Source of the DNA: an uncultured Actinomycetes bacterium
GTDB lineage: Bacteria > Actinomycetota > Thermoleophilia > Gaiellales > Gaiellaceae
Direction: 5' to 3'
DNA length: 64,000 nt
Assembly: GCA_963746895.1 (NCBI GenBank)
Contig: CAVVDI010000012.1
Span: 28,600 to 92,599, forward strand
Part shown: positions 1-64,000 of the stretch, in pieces
How the letters are laid out: each line of letters opens with the position of its first letter
Position numbering within the stretch: the first letter of the stretch is position 1
Position numbers and translations under genes: made by a program
Notes under the pieces: model-generated
What the model was told of the DNA's origin: nothing
Seen by the model: only the letters and a program-made list of their open reading frames with translations
Database searches by the model: none

Positions 1-20
1 CCAGACGTCCCGCAGCGCGA

Positions 21-1094
21 TCACCGCATCGTCCTCGACGTGCGGAGGACGACCGCGAAGAACGGTGCGCCGAAGAACGCCGTGACGACGCCGATCGGCA
101 GCTCGGCCGGCGAGAGCACCGTCCGCGCCAGCACGTCCGTGAGGACGAGGAAGCCGGCGCCGACGACCAGCGAGAGCGGGACCACGGCGCGGTAGCTGGT
201 CGACACGAGCAGGCGAATCGTGTGCGGGACGATGATCCCCACGAACGCGATCAGGCCGCTGACCGCGACCGCGGCGGCGGTGCCGAGGGTCGCGACCGCC
301 ACGATCAGGAGCCGGGTGCGCGCGACGTCGACGCCGAGGCTCGCCGCCTCGTCGTCCCCGAGGCTGAGCACGTCGAGCACCCGACGGTGGAGGACGAGCA
401 CGAGCGAGCTGACCGCGATGTACGGCGCGGCCACGGCGACGTCGCTCCAGGTCGAGGTCGCGAAGCCGCCCAGCAGCCAGGCGTAGACGTTCTGGAGCAC
501 GTCGGTATGCCGCTGCTGGACGAACGTCTGCACGGCGGCGGTGAAGGTCGCGACGGTGACGCCGGCGAGGACGAGCGCGCCCGTCGTGCGGGCCGCGCCG
601 GCCGAGCGGCCGAGTGCGTAGGTGACGACGACCGCGGCCACGGCGCCCGTGAACGCCGCGAGCGGCACGATCGCGTCCGTACCGGTCGAGGCGACGCCGT
701 AGACGATCGCGAGCGTCGCGCCGAGCCCCGCGCCGCCCGCCACGCCGAGCAGGTACGGATCGGCGAGCGGGTTCCGGAAGACGCCCTGGTAGGCGGAGCC
801 CGACACCGCGAGCATGCCGCCGACGAGAGCCGCGAGCACCACCCGCGGCGCGCGCAGCTGCCAGAGCACCGCCTGCTCGACCGAGTCGAGGTGCGAGCGC
901 ACGTGCAGGAACGGCACGTAGGAGAGCGCCGACTCGGCGATGGAGCCGGCGCCGATCCCGATCGGGCCCACGGCGAGCCCGACGAGCAGGGCGCAGAGGA
1001 GGAAGGCCGCCGCCGCGAGCCCCCAGCGCAGACCGATCCCCCGGGCTTCGATGCGCGGGGCGGCCTCCGGTCTGACGACGTCGACGGCGGCCAT
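21..1094 (-). CDS. ABC importer permease, FecCD/BtuC family (cobalamin/iron-chelate type)
   Basis: 357-aa ORF with many hydrophobic segments. FecCD-type conserved blocks are present (LRAPRVVLAALVGGMLAVSGSAYQGVFRNPLADPYLLG; C-terminal GVVTAFFGAPFF). It starts 3 nt after the binding-protein gene. Confidence 0.9.
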   Translation of the reverse strand: MAAVDVVRPEAAPRIEARGIGLRWGLAAAAFLLCALLVGLAVGPIGIGAGSIAESALSYVPFLHVRSHLDSVEQAVLWQLRAPRVVLAALVGGMLAVSGSAYQGVFRNPLADPYLLGVAGGAGLGATLAIVYGVASTGTDAIVPLAAFTGAVAAVVVTYALGRSAGAARTTGALVLAGVTVATFTAAVQTFVQQRHTDVLQNVYAWLLGGFATSTWSDVAVAAPYIAVSSLVLVLHRRVLDVLSLGDDEAASLGVDVARTRLLIVAVATLGTAAAVAVSGLIAFVGIIVPHTIRLLVSTSYRAVVPLSLVVGAGFLVLTDVLARTVLSPAELPIGVVTAFFGAPFFAVVLRTSRTMR

Positions 1095-1097
1095 GCC

Positions 1098-1961
1098 CTA
1101 CTTCCGCCTCGCGATCGCGGCGACGGCGCGCGCGAACTGGACGACGCGCGGGCCCCAGCGCGAGGCGACGTCGTCGTCGACCGTGATCACGCGATGCTGC
1201 TCGACCGCGGCGAGCGTCCCCCACCCCGGCCGGGCCGCCACGGTCTTCGCGCTCTGGCCGCAGCACTTCGAGTCGGCGAGCACGACGATCGCCGGGTTCC
1301 GGGCGAGGATGTACTCCGCGGAGAGCTGCGGATACCCGGTGTGGGCGGTGTCGGCGGCGTCCGCGACGTTGCGGAACCCGAACAGCTTGTAGAGCCGGCC
1401 GATGAACGTCGCCGACGTGGCCGAGTAGTACGTCTGGTCGAGCTCGTGGTAGATGGTCAGATGCCGCCGCGACTTCGGGACGCTCTGGATCAGCTTCTTC
1501 AGCTGCACCTCCATCGAGTGGACGACCGTCGTCGCCTTCGCCTCGTGGCCGGTGAGGCGGCCGAGGTCGCGGATCTCCTCGTACGCCTGCGCGAGGTCGT
1601 CCGCGGCCGGCTCGTTCACGACCCGGATCCCGAGCGTCTCGAGCTGGGAGACGAAGGCGCCGCCGTAGGAGATCAGGACGAGGTCGGGGTGGTAGGCGAC
1701 GATCGCCTCGACGTTCGGCGTCAGGCCCGAGAGCGAGGTGCGCGGCGCCTGCTGCGGGTAGTTCGACTGCTCGTCGACCGCGACGACCTGCTTGCCGGCG
1801 CCGATCGCGAAGAGATCCTCGGTCAGCGTGGGCGAGAGCGAGACGATCCGGGACGGGACGGCGTGGGTGCGGCTCGGCCCGCGACGGGCGGCCGCGGAGA
1901 GCGACACGGCGACGAGAGCGACCACCAGGGCCGCGACGCCGATGAGGGAACGACGAAGCAC
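1098..1961 (-). CDS. ABC importer periplasmic substrate-binding protein (BtuF/FhuD-like, class 8)
   Basis: 287-aa ORF with an N-terminal hydrophobic anchor/signal (LIGVAALVVALVAVSLSAAA). This is followed by IVSLSPTLTEDLFAIGAGKQVVAVD, typical of cobalamin/siderophore binding proteins. A GGGAGGA Shine-Dalgarno lies just upstream of the GTG start, and a B12 riboswitch lies directly upstream. Confidence 0.85.
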   Translation of the reverse strand: MLRRSLIGVAALVVALVAVSLSAAARRGPSRTHAVPSRIVSLSPTLTEDLFAIGAGKQVVAVDEQSNYPQQAPRTSLSGLTPNVEAIVAYHPDLVLISYGGAFVSQLETLGIRVVNEPAADDLAQAYEEIRDLGRLTGHEAKATTVVHSMEVQLKKLIQSVPKSRRHLTIYHELDQTYYSATSATFIGRLYKLFGFRNVADAADTAHTGYPQLSAEYILARNPAIVVLADSKCCGQSAKTVAARPGWGTLAAVEQHRVITVDDDVASRWGPRVVQFARAVAAIARRK

Positions 1962-1984
1962 GAATCCTCCCTTCCGCGAGGGGT

Positions 1985-2150
1985 TCGATCTGGCGGCGGG
2001 CGGCAGGTCTTCTGACTCGGGGCTCCCTCCCCCGCCGCCTTCCCAGGCCTGCGGCCCAGTGGCGTCGTGGCGGAGAAGCGTCTCCCCTTACAGCGGCGGG
2101 ACCGTCCCGGAATCGCACCGGAGTTCCCTCACCGCTCGCCGATGTGTGGC
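1985..2150 (-). promoter_or_regulatory. Cobalamin (B12) riboswitch in the leader of the binding-protein/permease operon
   Basis: Minus-strand read: GGTGAGGGAACTCCGGTGCGATTCCGGGACGGTCCCGCCGCTGTAAGGGGAG...GCCACTGGGCCGCAGGCCTGGGAAGGCGG...GAGTCAGAAGACCTGCCGCC. It contains the conserved GGGAA/CCGGTG..ATTCCGG core, GCCACTG and a B12-box-like AGTCAGAAGACCTGCC. The ends are approximate. Confidence 0.8.
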
Positions 2151-2171
2151 GGGACACTAGCATCGTCGGCG

Positions 2172-2606
2172 GTGCCCGCACTCGCGCTCGAGCTCGACAC
2201 GGTTCTCGCCGACACGCGGCCGCTCTGGCGCGACTGGCTCGAGGACGCGGCGCGGCGGGCGCGGGTCGACCTCGAGGTTCCCGACGACAGGACGGAGGCG
2301 GCGGCGGCTCTCGACGAGCGGCTCGGCGACTGGCGGCCGCTGCTCGAGCGCTTCGCCTCCGACCGTGCGCCCGTGTACTTCCGCCCGCGCGCCGACACGA
2401 GCGCGATCCTCCGCCGGCTCTCCGCCGACGGAGTGCGGATCGGCGTCTTCACCGACGCGCCGCGGGAACTGGCCGACGTCGCGCTCGCCCATGTGGGCGC
2501 CGCGCGGCGCGTCGAGGTGCTCGGGACCCTGGACGAGGTGAGGGCGGCGCTCGGCGAGGATGCCCGGGTGATCCGCTCGCGCGAGCAGCTGGCCGACCTA
2601 AGATGA
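2172..2606 (+). CDS. HAD-superfamily hydrolase-like protein
   Basis: The tracked ORF 2067-2606 overlaps the riboswitch, so an in-frame GTG at 2172 is the more likely start. The fold assignment is weak and rests on a VRIGVFTDAPRELADVAL...RVEVLGT pattern resembling HAD motif III. Confidence 0.5.
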   Translation: MPALALELDTVLADTRPLWRDWLEDAARRARVDLEVPDDRTEAAAALDERLGDWRPLLERFASDRAPVYFRPRADTSAILRRLSADGVRIGVFTDAPRELADVALAHVGAARRVEVLGTLDEVRAALGEDARVIRSREQLADLR

Positions 2607-2610
2607 GCCG

Positions 2611-2829
2611 ATGGAGCGCGACCTCTCCGACCGCCGCTTCGACACCCTGCTCGAGCGGCTCGACCGGATCGGCGACGAGCTGGCGCGGGTCAACAAGCGG
2701 CTCGACAACGACGAGAACTTCCTGCGCCTGACCCGCGAGCTCACGACGCTGAACGAGTCGCTGCAGGCGCTCGCCTACGCGGCCCTCGGCCAGCAGGCGC
2801 CGAACGTGCGGCGCCGCCGCAGCCTCTGA
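2611..2829 (+). CDS. hypothetical small coiled-coil protein
   Basis: 72-aa ORF starting 5 nt after the preceding stop. It has GC3-rich codons and a heptad-like charged sequence (LLERLDRIGDELARVNKRLDNDENFLRL). No family recognised. Confidence 0.45.
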   Translation: MERDLSDRRFDTLLERLDRIGDELARVNKRLDNDENFLRLTRELTTLNESLQALAYAALGQQAPNVRRRRSL

Positions 2830-2879
2830 CGCCCGGCGCCGGGCGCCCGACGCGCCGTCGCGCGAGCGTCACAGCCGCG

Positions 2880-4335
2880 TCAGCCGGCCAGGCGCCAGAT
2901 GTCGAGCACGCCGCTCGTGGCATGGTCGTTGGCGTTCCCCTCGGGGAGCGCGACGCGGCCGTCGACCACGATCGGGCTGTTCCAGTGGCCGCCGCCGGCA
3001 TCGAGAGTCGCGACGAGCGTGCCCGTCGAGGGGAGGTAGACCCGCAGCCCGCCGCCGGGGCCGTAGACCCACAGCAGCCCGCCCGCGAGCACCGGGCTGG
3101 TCCCGCCGTTGCCGTTCCGCCAGACGCGGTGCAGCCGCCCGTTCCGCAGCGCCCACGCGGCCGTGCCGCCGTTGTCGGCCGCGATCATCCACGTGCGCGT
3201 CTTCGTCCGCCACACGGCCGGTGCCGTGAAGAGGTCGGCGCCGGACGGCGTCGAGACGACCTGCAGCTCGTGATCGCGATGCGCCGCCCTACCGCGGAGA
3301 CGCTGCAGCGAGAGGAGGCGGATCTTCCCGTCCTTCCCTCCCTGGGCGATCAGGTTCCTCGCCAGCAGCACGGGCGACGTCGAGCCGAGGTCGAGGTCGC
3401 TCGAGCTCAGCTCCTCCGTGTTCGAGGGCGTGTAGTTGCCGATCATGCGGCGCGCGTCGGGCGGGAGGAGAACGACGGCGTCGCCCCAGTCGGTGCGCCC
3501 GTTCCACGGCGCGTTCCCCGTCGCGACGAGCAGGTCGCCGCTGCCGGGCACGACCACCGCGCCGGCGCGGCCCCAGATCGCGGAGTCGCTCGACGGGCAC
3601 GAGTGGGGCGCGATCAGCGCGTGCCGGTTCGAGCAGAGCGAGTTCCAGACACGGAGCAGCTTCCCGTTCGTCGCGTCGAGGATCGCGACGTGACCCTGGT
3701 ACGGAGGCGCGTCGCCGATGTATCCGCCCGTCGTCGCGATCACGTGGCCGCGATCGAAGTTCAGGGAGGAGGCGATCTTCTCGCGCGACGGCAGCCTCGT
3801 GATCGAGCGGCGCCAGGCGGGGCGACCGCTCGCGACGGAGAGCTTCTGGATCCGCCCGTCGGGCGACGCGGCGTAGATCCAGGCGCGACCCGGATCGGCG
3901 ACCGGCGTCGCGGTCGTGATCTGCGCCGATCCCGCCCAGGACGAGTACCCGGGCGGCGTCCAGCGCCAGAGGATCGAGCCGTTCGCGGCGTCGATCGCGA
4001 GCGTGATCCCGTACGTCGTCGTGACGAAGAGGGCGTCGTGCCGGGCACCCTGCACCGTGACGTCGTGGAGGTAGATCGGGGACGAGTCGGCGGTGCCCGG
4101 GAGCTGCACCTGCTGGCGCTGCAGCGCGTCGAGGTCGCCGGCCGTGATCCCGGTGTCGATCTCGGCGTCGTTGCCGCGGCTCGCCTCCCAACCGAAGCGC
4201 GTCCAGTCCTCGCCGGCGACGAGCCTCTTCGCGGCGGCGCGGACATCCGAGGTCGCCGTCGTGCCGGCCGCGGCGCCGCCGCCCGCGCAGGCGGCGAGGG
4301 CGAGCGCGAACAGCGCGACCGCGATCCGACCTCAT
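2880..4335 (-). CDS. PQQ-like beta-propeller repeat lipoprotein (N-terminus displaced by a 1-nt insertion)
   Basis: The 409-aa tracked ORF has repeated WR/W..G beta-propeller-like blades (AIDAANGSILWRW, GRIQKLSVASGRPAWR, AILDATNGKLLRVW, LRNGRLHRVW). Upstream in the same frame, GRIAVALFALALAACAGGG is a lipobox signal peptide with no start codon. The ATG at 4335-4333 is one base out of frame, and ATG[A]GGTCGGATC would read MGRIAVALFALALAAC. Confidence 0.75.
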
Positions 4336-4352
4336 GGCGCGCGACTCCCCGC

Positions 4353-5015
4353 TCAGGAGCGGAGCAGCACCCGGCGTAGCTCGTCCTCCTTGCCGGGCTC
4401 GAGGATCGCGAGCACCTGGTCGCCCGCCTCGAGCGTCGTCGCGCCGACCGCGATCTCCGCCCTGCCGTCGCGCATCACGGAGATCAGGCGCGAGCCCTCG
4501 GGCAGGGCGAGGCCCTCGACGCGCTTGCCCGCCGAGGGCGAGTCGCGGTCGATCTGCACCTCGACGATCTCGAGGTTCTCGCGTCGCAGCTCGAGCAGGT
4601 GGATCAGATCGTGCTCCGGCACCTCGTGCTCGACGAGCGCCATGATGCGAGCGGTCGCGCAGACCGTCGGCGAGATCCCGAGCAGGTCGAAGTGGGCCTG
4701 GTTGCGCGGGTCGTTCACGCGCGCGATCACCTTCGACACCCCGTACTTCTCCTTGCCGATCTGGCAGATGACCATGTTGTCCTCGTCGTCGCCGGTCAGC
4801 GCGAGCAGGATGTCGGGCGGCCGCGCGATCCCGGCGCGCTCGAGGACGTACAGCTCGGTCGCGTCGCCGCGCTTCACCTGATGCTCGAACTCCTCCTCGA
4901 GCCGCTCGAAGGTGTCGCTGCGCTGCTCGATCAGCGTCAGCTCGTGGCCGAGGCGCAGCAGCGAGCGCGCGACGTTCGCGCCGACCTTGCCGCCGCCCGC
5001 GATGATCACGTACAT
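4353..5015 (-). CDS. trkA: Trk/Ktr-type K+ uptake regulatory protein TrkA (TrkA-N + TrkA-C)
   Basis: 220 aa. Rossmann motif IIAGGGKVG at the N-terminus and a C-terminal RCK-C-like segment (EVQIDRDSPSAGKRVEGLALPEGSRLISVMRDG...GDQVLAI). Confidence 0.9.
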   Translation of the reverse strand: MYVIIAGGGKVGANVARSLLRLGHELTLIEQRSDTFERLEEEFEHQVKRGDATELYVLERAGIARPPDILLALTGDDEDNMVICQIGKEKYGVSKVIARVNDPRNQAHFDLLGISPTVCATARIMALVEHEVPEHDLIHLLELRRENLEIVEVQIDRDSPSAGKRVEGLALPEGSRLISVMRDGRAEIAVGATTLEAGDQVLAILEPGKEDELRRVLLRS

Positions 5016-5444
5016 CTAGCTCGCCGCCTTCGACGCCGGGATCTCGCAGGCGCGCACCGCGTCGATCAGCGTCCCGATCGCGACGCTCGTCGGGCAGACG
5101 GTGCGCAGGCCGCGCTCGCGGTAGAAGCCCGCGCGGGCCGGGTCGAGCACGCGCACGACGACGCACTGGACGTCGAAGCGCTTCTGCGCGACCTGGCCGA
5201 TGACGATGTTGGTGTTGTCGCCGTCGGTCGCGACGACGACCGCGTCCGCCTCCTCGATGCCGGCGTCGCGGAGCAGGTCTGCGTCCATCCCGTGCCCGAC
5301 GAGGAAGCTCCCGGGCCAGTGGTCGCCCAGCCGGGAGAGCGCGTCCTCGTTCTCGTCGACCACGACGACGTCCCACCCCTCCTCGTCGAGCTGGAGGGCG
5401 ATCGAGGAGCCGACCCGGCCGCAACCGATGACGAGTGCCTTCAT
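5016..5444 (-). CDS. TrkA-N (RCK N-terminal, NAD-binding) domain protein
   Basis: 142 aa with VIGCGRVGSSIA Rossmann motif and no RCK-C domain. Its stop abuts the trkA start (5015/5016). Confidence 0.85.
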   Translation of the reverse strand: MKALVIGCGRVGSSIALQLDEEGWDVVVVDENEDALSRLGDHWPGSFLVGHGMDADLLRDAGIEEADAVVVATDGDNTNIVIGQVAQKRFDVQCVVVRVLDPARAGFYRERGLRTVCPTSVAIGTLIDAVRACEIPASKAAS

Positions 5445-5469
5445 GCCCGAGGCAGCGTAGCGCGGCCGG

Positions 5470-7359
5470 TCACGCCGATGTCTCCTCGAGCACGCCCTGG
5501 GGGAAGGCCACGATCAGCACCTCGGCGTTCGCCCGGCGCAGAACGTAGTCGACCGTCGGCGAGAAGAAGCGCGACTGGCGTCGCCAGCGCGGCGACGAGC
5601 CGAGCACGATCAGGTCGACGCCGCTCGCCGCCGCGGCCTCGACGATCGCGTCGCCGATGGCGCGCGCGCGGACGGTGCGCCCGTCGACGACGACCCCGTT
5701 GTCCGCTCCGAGCGCGACCGCCTCGGCGAGCGACGCAGCGGCCCGTTCCTCCTCCTCGAACAGATCGGCGTCGAGCGGCTGGTCGAGTGGGACGAGGATC
5801 ACGTGCAGCGCCTCGACGCCGCCGCCGCGCTCCTGTGCGAGCTTGACCGCGGTCGCGATCATCTCCTCTCCGATCTCGCCGAGCTTCATCGGCACGAGGA
5901 TCCGCGAGAACTCCGTCGCGGGCAGCACCTCGCCGGCGGCCGGCTCGACGTGCTCGAGCAGCCCGGCGCCGCTGCCGCGTCGGACGAGGAGGTAGACGAC
6001 GACGCCGCCGGCGAGCCACGCCGGCCCGCCGTAGCGGGCGCCGATGTGCGTGGACATCGCCGCGACGAACACGGCGATCGTCGCGGCGGCGCCGACGAGC
6101 GACGGAACCGGGATCACGGCGCCGCGCACCCGCACGCCGAGCGGGACGCGGAACGGGCGCTCGAGCTGCGGCTGCGTGATGCGGAGCCGGACGACGGCGA
6201 GCTGGGCGGCGGTGAACGCGAGCAGCACGCCGAAGCTGAAGAGGCTCGCGAGGAACGAGACCGGGTTGGTCAGGTACGAGGTCGTGAGCAGGAGCGCGAT
6301 CGCGATCACGACCGCGGCGATCACGGACTGCGGCGAGACGAGCGTCCGCCGGTGCAGCCGCCCGAAGCTGCGCGGCAGCTGGCCGTGCTCGCCCAGCGAG
6401 TGGGCGAGCCGTCCGAAGCCGGAGATCGAAGTGGTCGCCGCGGCGAGCAGGACGAGCGCTCCGGTGAGGCCGACGTACGTGCGCAGCGCGTCGGCGGAGC
6501 GCTGGGGGATGTGGCCCCGCAGCGCCGAGACGATGCCCATCAGCGGCGCCCGCTCCCAGCTCGTCCCGAGCGCCGTCGTGCCGCGCGGCGCCGGGTAGGC
6601 AGAGAGCGCGACGAGGGCGATCAGGACGGTGATCAGGACGACGCCGCCGATCGCGGTGAAGAGGCTGCGAGGGAGGTCGCGCCCCGGCTGGCGCGTCTCC
6701 TCCGCGAAGTTCGCGACCGTCTCCAGGCCCGTGTACGCCAGCATCCCGAGCGGCAGCGCGAAGGCGAGCTCGTGCCACGAGGGCTGGCGCCCGAGGTGGA
6801 GCCCGCGCGTGAGCGCCGAGCCGGAGAAGAGGAGGACGAAGCCGAAGCCGACGAGCACGAGCTGCGTCACGAGGTCGAGCAGCGGCACCACCACGCCGAA
6901 CGAGTAGAGGCGCGTGCGGTGGACGAGTCGCGAGGCGCCGATCGCCGCGATCACGACGCAGCCGAAGATCACGTCCCCCGGGCGGTGCGCGATCGACTTG
7001 ATCCCGACCGCGAGCCCGAGGTAGTGCGGGAGGAAGAGCGCCGAGAGAGCGATCACGATCAGGTAGTCGAGGAAGAGCGCCCAGCCCGTGAGGAAGCCGA
7101 GGAAGTCGTTGAACGCGACGCGGACGAAGGTCGCCGCACCGCCGGTCTCGGGAATCGACGTCGTCCCCTCGGCGTACGAGAGCGCGACGACCACGAAGAG
7201 CAGCCCGACCACGCCGAGCACGACGGGCGTGAAGCCGAGCGCGTGCAGGGCGACGATCCCGAGCGCGAAGTAGATCGAGGAGGCGATCTCCCCGTAGGCC
7301 ACCGACGCGAGCGCGGGCGCGTCGAGGACTCGTTGCAGCCGCGGGAGCTTGCGGGCCAT
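5470..7359 (-). CDS. APC-superfamily permease fused to a C-terminal universal stress protein (USP) domain
   Basis: 629 aa. N-terminal APC signature (LASVAYGEIASSIYFALG) and about 12 TM segments. The C-terminal roughly 150 aa is USP-like (ILVPMKLGEIGEEMIATAVKLA...VDLIVLGSSPRWRRQSRFFSPTVDYVLRRANAEVLIV). Confidence 0.85.
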   Translation of the reverse strand: MARKLPRLQRVLDAPALASVAYGEIASSIYFALGIVALHALGFTPVVLGVVGLLFVVVALSYAEGTTSIPETGGAATFVRVAFNDFLGFLTGWALFLDYLIVIALSALFLPHYLGLAVGIKSIAHRPGDVIFGCVVIAAIGASRLVHRTRLYSFGVVVPLLDLVTQLVLVGFGFVLLFSGSALTRGLHLGRQPSWHELAFALPLGMLAYTGLETVANFAEETRQPGRDLPRSLFTAIGGVVLITVLIALVALSAYPAPRGTTALGTSWERAPLMGIVSALRGHIPQRSADALRTYVGLTGALVLLAAATTSISGFGRLAHSLGEHGQLPRSFGRLHRRTLVSPQSVIAAVVIAIALLLTTSYLTNPVSFLASLFSFGVLLAFTAAQLAVVRLRITQPQLERPFRVPLGVRVRGAVIPVPSLVGAAATIAVFVAAMSTHIGARYGGPAWLAGGVVVYLLVRRGSGAGLLEHVEPAAGEVLPATEFSRILVPMKLGEIGEEMIATAVKLAQERGGGVEALHVILVPLDQPLDADLFEEEERAAASLAEAVALGADNGVVVDGRTVRARAIGDAIVEAAAASGVDLIVLGSSPRWRRQSRFFSPTVDYVLRRANAEVLIVAFPQGVLEETSA

Positions 7360-7371
7360 CGCGGCCGGACC

Positions 7372-7546
7372 CTACCGGCGGCGGAGCAGGTACAGGCGCC
7401 CGCAGCCGAGCAGCAGGAAGAGCGTCCCGAACAGGTAGCCGACCGAGCCGCCGCCGGCCCGCGCCGTCTCGGCGAGGATCGCGACGCCGAGCACGATCAG
7501 TGAGCACGCCGAACACGGCGACCGACCGCGTATACAGCGCCTTCAC
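7372..7546 (-). CDS. small two-TM membrane protein (needs removal of one base)
   Basis: GTG at 7546 overlaps the upstream stop (GTGA). It reads MKALYTRSVAVFGVL, then after one extra base (CTC[A]CTG, about 7501) LIVLGVAILAETARAGGGSVGYLFGTLFLLLGCGRLYLLRRR*. Length is 175 nt (3n+1). GC3 is high in the reconstructed frame. Confidence 0.45.
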
Positions 7547-9441
7547 ACGACCGCCTCGCTCGCGGCGGCGACCATCACCCGACACGGGGCGTGGCGAAGC
7601 ACGAAGTCGACCGTGTCGCCGAAGATCGGCCGCCGGCCCGAGCGCAGGCGCACCCGGCGCGGGCCGCCCATGACGATGATCTCCGACCCGCGGCGCGTCG
7701 CCTCGTCGACGATCGCCCGGCCGGCACTGCGGCTGCGCGCGATGCGGCCGATCACCCGGACGCCGTAGGTGTCGCCGATCGCCCGCGCCTCGTCGAGGTG
7801 ACGGTTCGCCTCCTCCACCAGCTCGGGCAGATACGCGTCGAGCGGCGCCTCGAGCGGCACCTCGACGGCGGTGACGGCCACGATCGAGGCTCGTCGCTCG
7901 GTCGCGAGCCTGCAGGCGAGGTCCATCGCCTCGCCCGACGGGTAGCCCGGCGCGACCGGGACGAGGATGTTGCGGTACTCGAGGGCCGCGGCCGGGCCGA
8001 TCACGACCGGGGCGCGAGCCGTCTCGCGGAGGGGCAGCTTCACGACGCGCCGGCGGTAGCCGAAGTAGATCGCGAAGCCGATCGCGAGCCACGCGAGGCC
8101 CGCGTAGCGCGTCCCCGGGCTCTGGATGACGACGACGAGCCACGCGAGCGCGGTCGCGATCCCGCCGAAGACGGCGAAGATCGGCCAGCTGACGCCGCGG
8201 AACCGCAGGTTCGGCCTCGCCGTGAACGCGAGCTCCTCGTTGGGGTAGCGCCGCCGCAGCTGGATCACGGAGGCGTGCGCGACCGTGAACGAGAGCATCG
8301 CGCCGAACGAGTACATCGTCCCGAGGAAGGCGGTCCGGCCCGGCAGCAGCACGATGATCGAGACGAGGCCGGCGAAGACGATCAGCGACAGCCAGGGCGT
8401 CTTGAAGCGCGGGTGCAGGCGGCGGAAGACCTCGGGCAGCTGCCGGTACGACGCCATCGAGTACGTGATCCGCGAGGCGCCGATGATCCCGGCGTTCGTC
8501 GCGATGAAGAGGATGGTCGCGGCGAGGATGCCGACGTAGACCTTGAGCGAGGAGAGCAGCGTCCCCGAGATGCCGAGGTTCTCGACCACCCCGAGCACGG
8601 GGTCGTTCTGGAAGCCGCCCTTCTCCGGCGTCAGCGCGAGCAGCGTCGTCTGGTGGCCGCCGATCAGATGCACGGGCAGCGCCGAGAGCGCGATCATCGG
8701 CAGCGTGAAGTAGATCGCGAAGACCGCGACCGCGACGTACGAGATCGAGCGCGGGATGCTCCGCACCGGGTCGCGCGCCTCCTCCGCGAGGTTGGAGACG
8801 GTCTCGATCCCGGTGTAGGCGATCATCCCGACCGGGATCGCGAGGAAGAACTGGCCCCACGTCGGCGCCGACCCGAAGTGGACGTTGTGGGCGAGCGTCG
8901 ACGGGCTGAAGATGAGGACGAAACCGAGCAGGACGAGCAGCAGCTGCGTCGCGAAGTCGACCAGCGCGAGGACGATGTTCAGCTTCGCCGACTCCTGGAT
9001 GCCGACGACGTTGAGCGCGACGAGCACGACGATCACCGCGGCGCCGCCGATGATGTCCCACGGGTTCTGCCTCAGCGGCGCCCAGAAGATCGAGAGGTAG
9101 TGCGGCACGAAGAACGCCGAGATGGCGATCGTGATGATGTAGTTCAGCATCTGCGCCCAGGCGGCCCCGAACGAGACGAGCTCGTTGAAGGCGTGGCGCG
9201 CGAAGCTCGAGGAGCCGCCGGCCTCGGGGTAGCGGACGGTGCCCTCCGCGTAGGTGGCCGCGGTCGCCGCGAAGAAGATGCCGGCGATCACGAAGACGAG
9301 CGGCGTCAGCCCGAGCGCGTAGACGGCGGTGACGCCGAGCGCGTAGTAGATCGAGGAGCCGACGTTCCCGTAGGCGGTTGCGAAGAGCGCGTTCGCGCCG
9401 AGGACGCGCTCCAGCTCCTGCTGCTTCCGCCGCCTCGCCAC
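7543..9441 (-). CDS. APC-superfamily permease fused to a C-terminal USP domain (paralog of 5470-7359)
   Basis: 632 aa with the same architecture as its neighbour (LFATAYGNVGSSIYYALG...; C-terminal ILVPVAPGYPSGEAMDLACRLA...IIVMGGPRRVRLRSGRRPIFGDTVDFVLRHAPCRVMV). Confidence 0.85.
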   Translation of the reverse strand: MARRRKQQELERVLGANALFATAYGNVGSSIYYALGVTAVYALGLTPLVFVIAGIFFAATAATYAEGTVRYPEAGGSSSFARHAFNELVSFGAAWAQMLNYIITIAISAFFVPHYLSIFWAPLRQNPWDIIGGAAVIVVLVALNVVGIQESAKLNIVLALVDFATQLLLVLLGFVLIFSPSTLAHNVHFGSAPTWGQFFLAIPVGMIAYTGIETVSNLAEEARDPVRSIPRSISYVAVAVFAIYFTLPMIALSALPVHLIGGHQTTLLALTPEKGGFQNDPVLGVVENLGISGTLLSSLKVYVGILAATILFIATNAGIIGASRITYSMASYRQLPEVFRRLHPRFKTPWLSLIVFAGLVSIIVLLPGRTAFLGTMYSFGAMLSFTVAHASVIQLRRRYPNEELAFTARPNLRFRGVSWPIFAVFGGIATALAWLVVVIQSPGTRYAGLAWLAIGFAIYFGYRRRVVKLPLRETARAPVVIGPAAALEYRNILVPVAPGYPSGEAMDLACRLATERRASIVAVTAVEVPLEAPLDAYLPELVEEANRHLDEARAIGDTYGVRVIGRIARSRSAGRAIVDEATRRGSEIIVMGGPRRVRLRSGRRPIFGDTVDFVLRHAPCRVMVAAASEAVV

Positions 9442-9466
9442 GCGAGGACTGTAGTGCGCAGGCTGG

Positions 9467-9872
9467 CTAGCGGAGCAGCTGATACGGCACGGCCGCGAGG
9501 ATCACGTGCGGCTCGAACAGGAGCAGCCGCTTGACGTAGAGCGCCCGCTGGTTGTGGAGCAGCCGCGCCCAGCCGCGGAGTATCAGCTCGGGGAGGACGA
9601 CGAGCACCTCCTGCCCGCCGGGGCCGGTCAGCTCGCGCAGGTAGCGCAGCAGCGGCTCGCCGAGGTCGCGGTACGGGGCCTCGTCCACCTCGAGCGGGAT
9701 GCGCGGCCCGTGCGCGAGCCACTCCCGCCGGATCGCGTCGGCGGCGGGGGCGTCGAAGGCGAAGTTGACCGCGCGCGTATCGGCGATCCCGAGCGACTCC
9801 ACCCAGTTCACGGCCCTCATCGAGGCGGCGTTCGCACCGGAGACGAAGACGCGCGCCGCGAGCGGGCGCGGC
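9467..9872 (-). CDS. second copy of the permease C-terminal cytoplasmic domain, out of frame with the upstream permease
   Basis: The tracked 117-aa ORF (MRAVNWVESLGIADTRAVNFAFD...VLVVLPELILRGW...LLLFEPHVILAAVPYQLL) is collinear with the last roughly 130 aa of 9873-11750 (ALRFAETIAGDDLRAIHV...FVTIVVPEQFRAP...LRLLGEPGVVVADVP). Its frame stays open upstream through PRPLAARVFVSGANAAS with no start codon. Confidence 0.6.
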
Positions 9873-11750
9873 TCATGCGGGGACGCCGGTGACGGTCGGC
9901 ACGTCCGCGACGACGACGCCCGGCTCGCCGAGCAGGCGCAGCTTGAGCGCGAGCTCGAACGGGTGGCGCCCCTGTTCGACGAGCGAAGGCGCCCGGAACT
10001 GCTCGGGGACGACGATCGTGACGAAGTCCGACTCGCCGCGCGGCAGGCGCCAGACCTGCTCGAGGACGGCGTCGACGGCGCCGCCGTCCGGGGAGAGCGC
10101 CTCGAGCGGCCGCCGCCCGCCGGTCCGGCGGAACCAGCGCGGCCGGATGCCGGGATCGGTGCCCCGACGCGGCACGTGGATCGCGCGCAGGTCGTCGCCC
10201 GCGATCGTCTCCGCGAAGCGCAGCGCCCGGTCCGCCGCGGGCTCGAGCGCCTCGACGACGAGCAGCGTCCGGTTGCGCGCCTCCGGCGCCGAGGCGACTG
10301 CCGCCGCGCCCGCCCGCAGCCGCCGTGCGACGCGGGCGTAGTGGCGCCGGATGCCGAGCATGCCGAGCACGAGCAGCGGGATCGCGACGGTCACGAGCCA
10401 GGCTCCCTCGGCAAACTTCGTCCAGACGACGATCGCCGTCACGAGCCCGGTCGCCGAGGCGCCCGCAGCGTTGACGGCCGCCCTCGCCTTCCAGCCGCCC
10501 ACGCGCGTCCGTCGCCAGTACCGCACCATCCCGGCCTGGGAGAGCGTGAAGGCCGTGAACACGCCGACGACGTAGAGGTGGATCAGGCTGTTCGTGTCGG
10601 CGCCGTAGATCCAGAGCAGCGCCGCCGCGAGCGCGGCGAGCACGAGCATCCCGTTCGAGAGCACGAGCCGGTCGCCGAGGTTCGAGAACTGCCGCGGCGC
10701 GAAGCGGTCGCGCGCGAGCAGCGCCGCGAGCCGGGGGAAGCCCTGGAACGACGTGTTCGCCGCGAGAATCAGGATCAGCAGCGTCGTCGCCTGGACGACG
10801 TAGAAGGCGAAGCCGAGCGGCGTCCCGGGCCGGAAGACCGAGCGCGCGACCTGCGAGACGACCGAGGCGGTCGCGCTCGGCGCCGCATGCACGCGCACCG
10901 CGAGGTACGAGAGGCCGAGGAAGAGCGAGATCGTGATCGCCCCCAGCGCGCCGAGGGTCGTCGCCGCGTTCCGTCCCTGCGGGTGGCGGAAGGCGTTGAC
11001 GCCGTTGGCGATCGCCTCCACCCCGGTCAGGGCGGTCGAGCCGGACGAGAAGGCGCGGAGCAGCACGAACGTCGTCACCGCGCCGGTGCCGGCGGGGAGC
11101 GCATCGGGCACGACCGCGTGGTGGAGGTCGCCGCGTACGAGCTCGACGAAGCCCGTCCCGATCAGCGCGAGCAGCGCCGCGACGAAGGAGTAGGTCGGAA
11201 GCGCGAAGAACAGCCCCGACTCGCGAACGCCGCGCAGGTTGGCGAGCACGATCACGACCAGACAGGCGAGCGAGAGGCCGACCCGGTGCGCGCCGAGGGA
11301 CGGCGCGAACGAGGTGATCGCGAAGATCCCGGCCGAGATCGAGACGGCGACCGTGAGCACGTAGTCGGTGAGCAGCGCCGCCGCGCCGACGAGGCTCGGC
11401 ATCACGCCGAGGTTCTCCCGCGCGACGACGTAGGCTCCGCCGGCCGAGTCGTAGACGCGCACCGTCTGGCGGTACGACAGGATCACGACTCCGAGCAGCA
11501 GCGCGATCGCGATGGCGAGCGGGAAGACGAGGTGCCCGGCGAGCGAGGACGCGGCGACGAGCACGACGAGCGCCTCCTCGGTCGCGTACGCGTTCGAGGA
11601 GAGCGGGTCGGAGGCGAAGATCGGCAGCGCCAGCCACTTCGGGAGAAGCGTCTCCTCGAGCTGGCCCGTGCGCATCGGACGCCCGACGAGGACGCGCCGC
11701 AGCCGTCGCGGCTCGAGCTCCTCCTGCTCGGCCTCGCGGAGCGCGCTCAC
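9873..11750 (-). CDS. APC-superfamily permease with cytoplasmic C-terminal domain
   Basis: The first 194 codons of the tracked 819-aa ORF are GC artefact overlapping the upstream gene. An in-frame GTG at 11750 overlaps that gene's stop (GTGA). The product (VSALREAEQ...LPKWLALPIFASDPLSSNAYATEEAL...) is a typical actinobacterial APC permease. Confidence 0.8.
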   Translation of the reverse strand: MSALREAEQEELEPRRLRRVLVGRPMRTGQLEETLLPKWLALPIFASDPLSSNAYATEEALVVLVAASSLAGHLVFPLAIAIALLLGVVILSYRQTVRVYDSAGGAYVVARENLGVMPSLVGAAALLTDYVLTVAVSISAGIFAITSFAPSLGAHRVGLSLACLVVIVLANLRGVRESGLFFALPTYSFVAALLALIGTGFVELVRGDLHHAVVPDALPAGTGAVTTFVLLRAFSSGSTALTGVEAIANGVNAFRHPQGRNAATTLGALGAITISLFLGLSYLAVRVHAAPSATASVVSQVARSVFRPGTPLGFAFYVVQATTLLILILAANTSFQGFPRLAALLARDRFAPRQFSNLGDRLVLSNGMLVLAALAAALLWIYGADTNSLIHLYVVGVFTAFTLSQAGMVRYWRRTRVGGWKARAAVNAAGASATGLVTAIVVWTKFAEGAWLVTVAIPLLVLGMLGIRRHYARVARRLRAGAAAVASAPEARNRTLLVVEALEPAADRALRFAETIAGDDLRAIHVPRRGTDPGIRPRWFRRTGGRRPLEALSPDGGAVDAVLEQVWRLPRGESDFVTIVVPEQFRAPSLVEQGRHPFELALKLRLLGEPGVVVADVPTVTGVPA

Positions 11751-12328
11751 AGGTCGAGCGCTCCCCGCACCCGCGCGAGCAGCCGCGCCAGCTCCCCGGG
11801 AGCCGTCTCGCCGTAGAGCGGGCTGCCCGGGTCGCGCAGCAGCGAGCGCACGAGCAGCATCCCCCGCGCGGTCACCGGACGTTCGTCGGCGAGCCGGTCG
11901 GCGATCGCACGCAGCAGGTCGGCGTGGGGCCGCAGCGCCGCCCGCCGCAGCGGCGACGACGACGGGAGATGGGCCGGATCGAGCTGGTGGAGCGTCCGCT
12001 CGACCTCGCACCGGAGCGCTGCGCGGCCCTCGGAGTCGACGAGCTCGTGCGCGCGCCACTGGATCAGCTCCGAGACCTCGCCGCCTCGCGGGTCGGTGAC
12101 GATCAGGCGGTCGACCGCGCGCCGGATGCCCGCCAGCTCGCGGCGCGCGCGGAGGGCGCGACCGGCGGCCGCGACGCTGAAGCAGCCGGCGGCGACGAGC
12201 CCCGCCGTCCGGAGCGTCGGGTCGAGCTCCAGCGCGAGCGCCAGCGCCGCCAGGGCGAGGAGCGGCAGCGCGGCCCGCCCCGGGTGAGGCAGGTCGAGCG
12301 TCCCGAAGCGTGGACCGTGCGCCGCCAT
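11747..12328 (-). CDS. hypothetical membrane-anchored protein
   Basis: 193-aa ORF with GC3-rich codons and one or two N-terminal hydrophobic segments (ALPLLALAALALALEL, GLVAAGCFSVAAAG). It is translationally coupled to the downstream permease. No family recognised. Confidence 0.5.
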   Translation of the reverse strand: MAAHGPRFGTLDLPHPGRAALPLLALAALALALELDPTLRTAGLVAAGCFSVAAAGRALRARRELAGIRRAVDRLIVTDPRGGEVSELIQWRAHELVDSEGRAALRCEVERTLHQLDPAHLPSSSPLRRAALRPHADLLRAIADRLADERPVTARGMLLVRSLLRDPGSPLYGETAPGELARLLARVRGALDL

Positions 12329-12394
12329 GCACCGACCGTAGGCCGCGGCGGCTCAGGCGAGGCTCAGGATCCCGGCGCGCGCCTCAGGGAGATC

Positions 12395-13081
12395 TCAAGA
12401 CGGCGCCGGCTCGACGAGGCGGTAGCCTGCGCCGGGCTCGGTGACGATGTAGCGCGGCCGCGCCGGGTCGGGCTCGAGCTTGCGGCGCAGCTGCGAGACG
12501 TAGACGTGGAGGTAATGCGACTCCTCGCCGTAGCCGCGCCCCCAGACCTCCCGCAGGAGCGTCGCGTGCGTCAGCAGCTTGCCCGGATCGCGGGCCAGCA
12601 CGCGGAGGAGCGAGAACTCGTGCGGCGTCAGCTGCACCGGCCTCCCGGCGACGGAGACCGCGCGCTTCTCGAGATCGATGCGGAGGTCGCCGAGCTCGAC
12701 CACCGGATCCGCGGACGGCTCGCCGCGACGGAGCGCAGCCCGCAGCCGCGCGAGGAGCTCGTCGATCCCGAACGGCTTCGTCACGTAGTCGTCGGCCCCG
12801 GCGTCGAGCGCCGCGACCTTGTCATCCTCCTCACCGACCACCGAGAGCACGATCACCGGCACGCGGCTCCACGTGCGCAGCTCGCGGCAGACGTCGGTGC
12901 CGCGGCCGTCCGGGAGCACGAGGTCGAGGATCACCGCATCAGGGGGGTTGACCGCGAGCGCCGTCAGCGCGCCCTCGGCCGTCTCCGCCGTCTCGACGTC
13001 GTAGCCGGCGCCGCGCAGGCTCGTGCGCAGCGCGCGCAGGATCTGCGGCTCGTCGTCGACGACGAGGATCCGCCCTCTCAC
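12395..13081 (-). CDS. kdpE: OmpR-family response regulator, KdpE-like
   Basis: Starts VRGRILVVDDEPQILRAL, with the receiver Asp in AVILDLVLPDG. The winged-helix output has LTPHEFSLLRVLARDPGKLLTH...GYRL. GTG at 13081 overlaps the kinase stop (GTGA). Confidence 0.9.
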   Translation of the reverse strand: MRGRILVVDDEPQILRALRTSLRGAGYDVETAETAEGALTALAVNPPDAVILDLVLPDGRGTDVCRELRTWSRVPVIVLSVVGEEDDKVAALDAGADDYVTKPFGIDELLARLRAALRRGEPSADPVVELGDLRIDLEKRAVSVAGRPVQLTPHEFSLLRVLARDPGKLLTHATLLREVWGRGYGEESHYLHVYVSQLRRKLEPDPARPRYIVTEPGAGYRLVEPAPS

Positions 13082-14457
13082 GCCCGCACCGGCGCACCCG
13101 CGGTCGGCAGCGCGAGGACGAAGTGCGCGCCTGCGACCTCCTCCTGCGCCCAGAGCTCGCCGGCGTTCGCCTCGGCAAAGCCGCGGGCGATCGCGAGCCC
13201 GACGCCGCTGCCGCGGACGCCGGCGGGCGCACGGCCGCCGCGGCGGAAGGGACGGAAGACGGCCTCGCGGTCGCCGGGCGCGAGCCCGGGCCCCCGATCG
13301 ACGACGTGGATCCGCAGCTCGGTCGTCCCGCGCTCGACCCGGACGACGACCGGGGAGCCGGGGGGCGAGAACTTGAGCGCGTTCCCGATCAGGTTCGCGA
13401 GCGCCCGCTCGATCTGCGCGGCGTCGACGCGGGCGGGCGGCGCGTCCGCGTCGAGCTCGACGGAGACCCGTCCGGTCGGGAGGTCGACGCTCTCGAGCGC
13501 CCGCGCGACGAGCTCGTCGACCGGCCAGAGCTCCCGATGCGGCTCGACCGCGCCGGCCTCGAGACGGGAGAGGTCGAGCAGGTTCCCGACGACGCGGTCG
13601 AGCCGGGTCGCCTCCTGGCGGATCCCGGCGACGAGCGTCGCCCGGTCGTCGTCGTTCAGGCGGAGCTCCGGGTTCGCGAGCGCCCCCGCGGACGCGAGGA
13701 TCGCGGTCAGCGGCGAGCGGAGGTCGTGCGAGACGCTCCGGAGCAGCGCCGTCTTGAGCGCGTCGCTCCGCCGCAGCGCCTCCGCTTCGAGCGCCTCGGC
13801 CTCGAGTGCGCTCCGGTCGACGACGACGGCGAGCAGCGCGGCGAGAGCGGGTAGGAAGCGACGCGCGACCGCCTCGTCCGCTCCGGCCTCTGCGCCGACG
13901 AGCAGCGTCGCGACCCGGCGCAGGTTGGCCTCGAGCGCGAACGCCCGCTCCCCCTCGCCGGCCGGCCGCTCCCCGAGCTCGAGCCGCGCCGCCTCTGCGC
14001 CGAGCACGCGGGCGGTCAGCTCCGCGAGCCGCCCGAGCCCGGCGTCGAGCTCCGTCCCGCGCAGGAGGTCGGCGGCCGCCTCGGCGAGGACGTCGGCCTC
14101 GGCCCGCCGCTGCTCGGCGTCCTCGCGGCGCCGCCGCGCCCGCGCGGCGAGCACGCCGACGACGACGGCGGTGACGAGGTAGACGGCGAGGGCGAGCCAG
14201 TTCGCGCTCTCGTGCAGGTGGAACGTGTGGCGCGGCGCGAGGAAGAACCAGTTGAAGGCGAGCATGCTCGCGACCGAGACCGCCGCGGCGAGCCCGGCGC
14301 CCCAGAGCACCGCCACCGGCAGGACGGCGAAGACGTAGAGGACGCCGAGGCTGAGGACGGGGACGTGCGGCTCGAGCAGTGCGACGGCCGCAGTGACGAG
14401 GACGACCGCCCCGGCGGCCGCCGGCACGCCCACGAGCAGGTCGGCGCGCGCTCTCAT
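13078..14457 (-). CDS. sensor histidine kinase, KdpD C-terminal-half type (DUF4118 membrane domain + HisKA + HATPase), lacking the KdpD N-terminal sensor/USP region
   Basis: 459 aa. DUF4118-like TM block (SMLAFNWFFLAPRHTFHLHESANWLAL), H-box SHDLRSPLTAI, N-box ANLIGNALKFSP and G-boxes VDRGPGL/GSGVGLAIARG. No N-terminal P-loop KdpD domain is present. Confidence 0.85.
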   Translation of the reverse strand: MRARADLLVGVPAAAGAVVLVTAAVALLEPHVPVLSLGVLYVFAVLPVAVLWGAGLAAAVSVASMLAFNWFFLAPRHTFHLHESANWLALAVYLVTAVVVGVLAARARRRREDAEQRRAEADVLAEAAADLLRGTELDAGLGRLAELTARVLGAEAARLELGERPAGEGERAFALEANLRRVATLLVGAEAGADEAVARRFLPALAALLAVVVDRSALEAEALEAEALRRSDALKTALLRSVSHDLRSPLTAILASAGALANPELRLNDDDRATLVAGIRQEATRLDRVVGNLLDLSRLEAGAVEPHRELWPVDELVARALESVDLPTGRVSVELDADAPPARVDAAQIERALANLIGNALKFSPPGSPVVVRVERGTTELRIHVVDRGPGLAPGDREAVFRPFRRGGRAPAGVRGSGVGLAIARGFAEANAGELWAQEEVAGAHFVLALPTAGAPVRA

Positions 14458-14472
14458 CCGCTGACACGGTAC

Positions 14473-14505
14473 TCCGGGGTCGAGGCGCGCGCCCCGGCCC
14501 CGGAG
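14473..14505 (-). terminator. GC-rich hairpin downstream of hppA
   Basis: CTCCGGGG (14473-14480) pairs with CCCCGGAG (14498-14505). It lies in the 54-nt gap between the hppA stop and the kinase start. There is no clear U-tract, as is common in high-GC actinobacteria. Confidence 0.4.
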
Positions 14506-14511
14506 CCGCGA

Positions 14512-16575
14512 CTAGCCGTGGATCGAGATCACCAGCGGGATGATCAGGATCGCGACGATGTTCGCGATCTTGATCATCGGGTTGATCGCCGGGCCGGCCG
14601 TGTCCTTGTACGGGTCGCCGACGGTGTCTCCCGTGATCGACGCGTTGTGCGCCTCCGAGCCCTTGCCGCCGTGGGCGCCGTCCTCGATCGACTTCTTCGC
14701 GTTGTCCCAGGCGCCGCCGCCCGCCGTCATCGAGATCGCGAGGAAGAGGCCGGTGACGATGGTGCCGATCAGGAGGCCGCCGAGCATCTGCGCGTTGATG
14801 ATCCCGACGAGGATCGGGATCCCGATCGGGACGAGCGCCGGCAGGAGCATGCTGCGGAGCGCCGACTTCGTGACGATGTCGATGGCGCGACCGTACTCCG
14901 GCCGCGACGTCCCCTCCATGATCCCGGGGTTCTCGCGGAACTGACGGCGCACCTCCTGCACGACCTCCCCGCCGACCCGCCCGACCGCCTGCATCGCGAG
15001 CGACGCGAACAGGAACGGCATCAGGCCGCCGATCAGCAGGCCGGCGATCACCCAGGCGTTCGAGAGGTCGAACGTGATCGCGGAGAGCGCCGAGCCGGCC
15101 TTCGCCTGCGTGTGCAGCCCGTCCGCGTAGGAGCCGAAGAGGACGAGTGCCGCGAGGGCCGCGGAGCCGATCGCGTAGCCCTTCGTGACCGCCTTGGTGG
15201 TGTTCCCGACCGCATCGAGCGGATCGGTGATCGCGCGCACCTCCGGCGGCAGGTCGGCCATCTCGGCGAGGCCGCCCGCGTTGTCGGTGACCGGCCCGTA
15301 CGCGTCGAGCGCGACGATCAACCCGGTCATCGAGAGCTGCGCCATGACCGCGACGCCGATGCCGAAGAGCCCGCCGACATGGTTGGCGACGAGGATGCCG
15401 GCGGCGATCACGATCACCGGCAGCGCGGTGGCCTGCATCCCGATCGCGAGGCCCTCGATGATGTTCGTCGCGTGGCCCGTCTCCGAGGCCTTCGCGATCG
15501 CCTTCACGGGATTCCAGCGCGTACCGGTGTAGTACTCCGTGATCGCGACGAGCAGGAACGTGACGACGAGGCCGACGAGCGCCGCGACGTAGAGGTGCCA
15601 GAAGCTGAAGTGCCCGCTCGAGTCGAAGCCCATCGTGATCGGGATGAAGCCGAGCGCGCTCAGCACGGTCGCGACGAGCACGCTCCGGTAGAGCGCGTTC
15701 ATCACGTTCCCGCCCTCGCGGACGCGCGCGAACTGCGCGCCGATGATCGACGTCAGGATCGAGAGGCCGCCGATCGCCAGCGGATAGAGCCACAGCTTGG
15801 AACCGGCCGCACCGACCGTGTTGCCGAGCAGCATCACGGCGACGGCGGTGACCGCGTACGTCTCGAACAGGTCGGCGGCCATGCCGGCGCAGTCGCCGAC
15901 GTTGTCGCCGACGTTGTCGGCGATCACGGCGGGGTTGCGGGGGTCGTCCTCGGGGATCCCCGCCTCGAGCTTGCCGACCAGGTCGGCGCCGACGTCGGCG
16001 GCCTTCGTGAAGATGCCGCCGCCGAGACGCGCGAACACGGAGATGAGCGAGCCGCCGAAGGCGAGCCCGATCAGGTCGTTGATCGCCGAGCCGTCCGTGT
16101 GACCGAGCCAGCCGGTGAGCGCCCAGTAGTACCCCGCGACGCCGAGCAGCCCGAGGCCGACGACGAGCAGGCCCGTCACCGAGCCCGCGCGGAAGGCGAC
16201 GTTGAGCGCGGCGGGCAGCCCGGAGCGCGCGGCCTCGGCGGTGCGCACGTTCGAACGCACGGCGACGTTCATGCCGATGAACCCCGCCGCGGACGAGAGA
16301 ACCGCGCCGATCAGGAAGCCGACCGCCGTGCCCCAGCCGAGCTTGTTGTAGAAGCCGAGCAGGAGGAACGGGACGATCGCGACCACCGCGATCGTGACGT
16401 ACTGGCGGCGCAGGTAGGCGGCGGCGCCCTCCTGGACGGCGCGGGCGATCTCCTGCATGCGCTCGGTGCCGGCCGGCTGCCGCAGCAGCCAGACCGTCAG
16501 ACCGAGCCCGTAGACGACCGCTGCGACCGCACAGAGGAGCGCGAACAGCACGGCGTGATGCATGAACCAGCTCAT
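14512..16575 (-). CDS. hppA: membrane-bound proton-translocating inorganic pyrophosphatase
   Basis: Hallmark motifs are present: [39 protein letters not shown] and GGAWDNAKK. The likely start is ATG 16575 ([11 protein letters not shown]) with GAGGGAGAG 7 nt upstream. The tracked ORF extends 27 codons further. Confidence 0.95.
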
Positions 16576-16654
16576 GGGTACGGGGCTCTCCCTCGTCGAA
16601 ATCAGCGCGTCACAAAGTCGGCGCCGAACGACCCCGGCGCCGCTCGTTTGTACC

Positions 16655-16676
16655 ACACGGGCCGGTCGGCCCGTGT
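16655..16676 (-). terminator. perfect 9-bp hairpin after the transglycosylase gene
   Basis: ACACGGGCC-ggtc-GGCCCGTGT, located 14 nt downstream of the 16690 stop. Confidence 0.5.
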
Positions 16677-16689
16677 CACGAGCACGCGC

Positions 16690-17415
16690 TCAGTTGAGAC
16701 GGCGGTAGCCGTGCGCCGTCCGGACGATCACGCGACGGGCGTAGAGCGACGCGAGCCCGAGCGTCTCCCGCCGGACGCGGGCCGCGAGGCGGAAGACGGC
16801 GTCGACGTACGCGTTCGAGGGGTTGTAGCGGTAGACCGCGCCGCGGAGGTCGCGGGCGGCGCCGGCGGCGCGCAGGTAGCGGGCGGCTGCGAGGATCGCG
16901 GCGTGCGGGTCGCGCACGTTCCCGCGCCCGTAGGCGGCCCACGTGCTCGGCATGAACTGCATCGGACCGAGCGCGCCGGAGGCGCTCGCCTCGCGCAGCC
17001 GGCCGAAGTTCGTCTCCACGAAGTTGATCGCCGCGAGCACCCGCCAGGGAACGCCCGAGCGCCGCTGGCCCTCGCGGTAGAAGGCGCGCAGGCGGGCGAG
17101 CGGCAGCGCCGGGCCGAGCTTGATCGGCGGCCCGGGCTTCGCCGGCGCGAGCGCGTACAGGTCGTGCCGGGCGGCGACGTCGTCGGCGACGTCGCGGCGC
17201 AGGCGGAGCGGCAGCGCCCGGAGCACGACCCGGTAGAGGCGCTCGTCGCCGGCGAGGCGAAGCTCGACGAGCTGCAGGCGCGCGGCCGCGTCTGCGGCGG
17301 CGGCGGGCAGCGGCCGGCGCGAGTCCCAGCCGGCGAGGGCCGCGCGGAAGGCGGCGTCGGCGCGGATCAGCTGCGTCGCGGGCGGCGGCGGAGGGGCGGC
17401 GAGCACGCGCCCCAC
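16690..17415 (-). CDS. lytic transglycosylase (SLT domain) protein
   Basis: 241 aa. The SLT catalytic region reads VLAAINFVETNFGRL...GALGPMQFMPSTWAAYG...AARYL...YNPSNAYV. Confidence 0.8.
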   Translation of the reverse strand: MGRVLAAPPPPPATQLIRADAAFRAALAGWDSRRPLPAAAADAAARLQLVELRLAGDERLYRVVLRALPLRLRRDVADDVAARHDLYALAPAKPGPPIKLGPALPLARLRAFYREGQRRSGVPWRVLAAINFVETNFGRLREASASGALGPMQFMPSTWAAYGRGNVRDPHAAILAAARYLRAAGAARDLRGAVYRYNPSNAYVDAVFRLAARVRRETLGLASLYARRVIVRTAHGYRRLN

Positions 17416-17496
17416 GGTAGCCAGGTCCGTGGCGAGAGGTGGTCAGCGCATGCCGTGGCCGGGCAGGCGAGGCGCGCGCGGCACCGCCGGCTTCTT

Positions 17497-17521
17497 GCCA
17501 AGTAACACTCTGTTACTTGGC
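17497..17521. repeat. palindromic element copy 1 (GCCAAGTAACA-ctc-TGTTACTTGGC)
   Basis: Perfect 11-bp arms and AT-rich sequence in GC-rich surroundings. It is related to the copies at 39957 and 57765. Confidence 0.85.
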
Positions 17522-17664
17522 TGGCGGGGCTCGGGGCGGCCGCTCGGATGCTCGGTCTTCGTCTTGCGGCGCTTGTGGGCCATGCCCCGATCCTGCTGCG
17601 TGCTCGGCCCGGCTCCCATCCCCGTCGCCGCGGAGCCGGGTTGCGGCTTTCCCCGGCCCTGGGG

Positions 17665-19236
17665 TCAGACGAGGCCGCCGGTGTAGCGCCAGGGGCCCGA
17701 CTGGAACCGGATCCCGCGCTTGCGGCAGAACTCGCGCACCGAGTCGAGCAGGACGCCGCCGCCGCCGTACGCCTGCCGCCCGAGCAGGTCGAGCACCGCC
17801 ACCCCGGCGGGCGGGTCGCCGGCGAGCCCGAGCGTGAGCACGACGGTCTCCCCCTCGCCGGGATCGACGCCGCCGGCCGAGAGCCGCTCGACGAACAGCA
17901 CGCGCCCCGGGCCCTCCGGGCCGGTCAGCTCGACCCGCTCGACGCCGCCGCGGTCGACGTGGTCGGCGTCGACCCCGCGCAGGACGAGCAGCTCGTGCAG
18001 CTCGTGCAGCATGCGCCGGACGAGCGCGACCTGCCTCGGCCGCGTCATCGGCCGGCTGGCCGAACCGGCGACCTTCGCCGGGACGCCGACGACGAGCATC
18101 CCCGCCGGGACGTCCGAGACCACGTACGAGTTCGAGGCGACGATCGCCTCGCGCCCGACGCGCGAGCCGGCGTAGACGACCGCCCCGAGCCCGACCTGGG
18201 CGCGGTCCTCGACGACGATCCCGGCGAAGCGGTTCTCGAAGCCCTCGAGGACGGAGTGACCGATGTTGTGCGTGACGAGCATCGAGCGCATGGTCACGAA
18301 CGTCTCGGACCCGATCAGCACGGGCCGGCTGACGTTGACGAACACCTCGTCGCCGAGAAAGGCGAGGTCGCCGAGCACGAACGTCGCCCAGGGGTCGCGG
18401 TGGCCGCCGCCGGCGATCAGGAGGTTGGCGCCGGCCCAGACGCCGCTGCCGACGTACGCGCGCCGGCAGGCGAGCCGGAGCGAGGGGCCGAAGCGGCTGC
18501 CCGCCCCGATCGCGACCACCTCGGCGCACTCGACGCTGCCGCCGCGCTCGATCCGGACGCCGTCCTCGAGCACGATTCGCGCGGCGATCACGACGGTTCC
18601 CGCACCGAGGAGCACACCCTCGCCGATCCGCGCGCCCGCCTGCCGGTAGGCCTCGCACTTCTGCTCCGAGGACAGCGCGCCGAACGCGTCCGGATCGGCC
18701 CGGAGCGAGGCGAGGAAACCCTCGTCGACGGCACCCTCCCGCTCGTCGAGGCCGAACAGGGCCGGGAGCGTCACCTGCTCGGTCGAGAGCCCGGCGAGCA
18801 CCGGATCGAGCCCGCCCGGACGCTCGCCCGCCGCCGTGCGGATCATGGCCTCGACGTCGGCGGAGGTGACGAATCCCGACTTCTCGAGCTCGCTCAGGTC
18901 GAGGCCGTGGTGCGCCGCGAGCTCGGCGGCGCGGCGCGTGACGTTGCGCTGCGCCGGCCCGCTGGTGTCGGCCGGCTGCTCGACCCGCCGCTCCTCCGCC
19001 GCCGCGAGCTCGCCCTCGTTCTCCGCGACGACGGCGATCGTCGTGCCGAGCTCGACCTCGACTCCCTCGCCGACGAGCTGGACGAGGATGCCGTCGCCGG
19101 GAGCCTCGATCTCGATCGAGGCCTTCGACGTCTCCACGACGCAGAGCGGCCGGCCCTTCCTCACCCGCGCGAGGTCGTCCGCGATCCACTCGGAGAGAAG
19201 TGCCGACTCGCTGTTCGCGTCCTCGCGCGTGAGCAC
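17665..19236 (-). CDS. E2-like lipoyl-carrier / hexapeptide-repeat (LbH) acyltransferase fusion protein
   Basis: Four regions in order. A lipoyl-attachment domain (SEWIADDLARVRKGRPLCVVETSKASIEIEAPGDGILVQL). A peripheral-subunit-binding-like motif (TRRAAELAAHHGLDLSELEKSGFVTSADVEAMI). Long hexapeptide repeats (IGEGVLLGAGTVVIAARIVLEDGVRIERGGSV...VGLGAVVYAGSRVGREAIVASNSYVVSDVPAGMLVVGVPAKV). About 140 aa of unassigned C-terminus. The start is uncertain: GTG 19236, or a CTG a few codons upstream. Confidence 0.8.
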   Translation of the reverse strand: MLTREDANSESALLSEWIADDLARVRKGRPLCVVETSKASIEIEAPGDGILVQLVGEGVEVELGTTIAVVAENEGELAAAEERRVEQPADTSGPAQRNVTRRAAELAAHHGLDLSELEKSGFVTSADVEAMIRTAAGERPGGLDPVLAGLSTEQVTLPALFGLDEREGAVDEGFLASLRADPDAFGALSSEQKCEAYRQAGARIGEGVLLGAGTVVIAARIVLEDGVRIERGGSVECAEVVAIGAGSRFGPSLRLACRRAYVGSGVWAGANLLIAGGGHRDPWATFVLGDLAFLGDEVFVNVSRPVLIGSETFVTMRSMLVTHNIGHSVLEGFENRFAGIVVEDRAQVGLGAVVYAGSRVGREAIVASNSYVVSDVPAGMLVVGVPAKVAGSASRPMTRPRQVALVRRMLHELHELLVLRGVDADHVDRGGVERVELTGPEGPGRVLFVERLSAGGVDPGEGETVVLTLGLAGDPPAGVAVLDLLGRQAYGGGGVLLDSVREFCRKRGIRFQSGPWRYTGGLV

Positions 19237-19250
19237 GATCTCGAGCAGCG

Positions 19251-20297
19251 TCAGCTCCTCGCTCCCGCGAGCGCGGACACCGCCGCCACGACGTCGTCGA
19301 CCCCCGGCAGCGCCTCGTCCTCGAGCGCGCGGGCGGACGGGACGATCCCGTCGCGCGCGGCGACACGGCGCACCGGCCCGCGGAGGTCGTCCCACGCCTC
19401 GGCCTGGACCCGCGCCGCGATCTCGGCGCCGAGGCCCGCGGTGAGCGTGCCCTCCTCGATCGTGATCAGCCTGCCGGTGCGCGCAACCGACTCCAGCACG
19501 GGGTCGAGATCGAGCGGCAGCAGCTGCCCGAGCGCCACGACCTCGGTGAAGATCTCCTCCTCGAGGATGAGCGACGTCGCTGCCTCGAGCGCGATCGGGA
19601 GCATGCCCCCGTAGGTGACGAGCGTCGCCTCCGCACCCGAGAGCCCGTTGCCGGAGAAGGTCAGCGCCGGCCACGGCCCCTCGGTCTCGAGGCAGCGGAA
19701 CTCGTCCACGTGCCCGTTCACCGGCCGCCGCTCGAGCCGTCCGTACATGAGCTTGTTCTCGATGAAGAACACGGGGCGGTCGTCGTCGACCGCGGCGGCC
19801 AGCATCCCGCCGATGTCGTGGCACTCGCTCGGAGCCACGACGACGATCCCGGGCACGCCGAGCAGCAGCTTCTCGAGCGACTGGCTGTGCGTCGGGCCGT
19901 AGCCGCGGCGGCCGCCCATCGGGGTGCGCACGACGAGCGGGACGGTCGCCTGCTCGTCGAACATCTCACGGAACTTGGAGATCCCGTTCACGATCTGGTC
20001 GAAGCCCAGGGTGATGAAGTCGCCGAACATGATCTCGACGATCGGCCGGTAGCCGCGGAGCGCGAACCCGGCAGCCACCCCGAAGATCGAGGCCTCGCTC
20101 ACCGGCGTCGGCAGCACCCGGTCGGGCCACGCGGTGCTCAGCCCGGCGCTGGCCTTGAAGGCGCCGCCGTAGGGGTCGAGCAGGTCCTCGCCGATCAGGT
20201 AGACGTCGTCGCGCCGCTCGAAGATCTCGTGCAGGCCCGCGTTCAGCGCCTGCACGCAGCGTCTGGGAGGCTCGGTCGAGCCGACGCCGCCGCTCAC
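19251..20297 (-). CDS. TPP-dependent 2-oxoacid dehydrogenase E1 component, beta subunit
   Basis: 348 aa. Transketolase pyrimidine-binding and C-terminal pattern (IGEDLLDPYGGAFKASAGL...PVSEASIFGVAAGFALRGYRPIVEIMFGDF...VVRTPMGGRRGYGPTHSQS). GTG overlaps the E1 alpha stop (GTGA). Confidence 0.9.
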   Translation of the reverse strand: MSGGVGSTEPPRRCVQALNAGLHEIFERRDDVYLIGEDLLDPYGGAFKASAGLSTAWPDRVLPTPVSEASIFGVAAGFALRGYRPIVEIMFGDFITLGFDQIVNGISKFREMFDEQATVPLVVRTPMGGRRGYGPTHSQSLEKLLLGVPGIVVVAPSECHDIGGMLAAAVDDDRPVFFIENKLMYGRLERRPVNGHVDEFRCLETEGPWPALTFSGNGLSGAEATLVTYGGMLPIALEAATSLILEEEIFTEVVALGQLLPLDLDPVLESVARTGRLITIEEGTLTAGLGAEIAARVQAEAWDDLRGPVRRVAARDGIVPSARALEDEALPGVDDVVAAVSALAGARS

Positions 20298-21214
20298 GCC
20301 GCGACGCCGCCCGAGGCGACCGGAGCTGCCAGGGCCTCCTCGACGGCCGTCTCGAGCCGCCGCGCGACCTCCTGCTCGAGCTCCCGGCGCGCGTGCCGGT
20401 CGAGATCATCGCCGAGGACGGTGAGCGGGTCGCGTTCGCGGCGCGCCTCGATCTCGGCCGGGTCGCGGAAGTCGTCACCCTTGCTGTGGGGCGCGAAGCG
20501 GTAGGTGTCGAGCACGAGGAAGAAGGGCTTGCCGGTGTTCCGGACGTGGCGGACGGCCCGCTCGGCGGCGTCCCGGATCTCGGTCACGTCGGTCGAGTCG
20601 AGCCGCCCCGTCGCGATCCCGAAGGCGGCCGCGCGCGCCTCGACGTCGCCCGCCAGCTGGAGGCTCGACGGCGTCGACTGCGCGTAGCCGTTGTGCTCGA
20701 CGACCACGAGCAGCGGCAGGTCCCAGAGCGCGCTCAGGTTCAGGCTCTCGTACACGACGCCCTGGCCGAGGGTCCCGTCGCCGATGAAGACGGTCGCGAT
20801 CCCTCCCTCGCCCTTCTCGCGCTGCGCGAGCGCGATCCCGGCGGCGAGCGGCACGGTGCTGCCGAGAACGCCGTTCGAGTAGAAGTTGTCGGCGCAGAGG
20901 TGCTGGCTGCCGCCCTTGCCGCCGCAGACGCCTCCCTCGCGGCCGAGCACCTCCCGCAGCAGCCCGTCGACGTCGCCGGTCAGCGCGAGGTAGTGCCCGT
21001 GACAGCGGTGGTTCGAGACGACGACGTCCCGGTCGGCGTCGAGGCAGGCGACGACGCCGACGGCGTTCGCCTCCTGGCCGATGCAGGTGTGGGTCGTCCC
21101 CGACATCTTCCCGGCGGAGAAGAGGTGGAGCAGGGTCTCCTCGAAGCGCCGGATCATGAACATCGCGGCGTAGAAGCCGTGAACGGCCGTGTGGACGGTG
21201 TGCGCTTCCAGCAT
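20294..21214 (-). CDS. TPP-dependent 2-oxoacid dehydrogenase E1 component, alpha subunit
   Basis: TPP-binding motif FIGDGTLGQGVVYESLNLSALWDLPLLVVVEHNGYAQSTP. The likely start is ATG 21214 (MLEAHTVH) with GGGGAGA upstream. The tracked ORF begins 14 codons earlier. Confidence 0.9.
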   Translation of the reverse strand: MLEAHTVHTAVHGFYAAMFMIRRFEETLLHLFSAGKMSGTTHTCIGQEANAVGVVACLDADRDVVVSNHRCHGHYLALTGDVDGLLREVLGREGGVCGGKGGSQHLCADNFYSNGVLGSTVPLAAGIALAQREKGEGGIATVFIGDGTLGQGVVYESLNLSALWDLPLLVVVEHNGYAQSTPSSLQLAGDVEARAAAFGIATGRLDSTDVTEIRDAAERAVRHVRNTGKPFFLVLDTYRFAPHSKGDDFRDPAEIEARRERDPLTVLGDDLDRHARRELEQEVARRLETAVEEALAAPVASGGVAA

Positions 21215-21308
21215 CGGTTCTCCCCAACTCCCGCCTACGCATGCGTGCGCGCGCATGCGCAGCGGGATGCGATCGAGCGAATCCTAATCGAGGCTGCGGC
21301 CGCCGCGG

Positions 21309-22505
21309 CTACAGATAGCCGAGATCGGCCAGGCGGGACTCCACCGCGGCGGCGTCGCCGGCGCTCAGCTCCGTCTGCTCGATCGTCTCGAGCTCCGCGT
21401 ACAGCCGCTCGCGCAGGTCGGGAGGCGCCTCGTCGGGAACGCTCCTCCGCTCGCGCGGGTCGAGGTCGAGCCGGTAGGCCTCCTCCGTCCCGGACTCGAC
21501 GTGGACGAGGAGCTTCCAGGGCGGCTGCCGCAGCGCGAGCTGGGAGACGCGCCCGCCGTCGGTGCCGACGATCCACACGGGACGGTCGCCCCGCTCCGTC
21601 CCGTCGAGGAGCGGCAGCACGGAGGAGCCGTCGACGCCCTCGAGCGGCGCTCCGCCGAGATCGAGCAGCGTCGGCGTCAGGTCGACGAGGCTCACCTGCT
21701 CCGCGACGACGGCGCCCGGCTCGATCCGCCCCGGCGCGGAGAGGAGCAGCGGCACCTCGACGATCTCCTCGAAGAGCGTGGCGCCGTGCATGTGGTAGGT
21801 GCCCTTGACGGCCTGCTTGTCGGGGAAGCGCTCGCCCCAGGACTCGCCGTGGTCGCTGAGGAACGCGATCGCCGTCTCCTCGCGCAGGCCGAGCGCGTCG
21901 AGCTCGCCGAGGAAGCCGGCGAGGAGCTGCTCGGAGGAGCGCTCGACCGCCTGCGCGTACGACTCGCGGAGGGCATCGAGCGCGGCGGCGCTGTCGGACT
22001 GGATCCCGCTCATGATCGCCTGCTTCGCCGCGAGCCACTCCCTGCGCTCCGCGTGCTGCACGTCGTAGGGCATGTGCGTCGCCCAGCTGTGGAACCAGAG
22101 GAGGAACGGCCGGTCGCGGTGCGCGCGCAGCCACTCGACGGCGCCGTCGAGCGTCTCGCTCGTGCCGGCGACGTTCGCGTCGGGGAAGCCCTTGAACAGG
22201 TAGCTCTCGTCGAAGACGAAGCTGCCGGTCGCGTAGCCGTGGGCGGCCGCGACGGAGAAGAGCGTCGGCAGCGCCGGGTCGAGCTGCGCGTCCCAGTGCA
22301 GGAAGCCGTGGTGGTGCGGGTAGAGGCCGGTGATCATCGAGGTGGTCGACGGGCACGTCCACGGCGCGGCCGCGACGGCCTGGTCGAAGCGGGCGCCGCT
22401 CGCGGCGAGCCCGTCGATCGTCGGCGTGCGGACGCGCCGTGCGCCGTAGCAGCCGACGTGGTCGGTGCGGAGAGCATCCGAGACGTAGACGATCAGGTTC
22501 CTCAT
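21309..22505 (-). CDS. sulfatase-fold (alkaline phosphatase superfamily) enzyme lacking the Cys-x-Pro-x-Arg sulfatase signature
   Basis: Real start is ATG 22505 (MRNLIVYVSDALRTDHVGCYG), overlapping the upstream stop (ATGA). The sulfatase N-terminal metal/nucleophile region reads AAPWTCPSTTSMITGLYP, and FLSDHGESWGE is also present. No signal peptide. Confidence 0.8.
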   Translation of the reverse strand: MRNLIVYVSDALRTDHVGCYGARRVRTPTIDGLAASGARFDQAVAAAPWTCPSTTSMITGLYPHHHGFLHWDAQLDPALPTLFSVAAAHGYATGSFVFDESYLFKGFPDANVAGTSETLDGAVEWLRAHRDRPFLLWFHSWATHMPYDVQHAERREWLAAKQAIMSGIQSDSAAALDALRESYAQAVERSSEQLLAGFLGELDALGLREETAIAFLSDHGESWGERFPDKQAVKGTYHMHGATLFEEIVEVPLLLSAPGRIEPGAVVAEQVSLVDLTPTLLDLGGAPLEGVDGSSVLPLLDGTERGDRPVWIVGTDGGRVSQLALRQPPWKLLVHVESGTEEAYRLDLDPRERRSVPDEAPPDLRERLYAELETIEQTELSAGDAAAVESRLADLGYL

Positions 22506-23887
22506 GCCGCCGCCAGCTCCGCAGCGAGGCTGCGCCCGCGCATGTCGTCGGGGACGGGGAGCCCGAGCAGATCGAGCACGGTCGGCGCGACGTCGAGCAG
22601 GTGCGCGTCGTGCACGCCGCGCGCGCCGACGCCCGCGCCGGCGGCGATCCAGAGCCCGTCCTGGGCGTGGTTCGCGTCGTCGGGGCCGGTGTCGTTCTCG
22701 AAGGTGTGGACGCCCTCGTCGCCGCCGATCGTCCCGACCGAGCGCCAGAGGAGGTCGCCGAAGATCACGATCAGGTCGGGCGCGACGCCCTCGACCTCGT
22801 CGTAGAGCTCCTCCGGCTTGTAGACGCGCGTGCCGATCGGATCGCCGTGCTCGTCGGGGATCGCGGCGAGCCGCCGCGCGAGGTCGTCTCGAACGCGCTC
22901 GTAGTCGGCGGCCGGGATCGTCCCCTGCGGCTCGCGCCCCTCGACGTTGAGGAAGACGCGCGCGTAGTAGCCGCCCTCGCCCCACGCGGTCGTGCGCGCC
23001 CAGTCGATGCCGACGTCGCGCGGCGAGCAGACGTCGTCCGGCTCCCGCTCGGTCGCGAGCAGGCCTTCCAGCCGCAGCCACTCGTTGACGCGGATGCCGC
23101 CCTCGAGCCGCTTCGCGCCGTGGTCGGAGACGACGAGCACGAGCGTCTCGTCGTCGACGTGGCGGAGCAGCTTCGCGATCAGTCCGTCGACGTGCTCGTA
23201 GTAGTCGCGGATCGCGTGCTCGTACGGGTTTCCCTCCTCGTGCTTGCGGTGCGCCGCGTCCATGTGCTTCCAGAAGCCGTGGTGGATCCGGTCGGTGCCC
23301 ATCTCGACCATCGCGAACAGCTGCCACGGCTTCGCCTCGGCCAGGTGCTCGGCGAGCCGGAAGCGCGTGTCCGTCATCTCGTAGACCTGGCGCAGCAGGT
23401 CGTCCTTGTCCTCGGTGCGGAAGTTCGTGCAGTCGAAGAGGTAGTCGCCGCCGACGACCTCGCGGATCTCGTCGCGCAGGGCCGGCGGATACGTGTAGCG
23501 GCTCTCGAGCGACGGCGTGAGGAAGCAGCCGACCATCGCGCCGCGCAGCGGGCGAGGCGGAAAGGTGCCGGGCACGCCGAGCACCACCGAGCTGCCGCCG
23601 CCGCGCCCGACGAGGTCCCAGAGCCGCGGCGCGCGGATCGCCGTGCCGTCGGCGATGAAGTTCCCCTCGTAGGTGTGGTCGGCCCGGTTGCGGAAGCCGT
23701 AGACGCCGAGGTCGCCGGGCGTGCGGCTCGACATCATGCAGGACCAGGCGGGCACGGTGATCGGCGGGATCACGGACGTCAGACGCCCGTGGACGCCGTT
23801 CTCCGCGAGCCCCGTGAGCGTCGGCAGCCGGTCGCGCCAGCGCTCGAACACGAGCGACGGCTCGGCACAGTCGAGCCCCACGATCAT
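22502..23887 (-). CDS. alkaline-phosphatase-superfamily phosphodiesterase/pyrophosphatase-like protein (COG3379-type)
   Basis: Real start is ATG 23887 (MIVGLDCAEPSLVFERW). NPP-type nucleophile region IPPITVPAWSCMMSSRTPGDLGVYG, plus VVSDHGAKR. No signal peptide. The long N-terminal extension in the track is artefact. Confidence 0.8.
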   Translation of the reverse strand: MIVGLDCAEPSLVFERWRDRLPTLTGLAENGVHGRLTSVIPPITVPAWSCMMSSRTPGDLGVYGFRNRADHTYEGNFIADGTAIRAPRLWDLVGRGGGSSVVLGVPGTFPPRPLRGAMVGCFLTPSLESRYTYPPALRDEIREVVGGDYLFDCTNFRTEDKDDLLRQVYEMTDTRFRLAEHLAEAKPWQLFAMVEMGTDRIHHGFWKHMDAAHRKHEEGNPYEHAIRDYYEHVDGLIAKLLRHVDDETLVLVVSDHGAKRLEGGIRVNEWLRLEGLLATEREPDDVCSPRDVGIDWARTTAWGEGGYYARVFLNVEGREPQGTIPAADYERVRDDLARRLAAIPDEHGDPIGTRVYKPEELYDEVEGVAPDLIVIFGDLLWRSVGTIGGDEGVHTFENDTGPDDANHAQDGLWIAAGAGVGARGVHDAHLLDVAPTVLDLLGLPVPDDMRGRSLAAELAAA

Positions 23888-23928
23888 CACCCTGCGTGCG
23901 GCGGCCCCCTCCCCCACGGGAGCCAACT

Positions 23929-24228
23929 CTAGTGGCTCGCGCCGCCGCCTTCCGCCGCCGCCGCGTCGACGAAGGCGAGCTGGAGGTTGGCGACGACCTG
24001 CTGCACGTCCCGGCGGCCGTCCTCCGGGAGCAGGGGCGCGAGGGCCTTCAGCCCCTCGATCGCGAGCCGCGCCTGCTCGAGGTCGCGAACCTCCGGCGCG
24101 AGCTTCCCGTAGCCGAGCGAGGCGAGCAGCGAGCACGTGTGCGCGAGCAGAGCGGAGACGTCGACCTTCTGCAGCTCCTCGAGGAGCTGCTCCGGCGTGG
24201 GCATCCCCTCAGCTTCGGACCCGGTCAT
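23929..24228 (-). CDS. small acidic protein, possibly DUF1844-like
   Basis: About 99 aa (MTGSEAEGMPTPEQLLEELQKVDVSALLAHTCSLLASLGYGKLAPE...). An alternative ATG lies at 24204. The family call is tentative. Confidence 0.45.
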   Translation of the reverse strand: MTGSEAEGMPTPEQLLEELQKVDVSALLAHTCSLLASLGYGKLAPEVRDLEQARLAIEGLKALAPLLPEDGRRDVQQVVANLQLAFVDAAAAEGGGASH

Positions 24229-25366
24229 CCCAGCGCACCTGCTCGGCGAAGATCTGCTCCATGGTCGCGCCCTCCTCGTGGCGGGCGATCTGGCGCTCGG
24301 CCGCGTTCCGCTCCGGGACGGCGAGCCATTCGGCGGCACCGAGCTCCTCGGCGACCGGCCGCACCCACTCGAGCAGCTGCTCCAGCCGCGCCCGCGCCGG
24401 CACCACCTCCAGCCGCTCGAGGTCGATCAGCTCGCCCGCAAGACCCCAGCGGATCGCGCGCCAGAGGTTCTCCTCGAGCAGCCGGTTCGGGGGGTCTGGC
24501 AGCGCCTCGCCCTCGTCGAGCGCGCGCGCGATGCGGGCGGTGAGCGCGTAGCAGAGCGCCGCGAGGGAGCGCGCCTCGCCGACATCGGGCTGCGAGTCGC
24601 AGATCCGGATCTCGACGGTCGGGAAGGCGAGGTGCGCGCGCACGCTCCACCAGATCTGCGTGTGCTCGGCGATCGAGCCCGTCTCGTAGAGGAGGCGCAC
24701 ATAGCGCTCCCACTCGTCCCAGCCCGCGAAGGAGTCGGGGATGCCGCAGCGCGGGAACATGCGCGTGAAGATCTGCGTCCGCGCCGAATGGAGGTGCGTG
24801 AAGACGCCCTCGACGAACGGCGAGCTGGCAGAGAGCGCGAGCAGCTCCGGGAGGTAGGCGCGCAGCGCGCTGCAGACGCGGATCGCGCGGTCGGGGCCGT
24901 TCACGCCGACGTGGACGTGCAGGCCGAAGGTGTTGTTGCGCCAGACGACGTAGCGGAGAAGCTCGTCGTTGCGGCGGTAGTGCGGCGTGTCGATGATCCG
25001 CTGCTCCTGCCACGGGCTCCAGGGATGCGTCCCGACCGCGGAGAGCCCGATCCCGAGCCCGTCCGCGAGGCCCCGCAGCTGCTCCCGCCGTTCGCCCACC
25101 CGGGCCGCGGCCTCGGCGAACGTGTCGCAGCGGCCGGTGCGCACCTCGACCTCGGAGGCGATCAGCTCGCCGACGAGGTGCGGCTCGAGCTCCGTCCCCC
25201 GGGCGGCGAGCTGCAGCTCCTCGAAGCGGTTGACGAGGCCGAGCGTGCCGGGATCGAGGAGCGCGAACTCCTCCTCGACCGCGACGGTGAAGTCGGTGAC
25301 CTGCTCGAACGCGGCGCGCGACCGCTCGAGCAGCTCCTCGTAGCCCACCTTCTGCTCCTCGCCCAT
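24209..25366 (-). CDS. carboxylate-amine ligase, YbdK / glutamate-cysteine ligase family 2
   Basis: 385 aa from ATG 25366. Typical GCS2 blocks are present: TVAVEEEFALLDP, ELIASEVEVRTG, GTHPWSPW, FGLHVHVG and SASSPF...TQIF. Confidence 0.9.
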   Translation of the reverse strand: MGEEQKVGYEELLERSRAAFEQVTDFTVAVEEEFALLDPGTLGLVNRFEELQLAARGTELEPHLVGELIASEVEVRTGRCDTFAEAAARVGERREQLRGLADGLGIGLSAVGTHPWSPWQEQRIIDTPHYRRNDELLRYVVWRNNTFGLHVHVGVNGPDRAIRVCSALRAYLPELLALSASSPFVEGVFTHLHSARTQIFTRMFPRCGIPDSFAGWDEWERYVRLLYETGSIAEHTQIWWSVRAHLAFPTVEIRICDSQPDVGEARSLAALCYALTARIARALDEGEALPDPPNRLLEENLWRAIRWGLAGELIDLERLEVVPARARLEQLLEWVRPVAEELGAAEWLAVPERNAAERQIARHEEGATMEQIFAEQVRWDDRVRS

Positions 25367-25413
25367 TCGGAAAGCGTACTCAGCCGCGAGAGGGCAGGCC
25401 CGTCGCCACCTCG

Positions 25414-26649
25414 CTAGCCGAGCAGGCGCGCGGCGACGGCGGCCCAGCTCCAGCGCCGCTCGACTGCCCGGCGGGCGGCGAGCCCCAGGGCGCGGCGCTC
25501 CTCCCGGGGCAGCGCGAGCAGCTCGGCGAGCCGCTCCCGCAGCGCGATCGCGTCCCCGGTCGGGAAGGAGACGAGCCGCGCCGCACCGGACGGGTACTCG
25601 GCCGCGATCCCGGCGGCGACCTCGGCCAGCCCCGAATGGTTCGCGACGAGCGGCGGCACCCCGGCCGCAGCCGCCTCGGCCGCGACCATCCCGAAGGCCT
25701 CCGGGAAGATCGAGGGCACGACGGCGACGTCGCAGAGCGGCAGCAGGTGCACGAGATGGCGGTGCTCGAGCGGGCCGGGGAACAGCGTGCCGGCCGGCGC
25801 CTCCGCCTCGAGCGCCCCGCGGAAGTCGCCGAACCCGACCACGACGGCCCGCGCGTCGAGGCCGCGCAGCGCCTCGAGGAGCACCTGGACGCCCTTGTTC
25901 TCGATCAGCTTCCCGAAGTAGACGACAGTCGGCCGCTCGTCGCCGAAGAAGTCGGCGAACCGCTGCACGTTGCCCTCGTCCGGCTGCCGCTCCTCGGTGT
26001 TGCCGGGGTTGGGCGGATCGTTCCGCGCCTCGACGAGCAGCGAGGCGAGCGCCTGCGCCCGCGGCTCGGGACGGAACTCCCCTGGGTCGACGCCCGGCGG
26101 GACGGTGTGGACGCGGTCGACGTGGCCGACGACGTCCTCGAGCACCTCGCGGATGTGCTCGGAGCCCACGTACACCGCGTGCGCACGGGCCAGCGACTCC
26201 GCGCCCCAGGCTCGCAGCTCCGCGTTGCCGCGCATCGAGTACTCGAGCTCGGAGCCGTGCGCCTTGACGGCGAAGCGGGCCCCGGTCGCCGCGCCGACCG
26301 GACCGCCGAGGAGGACGTGGTTCGCGAAGACCAGGTCGGCGGGGAGCAGCTCCCGCAGCGCAGCGGCGTTCGCCTCGACGTAGGCCGCCCGCTGGGCCCG
26401 GGTGAGGTCCTGCAGCAGGCGCGGCTCGAGGCCCTCGTAGCGGTCGAGCACGAAGACGGGCAGCAGGCGCTCCGGCAGCTCGGGAACGACGACGCGCGCG
26501 CGCCCGAGGTCGAAGCGCTCGGGGTGACGCTCCTGGCAGACCACCGTCACGTCGTGCCCGGCGAGGCTCCATTCCCGCGCGAGCGCGCGCGTGTAGACGT
26601 TCGAGCCGGTGCCCCCGAGCAGGTAGCCGTGCCAGATCAGGATCCGCAC
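25414..26649 (-). CDS. glycosyltransferase, GT4 (GT-B fold) family
   Basis: 411 aa. N-terminal MRILIWHGYLLGGTGSNVYTRALAREW. C-terminal EX7E-like region [33 protein letters not shown]. Confidence 0.85.
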   Translation of the reverse strand: MRILIWHGYLLGGTGSNVYTRALAREWSLAGHDVTVVCQERHPERFDLGRARVVVPELPERLLPVFVLDRYEGLEPRLLQDLTRAQRAAYVEANAAALRELLPADLVFANHVLLGGPVGAATGARFAVKAHGSELEYSMRGNAELRAWGAESLARAHAVYVGSEHIREVLEDVVGHVDRVHTVPPGVDPGEFRPEPRAQALASLLVEARNDPPNPGNTEERQPDEGNVQRFADFFGDERPTVVYFGKLIENKGVQVLLEALRGLDARAVVVGFGDFRGALEAEAPAGTLFPGPLEHRHLVHLLPLCDVAVVPSIFPEAFGMVAAEAAAAGVPPLVANHSGLAEVAAGIAAEYPSGAARLVSFPTGDAIALRERLAELLALPREERRALGLAARRAVERRWSWAAVAARLLG

Positions 26650-26659
26650 GCGGCGGAGG

Positions 26660-27280
26660 CTACGTCAGGTGGAAGTAGAGCGCGTAGAGCAGCTCGACCG
26701 CCGGGTTCGACGCGTGGACGGTCACGTCGGAGGGCGTCTCGAGCAGCGCCTCGGAGTAGTTGAAGATGATGCGCACACCGGCCGCGACGAGGTCGTCCGC
26801 GGCGCGCTGCGCTCCCTCGGCGGGCACGGCGAGGACGCCGACGACGACGTTCTTGTCGCGGACGAGGTCGCCCAGCTTCTCGTAGGGCGCCACCTCGACG
26901 TTGCCGATCGGCGCGCCCGCCTTCGCCGGATCGGTGTCGACGACCGCGGCGATGTTGATCCCGTGCTCGGCGAAGATCGGCGACGAGGCGATCGCCTGGC
27001 CGAGTCGCCCGGCCCCGACGAGGGCGATGTTGTGCTGTCCCTGGGTGCGGAGGATCTTGCGGATCTCCTCGAGCAGCGACTCGATGCTGTACCCGACCCC
27101 GCGCTTGCCGAACTTGCCGAAGGTGGACAGGTCGCGACGGATCTGCGTCGCGTTGATGTTCGTGTACTCGGCGATCTCCTGCGAGGAGATGCGCGTCTTA
27201 CCCATCTTCCGCGCCTGGGTCAGCACCTGCAGGTACCGGCTCAGGCGGGCAGCGACGCCGACGGTCAGGCGATCCGCCAC
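26660..27280 (-). CDS. rex: redox-sensing transcriptional repressor Rex
   Basis: Blocks RLSRYLQVL, ISSQEIAEYTNINATQIRRDLSTFGKFGKRGVGY and Rossmann VALVGAGRLGQA. GTG 27280 is preceded by ACGGAGG. Confidence 0.9.
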   Translation of the reverse strand: MADRLTVGVAARLSRYLQVLTQARKMGKTRISSQEIAEYTNINATQIRRDLSTFGKFGKRGVGYSIESLLEEIRKILRTQGQHNIALVGAGRLGQAIASSPIFAEHGINIAAVVDTDPAKAGAPIGNVEVAPYEKLGDLVRDKNVVVGVLAVPAEGAQRAADDLVAAGVRIIFNYSEALLETPSDVTVHASNPAVELLYALYFHLT

Positions 27281-27333
27281 ACGGCCTCCGTTCGTCGAGT
27301 TCGTAACAGCGCCGCCTGTTGTAGCACCGCGAC

Positions 27334-27579
27334 CTAGCGGCTCGCTTGTGCAACCGCGCGCCGGAAGGCGTCGGGCTGGACGTGGTACGTGAAGCGGCGG
27401 CGGCCGTCGATCTCGACCACGGGGATCCACGCGCGGTACTCGGCCTCGAGCGCCGGCTCGCCGTCGATCAGCACGTCGCGCAGCTCGAAGCCGAGCTCCG
27501 CCTGGAACGAGCGGAGCTGCTCGAGCGCGCGCTCGCAGAGATGGCAGCCGGCTGCGTGGTAGACGACGACCTCGGTCAC
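27334..27579 (-). CDS. glutaredoxin-like (DUF836/thioredoxin-fold) protein
   Basis: 81 aa with a CxxC motif (AAGCHLCERA) and a WIPVVEIDG motif. Confidence 0.75.
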   Translation of the reverse strand: MTEVVVYHAAGCHLCERALEQLRSFQAELGFELRDVLIDGEPALEAEYRAWIPVVEIDGRRRFTYHVQPDAFRRAVAQASR

Positions 27580-27708
27580 GCCGGCAGCCTACGCGGCATC
27601 GGAGCGCCACCCGGTGCCTGGGCGCGGCCGGGCACGGTCGCGGAGCTGCGGCCGAAGCCCGCTGCTGCGGAGGGCGCGGCGCCCTCCGCAGCAGCGGACG
27701 GTCGGTCG

Positions 27709-28983
27709 CTACGGATAGATGCCCCGGGTCACGGTCGCCTCGGCGACCCGCTCGACGGCGAGGCCGTAGGCGGCCACCCGCATCGGGAGGCGCCGGCTCT
27801 CGGCGGTCTCCCAGGTCTCGTCGAACGCGCGGCTGATGATGTCGTTCAGCTTCGCGTTCACCTCGACCTCCTTCCAGAAGTACTCCTGGAGCCCCTGCAC
27901 CCACTCGAAGTAGGAGACGACGACGCCGCCCGCGTTCGCGAGCACGTCGGGGAGGATCAGGACGCCCTTGTCCTCGAGGATCGCGTCCGCGGCCGGGGTG
28001 ACCGGCCCGTTGGCGCCCTCGCAGAGGATCGCGGCCTTCACCTTGTCCGCGTTCTCCTCGGTGATCACCTGCTCCAGCGCGCACGGCGCGAGGATGTCGC
28101 AGTCGAGGAGCAGCAGCTCCTCGTTGGTGATCGTCTCGGCGTCGCGCAGCCCGGCGAGCGTGCGGGTCTCGCGCTTGTGCGCGAACGCGGCCGGAACGTC
28201 GATGCCCTTCGGGTTGTGGAGCGCCGTCGTCGAGTCGGAGATGCCGACCACGATCGCCCCCTCCTGGTGGAGGAACTGCGCCAGGAAGCTGCCGACGTTT
28301 CCGAAGCCCTGCACGACGACCTTCTTGCCGGCGATCGACGAGTCCTGCTTCGCCACAGCGTCGCGGATGCAGAAGAGCGCGCCGCGGGCGGTCGCCTCCT
28401 CGCGACCGAGCGAGCCGCCGATCGTCAGCGGCTTGCCGGTCACGACGCCGAGAACCGAGTGGCCCTTGTTCATCGAGTAGGTGTCGAAGATCCAGGCCAT
28501 CACCGAGCCGTCCGTGCCGACGTCGGGGGCCGGGATGTCCTTCTCGGGGCCGATCTCGTTGATGATCTCGCTCGTGTAGCGGCGCGTCATCCGCTCCAGC
28601 TCGCTGCGGGACATCTTCTTCGGGTCGCACACGATCCCGCCCTTGGCGCCGCCGAACGGGATCCCCATCAGGGCGCACTTCCACGTCATCCACATCGCGA
28701 GGGCCCGCACCTCGTCGACCGTGACGTCCGGGTGGTAGCGGATGCCGCCCTTGGAGGGCCCGCGCGCGACGTTGTGGGTGACGCGGTAGCCCTTGAACAC
28801 CTGCGTCGTCCCGCTGTCCATGCTGACCGGGACGGAGACCTCCACCGTCTTCTTACACTGGCCCAGAACCTCGACGAGGTTCGAGTCGATGTCGAAGACG
28901 GCTGCCACGCGGCTCAGCTGCTGCCGCGCGAGCTCGAACGGGTTCTCGCGGAGATGCGAGACCGATGCGTCGACTGTGCTCAC
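27709..28983 (-). CDS. gdh: Glu/Leu/Phe/Val dehydrogenase family, glutamate dehydrogenase
   Basis: Catalytic block KGGIRYHP...MTWKCALMGIPFGGAKGGI and Rossmann VVVQGFGNVGS. The preferred start is GTG 28983 with AAAGGAG 6 nt upstream. The tracked start is 9 codons earlier. Confidence 0.95.
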   Translation of the reverse strand: MSTVDASVSHLRENPFELARQQLSRVAAVFDIDSNLVEVLGQCKKTVEVSVPVSMDSGTTQVFKGYRVTHNVARGPSKGGIRYHPDVTVDEVRALAMWMTWKCALMGIPFGGAKGGIVCDPKKMSRSELERMTRRYTSEIINEIGPEKDIPAPDVGTDGSVMAWIFDTYSMNKGHSVLGVVTGKPLTIGGSLGREEATARGALFCIRDAVAKQDSSIAGKKVVVQGFGNVGSFLAQFLHQEGAIVVGISDSTTALHNPKGIDVPAAFAHKRETRTLAGLRDAETITNEELLLLDCDILAPCALEQVITEENADKVKAAILCEGANGPVTPAADAILEDKGVLILPDVLANAGGVVVSYFEWVQGLQEYFWKEVEVNAKLNDIISRAFDETWETAESRRLPMRVAAYGLAVERVAEATVTRGIYP

Positions 28984-29011
28984 AGTCTGCTCCTTTTTCC
29001 GAGCAAACACT

Positions 29012-29060
29012 GGGGAAAACCCCGAGTGCGGGGCGAGTATACGTCTGCCTGTCGGCAGAC
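29012..29060 (-). promoter_or_regulatory. gdh leader/promoter region with competing hairpins and a 7-4-7 palindrome
   Basis: Minus-strand read: TTTGTCTGCCGACAGGCAGACGTATACTCGCCCCGCACTCGGGGTTTTCCCC. It contains the palindrome GTCTGCC-n4-GGCAGAC, a TATACT -10-like hexamer, and then CCCCG-CACT-CGGGG overlapping GGGG-TTTT-CCCC. It could equally be the terminator of the tsaD operon. Confidence 0.35.
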
Positions 29061-29103
29061 AAACCGTAGTTTTCGCCGAGCCGCGCTGCCTCCCTCTACC
29101 GGT

Positions 29104-30066
29104 CTATCTCGACGCGTACGCGTCGAGGCCGAGGTAGCCCGGATACCGAATCGGCTCCAGGAAACGGGCCGCCGAGGCGATCATCGCCGCGTTGTCGGTG
29201 CAGAGCGCGAGCGGTGCGAGCGCGGCCCCCGGCAGCGACGCGCGGAGCTCCGAGTTCGCCGCGACGCCGCCGACGACGGCGACCCGGGCGAGGCCCGTCT
29301 CCTCCGCCGCCTCGCGGACGCGGCCGACGAGAGCGCGCACGATCGCCCGCTGGTACGAGGCCGCGAGGTCGGCGCGGCGCCGCTCCAGCTCGGCGGGCTC
29401 GAGGTCGCGCACCGCGTAGAGGAGCGACGTCTTCAGCCCGGAGAACGAGAAGTCGAGGCCGGGGACGCGCGCGACCGGGAAGTCGTGCGCCGCCGGGTCG
29501 CCCCTCTGCGCGAGCCGATCGAGCTCGCGTCCGCCCGGATAGCCGAGCCCGAGCAGCCGCGCGCCCTTGTCGAAGGCCTCGCCGGCGGCGTCGTCGAGGG
29601 TCGAGCCGAGCAGCTCGTGCTCGCCGTGGCCGCGCACGGCGAGGAGCATCGTGTGGCCGCCGCTCGCGAGCAGGCAGACGAACGGCGGCTCGACGGGGTC
29701 GGGCTGCAGGTAGAGCGAGGCCACGTGGCCGTCGAGATGGTCGACGGGGACGAGCGGCAGCCGGCGCGACCAGGCGATCGCCTTCGCAGCGGCGACGCCG
29801 ACGAGCAGGGCGCCGATCAGCCCGGGCCCCCTCGTGACCGCGATCCGGTCGACGTCGTCGAGAGTCGCTCCCGCCTCTTCGAGCGCCTCCCGGATCACGG
29901 GCGTGACGAGCTCGAGGTGCCGGCGGGAGGCCACCTCGGGGACGACGCCGCCGTAGCGCGCGTGCAGGTCGGCCTGCGAGGAGACGACACTGGCGCGGAT
30001 CTGCCCGTCGGCCGTGACCAGTGCGGCCGCGGTCTCGTCGCAGGACGTCTCGATGCCGAGGATCAC
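29104..30066 (-). CDS. tsaD: tRNA N6-adenosine threonylcarbamoyltransferase TsaD
   Basis: ILGIETSCDETAAAL...GGVVPEVASRRH...GPGLIGALLVG...HLDGH...SGGHT...FSFSGLKT. GTG 30066 overlaps the rimI stop (GTGA). Confidence 0.95.
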   Translation of the reverse strand: MILGIETSCDETAAALVTADGQIRASVVSSQADLHARYGGVVPEVASRRHLELVTPVIREALEEAGATLDDVDRIAVTRGPGLIGALLVGVAAAKAIAWSRRLPLVPVDHLDGHVASLYLQPDPVEPPFVCLLASGGHTMLLAVRGHGEHELLGSTLDDAAGEAFDKGARLLGLGYPGGRELDRLAQRGDPAAHDFPVARVPGLDFSFSGLKTSLLYAVRDLEPAELERRRADLAASYQRAIVRALVGRVREAAEETGLARVAVVGGVAANSELRASLPGAALAPLALCTDNAAMIASAARFLEPIRYPGYLGLDAYASR

Positions 30067-30542
30067 GCGCCGCGGCCGGAGTTCGCGGCCGCGTCCCTCC
30101 ACATGATCAGCGCGTCCTCGCGGTTGTCGGTGTAGTAGCCGCGCCGGACGCCGCGCGCCCGGAAGCCGAGGCGCTCGTAGAGGCCGATCGCGACGGCGTT
30201 CGAGACCCGCACCTCGAGCGTGTAGCCGCGGCGCGCGTCGCCCTCGGCCAGCTCGAACAGCCGCTCGAGCAGCATCGAGGCGATCCCACGGCCGCGCTGC
30301 TCGGGGGAGACGGCCAGGTTCATCACGTGCCACGCGTCGACGTAGCGCGACACGATCAGGTAGCCGCAGAGCCGCCCCTCCTCCTCGTCGGCGGCGAACG
30401 CGCCGAGACAGATCGAGCTCGGCTTCGCCAGCTCGCCCGCGAACATCGAGCGCGACCACGGCGTCGGGTAGCAGCGGCGCTCGATCTCCTCGATCTCGTG
30501 CAGGTCGGAGAGCCCGAGCCGGCGCAGCTCGATCGTCGTCAC
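30063..30542 (-). CDS. rimI: ribosomal-protein-alanine N-acetyltransferase RimI (GNAT)
   Basis: 159 aa. GNAT motif A (LAVSPEQRGRGIASMLL). Its position between tsaB and tsaD is conserved. 4-nt overlaps at both ends. Confidence 0.85.
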   Translation of the reverse strand: MTTIELRRLGLSDLHEIEEIERRCYPTPWSRSMFAGELAKPSSICLGAFAADEEEGRLCGYLIVSRYVDAWHVMNLAVSPEQRGRGIASMLLERLFELAEGDARRGYTLEVRVSNAVAIGLYERLGFRARGVRRGYYTDNREDALIMWRDAAANSGRGA

Positions 30543-31138
30543 GAGGCGAGGCTCCGGTCGGCGTCCGGGACGCGAAGGTAGAGCGGCTCGAGCGCCTCCA
30601 CCGGGCCCGGCTCCCCGGCGAGCAGCGCGTGGAAGCGCGCCCGCGGCAGGTGCCGCTCGTCCCCGTCGGGCGGGACGACGGCGCCTCTCTCCGCCAGCAG
30701 CTCGCGATAGCGAACGGCGCCGTCGCCGACGCAGACCGTTCCGGGCTCGAGTGCGAGCGCATCCGGGCCGAGCACGCGAGGCTCGCCGTCGACGAGCGCG
30801 AAGACCTCGCGGCGGCGCGCGTCGACGACCGGCAGGGCGCCCGGCGCTCCCGCCGCGAGCGCGGCGAGCGTCGAGACGCCCGCGCCGGGGAGCCCGAGCG
30901 AGAGCGCGAGCCCGCGCGCGACCGCAAGCCCGATGCGCACGCCGGTGAAGCTGCCGGGGCCGAGGCCGACCGCGAGCACGTCGAGGTCGCCGGGATGCGC
31001 GCCGCCCTGGCGGAGCAGGGCGTCGACGTCCTCGAGCAGCGTCTGGGCGCGCGACATTCGCTCCGCCAGCACCTCGCCGTCGTCGACGAGCGCGCTCGTC
31101 GCAACGCTCGTGGCCGTGTCGAAGGCCAGGGTCAGCAC
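30539..31138 (-). CDS. tsaB: tRNA threonylcarbamoyladenosine biosynthesis protein TsaB
   Basis: 199 aa, MLTLAFDTATS...GPGSFTGVRIGLAVARGLALSLG. Confidence 0.85.
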   Translation of the reverse strand: MLTLAFDTATSVATSALVDDGEVLAERMSRAQTLLEDVDALLRQGGAHPGDLDVLAVGLGPGSFTGVRIGLAVARGLALSLGLPGAGVSTLAALAAGAPGALPVVDARRREVFALVDGEPRVLGPDALALEPGTVCVGDGAVRYRELLAERGAVVPPDGDERHLPRARFHALLAGEPGPVEALEPLYLRVPDADRSLAS

Positions 31139-31145
31139 GCTCTGC

Positions 31146-31559
31146 TCAGCACTCGTCGATCGTCACGGATCTGCCTGCGCCAGCATGCCGCAAACGAACG
31201 GCGAAGCGGGCGCCGGGCAGCACGCCCTCGCCCGCCTCCGGCCACTCGACGAACGCGATCGTCCCCTCGAAGTACGGCTCGAGGTCTCCCCACTCGGCCG
31301 GCGAGACGCGCTCGAAGCGGTAGAGGTCGAGGTGCGCGACCTCGACGCCGTCGCCGTGGTAGCGATGACCGATCGTGTAGGTCGGGCTCGTCACCCGCTC
31401 CCGGACGCCGAGCGCCGCGCAGGCGCCGCGGACGAAGGTCGTCTTGCCGGATCCCAGCTCGCCCGCGACCGTCACCACGTCGCCGGGCGCGAGCCTGCGC
31501 GCGAGCCCGGCGGCGAGCGCCTCCGTCTCCTGCGGCGAGTCCGTGCGCGTCTCGGGCAC
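31146..31559 (-). CDS. tsaE: tRNA threonylcarbamoyladenosine biosynthesis ATPase TsaE
   Basis: Walker A GELGSGKTTFVRG, SPTYTI and HLDLYR motifs. The start is taken as in-frame GTG 31559. The rest of the tracked 434-aa ORF is artefact. Confidence 0.85.
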   Translation of the reverse strand: MPETRTDSPQETEALAAGLARRLAPGDVVTVAGELGSGKTTFVRGACAALGVRERVTSPTYTIGHRYHGDGVEVAHLDLYRFERVSPAEWGDLEPYFEGTIAFVEWPEAGEGVLPGARFAVRLRHAGAGRSVTIDEC

Positions 31560-31756
31560 CGGAACAGGGTAGAGAGACGCGGGCTCAGGCAGGCCCGTCC
31601 GGCCTCCGCGAGCAGCGCGTCGAGCTCGGCGAACGCCCGGTCGTCGTCGCGCACGATCTCGACCCGGCCGTCGACGATCACCGCGACGTCGATCCCCTCG
31701 CGGCGCTCGGGATCGGCGTCGCTCTCGCGCATTGCGCAAGCATCTACGATCCGGCC

Positions 31757-32057
31757 GTGCCCGCGTACGTGATCGTCGAGACGGACGTCCACGACCCCGA
31801 GCAGTACGAGCGCTACAAGGCCGCCTCGCCGGGGGCCGTCCACGCCGGCGGCGGACGCTTCGTCGTCCGCGGCGGCGAGCTCGCCGTGCTCGAGGGCGAC
31901 TGGGAGCCGACCCGGCTCGTGATCCTCGAGTTCGACGACCTCGAGGCCGCGCAGGCGCTGGTACGCGTCGACCGGCTACCAGGAGGCCAAGCGCCTGCGC
32001 GAGGGCGCGGCCGACCTGCGCATGGTCGCCGTCCAGGGCCTGGACGAGCCGCTCTAG
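31757..32057 (+). pseudogene. DUF1330-domain protein, interrupted by a 1-nt insertion
   Basis: GTG 31757: PAYVIVETDVHDPEQYERYKAASPGAVHAGGGRFVVRGGELAVLEGDWEPTRLVILEFDDLEAAQ. The expected continuation [32 protein letters not shown] lies in the +1 frame. Total length is 301 nt. The junction is at about 31955-31958. Confidence 0.7.
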
Positions 32058-32725
32058 AAGAGGCCCAGCTGCTCGGCCGGCGGCCGCTCGGCGGGCGCCG
32101 CGGCTTCGGGCTCGGGCGCCGCCACGGCGCTCGGCTGCGCCCCCTGGCCCAGCAGGCCCGGCAGGCGAGCGAAGTCGGACTCGAGCACCTTCAGCATCGC
32201 CGGCGTATACAGCGCCGCGGCCGGGTGGTAGAGCGGATAGAGGAGCACGTCGCGGCCCGCGATCGTCAATCGCTGCTCGCGCCCGTGGACGCGTGTGATG
32301 CCGTCGGGGCGGCCGGAGAGGAGCTTCGTCGCGAAGTTGCCGAGCGTCGCGATCACGAGCGGCTCGATCAGCTCGATCTGGCGGAAGAGGTGCGGCTCGC
32401 ACGCCTCGATCTCGTCGGCCTGGGGGTCGCGGTTCCCGGGCGGGCGGCACTTGAGGACGTTCGCGATGTAGACGTCCTCGCGGCGCAGCCCGACGCCGTT
32501 CAGCAGGCCCTCGAGGAGCTTGCCGGCCTGGCCGACGAAGGGCACGCCCTGCTTGTCCTCGTGGAAGCCGGGCGCCTCGCCGACGAAGAGCAGGTCGGCC
32601 CGCGGGTTACCGGCGCCGAAGACGACCTGCGTCCGCCCCTGGGCCAGCCGGCAGCGTGTGCAGCCGGCGATCGACTCGGCGTAGGCGTGGAGCGGATCGA
32701 GGTGTTCGGCCGGGACTGCGCTCAT
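32054..32725 (-). CDS. udg: uracil-DNA glycosylase, family 4
   Basis: Fe-S/UDG4 motifs are present: [43 protein letters not shown] and HPAAAL. The likely start is ATG 32725 (MSAVPAEHL). Confidence 0.9.
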
Positions 32726-32928
32726 TCCCGCTCCCGGCACCGGGCGACCCGGCGCCTCCGCTCCCTGTTGAGCTCCGTCGAGCCTACGCTCATTCCCGCT
32801 CCCGGCACCGGCTGGGCCGGCGCCTCCGCTCCCTGTTGAGCTCCGTCGAGCCTACGCTCATTCCCGCTCCCGGCACCGGCTGGGCCGGCGCCTCCGCTCC
32901 CTGTTGAGCTCCGTCGAGCCTACGCTCA
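32720..32928. repeat. 68-bp direct tandem repeat, 3.07 copies
   Basis: Unit GCTCATTCCCGCTCCCGGCACCGGCTGGGCCGGCGCCTCCGCTCCCTGTTGAGCTCCGTCGAGCCTAC begins at 32720, 32788 and 32856, with a partial copy at 32924. Copies 2 and 3 look identical. Copy 1 differs in a 5-nt block (GCGAC versus CTGGG) inside a small hairpin. Confidence 0.95.
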
Positions 32929-32940
32929 CGGGATGCGAGT

Positions 32941-33408
32941 CTACGACGCGCGTCCGACGGACACGACGCGCGCCCGCCAGGTACCGCGCGGCGCCTCGAC
33001 CTGGATCTCGTCGCCCTCGGCGCGACCGAGCAGCGCCTGGCCGACCGGCGACTCGGGCGAGACGCCGCCGACGCTCGAGATCTCGACCTGCATCCGCTCG
33101 CCGTCCTCGCGCTCCAGCTCGACAGACGAGCCGACGGTGACGACGCCGCTCGCCGCCGCCGCCTCCTCGTCGATCACGGTCGCGTGCTGAAGGCGGTTGC
33201 GGAGGATCGTGATCCGCCGCTCGAGCAGCCCCTGCTCGTTCTTCGCCGCGTGGTACTCGAAGTTCTCGGACAGATCGCCATGGCCGCGCGCAACGGCGAT
33301 CGCCTCGACGATCGCGTGCCGCTTCGGCCCCTCGAGCTCGGCCAGCTCCGCCTGCAAATAGTCGTGCTCGGCGCGCGTCAGCTGCTCGCCGCTCTCCCCC
33401 CCGCTCAC
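32941..33408 (-). CDS. greA: transcription elongation factor GreA
   Basis: LTRAEHDYLQAELAELEG...ARGHGDLSENFEYHAAKNEQGLLERRI..L...ESPVGQALLG. The start is taken as in-frame GTG 33408. The tracked ORF extends artefactually upstream. Confidence 0.95.
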   Translation of the reverse strand: MSGGESGEQLTRAEHDYLQAELAELEGPKRHAIVEAIAVARGHGDLSENFEYHAAKNEQGLLERRITILRNRLQHATVIDEEAAAASGVVTVGSSVELEREDGERMQVEISSVGGVSPESPVGQALLGRAEGDEIQVEAPRGTWRARVVSVGRAS

Positions 33409-33415
33409 GGCGGCC

Positions 33416-33628
33416 CTAGTGGCCGCAGCCGCAGCTGCCGCCGCAGCAGCCGCCACCGCCGCCACCGCCGACGCTCGCCGGCCTGGTGACGCCGTGGACG
33501 GCGAAGGACGAGAACTGGCGCACGACCTTCGTCGCCGCACAGTCCGGGCAGGCCACCTGCTGGTCGCCGCGGACGAGCTCCTCGAAGTGCGACTCGCACT
33601 CCATGCAGACGTACTCGTAGATCGGCAT
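33416..33628 (-). CDS. FmdB-family zinc-ribbon putative regulatory protein
   Basis: MPIYEYVCMECESHFEEL...CPDCAATKVVRQFS (CxxC...CxxC), with a Gly/Cys-rich tail GGGGGGGCCGGSCGCGH. Confidence 0.8.
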   Translation of the reverse strand: MPIYEYVCMECESHFEELVRGDQQVACPDCAATKVVRQFSSFAVHGVTRPASVGGGGGGGCCGGSCGCGH

Positions 33629-33637
33629 GCCGAGACG

Positions 33638-34609
33638 CTAGCAGGCGCGGTCCCCGTCGGCGGATCCCGCCCGCGTGCCGATCTCGCGCAGGCTCCCGAG
33701 CGAGAGCCCCTCGCGCAGGAGGAAGACCACGCCGCCGACGTAGCCGACCGAGGACTCGATCGCCTGGAGCCCGATCCCGTACGCGAACCCGTGCGCATAC
33801 GGGACGCCGTAGGGGACGAGCGGCAGCGCGATCGCGGCCTGCTGCAGGCCGACGTTCCCCGGCCAGAGCGGCAGGATCAGGGCGACGTTCATCAGCGCGA
33901 GCACCGCGGCGGCCGCCGTGATCGGCAGCGAGAGGTTGAACGCGCGCATCGCAGTCCAGACGGCGCCGAGCTGCAGCGTCCAGGCCGCCGTCTGCAGCGC
34001 GATCGCCTGGAACGCGGGACCCGGCCGGCGGAGGACGCCGAGGCCCTCGCGGACCTGCGAGACGACGGCGCGGAGCCTGCCCGTGCCCGAGACGTCGCCG
34101 CGCTCGTGGCGGCGCGCGAACAGCAGCCCCGCGAGGAACAGCGCGATCCCGAGGCCGAGCACCGCGAGCAGCGACGTGCGCCCCCAGCCCGGGATCCTCG
34201 CCGCGGCGAGCACCCAGACGATCAGCCCGATCGAGGGGAAGATCTCCAGCAGCCGGTGCGCGACGACGCTGCCGATCAGTGGCGGCCACAGCCCGCGCCG
34301 GCCCGGTAGGTGGCGCCGGAGCACGCCGACGCGGGCGACCTCGCCGACGCGGCCGGGCAGGACGCCGTTGGCGAAGATGCCGACGAAGACGGCGGAGAAG
34401 ACGTCGAGCAGGCGCGGGTGCGGCGGCGGGATGGCCTGCACCACCACCGTCCGCCAGGCAAGGCCGCGCACGAGCGCCGAGACGAGGTTGATGGCGACCG
34501 CGGCGAGCGCCCACGACCAGCGCATCTGCGTCAGCGCGTGACCGACCGCTCCCCAGTGGGGCCCGCGGAAGACGAGCAGCGCGACGACCGCGGCGCCGGC
34601 GGCCGCCAC
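33638..34609 (-). CDS. flippase-like / lysylphosphatidylglycerol-synthase TM-region family membrane protein (UPF0104)
   Basis: 323 aa with about 8 TM segments. The pattern FVGIFANGVLPGRVGEVARVGVL is typical of this family. Confidence 0.65.
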   Translation of the reverse strand: MAAAGAAVVALLVFRGPHWGAVGHALTQMRWSWALAAVAINLVSALVRGLAWRTVVVQAIPPPHPRLLDVFSAVFVGIFANGVLPGRVGEVARVGVLRRHLPGRRGLWPPLIGSVVAHRLLEIFPSIGLIVWVLAAARIPGWGRTSLLAVLGLGIALFLAGLLFARRHERGDVSGTGRLRAVVSQVREGLGVLRRPGPAFQAIALQTAAWTLQLGAVWTAMRAFNLSLPITAAAAVLALMNVALILPLWPGNVGLQQAAIALPLVPYGVPYAHGFAYGIGLQAIESSVGYVGGVVFLLREGLSLGSLREIGTRAGSADGDRAC

Positions 34610-34652
34610 CAGCAGCGCGTGCAGCAGTCTGGCGCGGGGCAGCGAGCCCGCC

Positions 34653-36303
34653 TCAGCAGCCGCGGTGGCCGAGCAGCTCGCCGACCAGGCCCTCGGGCGT
34701 GGCGGGCACCGAGACGGTGAAGGGGCCAGCGCGTCTGAGGTCGAGCCACGTCATCTTCGCCGGGCCACGCCGGACGCAGCCCCGGCCGTGCAGCTGCCAG
34801 TACGGGTTGTAGTGAGCCCGCAGCAGGTAGCGGCCCGGCTTGGCGACGGTGCCGCGGATCGCCGTGTGCCCGAAGGCGGTGACGACCGAGCGCCCGGGAC
34901 CGCTGAGGAGCGGCGTCGGCTTCGGCAGGCGGTAGATCGTCCAGTCCTTGCTCCGGTAGACGACGTGGAGACCGGAGCCCGGCGAGCGAAGCACCCGGGC
35001 CTCCTGCGGGCCGCCGTCCCAGTCGAGCGGCGTCGACGCCAGGAGCACGTACTCGACCGCCGACTCGCGCAGCCAGCGCCGATAGGAGGTCGCGTTCAGG
35101 TGCTTCGCGTAGAGCGCGGGGTTGTCGACCGTGTCGAGCTGGCGGTACCACCCGCGGGCGAGTGCGAAGCCCGCCTTCGGCACCCAGTACGCCTCCCAGT
35201 GCGACGCCGTCGGCACGACCTCGATCCGGTAGCCCGGGCTCGCGTGCGCGCGCAGGTAGGAGAGCGCAGGCTGCCAGAACGACGCCGCCGCCGGACGGTT
35301 GTCCAGCCGGTACGGGATCAGGAGCAGGTAGGGGACGACGTTGTAGGCGAACGCGACGGCCAGGGCGAGGGCGACGAGCCGCCGCGGGCGGAACGAGGCG
35401 AGCCCGGCCGTCAGCAGCATCACCGGGAAGACGAACGCGCTCAGCCGCGTCCAGTTGTCGCCGAGCGGGGTGCGGACGACGTAGAACACGATGCTGCCGA
35501 GCCCCCAGAGGGCGTAGAACGCGAGCAGCGGCCCCGCGCCGCGCGCGCGCCGGGCGACGAGCGCGCCGAGGCCGGTGACGAGCACGACTCCTGCGAAGTC
35601 GATCCAGTGGAAGGGGTAGACGCCGGTGTTCGCCGGGAAGAGGAGGAGCGCCGCGCCCTCCACGCCGGCTGCCGCTCCGAGGCCGAGCACCGTCACGAGC
35701 GTCTTCCGCGGCAGCGGCCGCCGCGAGAGGCCGATCGCCGCGAGCACCAGGCAGAGGAAGACGAACGCGAGCGGGCTGAAGCCGACCGTCAGCACCGCCA
35801 GCACCAGCGCGAACCGCCGCCGCCCCACCTGGAAGGCCTTCAACGCGCCGAGCATCGCGGTGAACCCGAGCGAGTAGCTGTAGAGGCCGGTGAACATCGG
35901 CGCCGCGGCGAGGACGCCGAAGATCCGGCTCGGCCAGAGCGCCGCTCGACCCCACTCCCGCAGGGCGATCGAGGCGAAGAGCACGGTCGACACCACGGCG
36001 GCCGCGAAGACGAGCGGCAGGTTCCCGAACGACCGCGGCCGGCAGGTAGTAGAGCAGGCTGTACGAGGCGAGCGGGTACGTGCCCGCGTACCAGAAGTTG
36101 TCCCAGATCAGCGAGCCGTGGCGGACGAGCAGCGTCCGGTACAGATGGACCGGCGCGTCTCCGGGCGCAGGCCCGATCGCGAGGACGAGAGCCGCGAAGG
36201 CGGCGGTCAGGCCCGCACCGATCAGCAGCTCGCGCCGCCGGATCAGCCGCGGCAGCTCGGTCAGCTCGGTGGCGACGGATGCCGTTGCGGTCGCTGAGGT
36301 CAT
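34653..36303 (-). CDS. large polytopic membrane protein with extracytoplasmic C-terminal domain (GT-C-like candidate), interrupted by a 1-nt insertion
   Basis: The N-terminus sits in one tracked ORF (MTSATATASV...HLYRTLLVRHGSLIWDNFWYAGTYPLASYSLLYYLPAAV). The rest is in ORF 34653-35996, in the +1 frame (FGNLPLVFAAAVVSTVLFASIALREWG...). Total length is 1651 nt. The junction is at about 36028-36032. Function is not assignable from sequence alone. Confidence 0.6.
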
Positions 36304-36699
36304 CGCGAACGAGAGCCTACGGCGGACCGGGCGTCGCGCGCCAGCGGATCAGGAGGGCGATCCGGCCGGCGGTGCCGGAAGGTCGCGAGCACGCCCGGCC
36401 GCATGGCGCCCACCGTCGCGCACAGCCCCGGCTTCACCTCGCTCGAGTCGGACGGGTCGCTGATGCCGCAAGCGTGCCAGGAGCGGCGGACGTGGCCGGG
36501 CTCGCCACGGAGCGCCGACCGAGGCGAGGCGCCGCCTGCGGACGCCGGCGGGCGCGCCGCTGCAGCCCGCGCGCGGCGGCGCGCGGCGAGGGCGAGGAGT
36601 CGGATGCGGGCCACGCGGTGAGCGTTGAGCGAGTCTCGCGTCCGACACATGAGCGGCCGGTGAGCGCGTACGCCCGCGAGCGCCCGCTCCCCAGCGCCG

Positions 36700-37482
36700 C
36701 TACACGCCGAAGAGCAGCGCCTGAGCGCCGAGCATCACCGCGAACGAGATGCCGCCGCCGAGCGCGAGCGCGCCCTTCGGCGCGTCCTCGAGCGCCTCCG
36801 GCAGCAGCTCCGACCAGACCATCCAGACCATCGCGCCCGCGGCGAAGCCGAGCCCGACGGGGAGCACCGGGCGGAACGCCTCGACGAAGAGGAAGGCGAG
36901 CGGCGCGATCAGCGGCTGCGGCAGGCTCGAGAAGACGCTCCACCAGGCGGCGGAACGGACGCTCGCGCCGCGCGGGACGAGCACCAGGCTGATCGCGAGA
37001 CCCTCCGGGATGTTGTGGACGGCGATCGCGATCGTGATCAGGAGCCCGAGCCGCTCGCCGCCGCCGTACGAGACGCCGACGCCGACGCCCTCGCTCGCCG
37101 AGTGCACTGTCATCACCGCGACGATCACGAGCGCCTTCATCGCATCGGCGCCGCCGAGCCGGCCGAGCACGAGCCCGTCCCGGTCCCCGATCAGCCGGCG
37201 GAAGCCGACGATGAACAGACCGCCGGCCACGGCGCCGAGCACCACCCGCCACGGCCCGAGCCCGACGCCCTGCCAGATCAGGCCGACGCTCGCGGCGAGC
37301 ATGAAGCCCGCCGCGACCGCGTTCGAGACGCCGAGCCAACGCCGCCCCATCCCGTTCGGGAGGAACAGGAACGGCAGCGCACCGAGCCCGGTCGCGACGG
37401 CGGTGACGGCAGCCGCGATCGTGACGGTCCAGACGTTGACCGGCATGGGGCGAAGCGTCCACCGGGTGCGCTGCAGCTGCAT
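36700..37482 (-). CDS. ZIP-family divalent metal (zinc) transporter
   Basis: 260 aa. Signature [17 protein letters not shown] and 8 TM segments. Confidence 0.9.
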
Positions 37483-37580
37483 CCGCGCCCGCCCGGATCA
37501 CCGGTCCTACAGGCGGCGGCCGCTCACGGCCGGACGAGACCGACTCGTCTGCGAGACGACCGCCTGCGGCGAAACGGTTA

Positions 37581-37627
37581 CACTTCGGGCGCCCGGCATC
37601 CCCTACGGAGCTGGAGCGCCCGAAGTG
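37581..37627 (+). promoter_or_regulatory. 12-bp perfect stem sequestering the start codon of the first pan-operon gene
   Basis: CACTTCGGGCGC (37581-37592) pairs with GCGCCCGAAGTG (37616-37627). The 23-nt loop contains GGAG, and the 3' arm contains the GTG start (37625-37627). Confidence 0.45.
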
Positions 37628-38290
37628 CTCAACCGCGTTCACCTCATCGGCTCGGGCCGCGTCGGCTCGGCTGTCACCGCCCGATTGCAGGAGCGGGGCA
37701 TCGCCGTGGGCCCGGACGACCCGCAGCTCGTGCTCCTCTGCGTCCCCGACGGTGCGATCGCGGAGGTCGCCCGGACGGTTGCGCCCGGCCCGTGGGTCGC
37801 GCACGTGAGCGGGGCGACGCCGCTCGCGGCGCTCGACCCGCACGAGCGCCGCTTCTCCGTGCACCCCCTGCAGACGTTCTCGCGAGCGCGAGGGCCCGAG
37901 CAGCTGGACGGCGCCTGGGCGGCGATCACGGCCGAGAGCGAGGATGCGCTCGCGACCGCCCGCGGCGTCGCGGAGACGCTCGGACTCCGCCCCTTCGAGC
38001 TCGCCGACGAGAAGCGGACGCTCTACCACGCGGGGGCGGTCTTCGCGTCGAACTACCTCGTCACGCTCGAGCGCGCGGCGTCCGGCTCGCCAGCGGCCGC
38101 CGGCGCACCGCCCGAGGCGCTCGTGCCGCTGATCATGGGCACCGTCGAGACCGGCTTCGAGCTGACCGGCCCGATCTCCCGGGGCGACTGGGCGACGGTG
38201 GAGGCGCACAGGGCCGCGATCCACGCCGCGCATCCCGAGCTCGAGCACCTGTACGAGACGCTCGCCGAGGCGACGGTGATGCTCGCGTGA
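37625..38290 (+). CDS. Rossmann-like / DUF2520 domain protein (conserved upstream partner of panC)
   Basis: [17 protein letters not shown] Rossmann start, then ...[16 protein letters not shown]...GPISRGD. Its stop overlaps the panC GTG (GTGA). Confidence 0.7.
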
Positions 38291-39085
38291 AGGTCGTGCG
38301 CACGATCGCCGAGCTCCGCGAGGCGCGCGCCGCCGCCACGGGCGAGGTCGGGCTCGTGCCGACGATGGGAGCCCTCCACGCCGGGCACCTGGCGCTGCTC
38401 GAGGCGGCGCGCGCCGAGAACGACGCGGTCGTCATGTCGCTCTTCGTCAACCCTGCGCAGTTCGACGAGGCCTCCGATCTGGCGGCGTATCCCCGCGACG
38501 AGGCGCGCGACCTGGCACTCGCCGAGGAGGCCGGCGTCGCGGTCGTCTTCGCGCCGGCCGTCGACGAGCTGTACCCGCAGGGCTTCCAGACCTGGGTGGA
38601 CGTGGAGGACGCCTCGCGCGGGCTGGAGGGCGACGCGAGGCCCGGCCACTTCCGCGGCGTGGCGACCGTCTGCTTGAAGCTCTTCACCCTCGTCCGCCCC
38701 TCGCGCGCCTACTTCGGCCAGAAGGACGCGCAGCAGTCCGCAGTCGTGCGCACGCTCGTCCGCGACCTGGCGCTGCCGCTCACGATCCGCGTCGTCGCCA
38801 CGGTGCGCGACCCGGACGGGCTCGCGCTCTCGTCGCGCAACAGCCTGCTCGCGGCCGCGGAGCGCGAGCGGGCGCTCGTCGCTCCCCCGCGCCCTCGCCG
38901 CCGGCGCCGCGGCGCACCGTGCGGGAGGCGATCCCGTCGCCGCGGCCCGCGCCTCCCTCAACGGGCTCACGCCCGACTACGTCTCCCTGCTCGACCTCGA
39001 CGGCGCGCTCGTGCTCGCCGCCGCCGCCCGCGTCGGCTCGACGCGGCTGCTCGACAACGTCCTCCTGGAAGGAGAGCTCGAATGA
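38287..39085 (+). CDS. panC: pantoate--beta-alanine ligase PanC (1-nt insertion near 38880-38887)
   Basis: [46 protein letters not shown] and LALSSRN, then a frame change. The C-terminus [66 protein letters not shown] is in the +1 frame. Length is 799 nt. Confidence 0.9.
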
Positions 39086-39966
39086 GCGAGAAGCCCTCGC
39101 GCTACGCGTCCTGGACCGCCGGCAAGCTGCCGCTTCCGGAGCTGGCCGAGATCAAGCGGCGCGGCGGGAAGATCGTGATGGTCACCGCCTACGACGCCCC
39201 GAGCGGCCGGCTCGCCGACGCGGCCGGCGTCGACCTCGTCCTCGTCGGCGACTCGGCTGGGATGGTCGTGCACGGCCGGGAGTCGACGGTGCCGGTCGCG
39301 ATCGACGAGATCGTCTACATGACGCAGTGGGTGACGCGCGGGGCGAAGCGGTCGCTCGTCGTCGCCGACATGCCGTTCGGCACGTACGAGGAGTCGGACG
39401 AGCAGGCCGTGCGGAACGCGGTGCGCCTCGTCAAGGAGGGCGGCGCCGACGCGGTCAAGCTCGAGCGCGGCGGGACGACGGTCGCGCGGGCGCGGGCGAT
39501 CTCCGCTGCGGGCATCCCCGTGATGGGCCACGTGGGCCTGACGCCGCAGACCGCGACCGTCCTCGGCGGCTTCAAGGCGCAGGGGCGATCCGCGGAGCGG
39601 GCGCACGAGCTGGTCGAGGACGCGCTCGCGCTGCAGGAGGCGGGCTGCTTCGCGCTCGTCCTCGAGGCGGTGCCGCCGGTCGTGGCGCACGCCGCGACCC
39701 GCGCGCTCGCGATCCCGACGATCGGGATCGGCGCCGGAGCCGAGACGGACGGCCAGGTGCTCGTGTGGCACGACATGCTCGGCTACTACGAGGGCCACGC
39801 ACCGCGGTTCGTCAAGCGCTACGCCGACCTCGGCGCCACGATCGTCGAGGCGCTCGGCCGCTACGCCGAGGAGGTGCGCAGCGGCGCCTTCCCGGAGGAG
39901 CGGCACACGTACGCGATGCCGGAGGAGGAGCGGGCCGCCTTCGAGGCCGCCATCACTCCCAAGTGA
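39082..39966 (+). CDS. panB: 3-methyl-2-oxobutanoate hydroxymethyltransferase PanB
   Basis: 294 aa. Motifs [35 protein letters not shown] and [11 protein letters not shown] overlaps the panC stop (ATGA). Confidence 0.95.
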
Positions 39967-39983
39967 CACAGTGTTACTTGGGA
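39957..39983. repeat. palindromic element copy 2 (TCCCAAGTGACAC-a-GTGTTACTTGGGA), bidirectional terminator candidate
   Basis: 13-bp arms with one mismatch. It contains the panB stop (TGA 39964-39966) and the kbl stop (TAA, complement of 39974-39976). Confidence 0.85.
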
Positions 39984-41171
39984 GGTAGGAGCCCGGCCTC
40001 GCGGCCGACCTCGACGAACACCTCGAGCGCGCGCTCCAGGTGCACAGGCTCGAGCGCCGCGGACATCTGCACCCGGATGCGGGCCGTCCCCTCGGGGACG
40101 ACCGGGTACCCGAAGCCGGTCACGAAGACTCCGCGCTCGAGCAGCCGCTGCGAGAACTCGATCGCGCGCGCCGTCTCGCCGACGATGATCGGGACGATGG
40201 CGCCCTCGCCGTCGAGCGGCGCGAAGCCCGCATCGCGGAGCGCACCCCGGAACCAGCGCGTGTTCTCGCGCAGCCTCGCGACCAGGTCCGGGCGAGTGCG
40301 CAGGACGTGGACGGCGGCCCGAGCGCTGCAGGCGACCGTCGGCGGCAAGGCGTTCGAGAACAGCTGCGGGCGCGAGCGCTGCGCGAGCAGGTCGCAGACC
40401 TCCTGCGACGCGGCGACGTAGCCTCCGGCCGCACCGCCGAGCGCCTTGCCGAGCGTGCCCGTCACGACGTGCACCTCGCCGAGGACGCCGAAGTGCTCCG
40501 CGACGCCGCGGCCGGTCTTGCCGACGACGCCGACGCCGTGCGAGTCGTCGACGAGGACGGTCGCGGCGTGCGCGCGGGCGAGCTCGAGGATGTCCGGCAG
40601 CCGTGCGAGGTCGCCCTCCATCGAGAAGACGCCGTCGGTGAGGATCAGGGCGCGGAGGCCCTTGTCCACGGACCGCAGCGCCTCGCGCAGCTCGCCCATG
40701 TCCGAGTGCCGGTACACGAGCTTCCCGGCGGGCTTCGCGAGCCGGACGCCGTCGATGATCGAGGCGTGGTTCAGCTCGTCGGAGACGATCACCGTCTCGG
40801 CGTCGCCGAGCGTCGGGATCACCGCCTCGTTCGCGTTCCAGCAGGAGACGTAGGTGAGCGCCGCCTCGGTCGCCGAGAGCTCGGCGAGGTCGACGCTCGA
40901 GCTCGAGATGCGGCGCGAACGTGCCGCAGATGAAGCGGACGGACGCCGTGCCGGCGCCGTACCGGCGCAGCCCGTCGATGCCGGCCGCGACGACGTCCGG
41001 ATGATCGGCGAGGCCGAGGTAGTTGTTCGAGGAGAGGACGATCACCTCGCCGCGGCCGGCCATCCGCACGACCGGCCCCTGCGGCGACTCGAGCGTGTTG
41101 AAGCGCTTGTAGGTGCCCGTCTCGCGGAGCGCGTCCAGCTCACCGCGGATCTTCTCGTCCAGCTCGGTCAC
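39974..41171 (-). CDS. kbl: 2-amino-3-ketobutyrate CoA ligase (glycine C-acetyltransferase) Kbl (1-nt insertion near 40893-40896)
   Basis: The N-terminal third (VTELDEKIRGELDALRETGTYKRF...SSNNYLGLADHP...ASVRFICGTFAPHLELE) is in one frame. The rest (LAELSATEAALTYVSCWNANEAV...DELNHASIIDG...VDDSHGVGVVGKTGRG...GTLGKALGG) is in the +1 frame. Length is 1198 nt. GTG overlaps the tdh stop. Confidence 0.9.
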
Positions 41172-42240
41172 GCCGCCCTCTCCACCGCGTCGCGCTCGGG
41201 ATGGAGCACGATCTTGCACGCCTCTCCGGCGCCCAGCAGCTCGAAGGCCCGCCCGAACGCCTCCAGTCCGAGCTCGGCGGTGATCAGCGGGCGCAGGTCG
41301 ACGACGCCGTGCTCGAGCAGCCAGCGGGTGCGGTACCACGTGTCCCAGACCTGGCGGCCGCTGACCGCGGAGACGTCGAGGTTCTTGAAGATCAGCGCCT
41401 CGGCGACGTCGATCTCGACCGGCCGCGCCGGGATTCCGAAGAGGATGACCCGGCCGCCGTTGCGGGCTATCCGGAAGGCGTCGGCGATCGCAGTCGGACG
41501 CGCCGGACATCTCGAGACACGACGTCGACGTGCTCGCCCTCGTTGCGATCGACGAACCAGGCCGAGACGTCGGCCGCCTCGCGGACGTCGAGCGCCGCCT
41601 CGGCGCCCATCCGCCGGGCGAGATCGAGCCGGAACGCCTTCGTGTCGGAGACGAGGACGCGTCCGGCGCCCGAGGCGCGTGCGATGCCGACGCTGAACAG
41701 GCCGACGGGGCCGCACCCGAGGATCGCCACCGTCTTCCCGGCCAGGTCGGCGTGACCGACGGCGAAGACGGCGTTTCCGAACGGCTCCTGCAGGGTCGCG
41801 ATCTCGGGCGGCAGCTTGGCGCGGTCGTTCTGCCAGAGCACCGACTCGGGAACGACCACGTACTCGGCGAAGGCCCCGTCGCGATCGACCCCGAGGATCT
41901 GCGTCCGCTCGCACATGTGCGCCCGCCCGGTCCGGCAGTGGAAGCAGTCGCCGCAGGTCACGTGACTCTCGGCCGAAACGTAGTCGCCGGGAGAGGCGTG
42001 ACGCACGGCGCGGCCGGTCTCGACGACGGTGCCCGCGAACTCGTGGCCGAGCGTGAGCGGGGGACGGATCCGCTGCCGCGCCCAGTCGTCCCAGCGGAAG
42101 ATGTGCAGGTCGGTGCCACAGACGCTTGCCGCCTCGACCCGGACGAGCACCTCGTCCTCCCCGGGTGTCGGGATCGGCACCTCGTCGAGCACGAGGCCCG
42201 ACTCCGCGGCACGCTTGCGGACGGCCCACATCGTGTCCAT
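41168..42240 (-). CDS. tdh: L-threonine 3-dehydrogenase Tdh (two 1-nt insertions about 19 nt apart)
   Basis: Zn-ADH motifs (CGTDLHI, GHEFAG, CGDCFHCRTG, LGCGPVGL) run up to ...EHVDVV. LEMSGA follows in the +1 frame and PTAIADAFRIARNGGRVILFGIP... in the +2 frame. This matches the Tdh consensus DVGLEMSGAP..F. The extra bases are best placed at 41517 and 41498. Length is 1073 nt. Confidence 0.9.
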
Positions 42241-42309
42241 GGCGGACACGATGCGCGCGGGCCGCCGACGGGGCATCCGCGGCCTGCCGGAACCCGGTTG
42301 CGGGATTTC

Positions 42310-42954
42310 CTAGAGCGTCGTGGCCGCGACGATCAGGGCCGGGAAGGCGGCCGCGAGCGCGACGGTCGCGGCCGAGCGGCCCCAGGCCCAGCCGTGCACG
42401 CTGCGCACGCCGACGAGCAGCAGCAGCGCGGACCAGGCGAACGCGGCGACGAGGAGCGCGCCGAAGACCGCGTCGCCGCGACCGTAGTCGTCGCCGCCGG
42501 TGCGGAAGAGGTCCTCTCCGTAGATCGCGATCCGGAGCGGCCAGAGCGTCAGCAGCGTCAGCGCGAGCGGCGCCGACGAGAGCGCGAGCAGGTGGCGCGC
42601 CCGGCGGTAGCTGCCGAGGCCGCCGAGTCGCCGCGCGGCCCCGTAGAGGAGGCCGCCGCCCAGCCAGTACGCCGCGAGCGCGTAGACCGTGCCGCCGATG
42701 AAGGCCCAGACCGGGATCAGCGCGAGCGAGAAGGACGAGTCGTTCAGCAGGTGCCGCGCGACGGGAGTCCCGAGCACGCCGGCGATCCCGGCGAGGCCGA
42801 CCATCGCGGTCAGGGGCTCCTGGCGTGCCTCGACGGCGGCGTCCGAGTCGTCCCGGAGCGACGCGAACACGGCCCGGGGGGCGGCCATGACGGCGGGTGC
42901 GCGAACCCACCAGTTCCGCTCCAGCGCGGAGGCGGGTGCGGTGTCGACGCTCAT
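42310..42954 (-). CDS. Yip1-domain family membrane protein
   Basis: The real start is probably ATG 42954 (MSVDTAPAS...). It has five hydrophobic segments. The family assignment is tentative. Confidence 0.55.
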   Translation of the reverse strand: MSVDTAPASALERNWWVRAPAVMAAPRAVFASLRDDSDAAVEARQEPLTAMVGLAGIAGVLGTPVARHLLNDSSFSLALIPVWAFIGGTVYALAAYWLGGGLLYGAARRLGGLGSYRRARHLLALSSAPLALTLLTLWPLRIAIYGEDLFRTGGDDYGRGDAVFGALLVAAFAWSALLLLVGVRSVHGWAWGRSAATVALAAAFPALIVAATTL

Positions 42955-43038
42955 CCAGATGAGCGTAGCCGCGTCCGGCCCGGCCAGGTCCCCTTGCCAC
43001 ACGTCCGGTGCCTGGCACCGGACGTGGCTCGACCGGAC

Positions 43039-43467
43039 ATGCGAGACTCGGCCACGATGGACGGCTCGCCCGATCCGGAGCTGACCGCGCAGGTCGCAGC
43101 AGCGGCGCCGTTCACGGCGTTCCTGGGGATCGAGATGGTCTCCGCGTCGCCGCACGAGGTCGTCGCCCGGCTCGCCTGGAGCGAGGACACGTGCACCGCG
43201 GGCGGCGTCATGCACGGCGGCGCGCTGATGGGCCTCGCCGACAACGTCGGCGGCTTCTGCGCCTTCCTCAACCTCCCCGAGGGCTCAGGCGGCACCGCCA
43301 CGATCGAGTCGAAGACGAACTTCTTCGGCCCCGTCCGCGGCGGCCATGTCCAAGCGACCGCGCGCCCGCTCCACACCGGCCGACGCACGATCGTCGTCGA
43401 CACCGAGCTCCACGACGACACCGGCAAGCTCGTCGCGCGCGTCACGCAGACGCAGGCCGTGCTCTGA
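43039..43467 (+). CDS. PaaI-family hotdog-fold thioesterase
   Basis: APFTAFLGIEMV...GVMHGGALMGLADNVGG...ESKTNFFGPVRGG...ARPLHTGRRTIVVDTEL. An alternative ATG lies at 43057. Confidence 0.8.
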   Translation: MRDSATMDGSPDPELTAQVAAAAPFTAFLGIEMVSASPHEVVARLAWSEDTCTAGGVMHGGALMGLADNVGGFCAFLNLPEGSGGTATIESKTNFFGPVRGGHVQATARPLHTGRRTIVVDTELHDDTGKLVARVTQTQAVL

Positions 43468-43514
43468 CACGTCGGCAGCTTCCGCCGATGGTGTGAGCCG
43501 GCCGCGAGCCTTAG

Positions 43515-46373
43515 CTACGCCGCCGCGACCGCGGGCGCCGGCAACAGCGGGCGCAGAAACGCGCCGGTAAAGCTGCCCTCGACCCGAGCGACCTCCTCGG
43601 GCGTGCCGGCGGCGACGATCTCGCCGCCCGCCTCCCCGCCCTCGGGGCCGAGGTCGATCACCCAGTCGGCCTGCTTGATCACGTCGAGGTTGTGCTCGAT
43701 CACGACCATCGTGTTGCCGCCGTCGACGAGGCGCTGCAGCGTCTCGAGCAGCTTCTCGATGTCGGCGAAGTGGAGGCCGGTCGTCGGCTCGTCGAGGATG
43801 TAGAGCGTCTTCCCGGTCGCCACCTTCGACAACTCCGACGCGAGCTTCACGCGCTGCGCCTCGCCGCCGGAGAGGGTCGTCGCCGGCTGGCCGAGCTTGA
43901 TGTAGTCGAGACCGACGTCGTGGAGCGTCTGCAGCCGCCGGCGGATCTTCGGGATCTTCGCGAAGAACTGGAGCGCCTCCTCGACCGACATCTCGAGCAC
44001 GTCGGCGATCGACTTGCCCTTGAAGCGCACCTCGAGCGTCTCGCGGTTGTAGCGCGCGCCCTTGCACGTCTCGCAGGGCACGTAGACGTCGGGGAGGAAG
44101 TGCATCTCGATCTTGATCTGCCCGTCGCCCTTGCACGTCTCGCAGCGCCCGCCGCGCACGTTGAAGGAGAAGCGCCCCGGCCTGTAGCCGCGCACCTTCG
44201 CCTCCGGCGTCAGCGAGTAGAGCTCGCGGATGTGCGTGAACAGGTCGGTGTAGGTCGCCGGGTTGGAGCGCGGCGTGCGGCCGATCGGCTTCTGGTCGAT
44301 CTCGATCACCTTGTCGAAGACCTCGATCCCCTCGACGCCATCGTGCGCGCCCGGCTTGATCCGCGCCCTGTTCAGCCGGTTCGCGAGCGCCTTGAAGACG
44401 ATCTCGTTCACGAGCGTCGACTTGCCGGAGCCGGAGACGCCGGTGACGCAGACGAACTTCCCGACCGGGAACTCGACGTCGATCCCCTTCAGGTTGTGCT
44501 GGGCCGCGCCGCGCACGGTGAAGTGGCCGCGATCCTCGTCGCGCCGCTCCGGAACCGCGATCGCCCGCCGCCCCGAGAGGAACTGCCCCGTGACCGAGCC
44601 GGCCTTCCGCGCCACCTTCGCCGCCGGCCCCTCGGCGACGACCTCGCCGCCGTGCAGCCCGGCCCCCGGGCCCATGTCGACGAGCCAGTCCGAGCGGCGC
44701 ATCATCTCCTCGTCGTGCTCGACGACGACGACCGTGTTGCCGATGTCGCGGAGCCGCTCGAGCGTCTCGATCAGCCGTGAGTTGTCGCGCTGGTGGAGGC
44801 CGATCGACGGCTCGTCGAGGATGTAGAGGACGCCGACGAGCTGGGAGCCGATCTGCGTCGCCAGGCGGAGCCGCTGCGCCTCGCCGCCGGAGAGCGTCGC
44901 CGCGGCGCGATCGAGTGTGAGGTAGCCGACGCCGACGTCGTCGAGGAAGGTCAGGCGCTCGCGGATCTCCTTCACGATCCGGTGTCCGATCAGCTCCTCG
45001 GTGGCGGTCAGCCCGAGCTCGTCGAGGAAGCCGAGCGCCCGCGTCACCGACAGCTGCGTGAACTCGTGGATCGACGTGCCGCCGACGGTGACCGCCAGCA
45101 CCTCCGGCTTCAGCCGCGCGCCCTTGCAGACCGGGCAGGGCCGGAAGGACATGTACTCCTCGATCCGCTCTCGCTGCTGCGACGAGTCGGTCTCGCGGTA
45201 TCGCCGCTGCAGGCTCGCCACGATCCCGTCGAACGCGAGCATGTACTGGCGCCGCCGGCCCATCCGGTTGCGGTACTGGACGTAGATCCGCTCGCCGTTC
45301 GTGCCGTCCAGGAACCAGGCGCGCTGCTCCTCCGAGAGCTCCGACCACGGCAGCGACGTGTCGATCTCGTAGCGCTCGGCGATCGCCTGGATCACCGCCT
45401 CGTAGAAGCCCGACGAGCCGCCGACCGACCACGGCACGAGCGCGCCGTCGTCGATCGAGAGCGAGGGGTCGGGAACGAGCAGCTCGGGGTCGATCTCCTG
45501 CTGCGAGCCGAGACCGGTGCAGCGCGGGCAGGCGCCGTGCGGCGCGTTGAAGGAGAAGACCCGCGGCTGCAGCTCCGGCAGCGAGACCCCGTGGTCGGGG
45601 CAGGCGAAGTTCTGCGAGAAGAGCATCGGCGCGCCGCCGTCGACGCGGTCGATCGCCACGAGCCCCTCCGCCAGGGACGCCGCCGTCTCCACCGACTGCG
45701 TCAGCCGCAGCCGCAGGTCGCCCTTCATCACGAGCCGGTCGACGACGACCTCGATCGTGTGGTTGAACTTCTTGTCGAGCTCCGGGACGCCGTCCTCGAG
45801 CAGGTGCTGTTCGCCGTCGACCTTCACGCGCGTGAAGCCCTCGCGGATCAGCTCCTCGAAGACGTCCCTGAACTCGCCCTTGCGCCCGCGCACGAGCGGC
45901 GCGTTCACGGTGAAGCGCGTCCCCTCGTCGAGCCGGAGCACCTGGTCGACGATCGCGTCGATCGACTGGCCGGCGATCGGCTTGCCGCAGACCGGGCAGT
46001 GCGGCCGCCCGACGCGCGCGTAGAGCAGCCGCAGGTAGTCGTAGATCTCGGTGACGGTGCCGACCGTCGACCGCGGGTTGCGCGAGGTGGTCTTCTGGTC
46101 GATCGAGATCGCCGGGCTGAGGCCGTCGATGTGGTCGACGTCCGGCTTCTCCATCATCTGCAGGAACTGGCGCGCGTACGCGGAGAGCGACTCGACGTAG
46201 CGGCGCTGCCCCTCGGCGTAGATCGTGTCGAAGGCGAGCGAGGACTTGCCGGAGCCGGACAGCCCGGTGATGCAGATGAGGCGGTTCCGCGGCAGCCGGA
46301 CGGTGATGTCCTTGAGATTGTGCTCGCGGGCGCCGTGGACGACGAGCTCGTCGGCAGCCATGTTCGGCGGCAT
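43515..46373 (-). CDS. uvrA: excinuclease ABC subunit A
   Basis: 952 aa, intact. Two ABC ATPase modules ([33 protein letters not shown] x2) and the zinc-finger cysteines. Confidence 0.97.
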
Positions 46374-46404
46374 TGTATCGCCCGAACGTGTGTTCGGGAA
46401 GGGT

Positions 46405-46668
46405 CTACTCGCCGGGCGGCACGCGGTGCGGGAGCAGGCTCCAGCGGCCCGTGTTCCGCTTCGACGGGAACAGGTCGCGCCAGTCCTTCGCCACGAGCCA
46501 GGAGCCGAGGAACGTCGCCGCCTCGGTGCGGTGGGTCAGGCCCCAGACGTCGACGAGCCCGCCTGCGAGCAGCACCGCGAGCACGGCGAAGCCGAGCGCG
46601 AACTCGTGGATCCGCAGGCCGAGCACGTACACGCGCGGCCCGAGCCGATGTCGTTCCAGCGTGAGCAC
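46405..46668 (-). CDS. hypothetical small membrane protein
   Basis: 87-aa ORF with one or two TM segments ([17 protein letters not shown]) and GC3-rich codons. No family recognised. Confidence 0.4.
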
Positions 46669-46691
46669 TCCCCCAGCATGCCCGGCTCGGG

Positions 46692-47117
46692 TTAGACGTT
46701 CGTGAGAGACCCGTTCAGGATTCCGAGCAGCTCGCGCGGCGCGGGGACGCAGCTGATCTCGAGGTCGCCCGCGACGATCGTGCCGTAGCCGAGGAGCCGG
46801 CCGAGCAGCGACTGCTCCACCTCGATCGCTCCAACGCGGGCGAGCCGGACGGAGGCAGCCTCCCGGCGAAGCACTCCGTGCACGACGAGCAGGGTGTCCG
46901 AGGTGAGGACGACGTGGGTGCGATCCCAGCGGAGGACGGCTGCCAGCGCCAGCAGCGCGGCGAGCCCGAGCGCGCCCGCACCGGCTGCCGGAAGGGGCCA
47001 GGGGCCGAGAAAGCCGGCCGCTCCGAGCGCTGCGAGCGCGAGCGCTCGCAGCAGCGGGCGCGCGAGCACGATCCCGTGCCGTCGCGCGTCGAGGCGGACT
47101 TCCCCGTCGTCGAGCAT
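46692..47117 (-). CDS. membrane-anchored bacterial PH-domain (YdbS/bPH_2-like) protein
   Basis: Starts at ATG 47117 ([23 protein letters not shown]). It has two TM segments, then [48 protein letters not shown]. The upstream part of the tracked ORF is artefact. Confidence 0.6.
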
Positions 47118-47179
47118 GGCCTGGCCTGGTTCTTCGCGCCGCGAGGAATCCCTCGCCGCCGGGGCCGCGACGGATCGCG

Positions 47180-47419
47180 CTAGGCCTTGCGCCAGCGGCC
47201 GAAGACGAGGCCGCCGAGGGTGAAGCCGAGGCCGAACGTGCCGACCGCGAAGGCGCCGATCGCGGCGGCCTTGCGCGCGGTCGAGAGGCGCTGCCAGCGG
47301 CCGAGCGCCTCCTCCTCCTCGTGGGTCAGCTCCTCGCCGCGCCGCTGCTTGCGCAGGGCGCCGCCCGCCCGGAGGCCGAGGTACAGGTCGTCGAAGATCT
47401 CCGCGGTCTCTTCGGCCAT
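47180..47419 (-). CDS. hypothetical small tail-anchored protein
   Basis: 79-aa ORF with an acidic N-terminus and a C-terminal TM segment (AAAIGAFAVGTFGLGFTLGGLVF). Confidence 0.4.
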   Translation of the reverse strand: MAEETAEIFDDLYLGLRAGGALRKQRRGEELTHEEEEALGRWQRLSTARKAAAIGAFAVGTFGLGFTLGGLVFGRWRKA

Positions 47420-47446
47420 TGCTGGAATCTATAGCCTCAACCGGTC

Positions 47447-48256
47447 GTGCTCGCGCGCATCCTCCACGTATCCGATCTGCACACGGGTACAGCCGAGGAC
47501 GCACGGGTGGGGCCTGCGCTCGCGGCGCTGGTCGAGCGAACGGCGCCCGAGCTCGTGATCGCATCGGGCGACCTGACGAACCGCGGCCGCCGCGACCAGC
47601 ACGAGCGGGCGCACGCCGCGCTGACCGCGCTCGGGCCGCCCGTGCTCGCCGTCCCCGGCAACCATGACGTGCCGTCCGCCTTTCCGGCGCGCTTCACGCG
47701 TCCGTGGGCGGAGTTCGAGCGGCTCTGGGAGACCGTGGAGCCAGTGCACGCGACCGCGGCCCTGCACGTGGTCGGCCTCAACTCGGTGCGCCCCTTCCGC
47801 CACCAGGGCGGAGCGCTCGACTCCGCGCAGCTGAGGCGGGCGGCCGACCGGCTCGCCGGGGCGGCGGACGGGGCCTACCGCGTCGTGGTGCTCCACCACC
47901 ACCTGCTCGGCGCGCCGTGGCGGGCGGCGCGGAAACGGCCGCTCTCGCACCGCAGCCGGGTGCTGCGGGCGCTCGTCTCGGCCGGCGCCGACCTCGTCGT
48001 CGCGGGCCACATCCACCAGGCGGCGGTGAGCGAGCGGCGCGAGTTCGAGGTCGTCGGCGGCGACGTCCGCGCGGCGGTCGTGTCCATCGCTCCCGGGCTC
48101 GGTCAGCCGCGCCCGAACCGGCTCGGCGAGGCGCGCGGGCTCCAGGTCTACGAGGTCGCCGCCGAGTCGCTGACGGTGCTCACGCACACGTGGCGCGGCT
48201 CCGACTGGGCGCTGACCGCCCGCCGGACCTTCCCGCGCGGGCTGGCGACCCTCTAG
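47447..48256 (+). CDS. metallophosphoesterase (calcineurin-like)
   Basis: Motifs ILHVSDLH, SGDLTNRG, PGNHD, VLHHH and GHIH. Confidence 0.8.
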   Translation: MLARILHVSDLHTGTAEDARVGPALAALVERTAPELVIASGDLTNRGRRDQHERAHAALTALGPPVLAVPGNHDVPSAFPARFTRPWAEFERLWETVEPVHATAALHVVGLNSVRPFRHQGGALDSAQLRRAADRLAGAADGAYRVVVLHHHLLGAPWRAARKRPLSHRSRVLRALVSAGADLVVAGHIHQAAVSERREFEVVGGDVRAAVVSIAPGLGQPRPNRLGEARGLQVYEVAAESLTVLTHTWRGSDWALTARRTFPRGLATL

Positions 48257-48534
48257 CGCCGCGGCCGGCGCGCGGCCGGCCCGGTCAGCGGCCGGTGCTG
48301 GACGAAGCGCCGGTGGAGGTAGAGGAGCAGGGTCGCCGCGAGCAGCGAGACGATCACCCCGCCCGCGTGCCCCAGGAAGACCCAGCTGACGATCCCGCCG
48401 ACGAACGACCCTGCGAGGCCGAGCCCGATCGTGGCCAGGATGCCCATCGGGTCCGGACCCGGGAGCGCGAGCCGAGCGAGCGCGCCCACGATCAGGCCCT
48501 CGACCGCGAGCACGACGATGAACCAGAGCACCAT
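48253..48534 (-). CDS. GlsB/YeaQ/YmgE (transglycosylase-associated) family small membrane protein
   Basis: 93 aa, LIVGALARLALPGPDPMGILATIGLGLAGSFVGG. Confidence 0.8.
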   Translation of the reverse strand: MVLWFIVVLAVEGLIVGALARLALPGPDPMGILATIGLGLAGSFVGGIVSWVFLGHAGGVIVSLLAATLLLYLHRRFVQHRPLTGPAARRPRR

Positions 48535-48543
48535 GCGACTCCC

Positions 48544-49121
48544 CTACCCTCGCAGCCGCTCGAGCAGACGGAGGCGGGCCGCGCCGTATTCCTCGTCGTC
48601 GAGGACACCTCGCGTCGTGGAGCTCCTCGAGCAGGCCGAGGTAGTGAGCGGGGTTGTCGGTCGGGTCGGCCCCCGGCGCCGCGACGCGTGTCCCCGCCCC
48701 CCCGGGAGCCGATTGCGGAGCAGGACCGACGCGCCCGTCGCCGTCCGGCGCGACGCCGCCGAGGGTCGGTCCCGATCCGGTCGGGGTCGATGCCGGCCCG
48801 CTCGAGCCGGTCGCGGTACTCCTGGACGCCCACGCCCCGCTCCGGGAAACGGTACGCCTCGGGGCCCCAGAGCGGACGGTGCTGGACGAAGCGCCGGTAG
48901 AGGACGACGAGCACGATCGCCGCGATGAAGCTCGCGATCCCGACCCAGGACGCGTCGGGGCCGACCGCGGCGACGACGATCCCCCAGCCGATGAGCGAGC
49001 CGGCCAGGCCGATGCTGACCGTCAGCCACGCGGGCATCGGATCGGGCCCGGGCACGGCGAACCGTGCGAGCGCACCGGTCACGAACGCCGAGAGGAGCAG
49101 GGCGATGATGCTTCCGAGCAT
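48544..49121 (-). CDS. GlsB/YeaQ-family membrane protein with C-terminal SHOCT-like domain (two 1-nt insertions)
   Basis: The N-terminus is a paralog of its neighbour (FVTGALARFAVPGPDPMPAWLTVSIGLAGSLIGW). After ...DRIGTD the GC3-rich reading passes to the +1 frame (LGGVAPDGDGRVGPAP...NPAHYLGLLEELHDA). It then passes to the +2 frame (GVLDDEEYGAARLRLLERLRG*). Length is 578 nt. Confidence 0.6.
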
Positions 49122-49184
49122 CGGCTGATGCTAGCGCGGGAGGTCGGATCGGCAGGTGGCGCCGGGGCACGGCATCATCGGCTC

Positions 49185-49926
49185 GTGAACCGGACGACCC
49201 CGGCCGCGCCGTTCGTGCTCTCGCTGTCGCTGCGCGAGTCGCCGTTCGCGACGGACTACGCCTCGGAGCTGCCGGCGCTGCGCGGCCTCGGCCGGCTCGA
49301 GCTCGACCCTCGCGTGACCTTCCTCGTCGGCGAGAACGGGAGCGGGAAGTCCACGCTCGTCGAGGCGCTCGCCGTCGCGGCGAAGCTCAACCCCGAGGGG
49401 GGCGGCAGGCTGCTGCGCTTCGCCACGCGCGCCTCGCACTCCCGGCTGCACGAGCGGCTCGTCGTCGAGCGGTCGGCGCTGCCGCCGCTGAACGCGTTCT
49501 TCCTCCGGGCGGAGAGCGTGTTCAACCTCGCGACCGCGATCGAGGAGGGCGGCTACCTCGGCGTGCGGGAGGACGTCTACGAGCGGCCGCTGCACGAGCA
49601 GTCGCACGGCGAGTCGTTCCTCGACATCGCGGTCAACCGCTTCGGGCCGCGCGGGCTCTACCTGCTCGACGAGCCGGAGGCGGCCCTCTCGGTGTCCGGG
49701 CAGCTGGCGCTGATGGCGCGCATGCACGAGCTCGCCGAGACAGCACTCGCAGTTCGTCGTCGCGACGCACTCCCCGATCCTGCTGGGCTTCCCGGGCGCG
49801 ACGATCTACGAGCTCGGCGAGGACGGCGTGCGCCCGATCGAGTGGAACGAGGCGCCGCAGGTCGAGCTGACGCGCTCGTTCCTCGAGGACCCGCAGCGCT
49901 TCCTGCGCCACCTCCTCGCCGAGTGA
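49185..49926 (+). CDS. AAA/ABC-like ATPase (COG3910-type), 1-nt insertion near 49740
   Basis: Walker [16 protein letters not shown]/signature region HEQSHGESF and Walker B LYLLDEPEAALS. The conserved SQFVVATHSPILLGFPGATIYELGEDG...RHLLAE* then follows in the +1 frame. Length is 742 nt. Confidence 0.75.
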
Positions 49927-49944
49927 CGCCCTTTCACACGGCGG

Positions 49945-50177
<233 letters not shown>

Positions 50178-50178
<1 letters not shown>

Positions 50179-52184
50179 CAGGCCTTCACCTCCTCGAGCG
50201 CCAGCAGGTCGCGGCGCAGGTCCTTGATCTCGTCACGGAGCTTCGCGGCGTACTCGAAGCGGAGCTCCTCGGCCGCGACGAGCATCTCCTCCTCCAGCGT
50301 CACGACGAGCTTCTCCAGCTCCTCGCGGTTCATGCCCTCGACCTTGGCGGAGCCGCGGCGGCGGCGCGCCGGCACGTGCGGAGCCTCCAGCTGGAGGAGC
50401 CCGGCGATGTCGGAGACGCCCTTGGCGATCGTCGCCGGGACGATGCCGTGCTCCTCGTTGTAGGCGATCTGGATCGCGCGCCGGCGGTTCGTCTCGTCGA
50501 GCGCCTCCTTGATCGCCTCGGTCTGCTTGTCGGCGTACATCAGCACCGTGCCGTGGATGTTCCGCGCCGCGCGTCCGATCGTCTGGATCAGGCTCGTCCG
50601 CCCGCGCAGGAAGCCCTCCTTGTCCGCGTCGAGGATCGCGACGAGCGACACCTCGGGCAGGTCGAGGCCCTCGCGCAGGAGGTTGACGCCGACGAGCACG
50701 TCGTACTCGCCGAGGCGGAGCTCGCGGACGATCTGGATCCGCTCGAGCGTGTCGATCTCGGAGTGCAGGTAGCGGGCCTTGACGCCCGACTCGAGCAGGT
50801 AGTCGGTCAGGTCCTCGGCCATCTTCTTCGTCAGCGTCGTCACGAGCACGCGCTCGCCGGCCTGCTCGCGCTGCCGGATCTCGCCGAGCAGGTCGTCGAT
50901 CTGGTTCCTCGTCGGGCGCAGCTCGACCTCGGGGTCGACGACCCCCGTGGGCCGGATCAGCTGCTCGGCGACCCGCTCGGAGTGACGCAGCTCGAACGGC
51001 CCGGGCGTCGCCGAGACGAACACGAGCTGCGGCACCTTGGCGAGGAACTCGTCGAAGCGGAGCGGCCGGTTGTCGAGCGCCGACGGCAGCCGGAAGCCGA
51101 AGTCGACGAGCGTCTGCTTGCGCGAGCGGTCGCCCTCGTACATGCCGCCGACCTGCGGCACGGTCTGGTGCGACTCGTCGACGAACACGACGAAGTCGGA
51201 GGGGAAGTAGTCGAGCAGCGTGTGCGGGGCGGAGCCCTCGGGGCGGCCGTCGAGGATGCGCGAGTAGTTCTCGATCCCGTTGCAGAAGCCGAGCTCCTGC
51301 ATCATCTCGAGGTCGTACTCGGTGCGCTGCCGGATCCGGTGCGCCTCCAGCATCTTCCCCTCGTCCTCGAAGCGCCGGATCTGCGCCTCGAGCTCGTCGC
51401 GGATCTCGCCGGCCGCGCGCTCGATCGTCGGCTTCGAGGTCACGTACTGCGTCGCCGGGAAGATCGTGATCTGGTCGTGCTTCGCGAGCACCTCGCCGGT
51501 GAGCGGGTCGAAGTGCGTGATCTGCTCGACCTCGTCGCCGAAGAAGGAGATCCGGTACGCCGTCTCGGAGTGCGCGGGCTGCAGCTCGACCACGTCGCCC
51601 TTGACCCGGAAGCGACCGCGCCCGAGCAGCGTGTCGTTGCGGACGTACTGGATGTCGATCAGCTTGCGGAGCATCGCGTCGCGGTCCTGCTCCTCGCCGA
51701 CCGAGGCGGTGACGACCCGCTCCTTGTACTCCTCCGGCGAGCCGAGGCCGTAGATGCACGAGACGGAGGCGACGATGACCACGTCGCGGCGCAAGAGCAG
51801 GTTCGAGGTGGCGGCGTGGCGGAGCCGGTCGATGTCGTCGTTCCGCGAGCTGTCCTTCTCGATGTAGAGGTCGGCCTGCGGGACGTACGCCTCGGGCTGG
51901 TAGTAGTCGTAGTAGGAGACGAAGTACTCGACCGCGTTGTGCGGGAAGAACTCGCGGAACTCGTTGCAGAGCTGCGCGGCGAGCGTCTTGTTGTGGGCGA
52001 TGATCAGCGCCGGCCGCCCGACCTTCTCGATCGTCCAGGCCATCGTCGCCGTCTTGCCGGTGCCGGTGGCGCCGACGAGCGTCTGGTAGCGCTCGCCGGC
52101 GAGCAGCCCCTCGGCGAGGACGTCGATCGCCTTCGGCTGGTCGCCCGTCGGACGATAGGCGCTGGTTGTCTTCAGCTCCGCCAA
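50178..52184 (-). CDS. uvrB: excinuclease ABC subunit B
   Basis: [17 protein letters not shown], helicase motifs, and the C-terminal UVR domain ([15 protein letters not shown]). The start is taken as TTG 52184 ([17 protein letters not shown]). The rest of the tracked 1360-aa ORF is read-through artefact. Confidence 0.97.
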
Positions 52185-52213
52185 GGGGACCAGGGTAACG
52201 CCCGGGTCGGGGC

Positions 52214-52781
52214 TTACGGCCCGCCGCCGGAGCCGCTCAGCCCGAGCTCGGACGCGTAGGCGCGGCGGTAGATGCCCTTCAGCCGCTCGACCCGCTCGAC
52301 GTAGGCGCTCGTCTCCGGGAACTGCACGCCCTCGTGCGCGGCGAGCCAGCGGTCGACGTTCGACTGGCCGGCGTTGTAGGCCGCGAGCGCGGTGCGTTCG
52401 TCGCCGTACTTGTCGAGCAGGTGGCGGAGGTACCAGGCGCCGTAGCGGACGTTGATCTCGGGGTCGGTCAGGTCGGAGAGCACGAAGCCCTTGCCGCCGG
52501 TGTACTGCGCGATCCCCTCCGCCGTCTGCGGCGTCAGCTGCATCAGCCCGACCGCGCCGGCGCTCGAGCGCGCGCTCGCGTCGAACTTGCTCTCCTGCTC
52601 GATCACCGCGGCGAGCAGGGCCGGGTTGAGCCGGTAGTGCGCGGCGTGGCCGCGCACGATCGAGGCGTAGCGGAGCGGGTACCAGATGCGCGCCCACCAG
52701 GGCGGCTCGGTGCGCTGGAGGTAGACGAGCAGCGCCGCCGGCGACGGCGACGACGGCGACCAGCAAGACGAGTCGCCTCAC
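52214..52781 (-). CDS. membrane-anchored lytic transglycosylase (SLT domain), 1-nt insertion in the TM segment
   Basis: SLT motifs are present: [23 protein letters not shown] and AYNAG. GTG 52781 (overlapping the coaE stop, GTGA) gives [14 protein letters not shown]. The continuation (A)[30 protein letters not shown]... is in the +1 frame. Length is 568 nt. Confidence 0.75.
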
Positions 52782-53363
52782 GAGAACGACGAGAGCTCCT
52801 CCACGACCGAGGCGACGAACGCGTCGAGCTGCTCGAGCGAGCCGTCGTTGACGAAGGCGAAGTCGGCGCGGCGGAGCTTCTCCTCGTCGGGGACGAGGCG
52901 CGCCTCCCGCTCGGCGAAGCCGCTCCGCCGTTCCCTGCGCAGCTCGGCCGGGGCGGTCACGACGACGACGCGGTCGAAGCGCGCCTCGCCGCCCGTCTCG
53001 TAGAGGAGCGGGATCTCGACGACGGCGACCGCGGGCGGCTCGGCGCGTGCCCGCAGCGCGCGGAGCCAGCCGTCGACGGCGGCGCGGACGCGCGGGTGCA
53101 GCTCCGCCTCCAGCCAGGCGAGCTCGCCGCGGTCGGCGAAGACGATCCGCCCGACCGCCGCCCGGTCGACCTCGCCGTCCACGATGACACGCTGCCCCCA
53201 GCGCTCGCGCAGCAGTCGCCCGGAGCCCCTCGTCCTCGCGGTAGAGCCGGTGGACGATCTCGTCGCTCGACTCGACCGCAGCGCCGTGTCGCGCGAACGC
53301 GCTCAGCGCCTCGCTCTTGCCCGCCGCGATGCCGCCGGTGACCGCGACCGCGAGCGGCCGCAT
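52778..53363 (-). CDS. coaE: dephospho-CoA kinase CoaE (1-nt insertion near 53216)
   Basis: ATG 53363: [23 protein letters not shown]...[15 protein letters not shown], then the +1 frame [41 protein letters not shown]... The extra base fits GCG[A]CTG. Length is 586 nt. Confidence 0.85.
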
Positions 53364-53367
53364 CGCG

Positions 53368-54775
53368 CTAGGCCGGCTCGACCTCGTCCGGGCCACCGAC
53401 GGCGTCGTCGTCGGCGGCGACATCCTCGGGCTCGTCGGGGGTGGCGGCCTTCGGCTCCTGCTGCCGCGGCCTCGGCCGCCGCGACGGCCTGCGCCTCGGC
53501 GAACGCCTCGGCGACCGCGCCCTCGGCGGGCGGAGCGGAGGCGACGAGCGGCGACTCGTCCTCGGAGTCGGCGGCGGCTGCGGCCGGCTCGTCGGAGAAG
53601 ACGTCCTCGGAGAGATCGAGCGCGGGCGGCGGGGCGTCGTCGCCGGGCTTCGGCTGCACCGGCATCCCCTCCTCGACGCGCTTGAGCGAGAGCGAGAGGC
53701 GTCGCCGCTCGGCGTCGACCTCGAGGATGCGCACGTTCACCTGGTCGCCCTGCGAGACGATCTCGCGCGGGTTCTCGACGTGGTGCTGCGCGAGCTCGGA
53801 GATGTGGACGAGGCCCTCGACGCCCGGGAGGATCTCGACGAACGCGCCGAAGGTGACCACCTTCGTCACCGCGCCGCGGACGACGTCGCCCTCCTGGTAG
53901 CTGTCGAGCACCTGCTGCCACGGATCGGTCTGCGTCTGCTTGAGGCCGAGCGAGATCCGCTGGCGGTCGCGGTCGATGTCGAGCACCTTGACGTTGACCG
54001 TCTGGCCGATCTCGAGCACCTCGGACGGGTGGTTGACGTGGCTCCACGACAGCTCCGAGATGTGGATCAGCCCGTCCATCCCGTCGAGGTCGACGAAGGC
54101 GCCGAAGTCGACGATGTTCGAGATCGTGCCCTCGACGACATCGCCCGGGTTGAGCCGGTCGAGGATCTTCTGCCGCTGCTCCTTGCGCTCCTCCTCGAGC
54201 ACGGCGCGGCGGGAGAGCACGACGTTGTTGCGCGAGCGGTTGAGCTCGATCACCTTGCACTGGAGCTCCTGCGCCATGAACTCGTCGAGGTCCTGCACGC
54301 GGCGGATGTCGACCAGCGACGCGGGCAGGAAGCCGCGGACGCCGAGGTCGAGGATCAGACCGCCCTTGACGACCTCGATCACGCGGCCGGTGACCGGCTC
54401 GCCGTGCTCGTGCGCGCTCTCGATCGCCTTCCAGGCGATCTCGAAGCGGGCGCGCTTCTTCGAGAGGATGAGCCGGCCGTCGGCGTCCTCCTTGGTCATC
54501 ACGAGCGCAGCGATCTCGTCGCCGAGGGAGACCTCGTCGGCCGGGTTCACCGAGCGCCGGATCGAGAGCTCGGAGACGGGGATGACGCCCTCCGACTTGT
54601 AGCCGATGTCGACGAGCACCTCGTCCTTGTCCACGCGGACGACGGTGCCGTTGACGACCTGTCCTTCTTCGATGGTCGGGAAGGTCGACTCGTAGTCCGG
54701 GATCAGCTCGCCGTCCGGACCGGTCGTCCAGACGCCTTCCTCGAGCTTGGGTTCGTTGATCGTGTCGTTGGCCAT
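53368..54775 (-). CDS. rpsA: 30S ribosomal protein S1 (1-nt insertion near 53450 in the acidic tail)
   Basis: Four S1 repeats ([78 protein letters not shown]). After ...AAAAGAE the GC3-rich frame is +1 ([29 protein letters not shown] at 53368-53370). The tracked frame instead gives an Arg-rich tail overlapping coaE. Length is 1408 nt. Confidence 0.9.
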
Positions 54776-54855
54776 AGGGCGGGTCAGTATAGCCCCACGT
54801 GTTGAGACGTCTGACGATGCGGTTGGTTGGCCTGCCGCATGGTTACGCTGGACGC

Positions 54856-55284
54856 ATGGAGGAGCGTTATCCCGTCGGAGAGACCGATTCCGCGGCCGTC
54901 GCCGTGGTGCGCCACGAGCGGCGCGACGCCGGCTACCCGCAGTGGACGGCCACGCTCGGCCTGCGCGGAGGCGAGGCGACGGTCAGCGTTCCGGGCCACT
55001 ATCCCGCCGTCCTCGCCGAGCGGATCAGGCAGGCGAGCGCGCGCTTCGTGCCCGGCTCGCGGCTGGCGCGGGACGAGTATCTCGACCTGACGGCGCTCGC
55101 GCGCGGCGACGAGGAGACGCTCGCGATCTCCTCGAGCGCGCGGTCGCCGGTACGCGTGACGATCGAGGTGCCCCGCGGCGAGCTGGAAGGTCTCGCTGCG
55201 CTGCTCGACGCCGCGCAGGAGCTGATCGAGACGCTCCGGCAGGGGCTCGGGCTCGTCCCGGACAGCCTGCCCGAGGCGCTGTGA
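54856..55284 (+). CDS. hypothetical protein
   Basis: 142 aa from ATG 54856 (MEERYPVGETDSAAVAVV...). GC3-rich codons. No family recognised. Confidence 0.45.
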   Translation: MEERYPVGETDSAAVAVVRHERRDAGYPQWTATLGLRGGEATVSVPGHYPAVLAERIRQASARFVPGSRLARDEYLDLTALARGDEETLAISSSARSPVRVTIEVPRGELEGLAALLDAAQELIETLRQGLGLVPDSLPEAL

Positions 55285-55351
55285 GCGTCGGCTCGACGGA
55301 GCTCTCCGGGGAGTGGAGGCGCCGGCTCGGCCGCCGCCGGGAGCGGGTCTA

Positions 55352-56167
55352 GTGGCGCTGCGCGACTACGGCGCCGCGGGCGCTCGGGTCGCGCGGCGGG
55401 CGGTGCGGCGGCCGCGCCTGGGCCGCGAGGAGCGGGTCGTCTTCGTCGTCGGCTGCCTGCGTTCGGGGACGACGTTCCTGGGCGGCGCGCTCGGCTCGCA
55501 GCGGGGCTTCGTCGACCTCGGCGAGGTGACCCCCTGGAAGGCGGCCCTGCCGGCCCTGTACGAGCGCCGCGAGCGAGGCGGCGAGCGCGAGCTGCGGCGG
55601 ATCCTCGAGCGGGTTCGCCTGCTCGGGCTCGCGCCGGGGCTGCGCGGCGTCGAGCAGACGCCGGAGACGGCGCACCTGCTTGCGGCCGCGCTGGCGGCGT
55701 ACCCGCGCGGGCTGGCCGTCCACGCCCTGCGCGACGGGCGCGACGTGGTCTGCTCGGTGCTCGAGCGCGGCTGGCTCAGCCGCACGCGAGCCGGAGCCGA
55801 CGACGCGGGGCTCGCGTACGGGCCGCACGCGCGCTTCTGGGTCGAGCCGGAGCGGCGCGACCAGTTCGCGGAGGCGAGCGACGCGCGGCGGGCGGCGTGG
55901 GCGTGGCGGCGCTACGTGGAGGCGGCCCGCGCGGCGGCGCCCGGGCGGACGTTCGAGCTGCGCTACGAGCGGCTGGCGAGCGATCCGGACGGCGCCGCCG
56001 ACGAGCTCGCGGCGTTTCTCGGTTCGGAGCCCGCGCCGTTGCGTCTCGCCTTCGAGCGGTTCACGGACGCGAGCATCGGCCGCTGGCGGCGCGACCTCGA
56101 CGCGGCGCAGCTCGCGGACGTCGAGGCCGAGGCCGGTCCGCTCCTCGCCGAGCTCGGCTACGCCTAG
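55352..56167 (+). CDS. sulfotransferase-family protein
   Basis: 5'-PSB-like loop VVGCLRSGTTFLG, RDGRDVVCS, and a C-terminal RWRRDL. The start is uncertain: GTG 55352, or the tracked 55313. Confidence 0.6.
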   Translation: MALRDYGAAGARVARRAVRRPRLGREERVVFVVGCLRSGTTFLGGALGSQRGFVDLGEVTPWKAALPALYERRERGGERELRRILERVRLLGLAPGLRGVEQTPETAHLLAAALAAYPRGLAVHALRDGRDVVCSVLERGWLSRTRAGADDAGLAYGPHARFWVEPERRDQFAEASDARRAAWAWRRYVEAARAAAPGRTFELRYERLASDPDGAADELAAFLGSEPAPLRLAFERFTDASIGRWRRDLDAAQLADVEAEAGPLLAELGYA

Positions 56168-56209
56168 CCGCGCGCTCCCGGCCGCCACGACCGCGGCGCG
56201 GCACCGCCG

Positions 56210-58804
56210 TCAGGATTTCGCGTCGCCCCAGCTGTCGCCGGCGCCGACGTCGACGGCGAGCGGCGGGTCGAGCGGGTAGGCCCGGCACATCTCCTCGCGC
56301 ACGAGCTCCTTGACGGTCGACAGCTCGGCGTCGGGCGCCTCGACGAGCAGCTCGTCGTGCACCTGGAGGACGAGCCTGGCGCCCCTCCCCTCCTCGCGCA
56401 GGCGGCGGTGGATCGCGACCATCGCCACCTTGATCACGTCGGCGTTGGAGCCCTGCATGACGAAGTTGACCGCCACGCGCTCGCCGAGGCCGCGCGTCTG
56501 CCTGTTCCGCGCGCGCAGCTCCGGCACCGGCCGCCGCCGTCCCAGCAGGCTGGTCGCGTAGCCGTCCGCCTCCGCCCGCTCGACGGTGCGCTCGATGAAG
56601 TCCTGCACCATCGGGAAGCGCGCGAGGTAGGCGTCGATGTACTCCTGCGCCTGCTCGCGCGGGATCTCGAGGTTCTCCGAGAGCCCGTACGCCGAGATCC
56701 CGTAGACGATCCCGAAGTTGATCATCTTCGCGACGCTCCGCTGGCCGGACGTGAGCTTCGCCGGGTCGACCCCGAGCACCTCGGCCGCCGTCGCCGTGTG
56801 GATGTCCTCGCCGCGTGCGAACGCCTCCCGCAGCTTCGGCTCGCCGGAGACGTGGGCGAGGATCCGCAGCTCGATCTGCGAGTAGTCGGCCGAGATCAAC
56901 CGGTGCCCCGGCTCGGCCACGAACGCGGAGCGGATCTCGCGGCCGATCTCGGTGCGGATCGGGATCGACTGCAGGTTCGGGTTCGAGGTCGAGAGCCGGC
57001 CGGTCGCGGCGACGGTCTGGTTGAAGTGGGTGTGCAGCCGTCCGTCCTCGCCGAGCATCTCCGGCAGCGGCACGAGGTACGTGTTGAGGAGCTTCGAGAG
57101 CTCGCGCCACTCCTCCACGACGGGCACGATCTCGTGGTCGGCGCGGATCGAGCGCAGCACCTTCGTGTCGGTCGAGTAGCCGGTCTTGCCCTTGCGCCCC
57201 GGGGTGAGCTCGAGCTTCTCGAACAGGATCCGGGCCAGCTGCTGCGGCGAGCCGAGCACGAAGTCCTCGCCCGCCAGCTCGTAGGCACGCGCCTCCAGCT
57301 CCTCGACCCGATCGGCGAGCCGCGCGGTGATCTCCCCCATCCGGTACGTGTCGATCTTGACGCCGGCCGCCTCCATCGCGGCGAGCACGCCGACGAGCGG
57401 CATCTCGACGTCGCGGTAGAGCCGCTCCGCCCCGCGCTCGCGGACGCGCTCGAGCAGCGGGTCGCGCAGCCGCAGCGTCGCGGCCGCATGGCGCACGAGC
57501 CGCGCCGTCTCCTCCTCGGCCTCGGGCTCGGGCTGCACCTCGACCGCGTACTCGGCTTCGAGGTCGTCGAGCTCGTAGGAGGCGCGTCCGGGCTCGATCA
57601 GATAGGCGAGGATCATCGTGTCGTCGGCCGCGTCGACGCCGACCGCCTTCGCGTCGTGCGCGACGAAGTTGCCGTGCAGCCGCTCCGGCCGCGGCGAGAC
57701 GACGACCTCGTCGCCGTGCGCGATCGCGATCCGCCCGTCGTCGGCCGCAATCCCGACCGGCTCCGAGCCAAGTGACACTGTGTCACTTGGCTCCTCGCGC
57801 CAGGTGACGGCCGTGCCTGCGGTGATCCGCTCGCGCGCCGGCACCGCCTCGTCGAGCTCGTCCACACGGCCGAGCAGCGCGCGGAACTCGAAGCGGCGGA
57901 ACATCTCGCGCAGCTGCGAGCGGTCGGGCGGCGCGAGCACGAGCTCGGCGGGGTCGCACTCGAGCTCGAGGTCGCGACGCATCGTCGCCAGCTGCTTCGA
58001 CGCGCGCGCCTGCCCGGCGAACTCGGTCAGGTTCCGCCGCCGCGCCGGCGACTGCTCCTCGACGTGCTCGAGCACCCCCTCGAGCGAGCCGTACTGCGCG
58101 ATCAGCTGCCCGGCGGTCTTGTCGCCGATGCCGGGGACGCCCGGAATGTTGTCCGAGGTGTCGCCCTTGAGGCCGATGAAGTCGGGGATCCGCTCCGGGC
58201 CGATCCCGTACCGCGCCTCGACCCGCTCGGGCGTGTAGACCTGGACGTCGCTGACGCCGCGCGGCGTCATCATCAGGGAGACGTTCCCCGAGACGAGCTG
58301 GAAGGCATCGCGGTCGGTCGAGACGACGCACGTCCTGATCCCGGCCGCGTCGGCCAGGGTCGCGAGCGTCGCGATCACGTCGTCCGCCTCCCAGCCCTCG
58401 AACTCGAGGTTGCGGTAGCCGAACGCCTCGACGATCGGGCGGAAGTGCGGGAACTGCTCCCGCAGCAGGTCGGCCATCGGCCGCCGGCCCTCCTTGTAGA
58501 CCACGTCGGCCGCCTCGGCCTGCGCCGCGCGGTGCACCGGGCGGGTGTCCCACGCGACCGCGACCCCCTTCGGCCGGTAGTCCGAGAGGAGCTTGAAGAG
58601 CATGTTGGTGAAGCCGAGCAGCGCGCCCGTCGGGAATCCCTCGGTCGTCGCGAGCTCCTCCGGCAGCGCGAAGAACGCCCGGTAGGCGAGGTTGTTGCCG
58701 TCGACGAGGAACAGCTCGCTGTCGCGCGCGGGCGCGTCGCTCAGGTCGAGCTCCGCGCCGGTGAGCGTCTTCGGAGACATCGCCCCGAGTCTATTGCGGC
58801 GCAC
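56210..58804 (-). CDS. polA: DNA polymerase I
   Basis: 864 aa, intact. It has a 5'-nuclease domain, a 3'-5' exonuclease-like domain and polymerase motifs (DYSQIELR, RRxAKxxNFGxxYG, QVHDEL). Confidence 0.97.
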   Translation of the reverse strand: MRRNRLGAMSPKTLTGAELDLSDAPARDSELFLVDGNNLAYRAFFALPEELATTEGFPTGALLGFTNMLFKLLSDYRPKGVAVAWDTRPVHRAAQAEAADVVYKEGRRPMADLLREQFPHFRPIVEAFGYRNLEFEGWEADDVIATLATLADAAGIRTCVVSTDRDAFQLVSGNVSLMMTPRGVSDVQVYTPERVEARYGIGPERIPDFIGLKGDTSDNIPGVPGIGDKTAGQLIAQYGSLEGVLEHVEEQSPARRRNLTEFAGQARASKQLATMRRDLELECDPAELVLAPPDRSQLREMFRRFEFRALLGRVDELDEAVPARERITAGTAVTWREEPSDTVSLGSEPVGIAADDGRIAIAHGDEVVVSPRPERLHGNFVAHDAKAVGVDAADDTMILAYLIEPGRASYELDDLEAEYAVEVQPEPEAEEETARLVRHAAATLRLRDPLLERVRERGAERLYRDVEMPLVGVLAAMEAAGVKIDTYRMGEITARLADRVEELEARAYELAGEDFVLGSPQQLARILFEKLELTPGRKGKTGYSTDTKVLRSIRADHEIVPVVEEWRELSKLLNTYLVPLPEMLGEDGRLHTHFNQTVAATGRLSTSNPNLQSIPIRTEIGREIRSAFVAEPGHRLISADYSQIELRILAHVSGEPKLREAFARGEDIHTATAAEVLGVDPAKLTSGQRSVAKMINFGIVYGISAYGLSENLEIPREQAQEYIDAYLARFPMVQDFIERTVERAEADGYATSLLGRRRPVPELRARNRQTRGLGERVAVNFVMQGSNADVIKVAMVAIHRRLREEGRGARLVLQVHDELLVEAPDAELSTVKELVREEMCRAYPLDPPLAVDVGAGDSWGDAKS
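57765..57793. repeat. palindromic element copy 3 (GAGCCAAGTGACAC-t-GTGTCACTTGGCTC) inside polA
   Basis: Perfect 14-bp arms. GGCTCC is present on both sides (57759-57764 and 57789-57794). It is translated in frame as PSDTVSLGS. Confidence 0.9.
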
Positions 58805-58855
58805 CGCCGACTCAGGATCCGTCTCGCATCGCCCCCGAGGGCGACGGCGCCGGCG

Positions 58856-59651
58856 CTACTTCAGGGTCTTCAGATACGCGACGAGGTCGGCGACCTGCGT
58901 CGACGAGAGGATCCCGCCCCAGTGCGGCATGCTCACGATCGGGGCCTTGCCGATCACGCTGCCGCTGCGAATGATGTCCGCGATCTCCGCGTCGGTGGGA
59001 AGTCATGCCGGAAGTCCCTGCCCGGCGAGCGGCGGGATCGCCTTGTCGGGCGAGACTGCGGATTCGGCACGCCGCCGAGCCCGTTCGGGCCGTGGCAGTT
59101 GACGCACCCGTAGCGGACGTAGAGCGCGGCGCCGGCGACGGCGGGGCCCTGGCCCCTGCGGCACCGCGACCGGCTGCGTCTCCGAGACGGCCGGCAGGCC
59201 CGCGCGGATGTAGGCGACGAGGTCCGAGACCTGCGTCTTCGAGATGACCGCGCCCCAGACCGGCATGTACGGCTTCTTCGGGTTCGCCGACTCGCCGAGC
59301 CCGTGGTCGATGATCTGCGTGAGCTGCGCGACGGTCAGCTGGTTGCCCACCTGCTTCAGCGCCGGCACATACGGCGAGACGCCGCCGCGGCCCTGCTCGC
59401 CGTGGCACTGCGAGCACGCGAACTGGACGAACGTGTGCGCCCCGGAGGCGACCGGCGGAGAGACGGACGCGAAGGTCGGCTGCGTGGCTGGCGGCGGCAG
59501 CGGCGACGGTCGTCGTGACCGTCGTCGTGTGCGCGGTGTAGTGCCCGGCCGCGAAGCCGACGGCGGCGCCCGCGGCGACCACGGCGACGGTCGCGGCGAG
59601 GATCGCGGGAACGACCCGCTCCCGGCGCTGCGGCTGCGCTTCCCCGGACAT
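58856..59651 (-). pseudogene. membrane-anchored dihaem cytochrome c, multiply disrupted
   Basis: Two CxxCH sites (FACSQCHGEQG and YGCVNCHGPNG) lie in different frames. The reconstruction needs +1 (about 59485-59505), +1 (about 59140-59155), +2 (about 59052-59056) and removal of a 12-nt imperfect tandem duplication (58998-59022). That duplication introduces an in-frame TGA at 59003-59005. The N-terminal TM segment is VPAILAATVAVVAAGAAVGFAAG. Confidence 0.7.
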
Positions 59652-59722
59652 GGGCGCGACTCTCACGGTGCGCCCCGTGGGGGACATCGGTAGGAATCCG
59701 CAGTGCGCCCGCGGCAGACTGC

Positions 59723-61231
59723 TTGAATCCGCCCGTGCTGCGGATCCCTCTTCTCTCGGGCACGCGGCTGGTGATCGCGACGGCGCCCGACGACGCGGTG
59801 GTGCTGCGGCCGCCGCCTCCGCCCGAGCGGAGCACCGACGTCCACGCGGCCGTGCGCGACGCGCTCCACTTCCCGCTCGACGGCGAGCCGCTCGCCGCGC
59901 TCGCCCGCGGAGCGCGTCGAGCGACGATCGTCGTCGAGCCGCCGGCGCTGCCGATCCCCGGCGTCGCCGCCGACCCGCGCCAGCTCGCGATCGCGGCCGT
60001 CGTCGACGAGCTCGAGCGGATCGGGATCCCGACCGGGTACCAGACGATTCTCGTCGCCACCGGCCTCGCCCGGCGCACCGCGGCACGGGACATCGAGGGC
60101 CTCGTCACCCCGCAGCTGGCGCGGCGGTTCCACGGCAGCGTCGTCGTCCACGACGTCGAGTCGCCCGACCTCGTGACGGTGGACGGGGAGAGCCGGCCGC
60201 CGCTCGCCGTCAACCCGACGCTGACGGACACCGACCTGGTCGTCGTCGTCACGGCCGCCGAGACCGTCCTGCACGGCGGTCCCGCGGCGCTGCTCGCCGC
60301 TGCCGGCCCCGAGCCGCTGCGCGCGGCGGGGGCGTACTCGCTGCTGGAGACCACCGCCTCGCAGGGCTGGCAGCTGGCGACGCGGCTGGAGCGGGCGCTC
60401 ATACGCCACACACCCGTCTTCGGCGTCTCGGTCGTGCTCAACCATCCGGTGATCACGGGCATGCTCCGCGGCTATCCGTACGAGCCGGAGGCGCTGGAGC
60501 GGATCGCCGGCTCGCCGCTCCGCTTCGGGTTCTCGGCCCTGCCCGGCTTCGTCCGGACTCGCGTGCTCCGCTCGCTGCCGACCGACATGTCGGCTGCCGC
60601 GGCGTTCGCCGGGCGGCCGTCCGTCGCGCATGCCGAGGCGATGCTGCGCGCGGTCGAGCTCCGCCGCGCCACGCTCGACGGCCCCCTCGACGTGCTCGTG
60701 ATCGGCGTTCCGCAGACGACTCCGTTCCTGCCGCGGGAGCGTCCGAACCCGTTGCTCGTCACGTACCTCGGCCTCGGGATGGCGTTGCGGCTCTGGCGCG
60801 ACGAGTTCCCGGTCGTGGACGGCGGAGTCGCGATTCTCGTCAACCGGTTCGTCCGCCACTTCGCGCATCCCACGCAGCAGCCCTACCGGGCCTTCTTCCA
60901 CGCGACCCGCTTCGGCCGCGACCCGCAGACGCTGGCCGAGACGGAGTCGGCCGCCTCCGCCGACCCGCGCGCGATCGCCGAGTACCGCGCCGGCCGCACG
61001 GTGCACCCCCGGCTTCCGTTCCGCGACTGGAACGCGTGCCAGCCCGCGCTCGACCGGCTCGGCTCCGTCTTCGTCGCCGAGGCGCGCGACGCCGCCGCGG
61101 TGCGCCAGTTCGGCTTCGTGCCCGTCCACACGGTTGCGGCCGCGCTCGAGCTCGCGCGCAGGCAGGCGGGCGGGAGCCCGCGAATCGGGTTCCTGCAGGC
61201 GCCGCCGTACTTCCCGCTGGCAGTCGTCTAG
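59723..61231 (+). CDS. LarA-like (DUF2088, lactate racemase N-terminal domain) protein
   Basis: 502-aa ORF. The family call is tentative and rests on blocks resembling DUF2088 (ATIVVEPPALPIP, TILVATGLARRT, DLVVVVTAAETVLHGG). Confidence 0.5.
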   Translation: MNPPVLRIPLLSGTRLVIATAPDDAVVLRPPPPPERSTDVHAAVRDALHFPLDGEPLAALARGARRATIVVEPPALPIPGVAADPRQLAIAAVVDELERIGIPTGYQTILVATGLARRTAARDIEGLVTPQLARRFHGSVVVHDVESPDLVTVDGESRPPLAVNPTLTDTDLVVVVTAAETVLHGGPAALLAAAGPEPLRAAGAYSLLETTASQGWQLATRLERALIRHTPVFGVSVVLNHPVITGMLRGYPYEPEALERIAGSPLRFGFSALPGFVRTRVLRSLPTDMSAAAAFAGRPSVAHAEAMLRAVELRRATLDGPLDVLVIGVPQTTPFLPRERPNPLLVTYLGLGMALRLWRDEFPVVDGGVAILVNRFVRHFAHPTQQPYRAFFHATRFGRDPQTLAETESAASADPRAIAEYRAGRTVHPRLPFRDWNACQPALDRLGSVFVAEARDAAAVRQFGFVPVHTVAAALELARRQAGGSPRIGFLQAPPYFPLAVV

Positions 61232-61782
61232 ACGGCGCGCAGCCCGAGGAGCTCCGCGGCCCCGGTCACCGCCGGATCGTCGACGGTGAGCGAACGCACG
61301 GCGCGGAGGCGGAGGAGCGGCGCCGCCCGGTCGAACAGCGTGACGTTCGCCCAGAGCGACTCGAAGGTCGACCACCAGCGGATCCCGGCCGCGTCCGGAT
61401 GCCGCTCGTGGAGCGCACGCGCCTGCGGCTGGGTGTGGTCGCGGCGGCGCGTGGCGACGCGCGAGGGCCGCAGTCGCTCACGCCGCAGAACCGCCGGCTC
61501 GTCGAGGTCGACCAGCGGCGCCCGGTCGTCCAGCTCCAGCTCGGCGAGGGCGAGCGGCAGGCCGCGGCGCAGGAGCAGCGCCGGCGAGAGGCGCTGACCG
61601 CGGAAGCGGGCGAGTTGCTCGACGACGCACGAGACGGCGGCCTCGGCGACGTAGAGGCAGCCGTACAGGTCGGGGTTGTCGTGCCGGCCCTCGCCCTGGT
61701 ACGGCCGTGGGAACCAGAGCGCACCGTCGAGGCCGTCGGGCCGCGCCCGCTCGTTCCAGGCGAGACAGCGGTGGAGGATCAC
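61228..61782 (-). CDS. RES-domain toxin (MbcT/ParT-like NAD+-targeting family)
   Basis: 184 aa from GTG 61782, which overlaps the antitoxin stop (GTGA). RES-domain pattern GRHDNPDLYGCLYVAEAAVSCVVE...SRVATRR...WWSTFES. Confidence 0.8.
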   Translation of the reverse strand: MILHRCLAWNERARPDGLDGALWFPRPYQGEGRHDNPDLYGCLYVAEAAVSCVVEQLARFRGQRLSPALLLRRGLPLALAELELDDRAPLVDLDEPAVLRRERLRPSRVATRRRDHTQPQARALHERHPDAAGIRWWSTFESLWANVTLFDRAAPLLRLRAVRSLTVDDPAVTGAAELLGLRAV

Positions 61783-62111
61783 GCGAAGGAGTCGGAGCGC
61801 TCCGCCCGGATCGCGCGCATCAGCTCCTCGGCCCGCCCGGCGCGGATCAGGTCGATGGGCCGCCGGTCGCCGAGCGCCGGGTTGAGACCGAAGAGCCACG
61901 CGAGCGCGGCCTCCCGCTCGTACAGGCGGAGCAGGTTCGACCAGACGAGCTCCAGCAGGTCGACCTTCTCGGCGTTCAGCGGGTCGATGCCCGCGCCGCG
62001 CAGCCAGCGCGTCACCTGGGAGCGACTGACGCCGAGCAGGTCGGCGAGCTGCGCCGCGGAGCGGAAGTCGGCGCGGAGCGCCTCGACCTTCTGCGCGGTG
62101 GCGACCGGCAT
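61779..62111 (-). CDS. Xre-family antitoxin with DUF2384 (MbcA/ParS-like) toxin-binding domain
   Basis: HTH (SAAQLADLLGVSRSQVTRWLRG) followed by the DUF2384 pattern AALAWLFGLNPALGDRRPIDLIRAGRAEELMRAI. Confidence 0.8.
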   Translation of the reverse strand: MPVATAQKVEALRADFRSAAQLADLLGVSRSQVTRWLRGAGIDPLNAEKVDLLELVWSNLLRLYEREAALAWLFGLNPALGDRRPIDLIRAGRAEELMRAIRAERSDSFA

Positions 62112-62123
62112 GCCTCGACGGTA

Positions 62124-62161
62124 GCGCAACAGATTCCGTTGCGCAACATGATCTGTTGCGC
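62124..62161. promoter_or_regulatory. nested perfect palindrome upstream of the antitoxin (operator candidate)
   Basis: GCGCAACAGAT-tcc-GTTGCGCAAC-atg-ATCTGTTGCGC. It starts 13 nt upstream of the antitoxin ATG. Confidence 0.6.
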
Positions 62162-62164
62162 GGC

Positions 62165-62335
62165 CTACGTCTCGCCGAGATACGCCTTGCGCACCTGCGG
62201 GTTCTGCGCGAGCGTCTTCGCGTCGTCGCTGAGCGCCACGATGCCCGTCTCGAGCACGTAGCCGCGGTTCGCGACCTGGAGCGCCATCAGCGCGTTCTGC
62301 TCGACCAGAAGGATCGAGGTGCCCTGCTTGTTACC
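62165..62335 (-). pseudogene. 3' remnant of a branched-chain amino acid ABC transporter ATP-binding gene (livF-like)
   Basis: GTSILLVEQNALMALQVANRGYVLETGIVALSDDAKTLAQNPQVRKAYLGE matches only the last roughly 55 aa of LivF-type ATPases. No Walker A, signature or Walker B lies upstream, where the sequence becomes AT-richer and runs into the tRNA. Confidence 0.7.
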
Positions 62336-62395
62336 GGATGGAACTAGGGAATCTCGGTCCTGCCGCAGCCGGCCCGCGTACCATGCGGGCGTCAC

Positions 62396-62479
62396 GCCGA
62401 AGTGGCGGAACTGGCAGACGCGCCGGACTCAAAATCCGGTTCCCTTCGGGGAGTGTGGGTTCGATTCCCACCTTCGGCA
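62396..62479 (+). tRNA. tRNA-Leu (anticodon CAA)
   Basis: GCCGAAGTGGCGGAACTGGCAGACGCGCCGGACTCAAAATCCGGTTCCCTTCGGGGAGTGTGGGTTCGATTCCCACCTTCGGCA. It has a 7-bp acceptor stem, anticodon loop CTCAAAA, a long variable arm and GGTTCGATTCC in the T-arm. CCA is not encoded. Confidence 0.9.
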
Positions 62480-62501
62480 CTGATCAGCTTCGGCACTGAT
62501 C
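62472..62501 (+). repeat. 14-nt direct duplication of the tRNA-Leu 3' end (att-like)
   Basis: CTTCGGCACTGATC occurs at 62472-62485 (the last 8 nt of the tRNA plus 6 nt) and again at 62488-62501. Confidence 0.8.
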
Positions 62502-62576
62502 GGCCGGGCGATCGATCCCACGGACGGTGCGAGCGGCTATGCGAGAACTATGCGGCCGAGGTCCATAGTCACCCGC

Positions 62577-64000
62577 ATGGTCGTCCGTCAGCGGAGAAGC
62601 CGGCCCGGCGTGCGTACGCTCGTGGCGCTTCTGGCCGTGGCCGGCGCCGCCGCGGGCCTCCTCGCTCCGCCGGCGTTCGCCGTCGGCGGACCGACGATCT
62701 CCTCGATCGACTTCTCGGCGAATCCCGCCTCTGCGGGACAGCCGGTGACGCTCAAGGTGACCGTGCGCGGCACGGTGCTCTCGCCGGTCGGCTTCGCGCA
62801 GCTCTTCGACGGCGGCAGTCTCCTCGGCCCGCCGCTCGTGCTGACGCCCGATTTCGACGATGCGGACCCGTTCTGCAGCCACTGCGTTCCCACCGACCAC
62901 AGTTCGGCGACGCTGACGCGTCGCTTCTCGACGGGCACGCACGTGATCACGGTCGCCTATTCAGGGGGCGTCGGCGATCTCAGCAGCGTCGGCGGCCCGA
63001 GCACACTCACCGTGAACGCGGCGACATCTTCCACATCGGTCTCGAGCTCAGCCGACCCGTCCATCCATGGACAGGCCGTGACCTTCACCGCGTCCGTCTC
63101 GAGCTCCGGGGACGCACCCTCCGGGACGGTGCAGTTTCGAATCGACGGCGCAGATTACGGCTCCGTCCAATCGCTCGACGGCGGCGGCCACGCATCGGTG
63201 ATCGCGTCGGACCTGGGCGTCGGCAGCCATGACGTCGGTGCAGCCTTCACGAGCGACAATCCGAACGTTCAGAGCTCAACCGGTGTCCTCTCGATCGGCA
63301 TCGTCGATCTCCCCCAGATCGTGAATCCGGCAGACACGACGACGACGGTCGTCGCGTCGCAGAACCCCTCCGAGTTCGGGGACGCGGTGACCTTCACGGC
63401 GAGCGTGGCCGCCGTTCCGCCCGGTGGGGGTGCGCCGACCGGCACGGTTCAGTTCGAGGACGACGGCGTCGCCCTCGGCACTCCTCGGCCGGTGGACGGC
63501 GCAGGAGACGCCGTCCTGACCACGTCGGGACTGACCGTCGGAGCGCACAGCATCTCGGCCGACTATTCGAGCGACAGCCAGAACTTCAAGAGCAGTGCGG
63601 GAAGCGTCGATCAGACGGTCGGGCGGGCGCGGACGATCCTCGTCTACGCCGGCGCACAGACGGGCGACTTCCACGATCCCGCCGTGCTCTCGGCCGAGCT
63701 CATCCGGGCCCGGAACGGTGCGCCCGTCGCCGGCAAGCCCATCGACTTCACGCTGGCGTCCGAGACGTGCTCGGCGACGACCGCGACGAACGGCGGTGCC
63801 GGCTGCTCGGTCACACCCACCGAGGCTGCGGCGACCTACGCCGTCGCGGCCGCGTTTGCAGGTGACGCCGACTACGAGCCTGCGTCCGTCAGCACGCCGT
63901 TCGCCGTCACCAGGGAGGAGACGACGACGACGTACACGGGGCCGACGGTGATCTTGCAGGGACAGCCCGTGACGCTGAGCGGACAGATCCTCGAGGACGG
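62577..64000 (+). CDS. secreted Ig-like-repeat (bacterial Ig / Big-type) surface protein, 5' partial in window
   Basis: ATG 62577: MVVRQRRSRPGVRTLVALLAVAGAAAGLLAPPAFA is a signal peptide. It is followed by repeats of roughly 90-100 aa (GQPVTLKVTV.., HGQAVTFTASVSSSGDAPSGTVQFRIDG.., FGDAVTFTASVAAVPPGGGAPTGTVQFEDDG..GAHSISADYS.., YAVAAAFAGDADYEP). The frame is open to the window end. This ORF is not in the supplied track because it has no stop. Confidence 0.75.
   Translation, partial: MVVRQRRSRPGVRTLVALLAVAGAAAGLLAPPAFAVGGPTISSIDFSANPASAGQPVTLKVTVRGTVLSPVGFAQLFDGGSLLGPPLVLTPDFDDADPFCSHCVPTDHSSATLTRRFSTGTHVITVAYSGGVGDLSSVGGPSTLTVNAATSSTSVSSSADPSIHGQAVTFTASVSSSGDAPSGTVQFRIDGADYGSVQSLDGGGHASVIASDLGVGSHDVGAAFTSDNPNVQSSTGVLSIGIVDLPQIVNPADTTTTVVASQNPSEFGDAVTFTASVAAVPPGGGAPTGTVQFEDDGVALGTPRPVDGAGDAVLTTSGLTVGAHSISADYSSDSQNFKSSAGSVDQTVGRARTILVYAGAQTGDFHDPAVLSAELIRARNGAPVAGKPIDFTLASETCSATTATNGGAGCSVTPTEAAATYAVAAAFAGDADYEPASVSTPFAVTREETTTTYTGPTVILQGQPVTLSGQILED

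What the first reader, a model, noticed from the sequence alone, without database searches (positions are those of the whole stretch)
17497..57793. Family of AT-rich perfect palindromes CCAAGT(G/A)ACA(C)-n-(G)TGT(C/T)ACTTGG scattered through the window
There are three copies: 17497-17521 (GCCAAGTAACActcTGTTACTTGGC), 39957-39983 (TCCCAAGTGACACaGTGTTACTTGGGA) and 57765-57793 (GAGCCAAGTGACACtGTGTCACTTGGCTC). Arms are 11-14 bp. The elements are about 45-50% GC in a genome that is far more GC-rich. They occupy three different contexts: an intergenic/small-ORF region, convergent gene ends, and the inside of an essential gene. That is the behaviour of a REP/MITE-like mobile palindrome rather than of an ordinary terminator or a single operator. 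A site for a dimeric DNA-binding protein cannot be excluded.
Basis: seen in the sequence. Interest (0 to 1): 0.65.

Follow-up and report, generated by a model that had tools for sequence, protein, structure and literature searches.

The report
Conserved palindrome with its own small protein
The three palindromes belong to a 23-bp element found throughout the soil actinobacterial order Gaiellales, which sits on gene ends and in protein linkers and always brackets the gene of an uncharacterised small helical protein that is probably its binding partner.

Summary
Three copies of CCAAGTRACAC-N-STGTYACTTGG lie at the stated coordinates, where none is expected by chance.

The element is not private to this window. 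The exact 23-mer occurs in more than 109 stretches of Gaiellales/Thermoleophilia genomes, at an estimated 10-30 copies per genome.

Copies sit mostly on or just after stop codons: 36 convergent contexts against 5 divergent, and 47 of 137 incoming genes use the palindrome's own TAA/TGA. At window site 2, both convergent genes stop inside the palindrome. Other copies lie in frame in tolerated protein segments. Site 3 is in the polA interdomain linker, shared by about 38 of 80 orthologues. Site 1 is in a conserved 46-aa ORF.

A ~95-aa all-helical protein with no known family is always bracketed by two copies, including in loci fetched through the protein alone. Distant homologues carry different palindromes of the same architecture.

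My best reading is a cognate DNA-binding protein with dispersed sites that act as boundary or terminator-like elements. Binding and function are inferred. It is REP-like in layout, but no REP-type (Y1) transposase sits between the bracketing copies (elsewhere in the genome not tested) and there is no GTAG head or target duplication.

The parts
17498..17520 (.). Palindrome copy 1, CCAAGTAACACTCTGTTACTTGG (25 bp with flanks, 17497-17521). It lies in frame (PSNRVLLG) inside the 46-aa ORF on the minus strand, between the E2-like gene (17665-19236 -) and the SLT transglycosylase gene (16690-17415 -).
   Evidence: The same site is in the syntenic locus L198 as CCAAGTAACAGACTGTTACAAGC.
17443..17583 (-). 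Conserved 46-aa basic micro-ORF (MAHKRRKTKTEHPSGRPEPRQPSNRVLLGKKPAVPRAPRLPGHGMR) that carries copy 1 in frame.
   Evidence: Outside the palindrome 36 of 38 codons end in G or C (counted by hand). The high-GC codon phase continues across 17460-17640. Homologues P0392 (87% identity) and P0393 (74%) keep the same gene order.
39959..39981 (.). Palindrome copy 2, CCAAGTGACACAGTGTTACTTGG (27 bp with flanks, 39957-39983). It holds the stop codons of both convergent genes.
   Evidence: The orthologous site is in L043. It is one of 6 double-stop sites.
39964..39966 (+). TGA stop of the ketopantoate hydroxymethyltransferase (panB-type) gene, which ends ...AAITPK*. The stop lies inside the left arm.
39974..40822 (-). 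Class I/II aminotransferase gene. Its TAA stop (39976-39974 on the minus strand) lies inside the right arm, and the protein ends ...LLPPK*.
57768..57790 (.). Palindrome copy 3, CCAAGTGACACTGTGTCACTTGG (29 bp perfect, 57765-57793). It lies in frame in polA and encodes EPSDTVSLGS, about residues 338-347, between the 5'-3' exonuclease and polymerase domains.
   Evidence: The same linker position holds a palindrome in about 38 of 80 orthologues.
56210..58804 (-). polA (DNA polymerase I), the host gene of copy 3.
   Evidence: Pfam 5_3_exonuc_N, 5_3_exonuc and DNA_pol_A. Translation.

Best explanation
The 23-bp palindrome, with a best-conserved inner core GTRACAS-N-STGTYAC, is most likely the recognition site of a lineage-specific, ~95-aa, arginine-rich, five-helix protein that probably binds it as a symmetric dimer. 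The protein is not encoded in this window.

That protein's gene is always bracketed by two copies. One lies about 60-70 bp upstream of the start, and one lies on or just after the stop. So the protein marks, insulates or regulates its own gene.

A further 10-30 or so copies per genome lie where a bound protein or hairpin does not hit promoters:
- on or just after stop codons, in both orientations, one per convergent gene or one shared by both;
- in short gaps between tandem genes;
- in frame in tolerant protein linkers (polA, SelA, DUF6285, a 46-aa ORF).

My working mechanism is that the bound sites are bidirectional boundary elements. They would stop or pause RNA polymerase at gene ends, and the stable transcript hairpin would help form or protect the 3' end.

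New copies arise by an unknown copy process that overwrites a stretch of similar length rather than simply inserting.

Shown: the family, its distribution, its contexts, the bracketing of the gene, and protein-palindrome co-variation. Inferred: binding, dimer symmetry and the boundary or termination role.
For: 1. Real, order-wide family. There are 3 copies in the window against 0 expected and more than 109 exact-match stretches, all in Gaiellales/Thermoleophilia MAGs.

2. Cognate gene.
- 17 of 109 loci selected through the palindrome encode the small protein next to it.
- All four independent genome loci fetched through the protein alone (L110, L111, L112 with its duplicates L113 and L114, L115) have two bracketing copies.
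- Four more distant homologues have a palindrome upstream. L196 and L199 also have one at or just after the stop. In L197 it is degenerate or missing, and the L200 contig ends 48 nt after the stop.

3. Co-variation of protein and site.
- L199 has CCTTGCAACAA-C-TTGTTGCAAGG twice.
- L200 has CTTAGTGATGA-C-TCATCACTAAG, with the same 11-1-11 architecture and a similar distance to the start.
- Both copies in L110 share the C11A/G13T variant, and both in L111 share the centre GAC.

4. Symmetry reaches positions 11 and 13 (C..G, G..C, A..T). These could not pair in a hairpin with a 1-nt loop, so the constraint points to duplex two-fold symmetry.

5. The protein is basic and all-helical (pLDDT 88). 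The weak structural neighbours are HTH DNA-binding domains of TnsB, MuA, IstA, SETMAR and Orc1.

6. Contexts fit a boundary role.
- 36 convergent against 5 divergent contexts.
- 47 of 137 incoming genes stop at the palindrome's own TRA, and 6 sites serve both convergent genes.
- Paired copies occur in convergent gaps, one per gene end.

7. The RNA hairpins are stable, at -20 to -31 kcal/mol.
Against: - No binding data exist. The fold search found nothing significant (best E 0.9), so even 'HTH' is an inference.
- The upstream copy ends about 45 bp before the putative -10 box (CACACT). That is not a classic repressor position.
- Flank positions +-1 and +-2 are complementary more often than chance (59/105 against 31, and 46/105 against 28). 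That fits a hairpin or cruciform, or a copying process, better than plain protein recognition.
- A roadblock in the middle of polA or SelA has no obvious use.
- Positions other than the small gene, polA and some shared sites are not conserved across the order, which is unlike a stable regulon.
- The small protein was not found in this 64-kb window, so its presence in this genome is assumed.
Confidence: 0.5

Rival explanations
1. A REP/MITE-like selfish palindrome. The 23-mer would be a mobile or copy-prone element spread in trans by some enzyme, with the small bracketed protein as its end-binding factor or master copy. Purifying selection would leave survivors only at gene ends, where the element supplies an in-frame stop, and in tolerant linkers. 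No host function is needed.
For: - Copies are present or absent at orthologous sites: DUF6285 in L112 against L110 and L115, the polA linker, the second polA copy in L157 and SelA.
- Coding copies use only the two open frames: 11 PSNTVLLG, 4 QVTQCYL, and never the stop frame.
- There is a strong 3'-end bias.
- A gene is bracketed by two copies, as RAYT is by REPs.
- The weak structural neighbours are transposase end-binding domains.
- Second copies arise 54-100 bp from a first one.
Against: - The bracketed ORF has no catalytic domain, and all 383 family clusters are small stand-alone proteins.
- There is no 3-4 bp target duplication and no GTAG head.
- Only about one copy occurs per 100-300 kb.
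- The same 23-mer is kept across a whole order, and many positions are orthologous between genomes.
- New copies replace 16 bp with 19 bp rather than inserting cleanly.
- No copies occur in viral contigs.
Confidence: 0.2
2. An RNA-level element. The palindrome would act in the transcript as a stable stem-loop that forms or protects mRNA 3' ends, as an I-shaped terminator or exonuclease block. The small protein, if involved, would bind the RNA hairpin.
For: - The hairpins are stable, at -20 to -31 kcal/mol with z scores of -2.3 to -6.1.
- They are placed on or just after stop codons and in short intercistronic gaps.
- The stem is extended by non-conserved complementary flank bases.
- There is covariation at the orthologous polA site.
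- The asymmetric centre reads GAG rather than CUC in the sense strand, 11 against 3.
Against: - No T/U tract follows.
- Mixed R/Y pairs are A.C (7) rather than G.U (4) in the sense transcript.
- Positions 11 and 13 co-vary although they cannot pair in a hairpin.
- A structural hairpin does not explain order-wide sequence identity, or co-variation with a particular protein.
- Copies in the middle of polA and SelA would terminate essential transcripts.
- No Rfam family matches.
Confidence: 0.15
3. An operator of a different, unidentified regulator. The small gene would simply be its most tightly controlled target, not the binding protein.
For: - The small gene always carries the sites, as a core regulon member would.
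- No direct evidence links the small protein to DNA.
Against: - Site variants track the small protein's own divergence.
- Most sites are at 3' ends or in coding sequence rather than in promoters.
- No second conserved neighbouring gene is present.
Confidence: 0.1

Closest known systems
REP elements with RAYT (TnpA-REP) transposases ('REPtrons') of proteobacteria
   Same: Short dispersed palindromes, mostly extragenic at 3' ends and between convergent genes. They occur singly or in pairs. A single-copy cognate gene is bracketed by two copies. Hairpins in intercistronic gaps could stabilise upstream mRNA, as REPs do in E. coli (from my own knowledge of that literature).
   Different: The bracketed protein is ~95 aa and all-helical, with no Y1/HUH domain. 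There is no GTAG/GTGG head. Copy number is about 10-30 per genome rather than hundreds. The sequence is conserved across an order. In-frame coding copies exist, and the element supplies stop codons.
Tus-Ter and RTP-Ter replication terminators; ParB-parS; MatP-matS; RefZ-RBM (site sets of chromosome-organising proteins)
   Same: About 10-25 specific sites per chromosome for one small DNA-binding protein. Sites are tolerated inside genes and kept at orthologous positions. A site lies next to the protein's own gene, as with Ter next to tus and rtp, and parS next to parB. The inner core GTGAC..GTCAC superficially recalls matS. (The properties of these systems are from my own knowledge.)
   Different: There is no sequence or family relationship. 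The sites are perfect palindromes, so they could not be polar like Ter. No clustering in one chromosomal region is seen in long contigs. The strong preference for stop codons is not a feature of those systems.
Rickettsia palindromic elements (RPE) and other palindromes inserted in frame into protein genes
   Same: A palindromic element is found in frame in conserved proteins at tolerant surface or linker positions (polA, SelA, DUF6285, a micro-ORF), with presence or absence between orthologues.
   Different: RPEs are about 100-150 bp and have no known cognate protein (from my own knowledge). Here the element is 23 bp, and it replaces a stretch of similar length (+1 to +3 codons) rather than adding a long insert.
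Intrinsic (Rho-independent) terminators, including bidirectional ones
   Same: A stable stem-loop lies directly after the stop codon. One symmetric element can serve both convergent genes.
   Different: The stem is AT-rich in a 73% GC genome, no U tract follows, and the sequence is conserved rather than only the structure.

Membership tests
REP/RAYT system | The cognate gene encodes a Y1 (HUH) transposase of the IS200/IS605 type (RAYT). | tested here: not met
   The bracketed protein has no Pfam, NCBIfam or PHROG hit. It is 94-100 aa with five helices. All 383 family clusters are small stand-alone proteins.
REP/RAYT system | The palindrome carries a conserved 5' GTAG/GTGG head, and the imperfect stem is 20-40 nt. 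| tested here: not met
   The consensus CCAAGTRACAC-N-STGTYACTTGG has no such tetranucleotide.
REP/RAYT system | The cognate gene is flanked by two copies of the palindrome. | tested here: met
REP/RAYT system | High copy number (tens to hundreds), mostly extragenic. | tested here: inconclusive
   At least 13 exact copies occur in one MAG. Density is about one per 100-300 kb in 1.2 Mb of fetched loci. No whole genome could be scanned.
MITE | Terminal inverted repeats with a target-site duplication, a length of 50 bp or more, and a related autonomous IS. | tested here: not met
   The element is 23 bp in total. No 3-4 bp direct duplication is present (0 and 1 of 116 against 2.1 and 0.9 expected). 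No larger shared element surrounds the copies.
Canonical intrinsic terminator | A G+C-rich stem-loop followed by a T/U tract. | tested here: not met
   The T fraction downstream is 0.17. The terminator scan found 0 hits around site 2. The hairpin itself is stable.
Transcription-factor operator / regulon | Sites lie in promoter regions of a conserved set of target genes. | tested here: not met
   There are 5 divergent against 36 convergent contexts and 15 coding copies. Flanking gene families do not recur apart from the small gene. The copy upstream of the small gene is the one promoter-proximal case.
Known RNA family (Rfam) | A match to a curated covariance model. | tested here: not met
   Only a cobalamin riboswitch and a tRNA pass the gathering score in the window.
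ParB/parS, MatP/matS, Tus or RTP/Ter | The binding protein belongs to the ParB, MatP, Tus or RTP family. | tested here: not met
   There are no Pfam or NCBIfam hits. The PDB profile search returned only designed helical repeats, with GapR at E 0.24-0.5. Foldseek found nothing significant.
Sequence-specific dimeric DNA-binding protein with a palindromic site (generic) | The protein binds the palindrome. | not testable with these tools
   Only indirect support is available: constant bracketing, and co-variation of the site with protein lineage.

The most novel reading that the evidence does not exclude
Gaiellales may carry an undescribed two-part system. One part is a family of ~95-aa orphan DNA-binding proteins (383 clusters at 50% identity, no known domain). 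The other is a co-evolving 11-1-11 palindrome.

The palindrome would work as a protein-dependent, bidirectional gene-end module. It supplies the stop codon on both strands, blocks or ends transcription from either side, and is propagated by a replacement-type copying process. That process can write it in frame into proteins such as DNA polymerase I and SelA.
Probability: 0.3. Interest if true: 0.8.

Novelty: new variant of a known kind. Interest (0 to 1): 0.62.

Why it matters
If the small protein really binds these sites, this is a new family of sequence-specific DNA-binding proteins with a defined 23-bp target, in a widespread and almost uncultured soil lineage. Its site logic has no described counterpart that I know of. 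The sites lie on stop codons of one or both convergent genes, in intercistronic gaps and in frame in protein linkers.

It would bear on three questions:
- how high-GC actinobacteria, which lack canonical terminators, end or insulate transcription units;
- how short palindromes are copied into new places, including coding sequence, without a recognisable transposase;
- whether bacteria use dedicated boundary proteins.

Even the dull outcome, a low-copy selfish palindrome, would add a REP-like system with a cognate protein that is not a RAYT.

In practice, the element is a clean lineage marker. It also causes mis-annotation: ORF calls are extended through the palindromes, as in P0275, P0343 and P0384.

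Tried and rejected
- Known RNA family: Rfam finds nothing at the sites.
- Canonical terminator: no T tract follows.
- Promoter operator or regulon: the contexts are wrong and neighbouring genes do not recur.
- MITE: no target duplication and no larger shared element.
- Phage or plasmid origin: no copy of the palindrome and no relative of the protein in viral contigs, and no PHROG or PADLOC hit.
- Fold assignment of the small protein: the AF2 model is confident (pLDDT 88). Foldseek against the PDB and BFVD gave no hit below E 0.8. The PDB profile search gave only designed repeats, and GapR at a non-significant E.
- G.U wobble asymmetry, as a test for an RNA stem: 4 G.U against 7 A.C, so no support.
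- Q/E in the RPSY(Q/E)R helix against the centre variant of the site: I compared these by eye and saw no clean correlation.
- DNA for PolA hits P0121 and P0134: not on record. I used a metagenome scan instead.
- Literature: four papers contain 'Gaiella' and 'palindrom', and none is relevant.
- Site clustering along chromosomes: the positions in long contigs show no tight cluster.
Full report
**1. The observation**

- They share a fixed 23-bp core, CCAAGTRACAC-N-STGTYACTTGG. It has 3 matches against 0 in 100 shuffles, and the result holds with 3 mismatches allowed.
- The half-site AAGTRACA occurs nowhere else in the 64 kb.
- The window is about 73% GC, while the cores are 43-52% GC.
- In each copy the complementarity runs 1-3 bases beyond the core, using different bases each time.

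**2. Contexts in the window**

I called genes by codon-position GC and by Pfam.

Site 3 lies in polA (56210-58804, minus strand).
- It sits between the 5'-3' exonuclease and polymerase domains.
- It is in frame and encodes EPSDTVSLGS.

Site 2 holds the stop codons of both convergent genes.
- The panB-type gene ends ...ITPK-TGA at 39964-39966.
- The aminotransferase ends ...LLPPK-TAA at 39976-39974 on the other strand.

Site 1 is not simply intergenic.
- It lies in frame (PSNRVLLG) in a 46-aa basic ORF at 17583-17443 on the minus strand.
- Homologues at 87% and 74% identity have the same gene order: E2-like gene, micro-ORF, SLT, H+-PPase. They carry the palindrome at the same place.

**3. The family**

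All are from Gaiellales, Gaiellaceae or Thermoleophilia MAGs.

With mismatches allowed, 143 sites are present in those loci. The inner 15 bases (GTRACAS-N-STGTYAC) are the best conserved.

Density is low.
- One MAG has at least 13 exact copies and another at least 11.
- In long contigs the copies are 50-300 kb apart.
- In 405 kb around polA orthologues, almost nothing but the polA copy is present.

I estimate 10-30 copies per genome. Three in 64 kb is therefore on the dense side.

**4. Where copies sit**

Of 116 sites, 36 are between convergent genes, 51 between tandem genes, 5 between divergent genes and 15 inside genes; 9 are at locus edges.

A test that does not depend on my gene caller gave the following.
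- 109 of 143 sites have at least one gene ending within 150 nt upstream or inside the site.
- 47 of those 137 gene ends use the palindrome's own TRA (CCAAG-TRA-CAC) as the stop codon. 42 are TAA, although TAA is, from my general knowledge of high-GC genomes, the rare stop codon there.

Other placement features:
- Six sites serve both convergent genes, as window site 2 does.
- In convergent gaps there is often a second, more degenerate copy, so that each gene end has its own.
- In several tandem cases the palindrome fills nearly the whole 30-60 bp gap.
- The 15 coding copies use only the two open frames, 11 as PSNTVLLG and 4 as QVTQCYL.
- No T tract follows the palindrome, and no Rfam family matches.

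**5. A cognate gene**

Loci with two copies about 380 bp apart led to a ~95-aa ORF between them. Seventeen of the 109 palindrome-selected loci encode it right next to the palindrome.

The family has 403 close hits, all unnamed or 'hypothetical' and without Pfam domains. It has 383 clusters at 50% identity among 1.84 billion representatives, all small stand-alone proteins. It has no Pfam, NCBIfam, PHROG or PADLOC match.

The AF2 model is confident (pLDDT 88) and consists of five helices. Structural searches give nothing significant. The weak neighbours are HTH DNA-binding domains of transposases, terminases and Orc1.

I then fetched loci through the protein alone, which is an unbiased test.
- All four independent loci (L110, L111, L112, L115) have one palindrome 50-78 bp upstream of the called start and one on or just after the stop.
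- The gene sits in a conserved lipid-metabolism neighbourhood in three genomes and in a purine-catabolism neighbourhood in the fourth.
- No partner gene is conserved beside it.

**6. Protein and site co-vary**

- L110 has CCAAGTAACAA-C-TTGTTACTTGG on both sides.
- L111 has the centre GAC on both sides.
- More distant homologues carry different palindromes of the same 11-1-11 build at a similar distance from the start. L199 has CCTTGCAACAA-C-TTGTTGCAAGG twice. L200 has CTTAGTGATGA-C-TCATCACTAAG.
- Over-long ORF calls in the family (P0275, P0384, P0343) run through such palindromes.

This is the strongest argument that the small protein and the palindrome belong together.

**7. Symmetry: hairpin or duplex?**

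Flank positions +-1 and +-2 are complementary far more often than chance: 59/105 against 31 +- 4.6, and 46/105 against 28 +- 4.3.

At the orthologous polA site, 29 sequences show covariation above all 500 shuffles.
- Cells with changes on both sides number 26 against 13.7 +- 3.6.
- The inner seven pairs are 94-100% paired, while the outer four decay.
- Part of this is confounded. In this reading frame third codon positions pair with third positions, so two GC-ward synonymous changes look compensatory.
- Some variants cannot be explained that way, because their compensatory changes alter amino acids. Examples are CCAAGTTGCAA-A-TTGCAACTTGG (L121 and L127) and CTTAGTAACAG-T-CTGTTACTAAG (L191).

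Positions 11 and 13 also co-vary (C..G, G..C, A..T). They could not pair across a 1-nt loop. That points to two-fold symmetry of the duplex (a dimeric protein) or to a copying process, rather than to hairpin energetics alone.

Tests for an RNA stem were weak.
- Sense-strand A.C mismatches (7) outnumber G.U pairs (4).
- The asymmetric centre is GAG rather than CUC, 11 against 3.
- The hairpins would nevertheless be stable, at -20 to -31 kcal/mol.

**8. Gain, loss and age**

Many positions are shared between related genomes. These include window site 2 (L043), site 1 (L198) and the polA site.

About 38 of 80 polA orthologues carry a palindrome or a decayed form at the same linker position after WRE. 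Examples are ELSNSLLQG, EASNNLLQA and EPSCKLQLG. Others have unrelated linkers, such as PRLDSIAG or GELSGSGG.

Three cases show clean presence or absence.
- A copy inside DUF6285 in L112 and L113 is absent from L110 and L115. There, 19 bp replace 16 bp, a net gain of one codon.
- A second polA copy in L157 replaces PERLHG with PSNTVLLG.
- L026 and L057 have two copies in a SelA loop, where L052 has one.

In these cases the copy overwrites a stretch of similar length, often between a pre-existing CC(N) and GG(N). It is not a clean insertion. There is no 3-4 bp target duplication and no larger shared element around the copies. I cannot name the copying mechanism.

**9. Interpretation**

The reading that best fits the evidence is a cognate pair: a small, probably dimeric DNA-binding protein and its palindromic sites. 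The sites are dispersed at gene ends, where they may act as bidirectional boundary or terminator-like elements. Binding and function are inferred, not shown.

REP/RAYT is the closest known layout, but three of its four defining features were tested and not met, and a fourth, copy number, was inconclusive. Site sets of chromosome-organising proteins (Ter, parS, matS, RBM) are a second analogy, with no family relationship. The RNA-only and selfish-element readings remain open, and I give them separate weights.

**10. What I could not do**

- I could not scan a whole genome for copy number and chromosomal distribution.
- I could not check whether the window's own genome encodes the protein. It is not in the 64 kb.
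- I could not test binding.

Noticed in passing
window 2003-2155 (-): A cobalamin riboswitch (Rfam RF00174, 93.6 bits).
   Followed up: no
window 62396-62479 (+): A tRNA gene (Rfam RF00005, 61 bits).
   Followed up: no
window 17443-17583 (-): A conserved 45-46 aa, very basic micro-ORF (MAHKRRKTKTEHPSGRP...PRAPRLPGHGMR) lies between an E2-like gene and an SLT transglycosylase gene. It has two homologues in the same gene order (P0392, and P0393/L198). Its function is unknown, and it hosts palindrome copy 1 in frame.
   Followed up: partly
window 49919-49941: CCGAGTGACGCCCTTTCACACGG differs from the 23-mer at 6 positions. It sits 4 bp beyond the stop of the minus-strand gene 49945-50178. It may be a decayed copy or a chance match.
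   Followed up: no
window 37015-39966 (+): The reading frame stays open from a pantoate-ligase (panC-like) segment into the panB domain. The Pfam hits Pantoate_ligase and Pantoate_transf fall on one translation. This may be a panC-panB fusion or two genes in the same frame.
   Followed up: no
L011, L026/L057, L032, L046, L005, L080: In six independent loci two palindromes lie 54-56 bp apart, centre to centre, with unrelated spacers of a constant 31-33 bp. Other pairs are 70-102 bp apart. The constant spacing without sequence conservation is unexplained. It could reflect protein bridging or a local duplication process.
   Followed up: partly
L015 4418, L020 3575, L064 3746, L067 640 (MAG JBOHAM): In this genome the 23-mer is directly preceded by a second, G+C-rich palindrome (about AACGAAAGGCGCGCGCCTTTCGTT). 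This suggests another repeated hairpin family next to it.
   Followed up: no
upstream of the small gene in L012, L037, L053, L097, L110, L111, L115, L199, L200: Two conserved elements lie between the upstream palindrome and the start codon. G(A/C)GTCGGCAC lies about 8-20 nt after the palindrome. A -10-like (C/G)ACACT lies about 10-14 nt before the start, which suggests a leaderless or short-leader transcript. The two are about 22-23 nt apart, too far for a standard -35/-10 pair.
   Followed up: partly
protein database hits P0002, P0007, P0011 and others: JGI names several members of the small-protein family 'proteasome lid subunit RPN8/RPN11', and one 'AraC-like DNA-binding protein'. These names look spurious for a 94-aa helical protein with no Pfam hit.
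   Followed up: no
PolA hits P0147, P0163, P0168 and others on 200 kb-1.3 Mb contigs: Many Gaiellales PolA entries are 250-420 aa fragments even on very long contigs. Several show frameshifted stretches in the alignment. These are probably long-read assembly errors rather than split genes.
   Followed up: no
L200 372-415: Another short palindromic repeat (GAACCGAACCTGGTTCGCG ... CGAACCAGGTTCGCG) lies just after the upstream gene's stop. It is unrelated to the 23-mer.
   Followed up: no

What the first reader, a model, noticed from the sequence alone, without database searches (positions are those of the whole stretch)
17665..21214. E1 alpha/beta operon whose 'E2' carries lipoyl and subunit-binding domains fused to a hexapeptide-repeat acyltransferase instead of the canonical E2 catalytic core
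Three tightly linked genes encode E1 alpha, E1 beta and an E2-like protein. E1 alpha and beta overlap by GTGA, and about 14 nt separate beta from the third gene. E1 alpha has the TPP motif GDG..N and E1 beta has the transketolase-like fold. The third gene encodes a 523-aa protein starting with a lipoyl-attachment domain (CVVETSKASIEIEAPGDG) and a peripheral-subunit-binding-like motif. Where every textbook E2 has the chloramphenicol-acetyltransferase-like core, I see no DHRxxDG-type motif. Instead there are about 200 aa of left-handed beta-helix hexapeptide repeats of the sugar/amine O- or N-acetyltransferase type. A further roughly 140 aa at the C-terminus could not be assigned. No E3 gene is nearby. 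This predicts that an acyl group generated oxidatively from a 2-oxoacid on lipoamide is passed to an LbH transferase, and so possibly to a non-CoA acceptor. I do not know of a characterised example.
Basis: partly seen in the sequence, partly recalled or inferred. Interest (0 to 1): 0.8.

Follow-up and report, generated by a model that had tools for sequence, protein, structure and literature searches.

The report
Lipoyl-arm E2 with hexapeptide-transferase core
A pyruvate-dehydrogenase-like E1 pair is followed by a protein that keeps the lipoyl swinging arm of an E2 but replaces the usual catalytic core with a sugar-acetyltransferase-type beta-helix; this is a large, uncharacterised family that probably hands 2-oxoacid-derived acyl groups straight to acceptors other than CoA.

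Summary
On the minus strand, E1 alpha (20294-21256), E1 beta (19251-20297, GTGA overlap) and a 523-aa protein (17665-19236) lie in tight linkage.

The third protein has four parts:
- a lipoyl domain (Lys38 in ETSKA);
- a short subunit-binding domain;
- about 200 aa of left-handed beta-helix of the WcaF/NeuD/LacA type, with invariant His323;
- a confidently folded 125-aa C-terminal domain with no Pfam or PDB relative.

It has no 2-oxoacid_dh core. The fusion is not a sequencing error. The reading frame is continuous, and hundreds of full-length homologues exist, down to 25% identity.

The E1a-E1b-fusion triad is conserved in 74-78 of 78 Gaiellales loci and in distant clades. In the distant clades it sits inside legionaminic/pseudaminic-acid clusters, beside a PIG-L de-N-acetylase. 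That argues for acyl transfer from the lipoyl arm to an amino sugar rather than to CoA.

In Gaiellales, including this window, the partner genes differ. They are two cytoplasmic alkaline-phosphatase-superfamily genes, so the operon has five genes (17665-23917). The acceptor there is unknown.

I found no curated family, solved structure or paper for this architecture. Verdict: a real, new variant of the 2-oxoacid dehydrogenase theme. The function is inferred, not shown.

The parts
22502..23917 (-). Cytoplasmic alkaline-phosphatase-superfamily protein (PF01663 Phosphodiest), about 471 aa. First gene of the operon in this lineage.
   Evidence: Pfam Phosphodiest 5.6e-44. tblastn 78% identity to the L001 orthologue. 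The start at GTG 23917 follows the homologue's N-terminus. Present upstream on the same strand in 45 of 67 Gaiellales loci. No PDB sequence relative.
21309..22505 (-). Sulfatase-family (PF00884-type) alkaline-phosphatase-superfamily protein, 398 aa. Thr replaces the formylglycine Cys/Ser at the nucleophile position, and there is no signal peptide. Its ATG overlaps the upstream stop as ATGA.
   Evidence: tblastn 84% identity to the L003 orthologue, which Pfam calls Sulfatase + SGSH_C. The alignment to sulfatase 7stt places Thr at the nucleophile position and Thr at the Arg position. The motif W-T-[CA]-P is kept in all orthologues. Present in 69 of 71 Gaiellales loci.
20294..21256 (-). E1 alpha (ThDP-binding subunit).
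   Evidence: PF00676 1.7e-54; TIGR03182 at 247 bits, below the 394-bit cut-off. The best PDB relative is mitochondrial-type PDH E1 alpha at 153 bits, against 80 bits for BCKDH. Present in 74 of 74 Gaiellales loci. 49% identical to the E1 alpha of the Omnitrophica locus L086.
19251..20297 (-). E1 beta (pyrimidine-binding plus transketolase C-terminal domains). Its GTG overlaps the E1 alpha stop (GTGA).
   Evidence: PF02779 2.4e-27 and PF02780 2.2e-25. PRK09212 at 232 bits, below the 321-bit cut-off. PDB relatives are PDH/BCKDH E1 beta. Present in 78 of 78 Gaiellales loci.
17665..19236 (-). Fusion protein, 523 aa: lipoyl domain, subunit-binding domain, helical cap plus LbH acyltransferase, and a new C-terminal domain.
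19012..19236 (-). Lipoyl domain (residues 1-75). The attachment lysine Lys38 (codon 19123-19125) lies in the motif VETSKA.
   Evidence: PF00364 at residues 14-69. Lys38 is invariant in 40 close and 32 diverse homologues. Foldseek hits to lipoyl domains, e.g. 3crk_C at rmsd 1.9. pLDDT 84-92.
18829..18945 (-). Shortened peripheral-subunit-binding domain (residues about 98-136, NVTRRAAELAAHHGLDLSELEKSGFVTSADVEAMI).
   Evidence: PRK05704 and 3duf_I alignments run through it. Two helices are predicted, at 101-109 and 125-135. PF02817 is significant in 9 of 32 diverse family members in the same alignment block, best 7.3e-15. It is not significant in the window protein itself.
18052..18744 (-). Conserved helical cap (residues about 165-200) and left-handed beta-helix transferase domain (about 200-395). 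The putative catalytic His323 is at codon 18268-18270.
   Evidence: Hexapep, WcaF, NeuD, HpsU, CysE, LpxA and DapH hits. PDB profile hits to VCA0836, PerB, WlbB, QdtC, MAT and GAT. Foldseek hits to WlbB, QdtC, DapH and LpxA. N301, T322, H323, G332, G349, G384, P386 and A387 are invariant across the family. His323 aligns with His115 of E. coli LacA.
17668..18051 (-). C-terminal domain (residues 396-523): one long helix, a beta-sheet and a helix, ending in the motif REFxRKRGIRFxPxPWRY.
   Evidence: AF2 pLDDT 92.3, pTM 0.87. No Foldseek hit in the PDB better than E=0.23. No Pfam hit at E<=1. R501, R505, G508 and W516 are nearly invariant. A search with the domain alone found only fragments of this family.

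Best explanation
The five-gene operon encodes a cut-down 2-oxoacid-dehydrogenase-like machine.

Proposed steps:
1. The E1 alpha-beta heterotetramer decarboxylates a small pyruvate-like 2-oxoacid on ThDP.
2. E1 reductively acylates the lipoyl-lysine (Lys38) of the fusion protein, which docks E1 (and a shared E3) through its short subunit-binding domain.
3. The acyl-dihydrolipoyl arm swings into the protein's own left-handed beta-helix active site, where it takes the place that the pantetheine arm of acyl-CoA or acyl-ACP occupies in ordinary LbH transferases.
4. His323 deprotonates an acceptor hydroxyl or amine, which attacks the thioester. The acyl group ends up on a non-CoA acceptor without passing through acyl-CoA.
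5. A dihydrolipoamide dehydrogenase encoded elsewhere reoxidises the arm.

Acceptor. In distant clades the acceptor is most likely a de-N-acetylated precursor of a nonulosonic acid. In Gaiellales, including this window, it is unknown. It is probably a metabolite or glycan that the two co-transcribed Thr-nucleophile alkaline-phosphatase-type enzymes process, for example by removing a phosphate to expose the nucleophile.

What is shown and what is inferred. Shown: the domain anatomy, its conservation, the operon linkage and the genomic contexts. Inferred: lipoylation, the identity of the 2-oxoacid, the direction of transfer and the acceptor.
For: Anatomy. Lipoyl, PSBD, LbH and a new domain lie in one continuous frame.

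Conservation of catalytic residues. The lipoyl Lys and a His that aligns with the catalytic His115 of LacA are invariant over a family reaching down to 25% identity.

Linkage to E1. E1a and E1b lie immediately upstream in 74/74 and 78/78 Gaiellales loci. In the distant clades they are there nearly wherever enough upstream sequence exists: L085-L087, L093, L096-L099, L101, L104, L105, L111. L088 and L102 are exceptions. The E1 subunits are 49-50% identical between the window and an Omnitrophica locus, whereas the fusion is 29% identical. This points to a dedicated E1 subfamily.

Nearest LbH relatives. All are sugar or amine O/N-acetyltransferases.

Context in distant clades. The stereotyped order is LegB/PseB, DegT, PglD, NeuB, E1a, E1b, fusion, Epimerase_2, PIG-L, NTP-transferase, CMP-synthetase, seen in L087, L098, L101, L105 and L111. 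PIG-L lies within two genes of the fusion in 17 loci. A de-N-acetylase needs a re-acylating transferase, and the fusion is the only unassigned acyltransferase in those clusters.

Precedent. QncN/L/M and SclQ1-4 use a lipoyl arm to deliver an acyl unit to a non-CoA acceptor, an ACP (PMC6335953).
Against: - No biochemistry exists for any member.
- Neither the window nor any of the 80 Gaiellales loci carries PIG-L, NeuB, Epimerase_2, DegT or PglD. The sugar-acceptor inference therefore comes from relatives only 25-35% identical.
- The near-universal presence in Gaiellales fits a housekeeping role, which would also suit an acyl-CoA-forming enzyme. 173 tblastn-confirmed stretches were found among GTDB species representatives.
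- The NulO clusters also contain a PglD-type transferase that could in principle use an acyl-CoA made by the triad.
- The LbH segment 246-339 was modelled poorly (pLDDT<50), so active-site geometry could not be examined.
- E3 is absent from the window.
Confidence: 0.55

Rival explanations
1. The LbH domain is a non-homologous replacement of the E2 core and does the same job. It transfers the acyl group from dihydrolipoamide to CoA, so the operon is simply an unusual pyruvate or 2-oxoacid dehydrogenase making acyl-CoA. That acyl-CoA may be a special one, later used by a separate transferase such as PglD.
For: - All E2 accessories (lipoyl domain, PSBD, adjacent E1ab) are kept.
- E1 alpha is closest to PDH-type E1 alpha.
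- The operon is almost universal in Gaiellales and lies there among housekeeping genes.
- From my own knowledge: classical CAT (the fold of the E2 core) and the LbH xenobiotic acetyltransferases are already known functional analogues, and some AcoC proteins replace the E2 core with another fold.
- PglD-type transferases co-occur in the NulO clusters.
Against: - From my own knowledge, no LbH enzyme is known to make a CoA thioester. All characterised relatives found here acylate O or N.
- In the NulO clusters a de-N-acetylase sits next to the fusion, and PglD is already needed for the standard N-acetylation.
- L086 carries a canonical E2 in the same cluster as well. That would be redundant if the fusion also made acyl-CoA.
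Confidence: 0.25
2. The flow runs the other way, or the arm is not an acyl carrier. Either the LbH domain uses acyl-CoA to acylate an acceptor while the lipoyl-like domain only tethers or regulates, or it loads the dihydrolipoyl arm from acyl-CoA.
For: LbH enzymes normally use acyl-CoA (own knowledge). A 262-aa protein that keeps only the last LbH coils and the C-terminal domain, without lipoyl domain or PSBD, exists in L108-L110. The catalytic module may therefore work, or once have worked, alone.
Against: A regulatory tether does not easily explain the invariant lipoyl Lys, the retained PSBD and the strict adjacency to a dedicated E1ab pair. The L108-type proteins lack most of the helix and may be remnants.
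Confidence: 0.1
3. The third gene is an assembly or sequencing artefact that joins a lipoyl-carrier gene to a separate acetyltransferase gene.
For: Some stretches of the window give overlapping ORF calls in two frames, e.g. 9873-12383. One 97%-identical database entry is only 397 aa long (P0033).
Against: Third-position GC is continuous in one frame across the whole gene. Nearly all of the 120 best homologues listed, drawn from independent assemblies, are full length. The same architecture holds down to 25% identity.
Confidence: 0.01

Closest known systems
Canonical E2 (dihydrolipoamide acyltransferase) of PDH/OGDH/BCKDH complexes with alpha-beta E1
   Same: N-terminal lipoyl domain with the E-T-x-K-A lysine. 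Peripheral subunit-binding domain. The gene lies directly after E1 alpha and E1 beta with translational coupling. E3 can be encoded elsewhere.
   Different: There is no CAT-like PF00198 core and no DHRxxDG motif. In their place are an LbH transferase and a new C-terminal domain. Assembly is expected to be trimeric rather than 24- or 60-meric (inference). The acceptor is probably not CoA.
Hexapeptide (LbH) sugar/amine acetyltransferases: WcaF, LacA/MAT, NeuD/PglD, PerB, WlbB, QdtC
   Same: Beta-helix coils. A conserved His on the loop before the last coils, aligned with LacA His115. The C-terminal GVPA motif.
   Different: All scores fall far below family cut-offs, e.g. WcaF 54 against 192 bits and NeuD 42 against 161 bits. 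It has an extra N-terminal helical cap, a covalently attached lipoyl carrier and PSBD, and an extra C-terminal domain. The donor is presumably acyl-lipoyl rather than acyl-CoA.
QncN/QncL/QncM and SclQ1-4 (glycolyl-unit supply for quinocarcin and scleric acid; PMC6335953 and its ref. 34)
   Same: An E1/transketolase-like ThDP enzyme loads a lipoyl arm, and the acyl unit then goes to a non-CoA acceptor in a biosynthetic pathway.
   Different: Those systems keep the canonical E2-type acyltransferase domain, and their acceptor is an ACP. Here the transferase is an LbH, and no ACP gene was noted among the operon's neighbours in the window. Locus L086 carries a canonical E2 plus ACP pair and the LbH fusion in one cluster.
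AcoC-type E2 of some acetoin dehydrogenase systems (NCBIfam PRK14875)
   Same: A precedent for a lipoyl domain fused to a non-canonical catalytic module next to E1 alpha-beta genes. The domain composition is from my own knowledge; only the lipoyl part matched here (residues 9-90).
   Different: The catalytic part there is not an LbH, and the product is still acetyl-CoA.
LpxA/LpxD
   Same: LbH acyltransferases that take the acyl group from a protein-tethered thioester on a swinging arm (acyl-ACP) and put it on a sugar O or N. Weak sequence and fold matches.
   Different: The carrier there is a separate ACP with phosphopantetheine. Here it is a fused lipoyl domain charged oxidatively by E1.

Membership tests
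2-oxoacid dehydrogenase E2 (dihydrolipoamide acyltransferase) | Lipoyl domain with a conserved attachment lysine | tested here: met
   PF00364 at 1.6e-8, residues 14-69. Lys38 is invariant in A1 and A2.
2-oxoacid dehydrogenase E2 (dihydrolipoamide acyltransferase) | Peripheral subunit-binding domain (PF02817) | tested here: inconclusive
   Not significant in the window protein. Significant in 9 of 32 family members in the homologous block. E2 models and profiles align through it. Two helices are predicted.
2-oxoacid dehydrogenase E2 (dihydrolipoamide acyltransferase) | CAT-like catalytic core (PF00198) with DHRxxDG | tested here: not met
   No PF00198 hit at E<=1. E2 NCBIfam hits cover only residues up to about 135. 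No DHRxxDG motif occurs in the protein.
2-oxoacid dehydrogenase E2 (dihydrolipoamide acyltransferase) | Genetic linkage to E1 (and E3) | tested here: met
   E1a and E1b are adjacent in the window and in 74/74 and 78/78 Gaiellales loci. E3 is absent from the window, which is also common for canonical complexes.
2-oxoacid dehydrogenase E2 (dihydrolipoamide acyltransferase) | Acyl transfer from dihydrolipoamide to CoA | not testable with these tools
   This needs an enzyme assay.
LbH (hexapeptide-repeat) acyltransferase superfamily | Tandem hexapeptide coils forming a left-handed beta-helix | tested here: met
   PF00132/PF14602 hits; 31 of 32 family members hit PF00132. Profile hits to many LbH structures. 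Foldseek hits to WlbB, QdtC, DapH and LpxA. Part of the helix (residues 246-339) was modelled with low confidence.
LbH (hexapeptide-repeat) acyltransferase superfamily | Catalytic general-base His | tested here: met
   His323 is invariant and aligns with His115 of LacA. The LacA sequence and the role of His115 come from my own knowledge.
LbH (hexapeptide-repeat) acyltransferase superfamily | Trimer with active sites at subunit interfaces; acyl-CoA or acyl-ACP donor | not testable with these tools
   No multimer prediction or assay was available.
NeuD/PglD/VioB sugar N-acetyltransferases (TIGR03570) | Score above the family cut-off; N-terminal PglD_N nucleotide-sugar-binding domain | tested here: not met
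   41.8 bits against a cut-off of 160.8, matching only the last 50 residues of the model. No PF17836 hit.
QncL/SclQ4-type lipoyl-acyltransferase with ACP partner | Canonical E2 acyltransferase domain and an adjacent ACP | tested here: not met
   No PF00198 hit. No PP-binding hit among the neighbouring ORFs scanned. Both features are present in locus L086 as separate genes.
Formylglycine sulfatases (for the co-operonic gene 21309-22505) | C/S-x-P-x-R motif that is converted to formylglycine | tested here: not met
   Thr occupies the nucleophile position and Thr the Arg position. W-T-[CA]-P-[SA]-[TM] is conserved in all orthologues.

The most novel reading that the evidence does not exclude
A widespread, CoA-independent acylation system. 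A dedicated E1 alpha-beta oxidatively charges a lipoyl swinging arm, and the arm feeds the acyl group directly into a fused LbH transferase. In many bacteria this would be the missing source of unusual N-acyl groups on legionaminic and pseudaminic acids: the sugar is de-N-acetylated by PIG-L and then re-acylated. In Gaiellales the same module has been rewired to an unknown phospho-metabolite or envelope pathway that uses two Thr-nucleophile alkaline-phosphatase-type enzymes.
Probability: 0.45. Interest if true: 0.85.

Novelty: new variant of a known kind. Interest (0 to 1): 0.77.

Why it matters
2-oxoacid dehydrogenase complexes are textbook machines whose E2 core is taken to be the CAT-like acyltransferase that makes acyl-CoA. 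A large family in which that core is replaced by a sugar-acetyltransferase-type beta-helix would matter in three ways.

- It would show that the lipoyl arm can act as a general acyl carrier for tailoring reactions, as phosphopantetheine does on ACP. It would also be a second independent recruitment of the fold pair (classical CAT versus LbH) already known from chloramphenicol acetyltransferases.
- It gives a concrete, testable candidate for how bacteria install non-acetyl N-acyl groups on nonulosonic acids. [quoted passage not shown] I did not test whether Tannerella has this family.
- It flags a conserved five-gene operon of unknown role in Gaiellales, an abundant but barely cultured soil lineage.

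The C-terminal domain also has no solved structural relative.

Tried and rejected
- Genome scan with the diverse alignment A2 failed, because no stretch was conserved enough. The scan with A3 returned only Gaiellales among the 80 loci kept. The taxonomy of the distant clades therefore stays largely unknown, apart from one Omnitrophica MAG.
- The first AF2 model of the whole protein was mediocre (pLDDT 70.6). The beta-helix at 246-339 scored below 50, so I did no active-site or docking analysis.
- Foldseek with the C-terminal domain alone found nothing better than E=0.23. A sequence search with that domain found only fragments of the same family and no other architecture.
- The upstream PF01663 protein has no PDB sequence relative and no NCBIfam family. 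I considered a phosphonate route (phosphonopyruvate to phosphonoacetyl to a PhnA-like hydrolase). I dropped it because neither alkaline-phosphatase-type protein hits the PhnA model, and nothing else points to phosphonates.
- I considered a true sulfatase or sulfamidase role for gene 21309-22505. I rejected it because the formylglycine motif is absent.
- The proteins directly downstream of the fusion in the 43-47%-identity clade (L123, L125) are homologous to each other (50% identity). They have no significant family. Chitin-deacetylase-like PDB hits at E=0.4-0.8 are not evidence.
- Promoter and terminator consensus scans of 17300-24400 found nothing, as expected at 73% GC.
- Eight literature searches found no description of the architecture. 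The word 'lipoyl' in PMC4875605 refers to fatty-acylation and is not relevant here.

Full report

The window has 70-76% GC, and its closest relatives are Gaiellales MAGs (Thermoleophilia).

On the minus strand lie three ORFs: 20294-21256 (320 aa), 19251-20297 (348 aa) and 17665-19236 (523 aa).

- E1 alpha's stop and E1 beta's GTG overlap as GTGA.
- 14 nt separate E1 beta's stop from the GTG of the third gene.
- Some homologues begin four codons earlier (MLEIV...). The corresponding window codon is CTG at 19248. Others begin at the same M/V as the window.

E1 alpha matches PF00676 (1.7e-54) and carries GDG-X27-N. E1 beta matches Transket_pyr and Transketolase_C. Both score well below the equivalog cut-offs for PDH E1 (247 against 394 bits, and 232 against 321 bits), so they are divergent paralogues. 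By sequence, E1 alpha is much closer to mitochondrial-type PDH E1 alpha (153 bits) than to BCKDH (80 bits).

**2. Anatomy of the third protein**

- Lipoyl domain. Pfam finds Biotin_lipoyl at residues 14-69.
- LbH region. Pfam finds hexapeptide repeats. NCBIfam finds WcaF, NeuD, HpsU, EpsC, CysE, LpxA, DapH and PaaY models over residues 282-417. All are far below their cut-offs.
- E2 models match only residues up to about 135.
- No PF00198 hit is found at E<=1, and there is no DHRxxDG.
- A profile of 40 homologues hits lipoyl domains of E2 and E3BP, and LbH transferases VCA0836, PerB, WlbB, QdtC, MAT, GAT and DapH, in the PDB.
- AF2 on that alignment gives a confident lipoyl domain and two short helices at 101-109 and 125-135. 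It also gives a helical cap at 172-199, beta-helix coils from about 215 to 392 (poor confidence for 246-339), and a confident C-terminal domain.
- Foldseek with the whole model recovers E2 lipoyl-plus-PSBD models and LbH N-acetyltransferases and LpxA.
- The C-terminal domain modelled alone reaches pLDDT 92.3 and pTM 0.87. It has no PDB match better than E=0.23 and no Pfam hit. A sequence search with it finds only fragments of the same family.

**3. It is not an artefact**

Third-position GC is 0.90-1.00 in a single frame from 19200 to 17700.

In one search, 950 proteins scored E<=0.001. Nearly all of the best 120 are full-length, about 520 aa, 59-77% identical, and carry Biotin_lipoyl plus Hexapep. 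NCBI names them only 'biotin/lipoyl-containing protein', and JGI 'isoleucine patch superfamily'.

An exhaustive HMMER scan of cluster representatives at 50% identity finds 131 at E<1e-30, with full-length matches down to about 25% identity.

In an alignment of 32 diverse members the invariant residues are Lys38 (lipoyl site), N301, T322, H323, G332, G349, G384, P386, A387 and G491. R501, R505, G508 and W516 of the C-terminal motif are nearly invariant.

His323 aligns with His115 of E. coli LacA. The LacA sequence and the catalytic role of His115 come from my own knowledge.

PF02817 (E3_binding) is significant in 9 of these 32 members in the block homologous to window residues about 98-136. The segment is therefore a real, if shortened, subunit-binding domain.

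**4. Operon and neighbourhood in Gaiellales**

tblastn with reference proteins places two more co-directional genes upstream:

- a sulfatase-family protein at 21309-22505;
- a PF01663 phosphodiesterase-family protein at 22502-23917, joined to the first by an ATGA overlap.

Counts across the 80 GTDB Gaiellales loci, same strand and upstream, among loci with enough sequence:

| Gene | Loci with the gene |
|---|---|
| E1 beta | 78/78 |
| E1 alpha | 74/74 |
| Sulfatase-family gene | 69/71 |
| PF01663 gene | 45/67 |

Genes further out vary and are housekeeping.

The 'sulfatase' has Thr at the nucleophile position and lacks the Arg of the C/S-x-P-x-R motif. The motif W-T-[CA]-P is kept in all orthologues, and the N-terminus runs straight into the catalytic core with no signal peptide. 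It is therefore more likely a cytoplasmic phosphoryl-transfer enzyme than a sulfatase. This inference rests on what is known of Thr-nucleophile members of the alkaline phosphatase superfamily.

No Lpd disulfide motif and no second lipoyl motif occur in the window.

**5. What the distant relatives say**

Members 25-35% identical keep the E1a-E1b-fusion order: L085, L086 (Omnitrophica), L087, L093, L096-L099, L101, L104, L105 and L111. L088 and L102 are exceptions: L088 has no E1 genes next to the fusion, and in L102 they lie about 4 kb away.

In these members the triad is embedded in nonulosonic-acid pathways. A recurrent order is:

4,6-dehydratase (PseB/LegB-like), DegT aminotransferase, PglD, NeuB, E1a, E1b, fusion, Epimerase_2, PIG-L, NTP-transferase, CMP-NulO synthetase.

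Maf/MptE-like genes and flagellar genes lie nearby in some loci. A PIG-L de-N-acetylase lies within two genes of the fusion in 17 loci.

A clade 43-47% identical to the window protein (L123-L125) has another conserved downstream partner of unknown family.

Neither the Gaiellales loci nor the window contain PIG-L, NeuB, Epimerase_2, DegT or PglD.

The triad is thus a portable module that plugs into different pathways. The E1 subunits are better conserved between the window and Omnitrophica (49-50%) than the fusion is (29%).

**6. Mechanism**

The most economical reading is this. E1ab charges the lipoyl arm with an acyl group from a small 2-oxoacid. The arm then delivers the acyl group to the fused LbH site, where His323 activates an O or N nucleophile.

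In the NulO clusters, a de-N-acetylase next to an otherwise unassigned acyltransferase suggests an N-acyl swap on a Leg/Pse precursor. If so, the acyl group there would not be acetyl.

Other genes in L086 could supply hydroxylated 2-oxoacids, but that is speculation. They are an HpcH/HpaI aldolase, a 2-hydroxyacid dehydrogenase and methyltransferases.

For the window's own clade the acceptor is unknown. I propose that the two alkaline-phosphatase-type enzymes prepare or process it.

The main rival is that the LbH merely replaces the E2 core and makes acyl-CoA. I rate the two readings at 0.55 and 0.25.

**7. Comparison with what is known**

- The protein works like an E2 up to the acyl-lipoyl stage. 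It fails the defining E2 feature, the PF00198 core.
- It belongs to the LbH superfamily but to none of its curated families.
- The nearest functional precedents are QncN/L/M and SclQ1-4, where a lipoyl arm delivers the acyl unit to an ACP (PMC6335953). LpxA and LpxD are also close: they are LbH enzymes fed by a carrier-tethered thioester. A third precedent is AcoC-type E2 with a non-canonical catalytic part (own knowledge).
- Literature searches found no description of a lipoyl-LbH fusion.

**8. Verdict**

This is a new variant of the 2-oxoacid dehydrogenase theme. It is widespread, absent from the curated family libraries searched and, in the literature searched, unstudied, with a directly testable and potentially important function. 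Interest 0.77.

Noticed in passing
L086:792-2207: The Omnitrophica NulO cluster that carries the E1a-E1b-LbH-fusion triad also encodes a canonical E2 (Biotin_lipoyl + 2-oxoacid_dh, 390 aa). A 79-aa PP-binding ACP (PF00550, 23.3 bits) and a GNAT follow it directly. This resembles the QncL/QncM (SclQ4/SclQ1) arrangement, so one E1 pair may serve two different lipoyl-carrying transferases.
   Followed up: partly
L108:9977-10765 (also L109, L110): A 262-aa protein keeps only the last LbH coils (IFTHSFWQSVLDGY) and the C-terminal domain, with no lipoyl domain or PSBD. The next gene has a weak GlcNAc-phosphatidylglycerol-deacetylase hit (E=0.003), and a PglD-like gene lies nearby. It is either a stand-alone catalytic module or a remnant.
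   Followed up: partly
L123:8446-9294 and L125:2000-2782: In the clade 43-47% identical to the window protein, the gene directly after the fusion encodes a conserved 260-282-aa protein (50% identity between the two loci, motif LRHDIDVSP). It has no Pfam or NCBIfam family. The only hits are non-significant chitin-deacetylase-like PDB matches.
   Followed up: partly
window 21309-22505: A sulfatase-family protein whose formylglycine position is Thr in all ~70 orthologues, with no signal peptide. It is likely a cytoplasmic phosphoryl-transfer enzyme that homology-based annotation would miscall as a sulfatase.
   Followed up: yes
window 19246-19248: Some homologues start four codons upstream (MLEIVLTRED). 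In the window that codon is CTG (LLEIVLTRED). This leaves it open whether translation starts at a rare CTG 2 nt after the E1 beta stop, or at the GTG at 19236.
   Followed up: partly
window 9873-12383: Overlapping long minus-strand ORFs in two frames (9873-12332 and 11747-12352). An amino-acid-permease match begins only at residue 252 of the 819-aa ORF.
   Followed up: no
window 25414-26649, 33638-34750, 55226-56167: Envelope- or glycan-related genes elsewhere in the window: a GT4 glycosyltransferase 1.5 kb upstream of the operon, an LPG_synthase_TM-family protein and a sulfotransferase-family protein. None is conserved next to the operon in other Gaiellales loci.
   Followed up: partly
protein P0033: A 97%-identical relative from a 386-kb contig is called as only 397 aa (69% of the query). 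It is probably a truncated gene call in a near-identical genome. I did not examine it.
   Followed up: no
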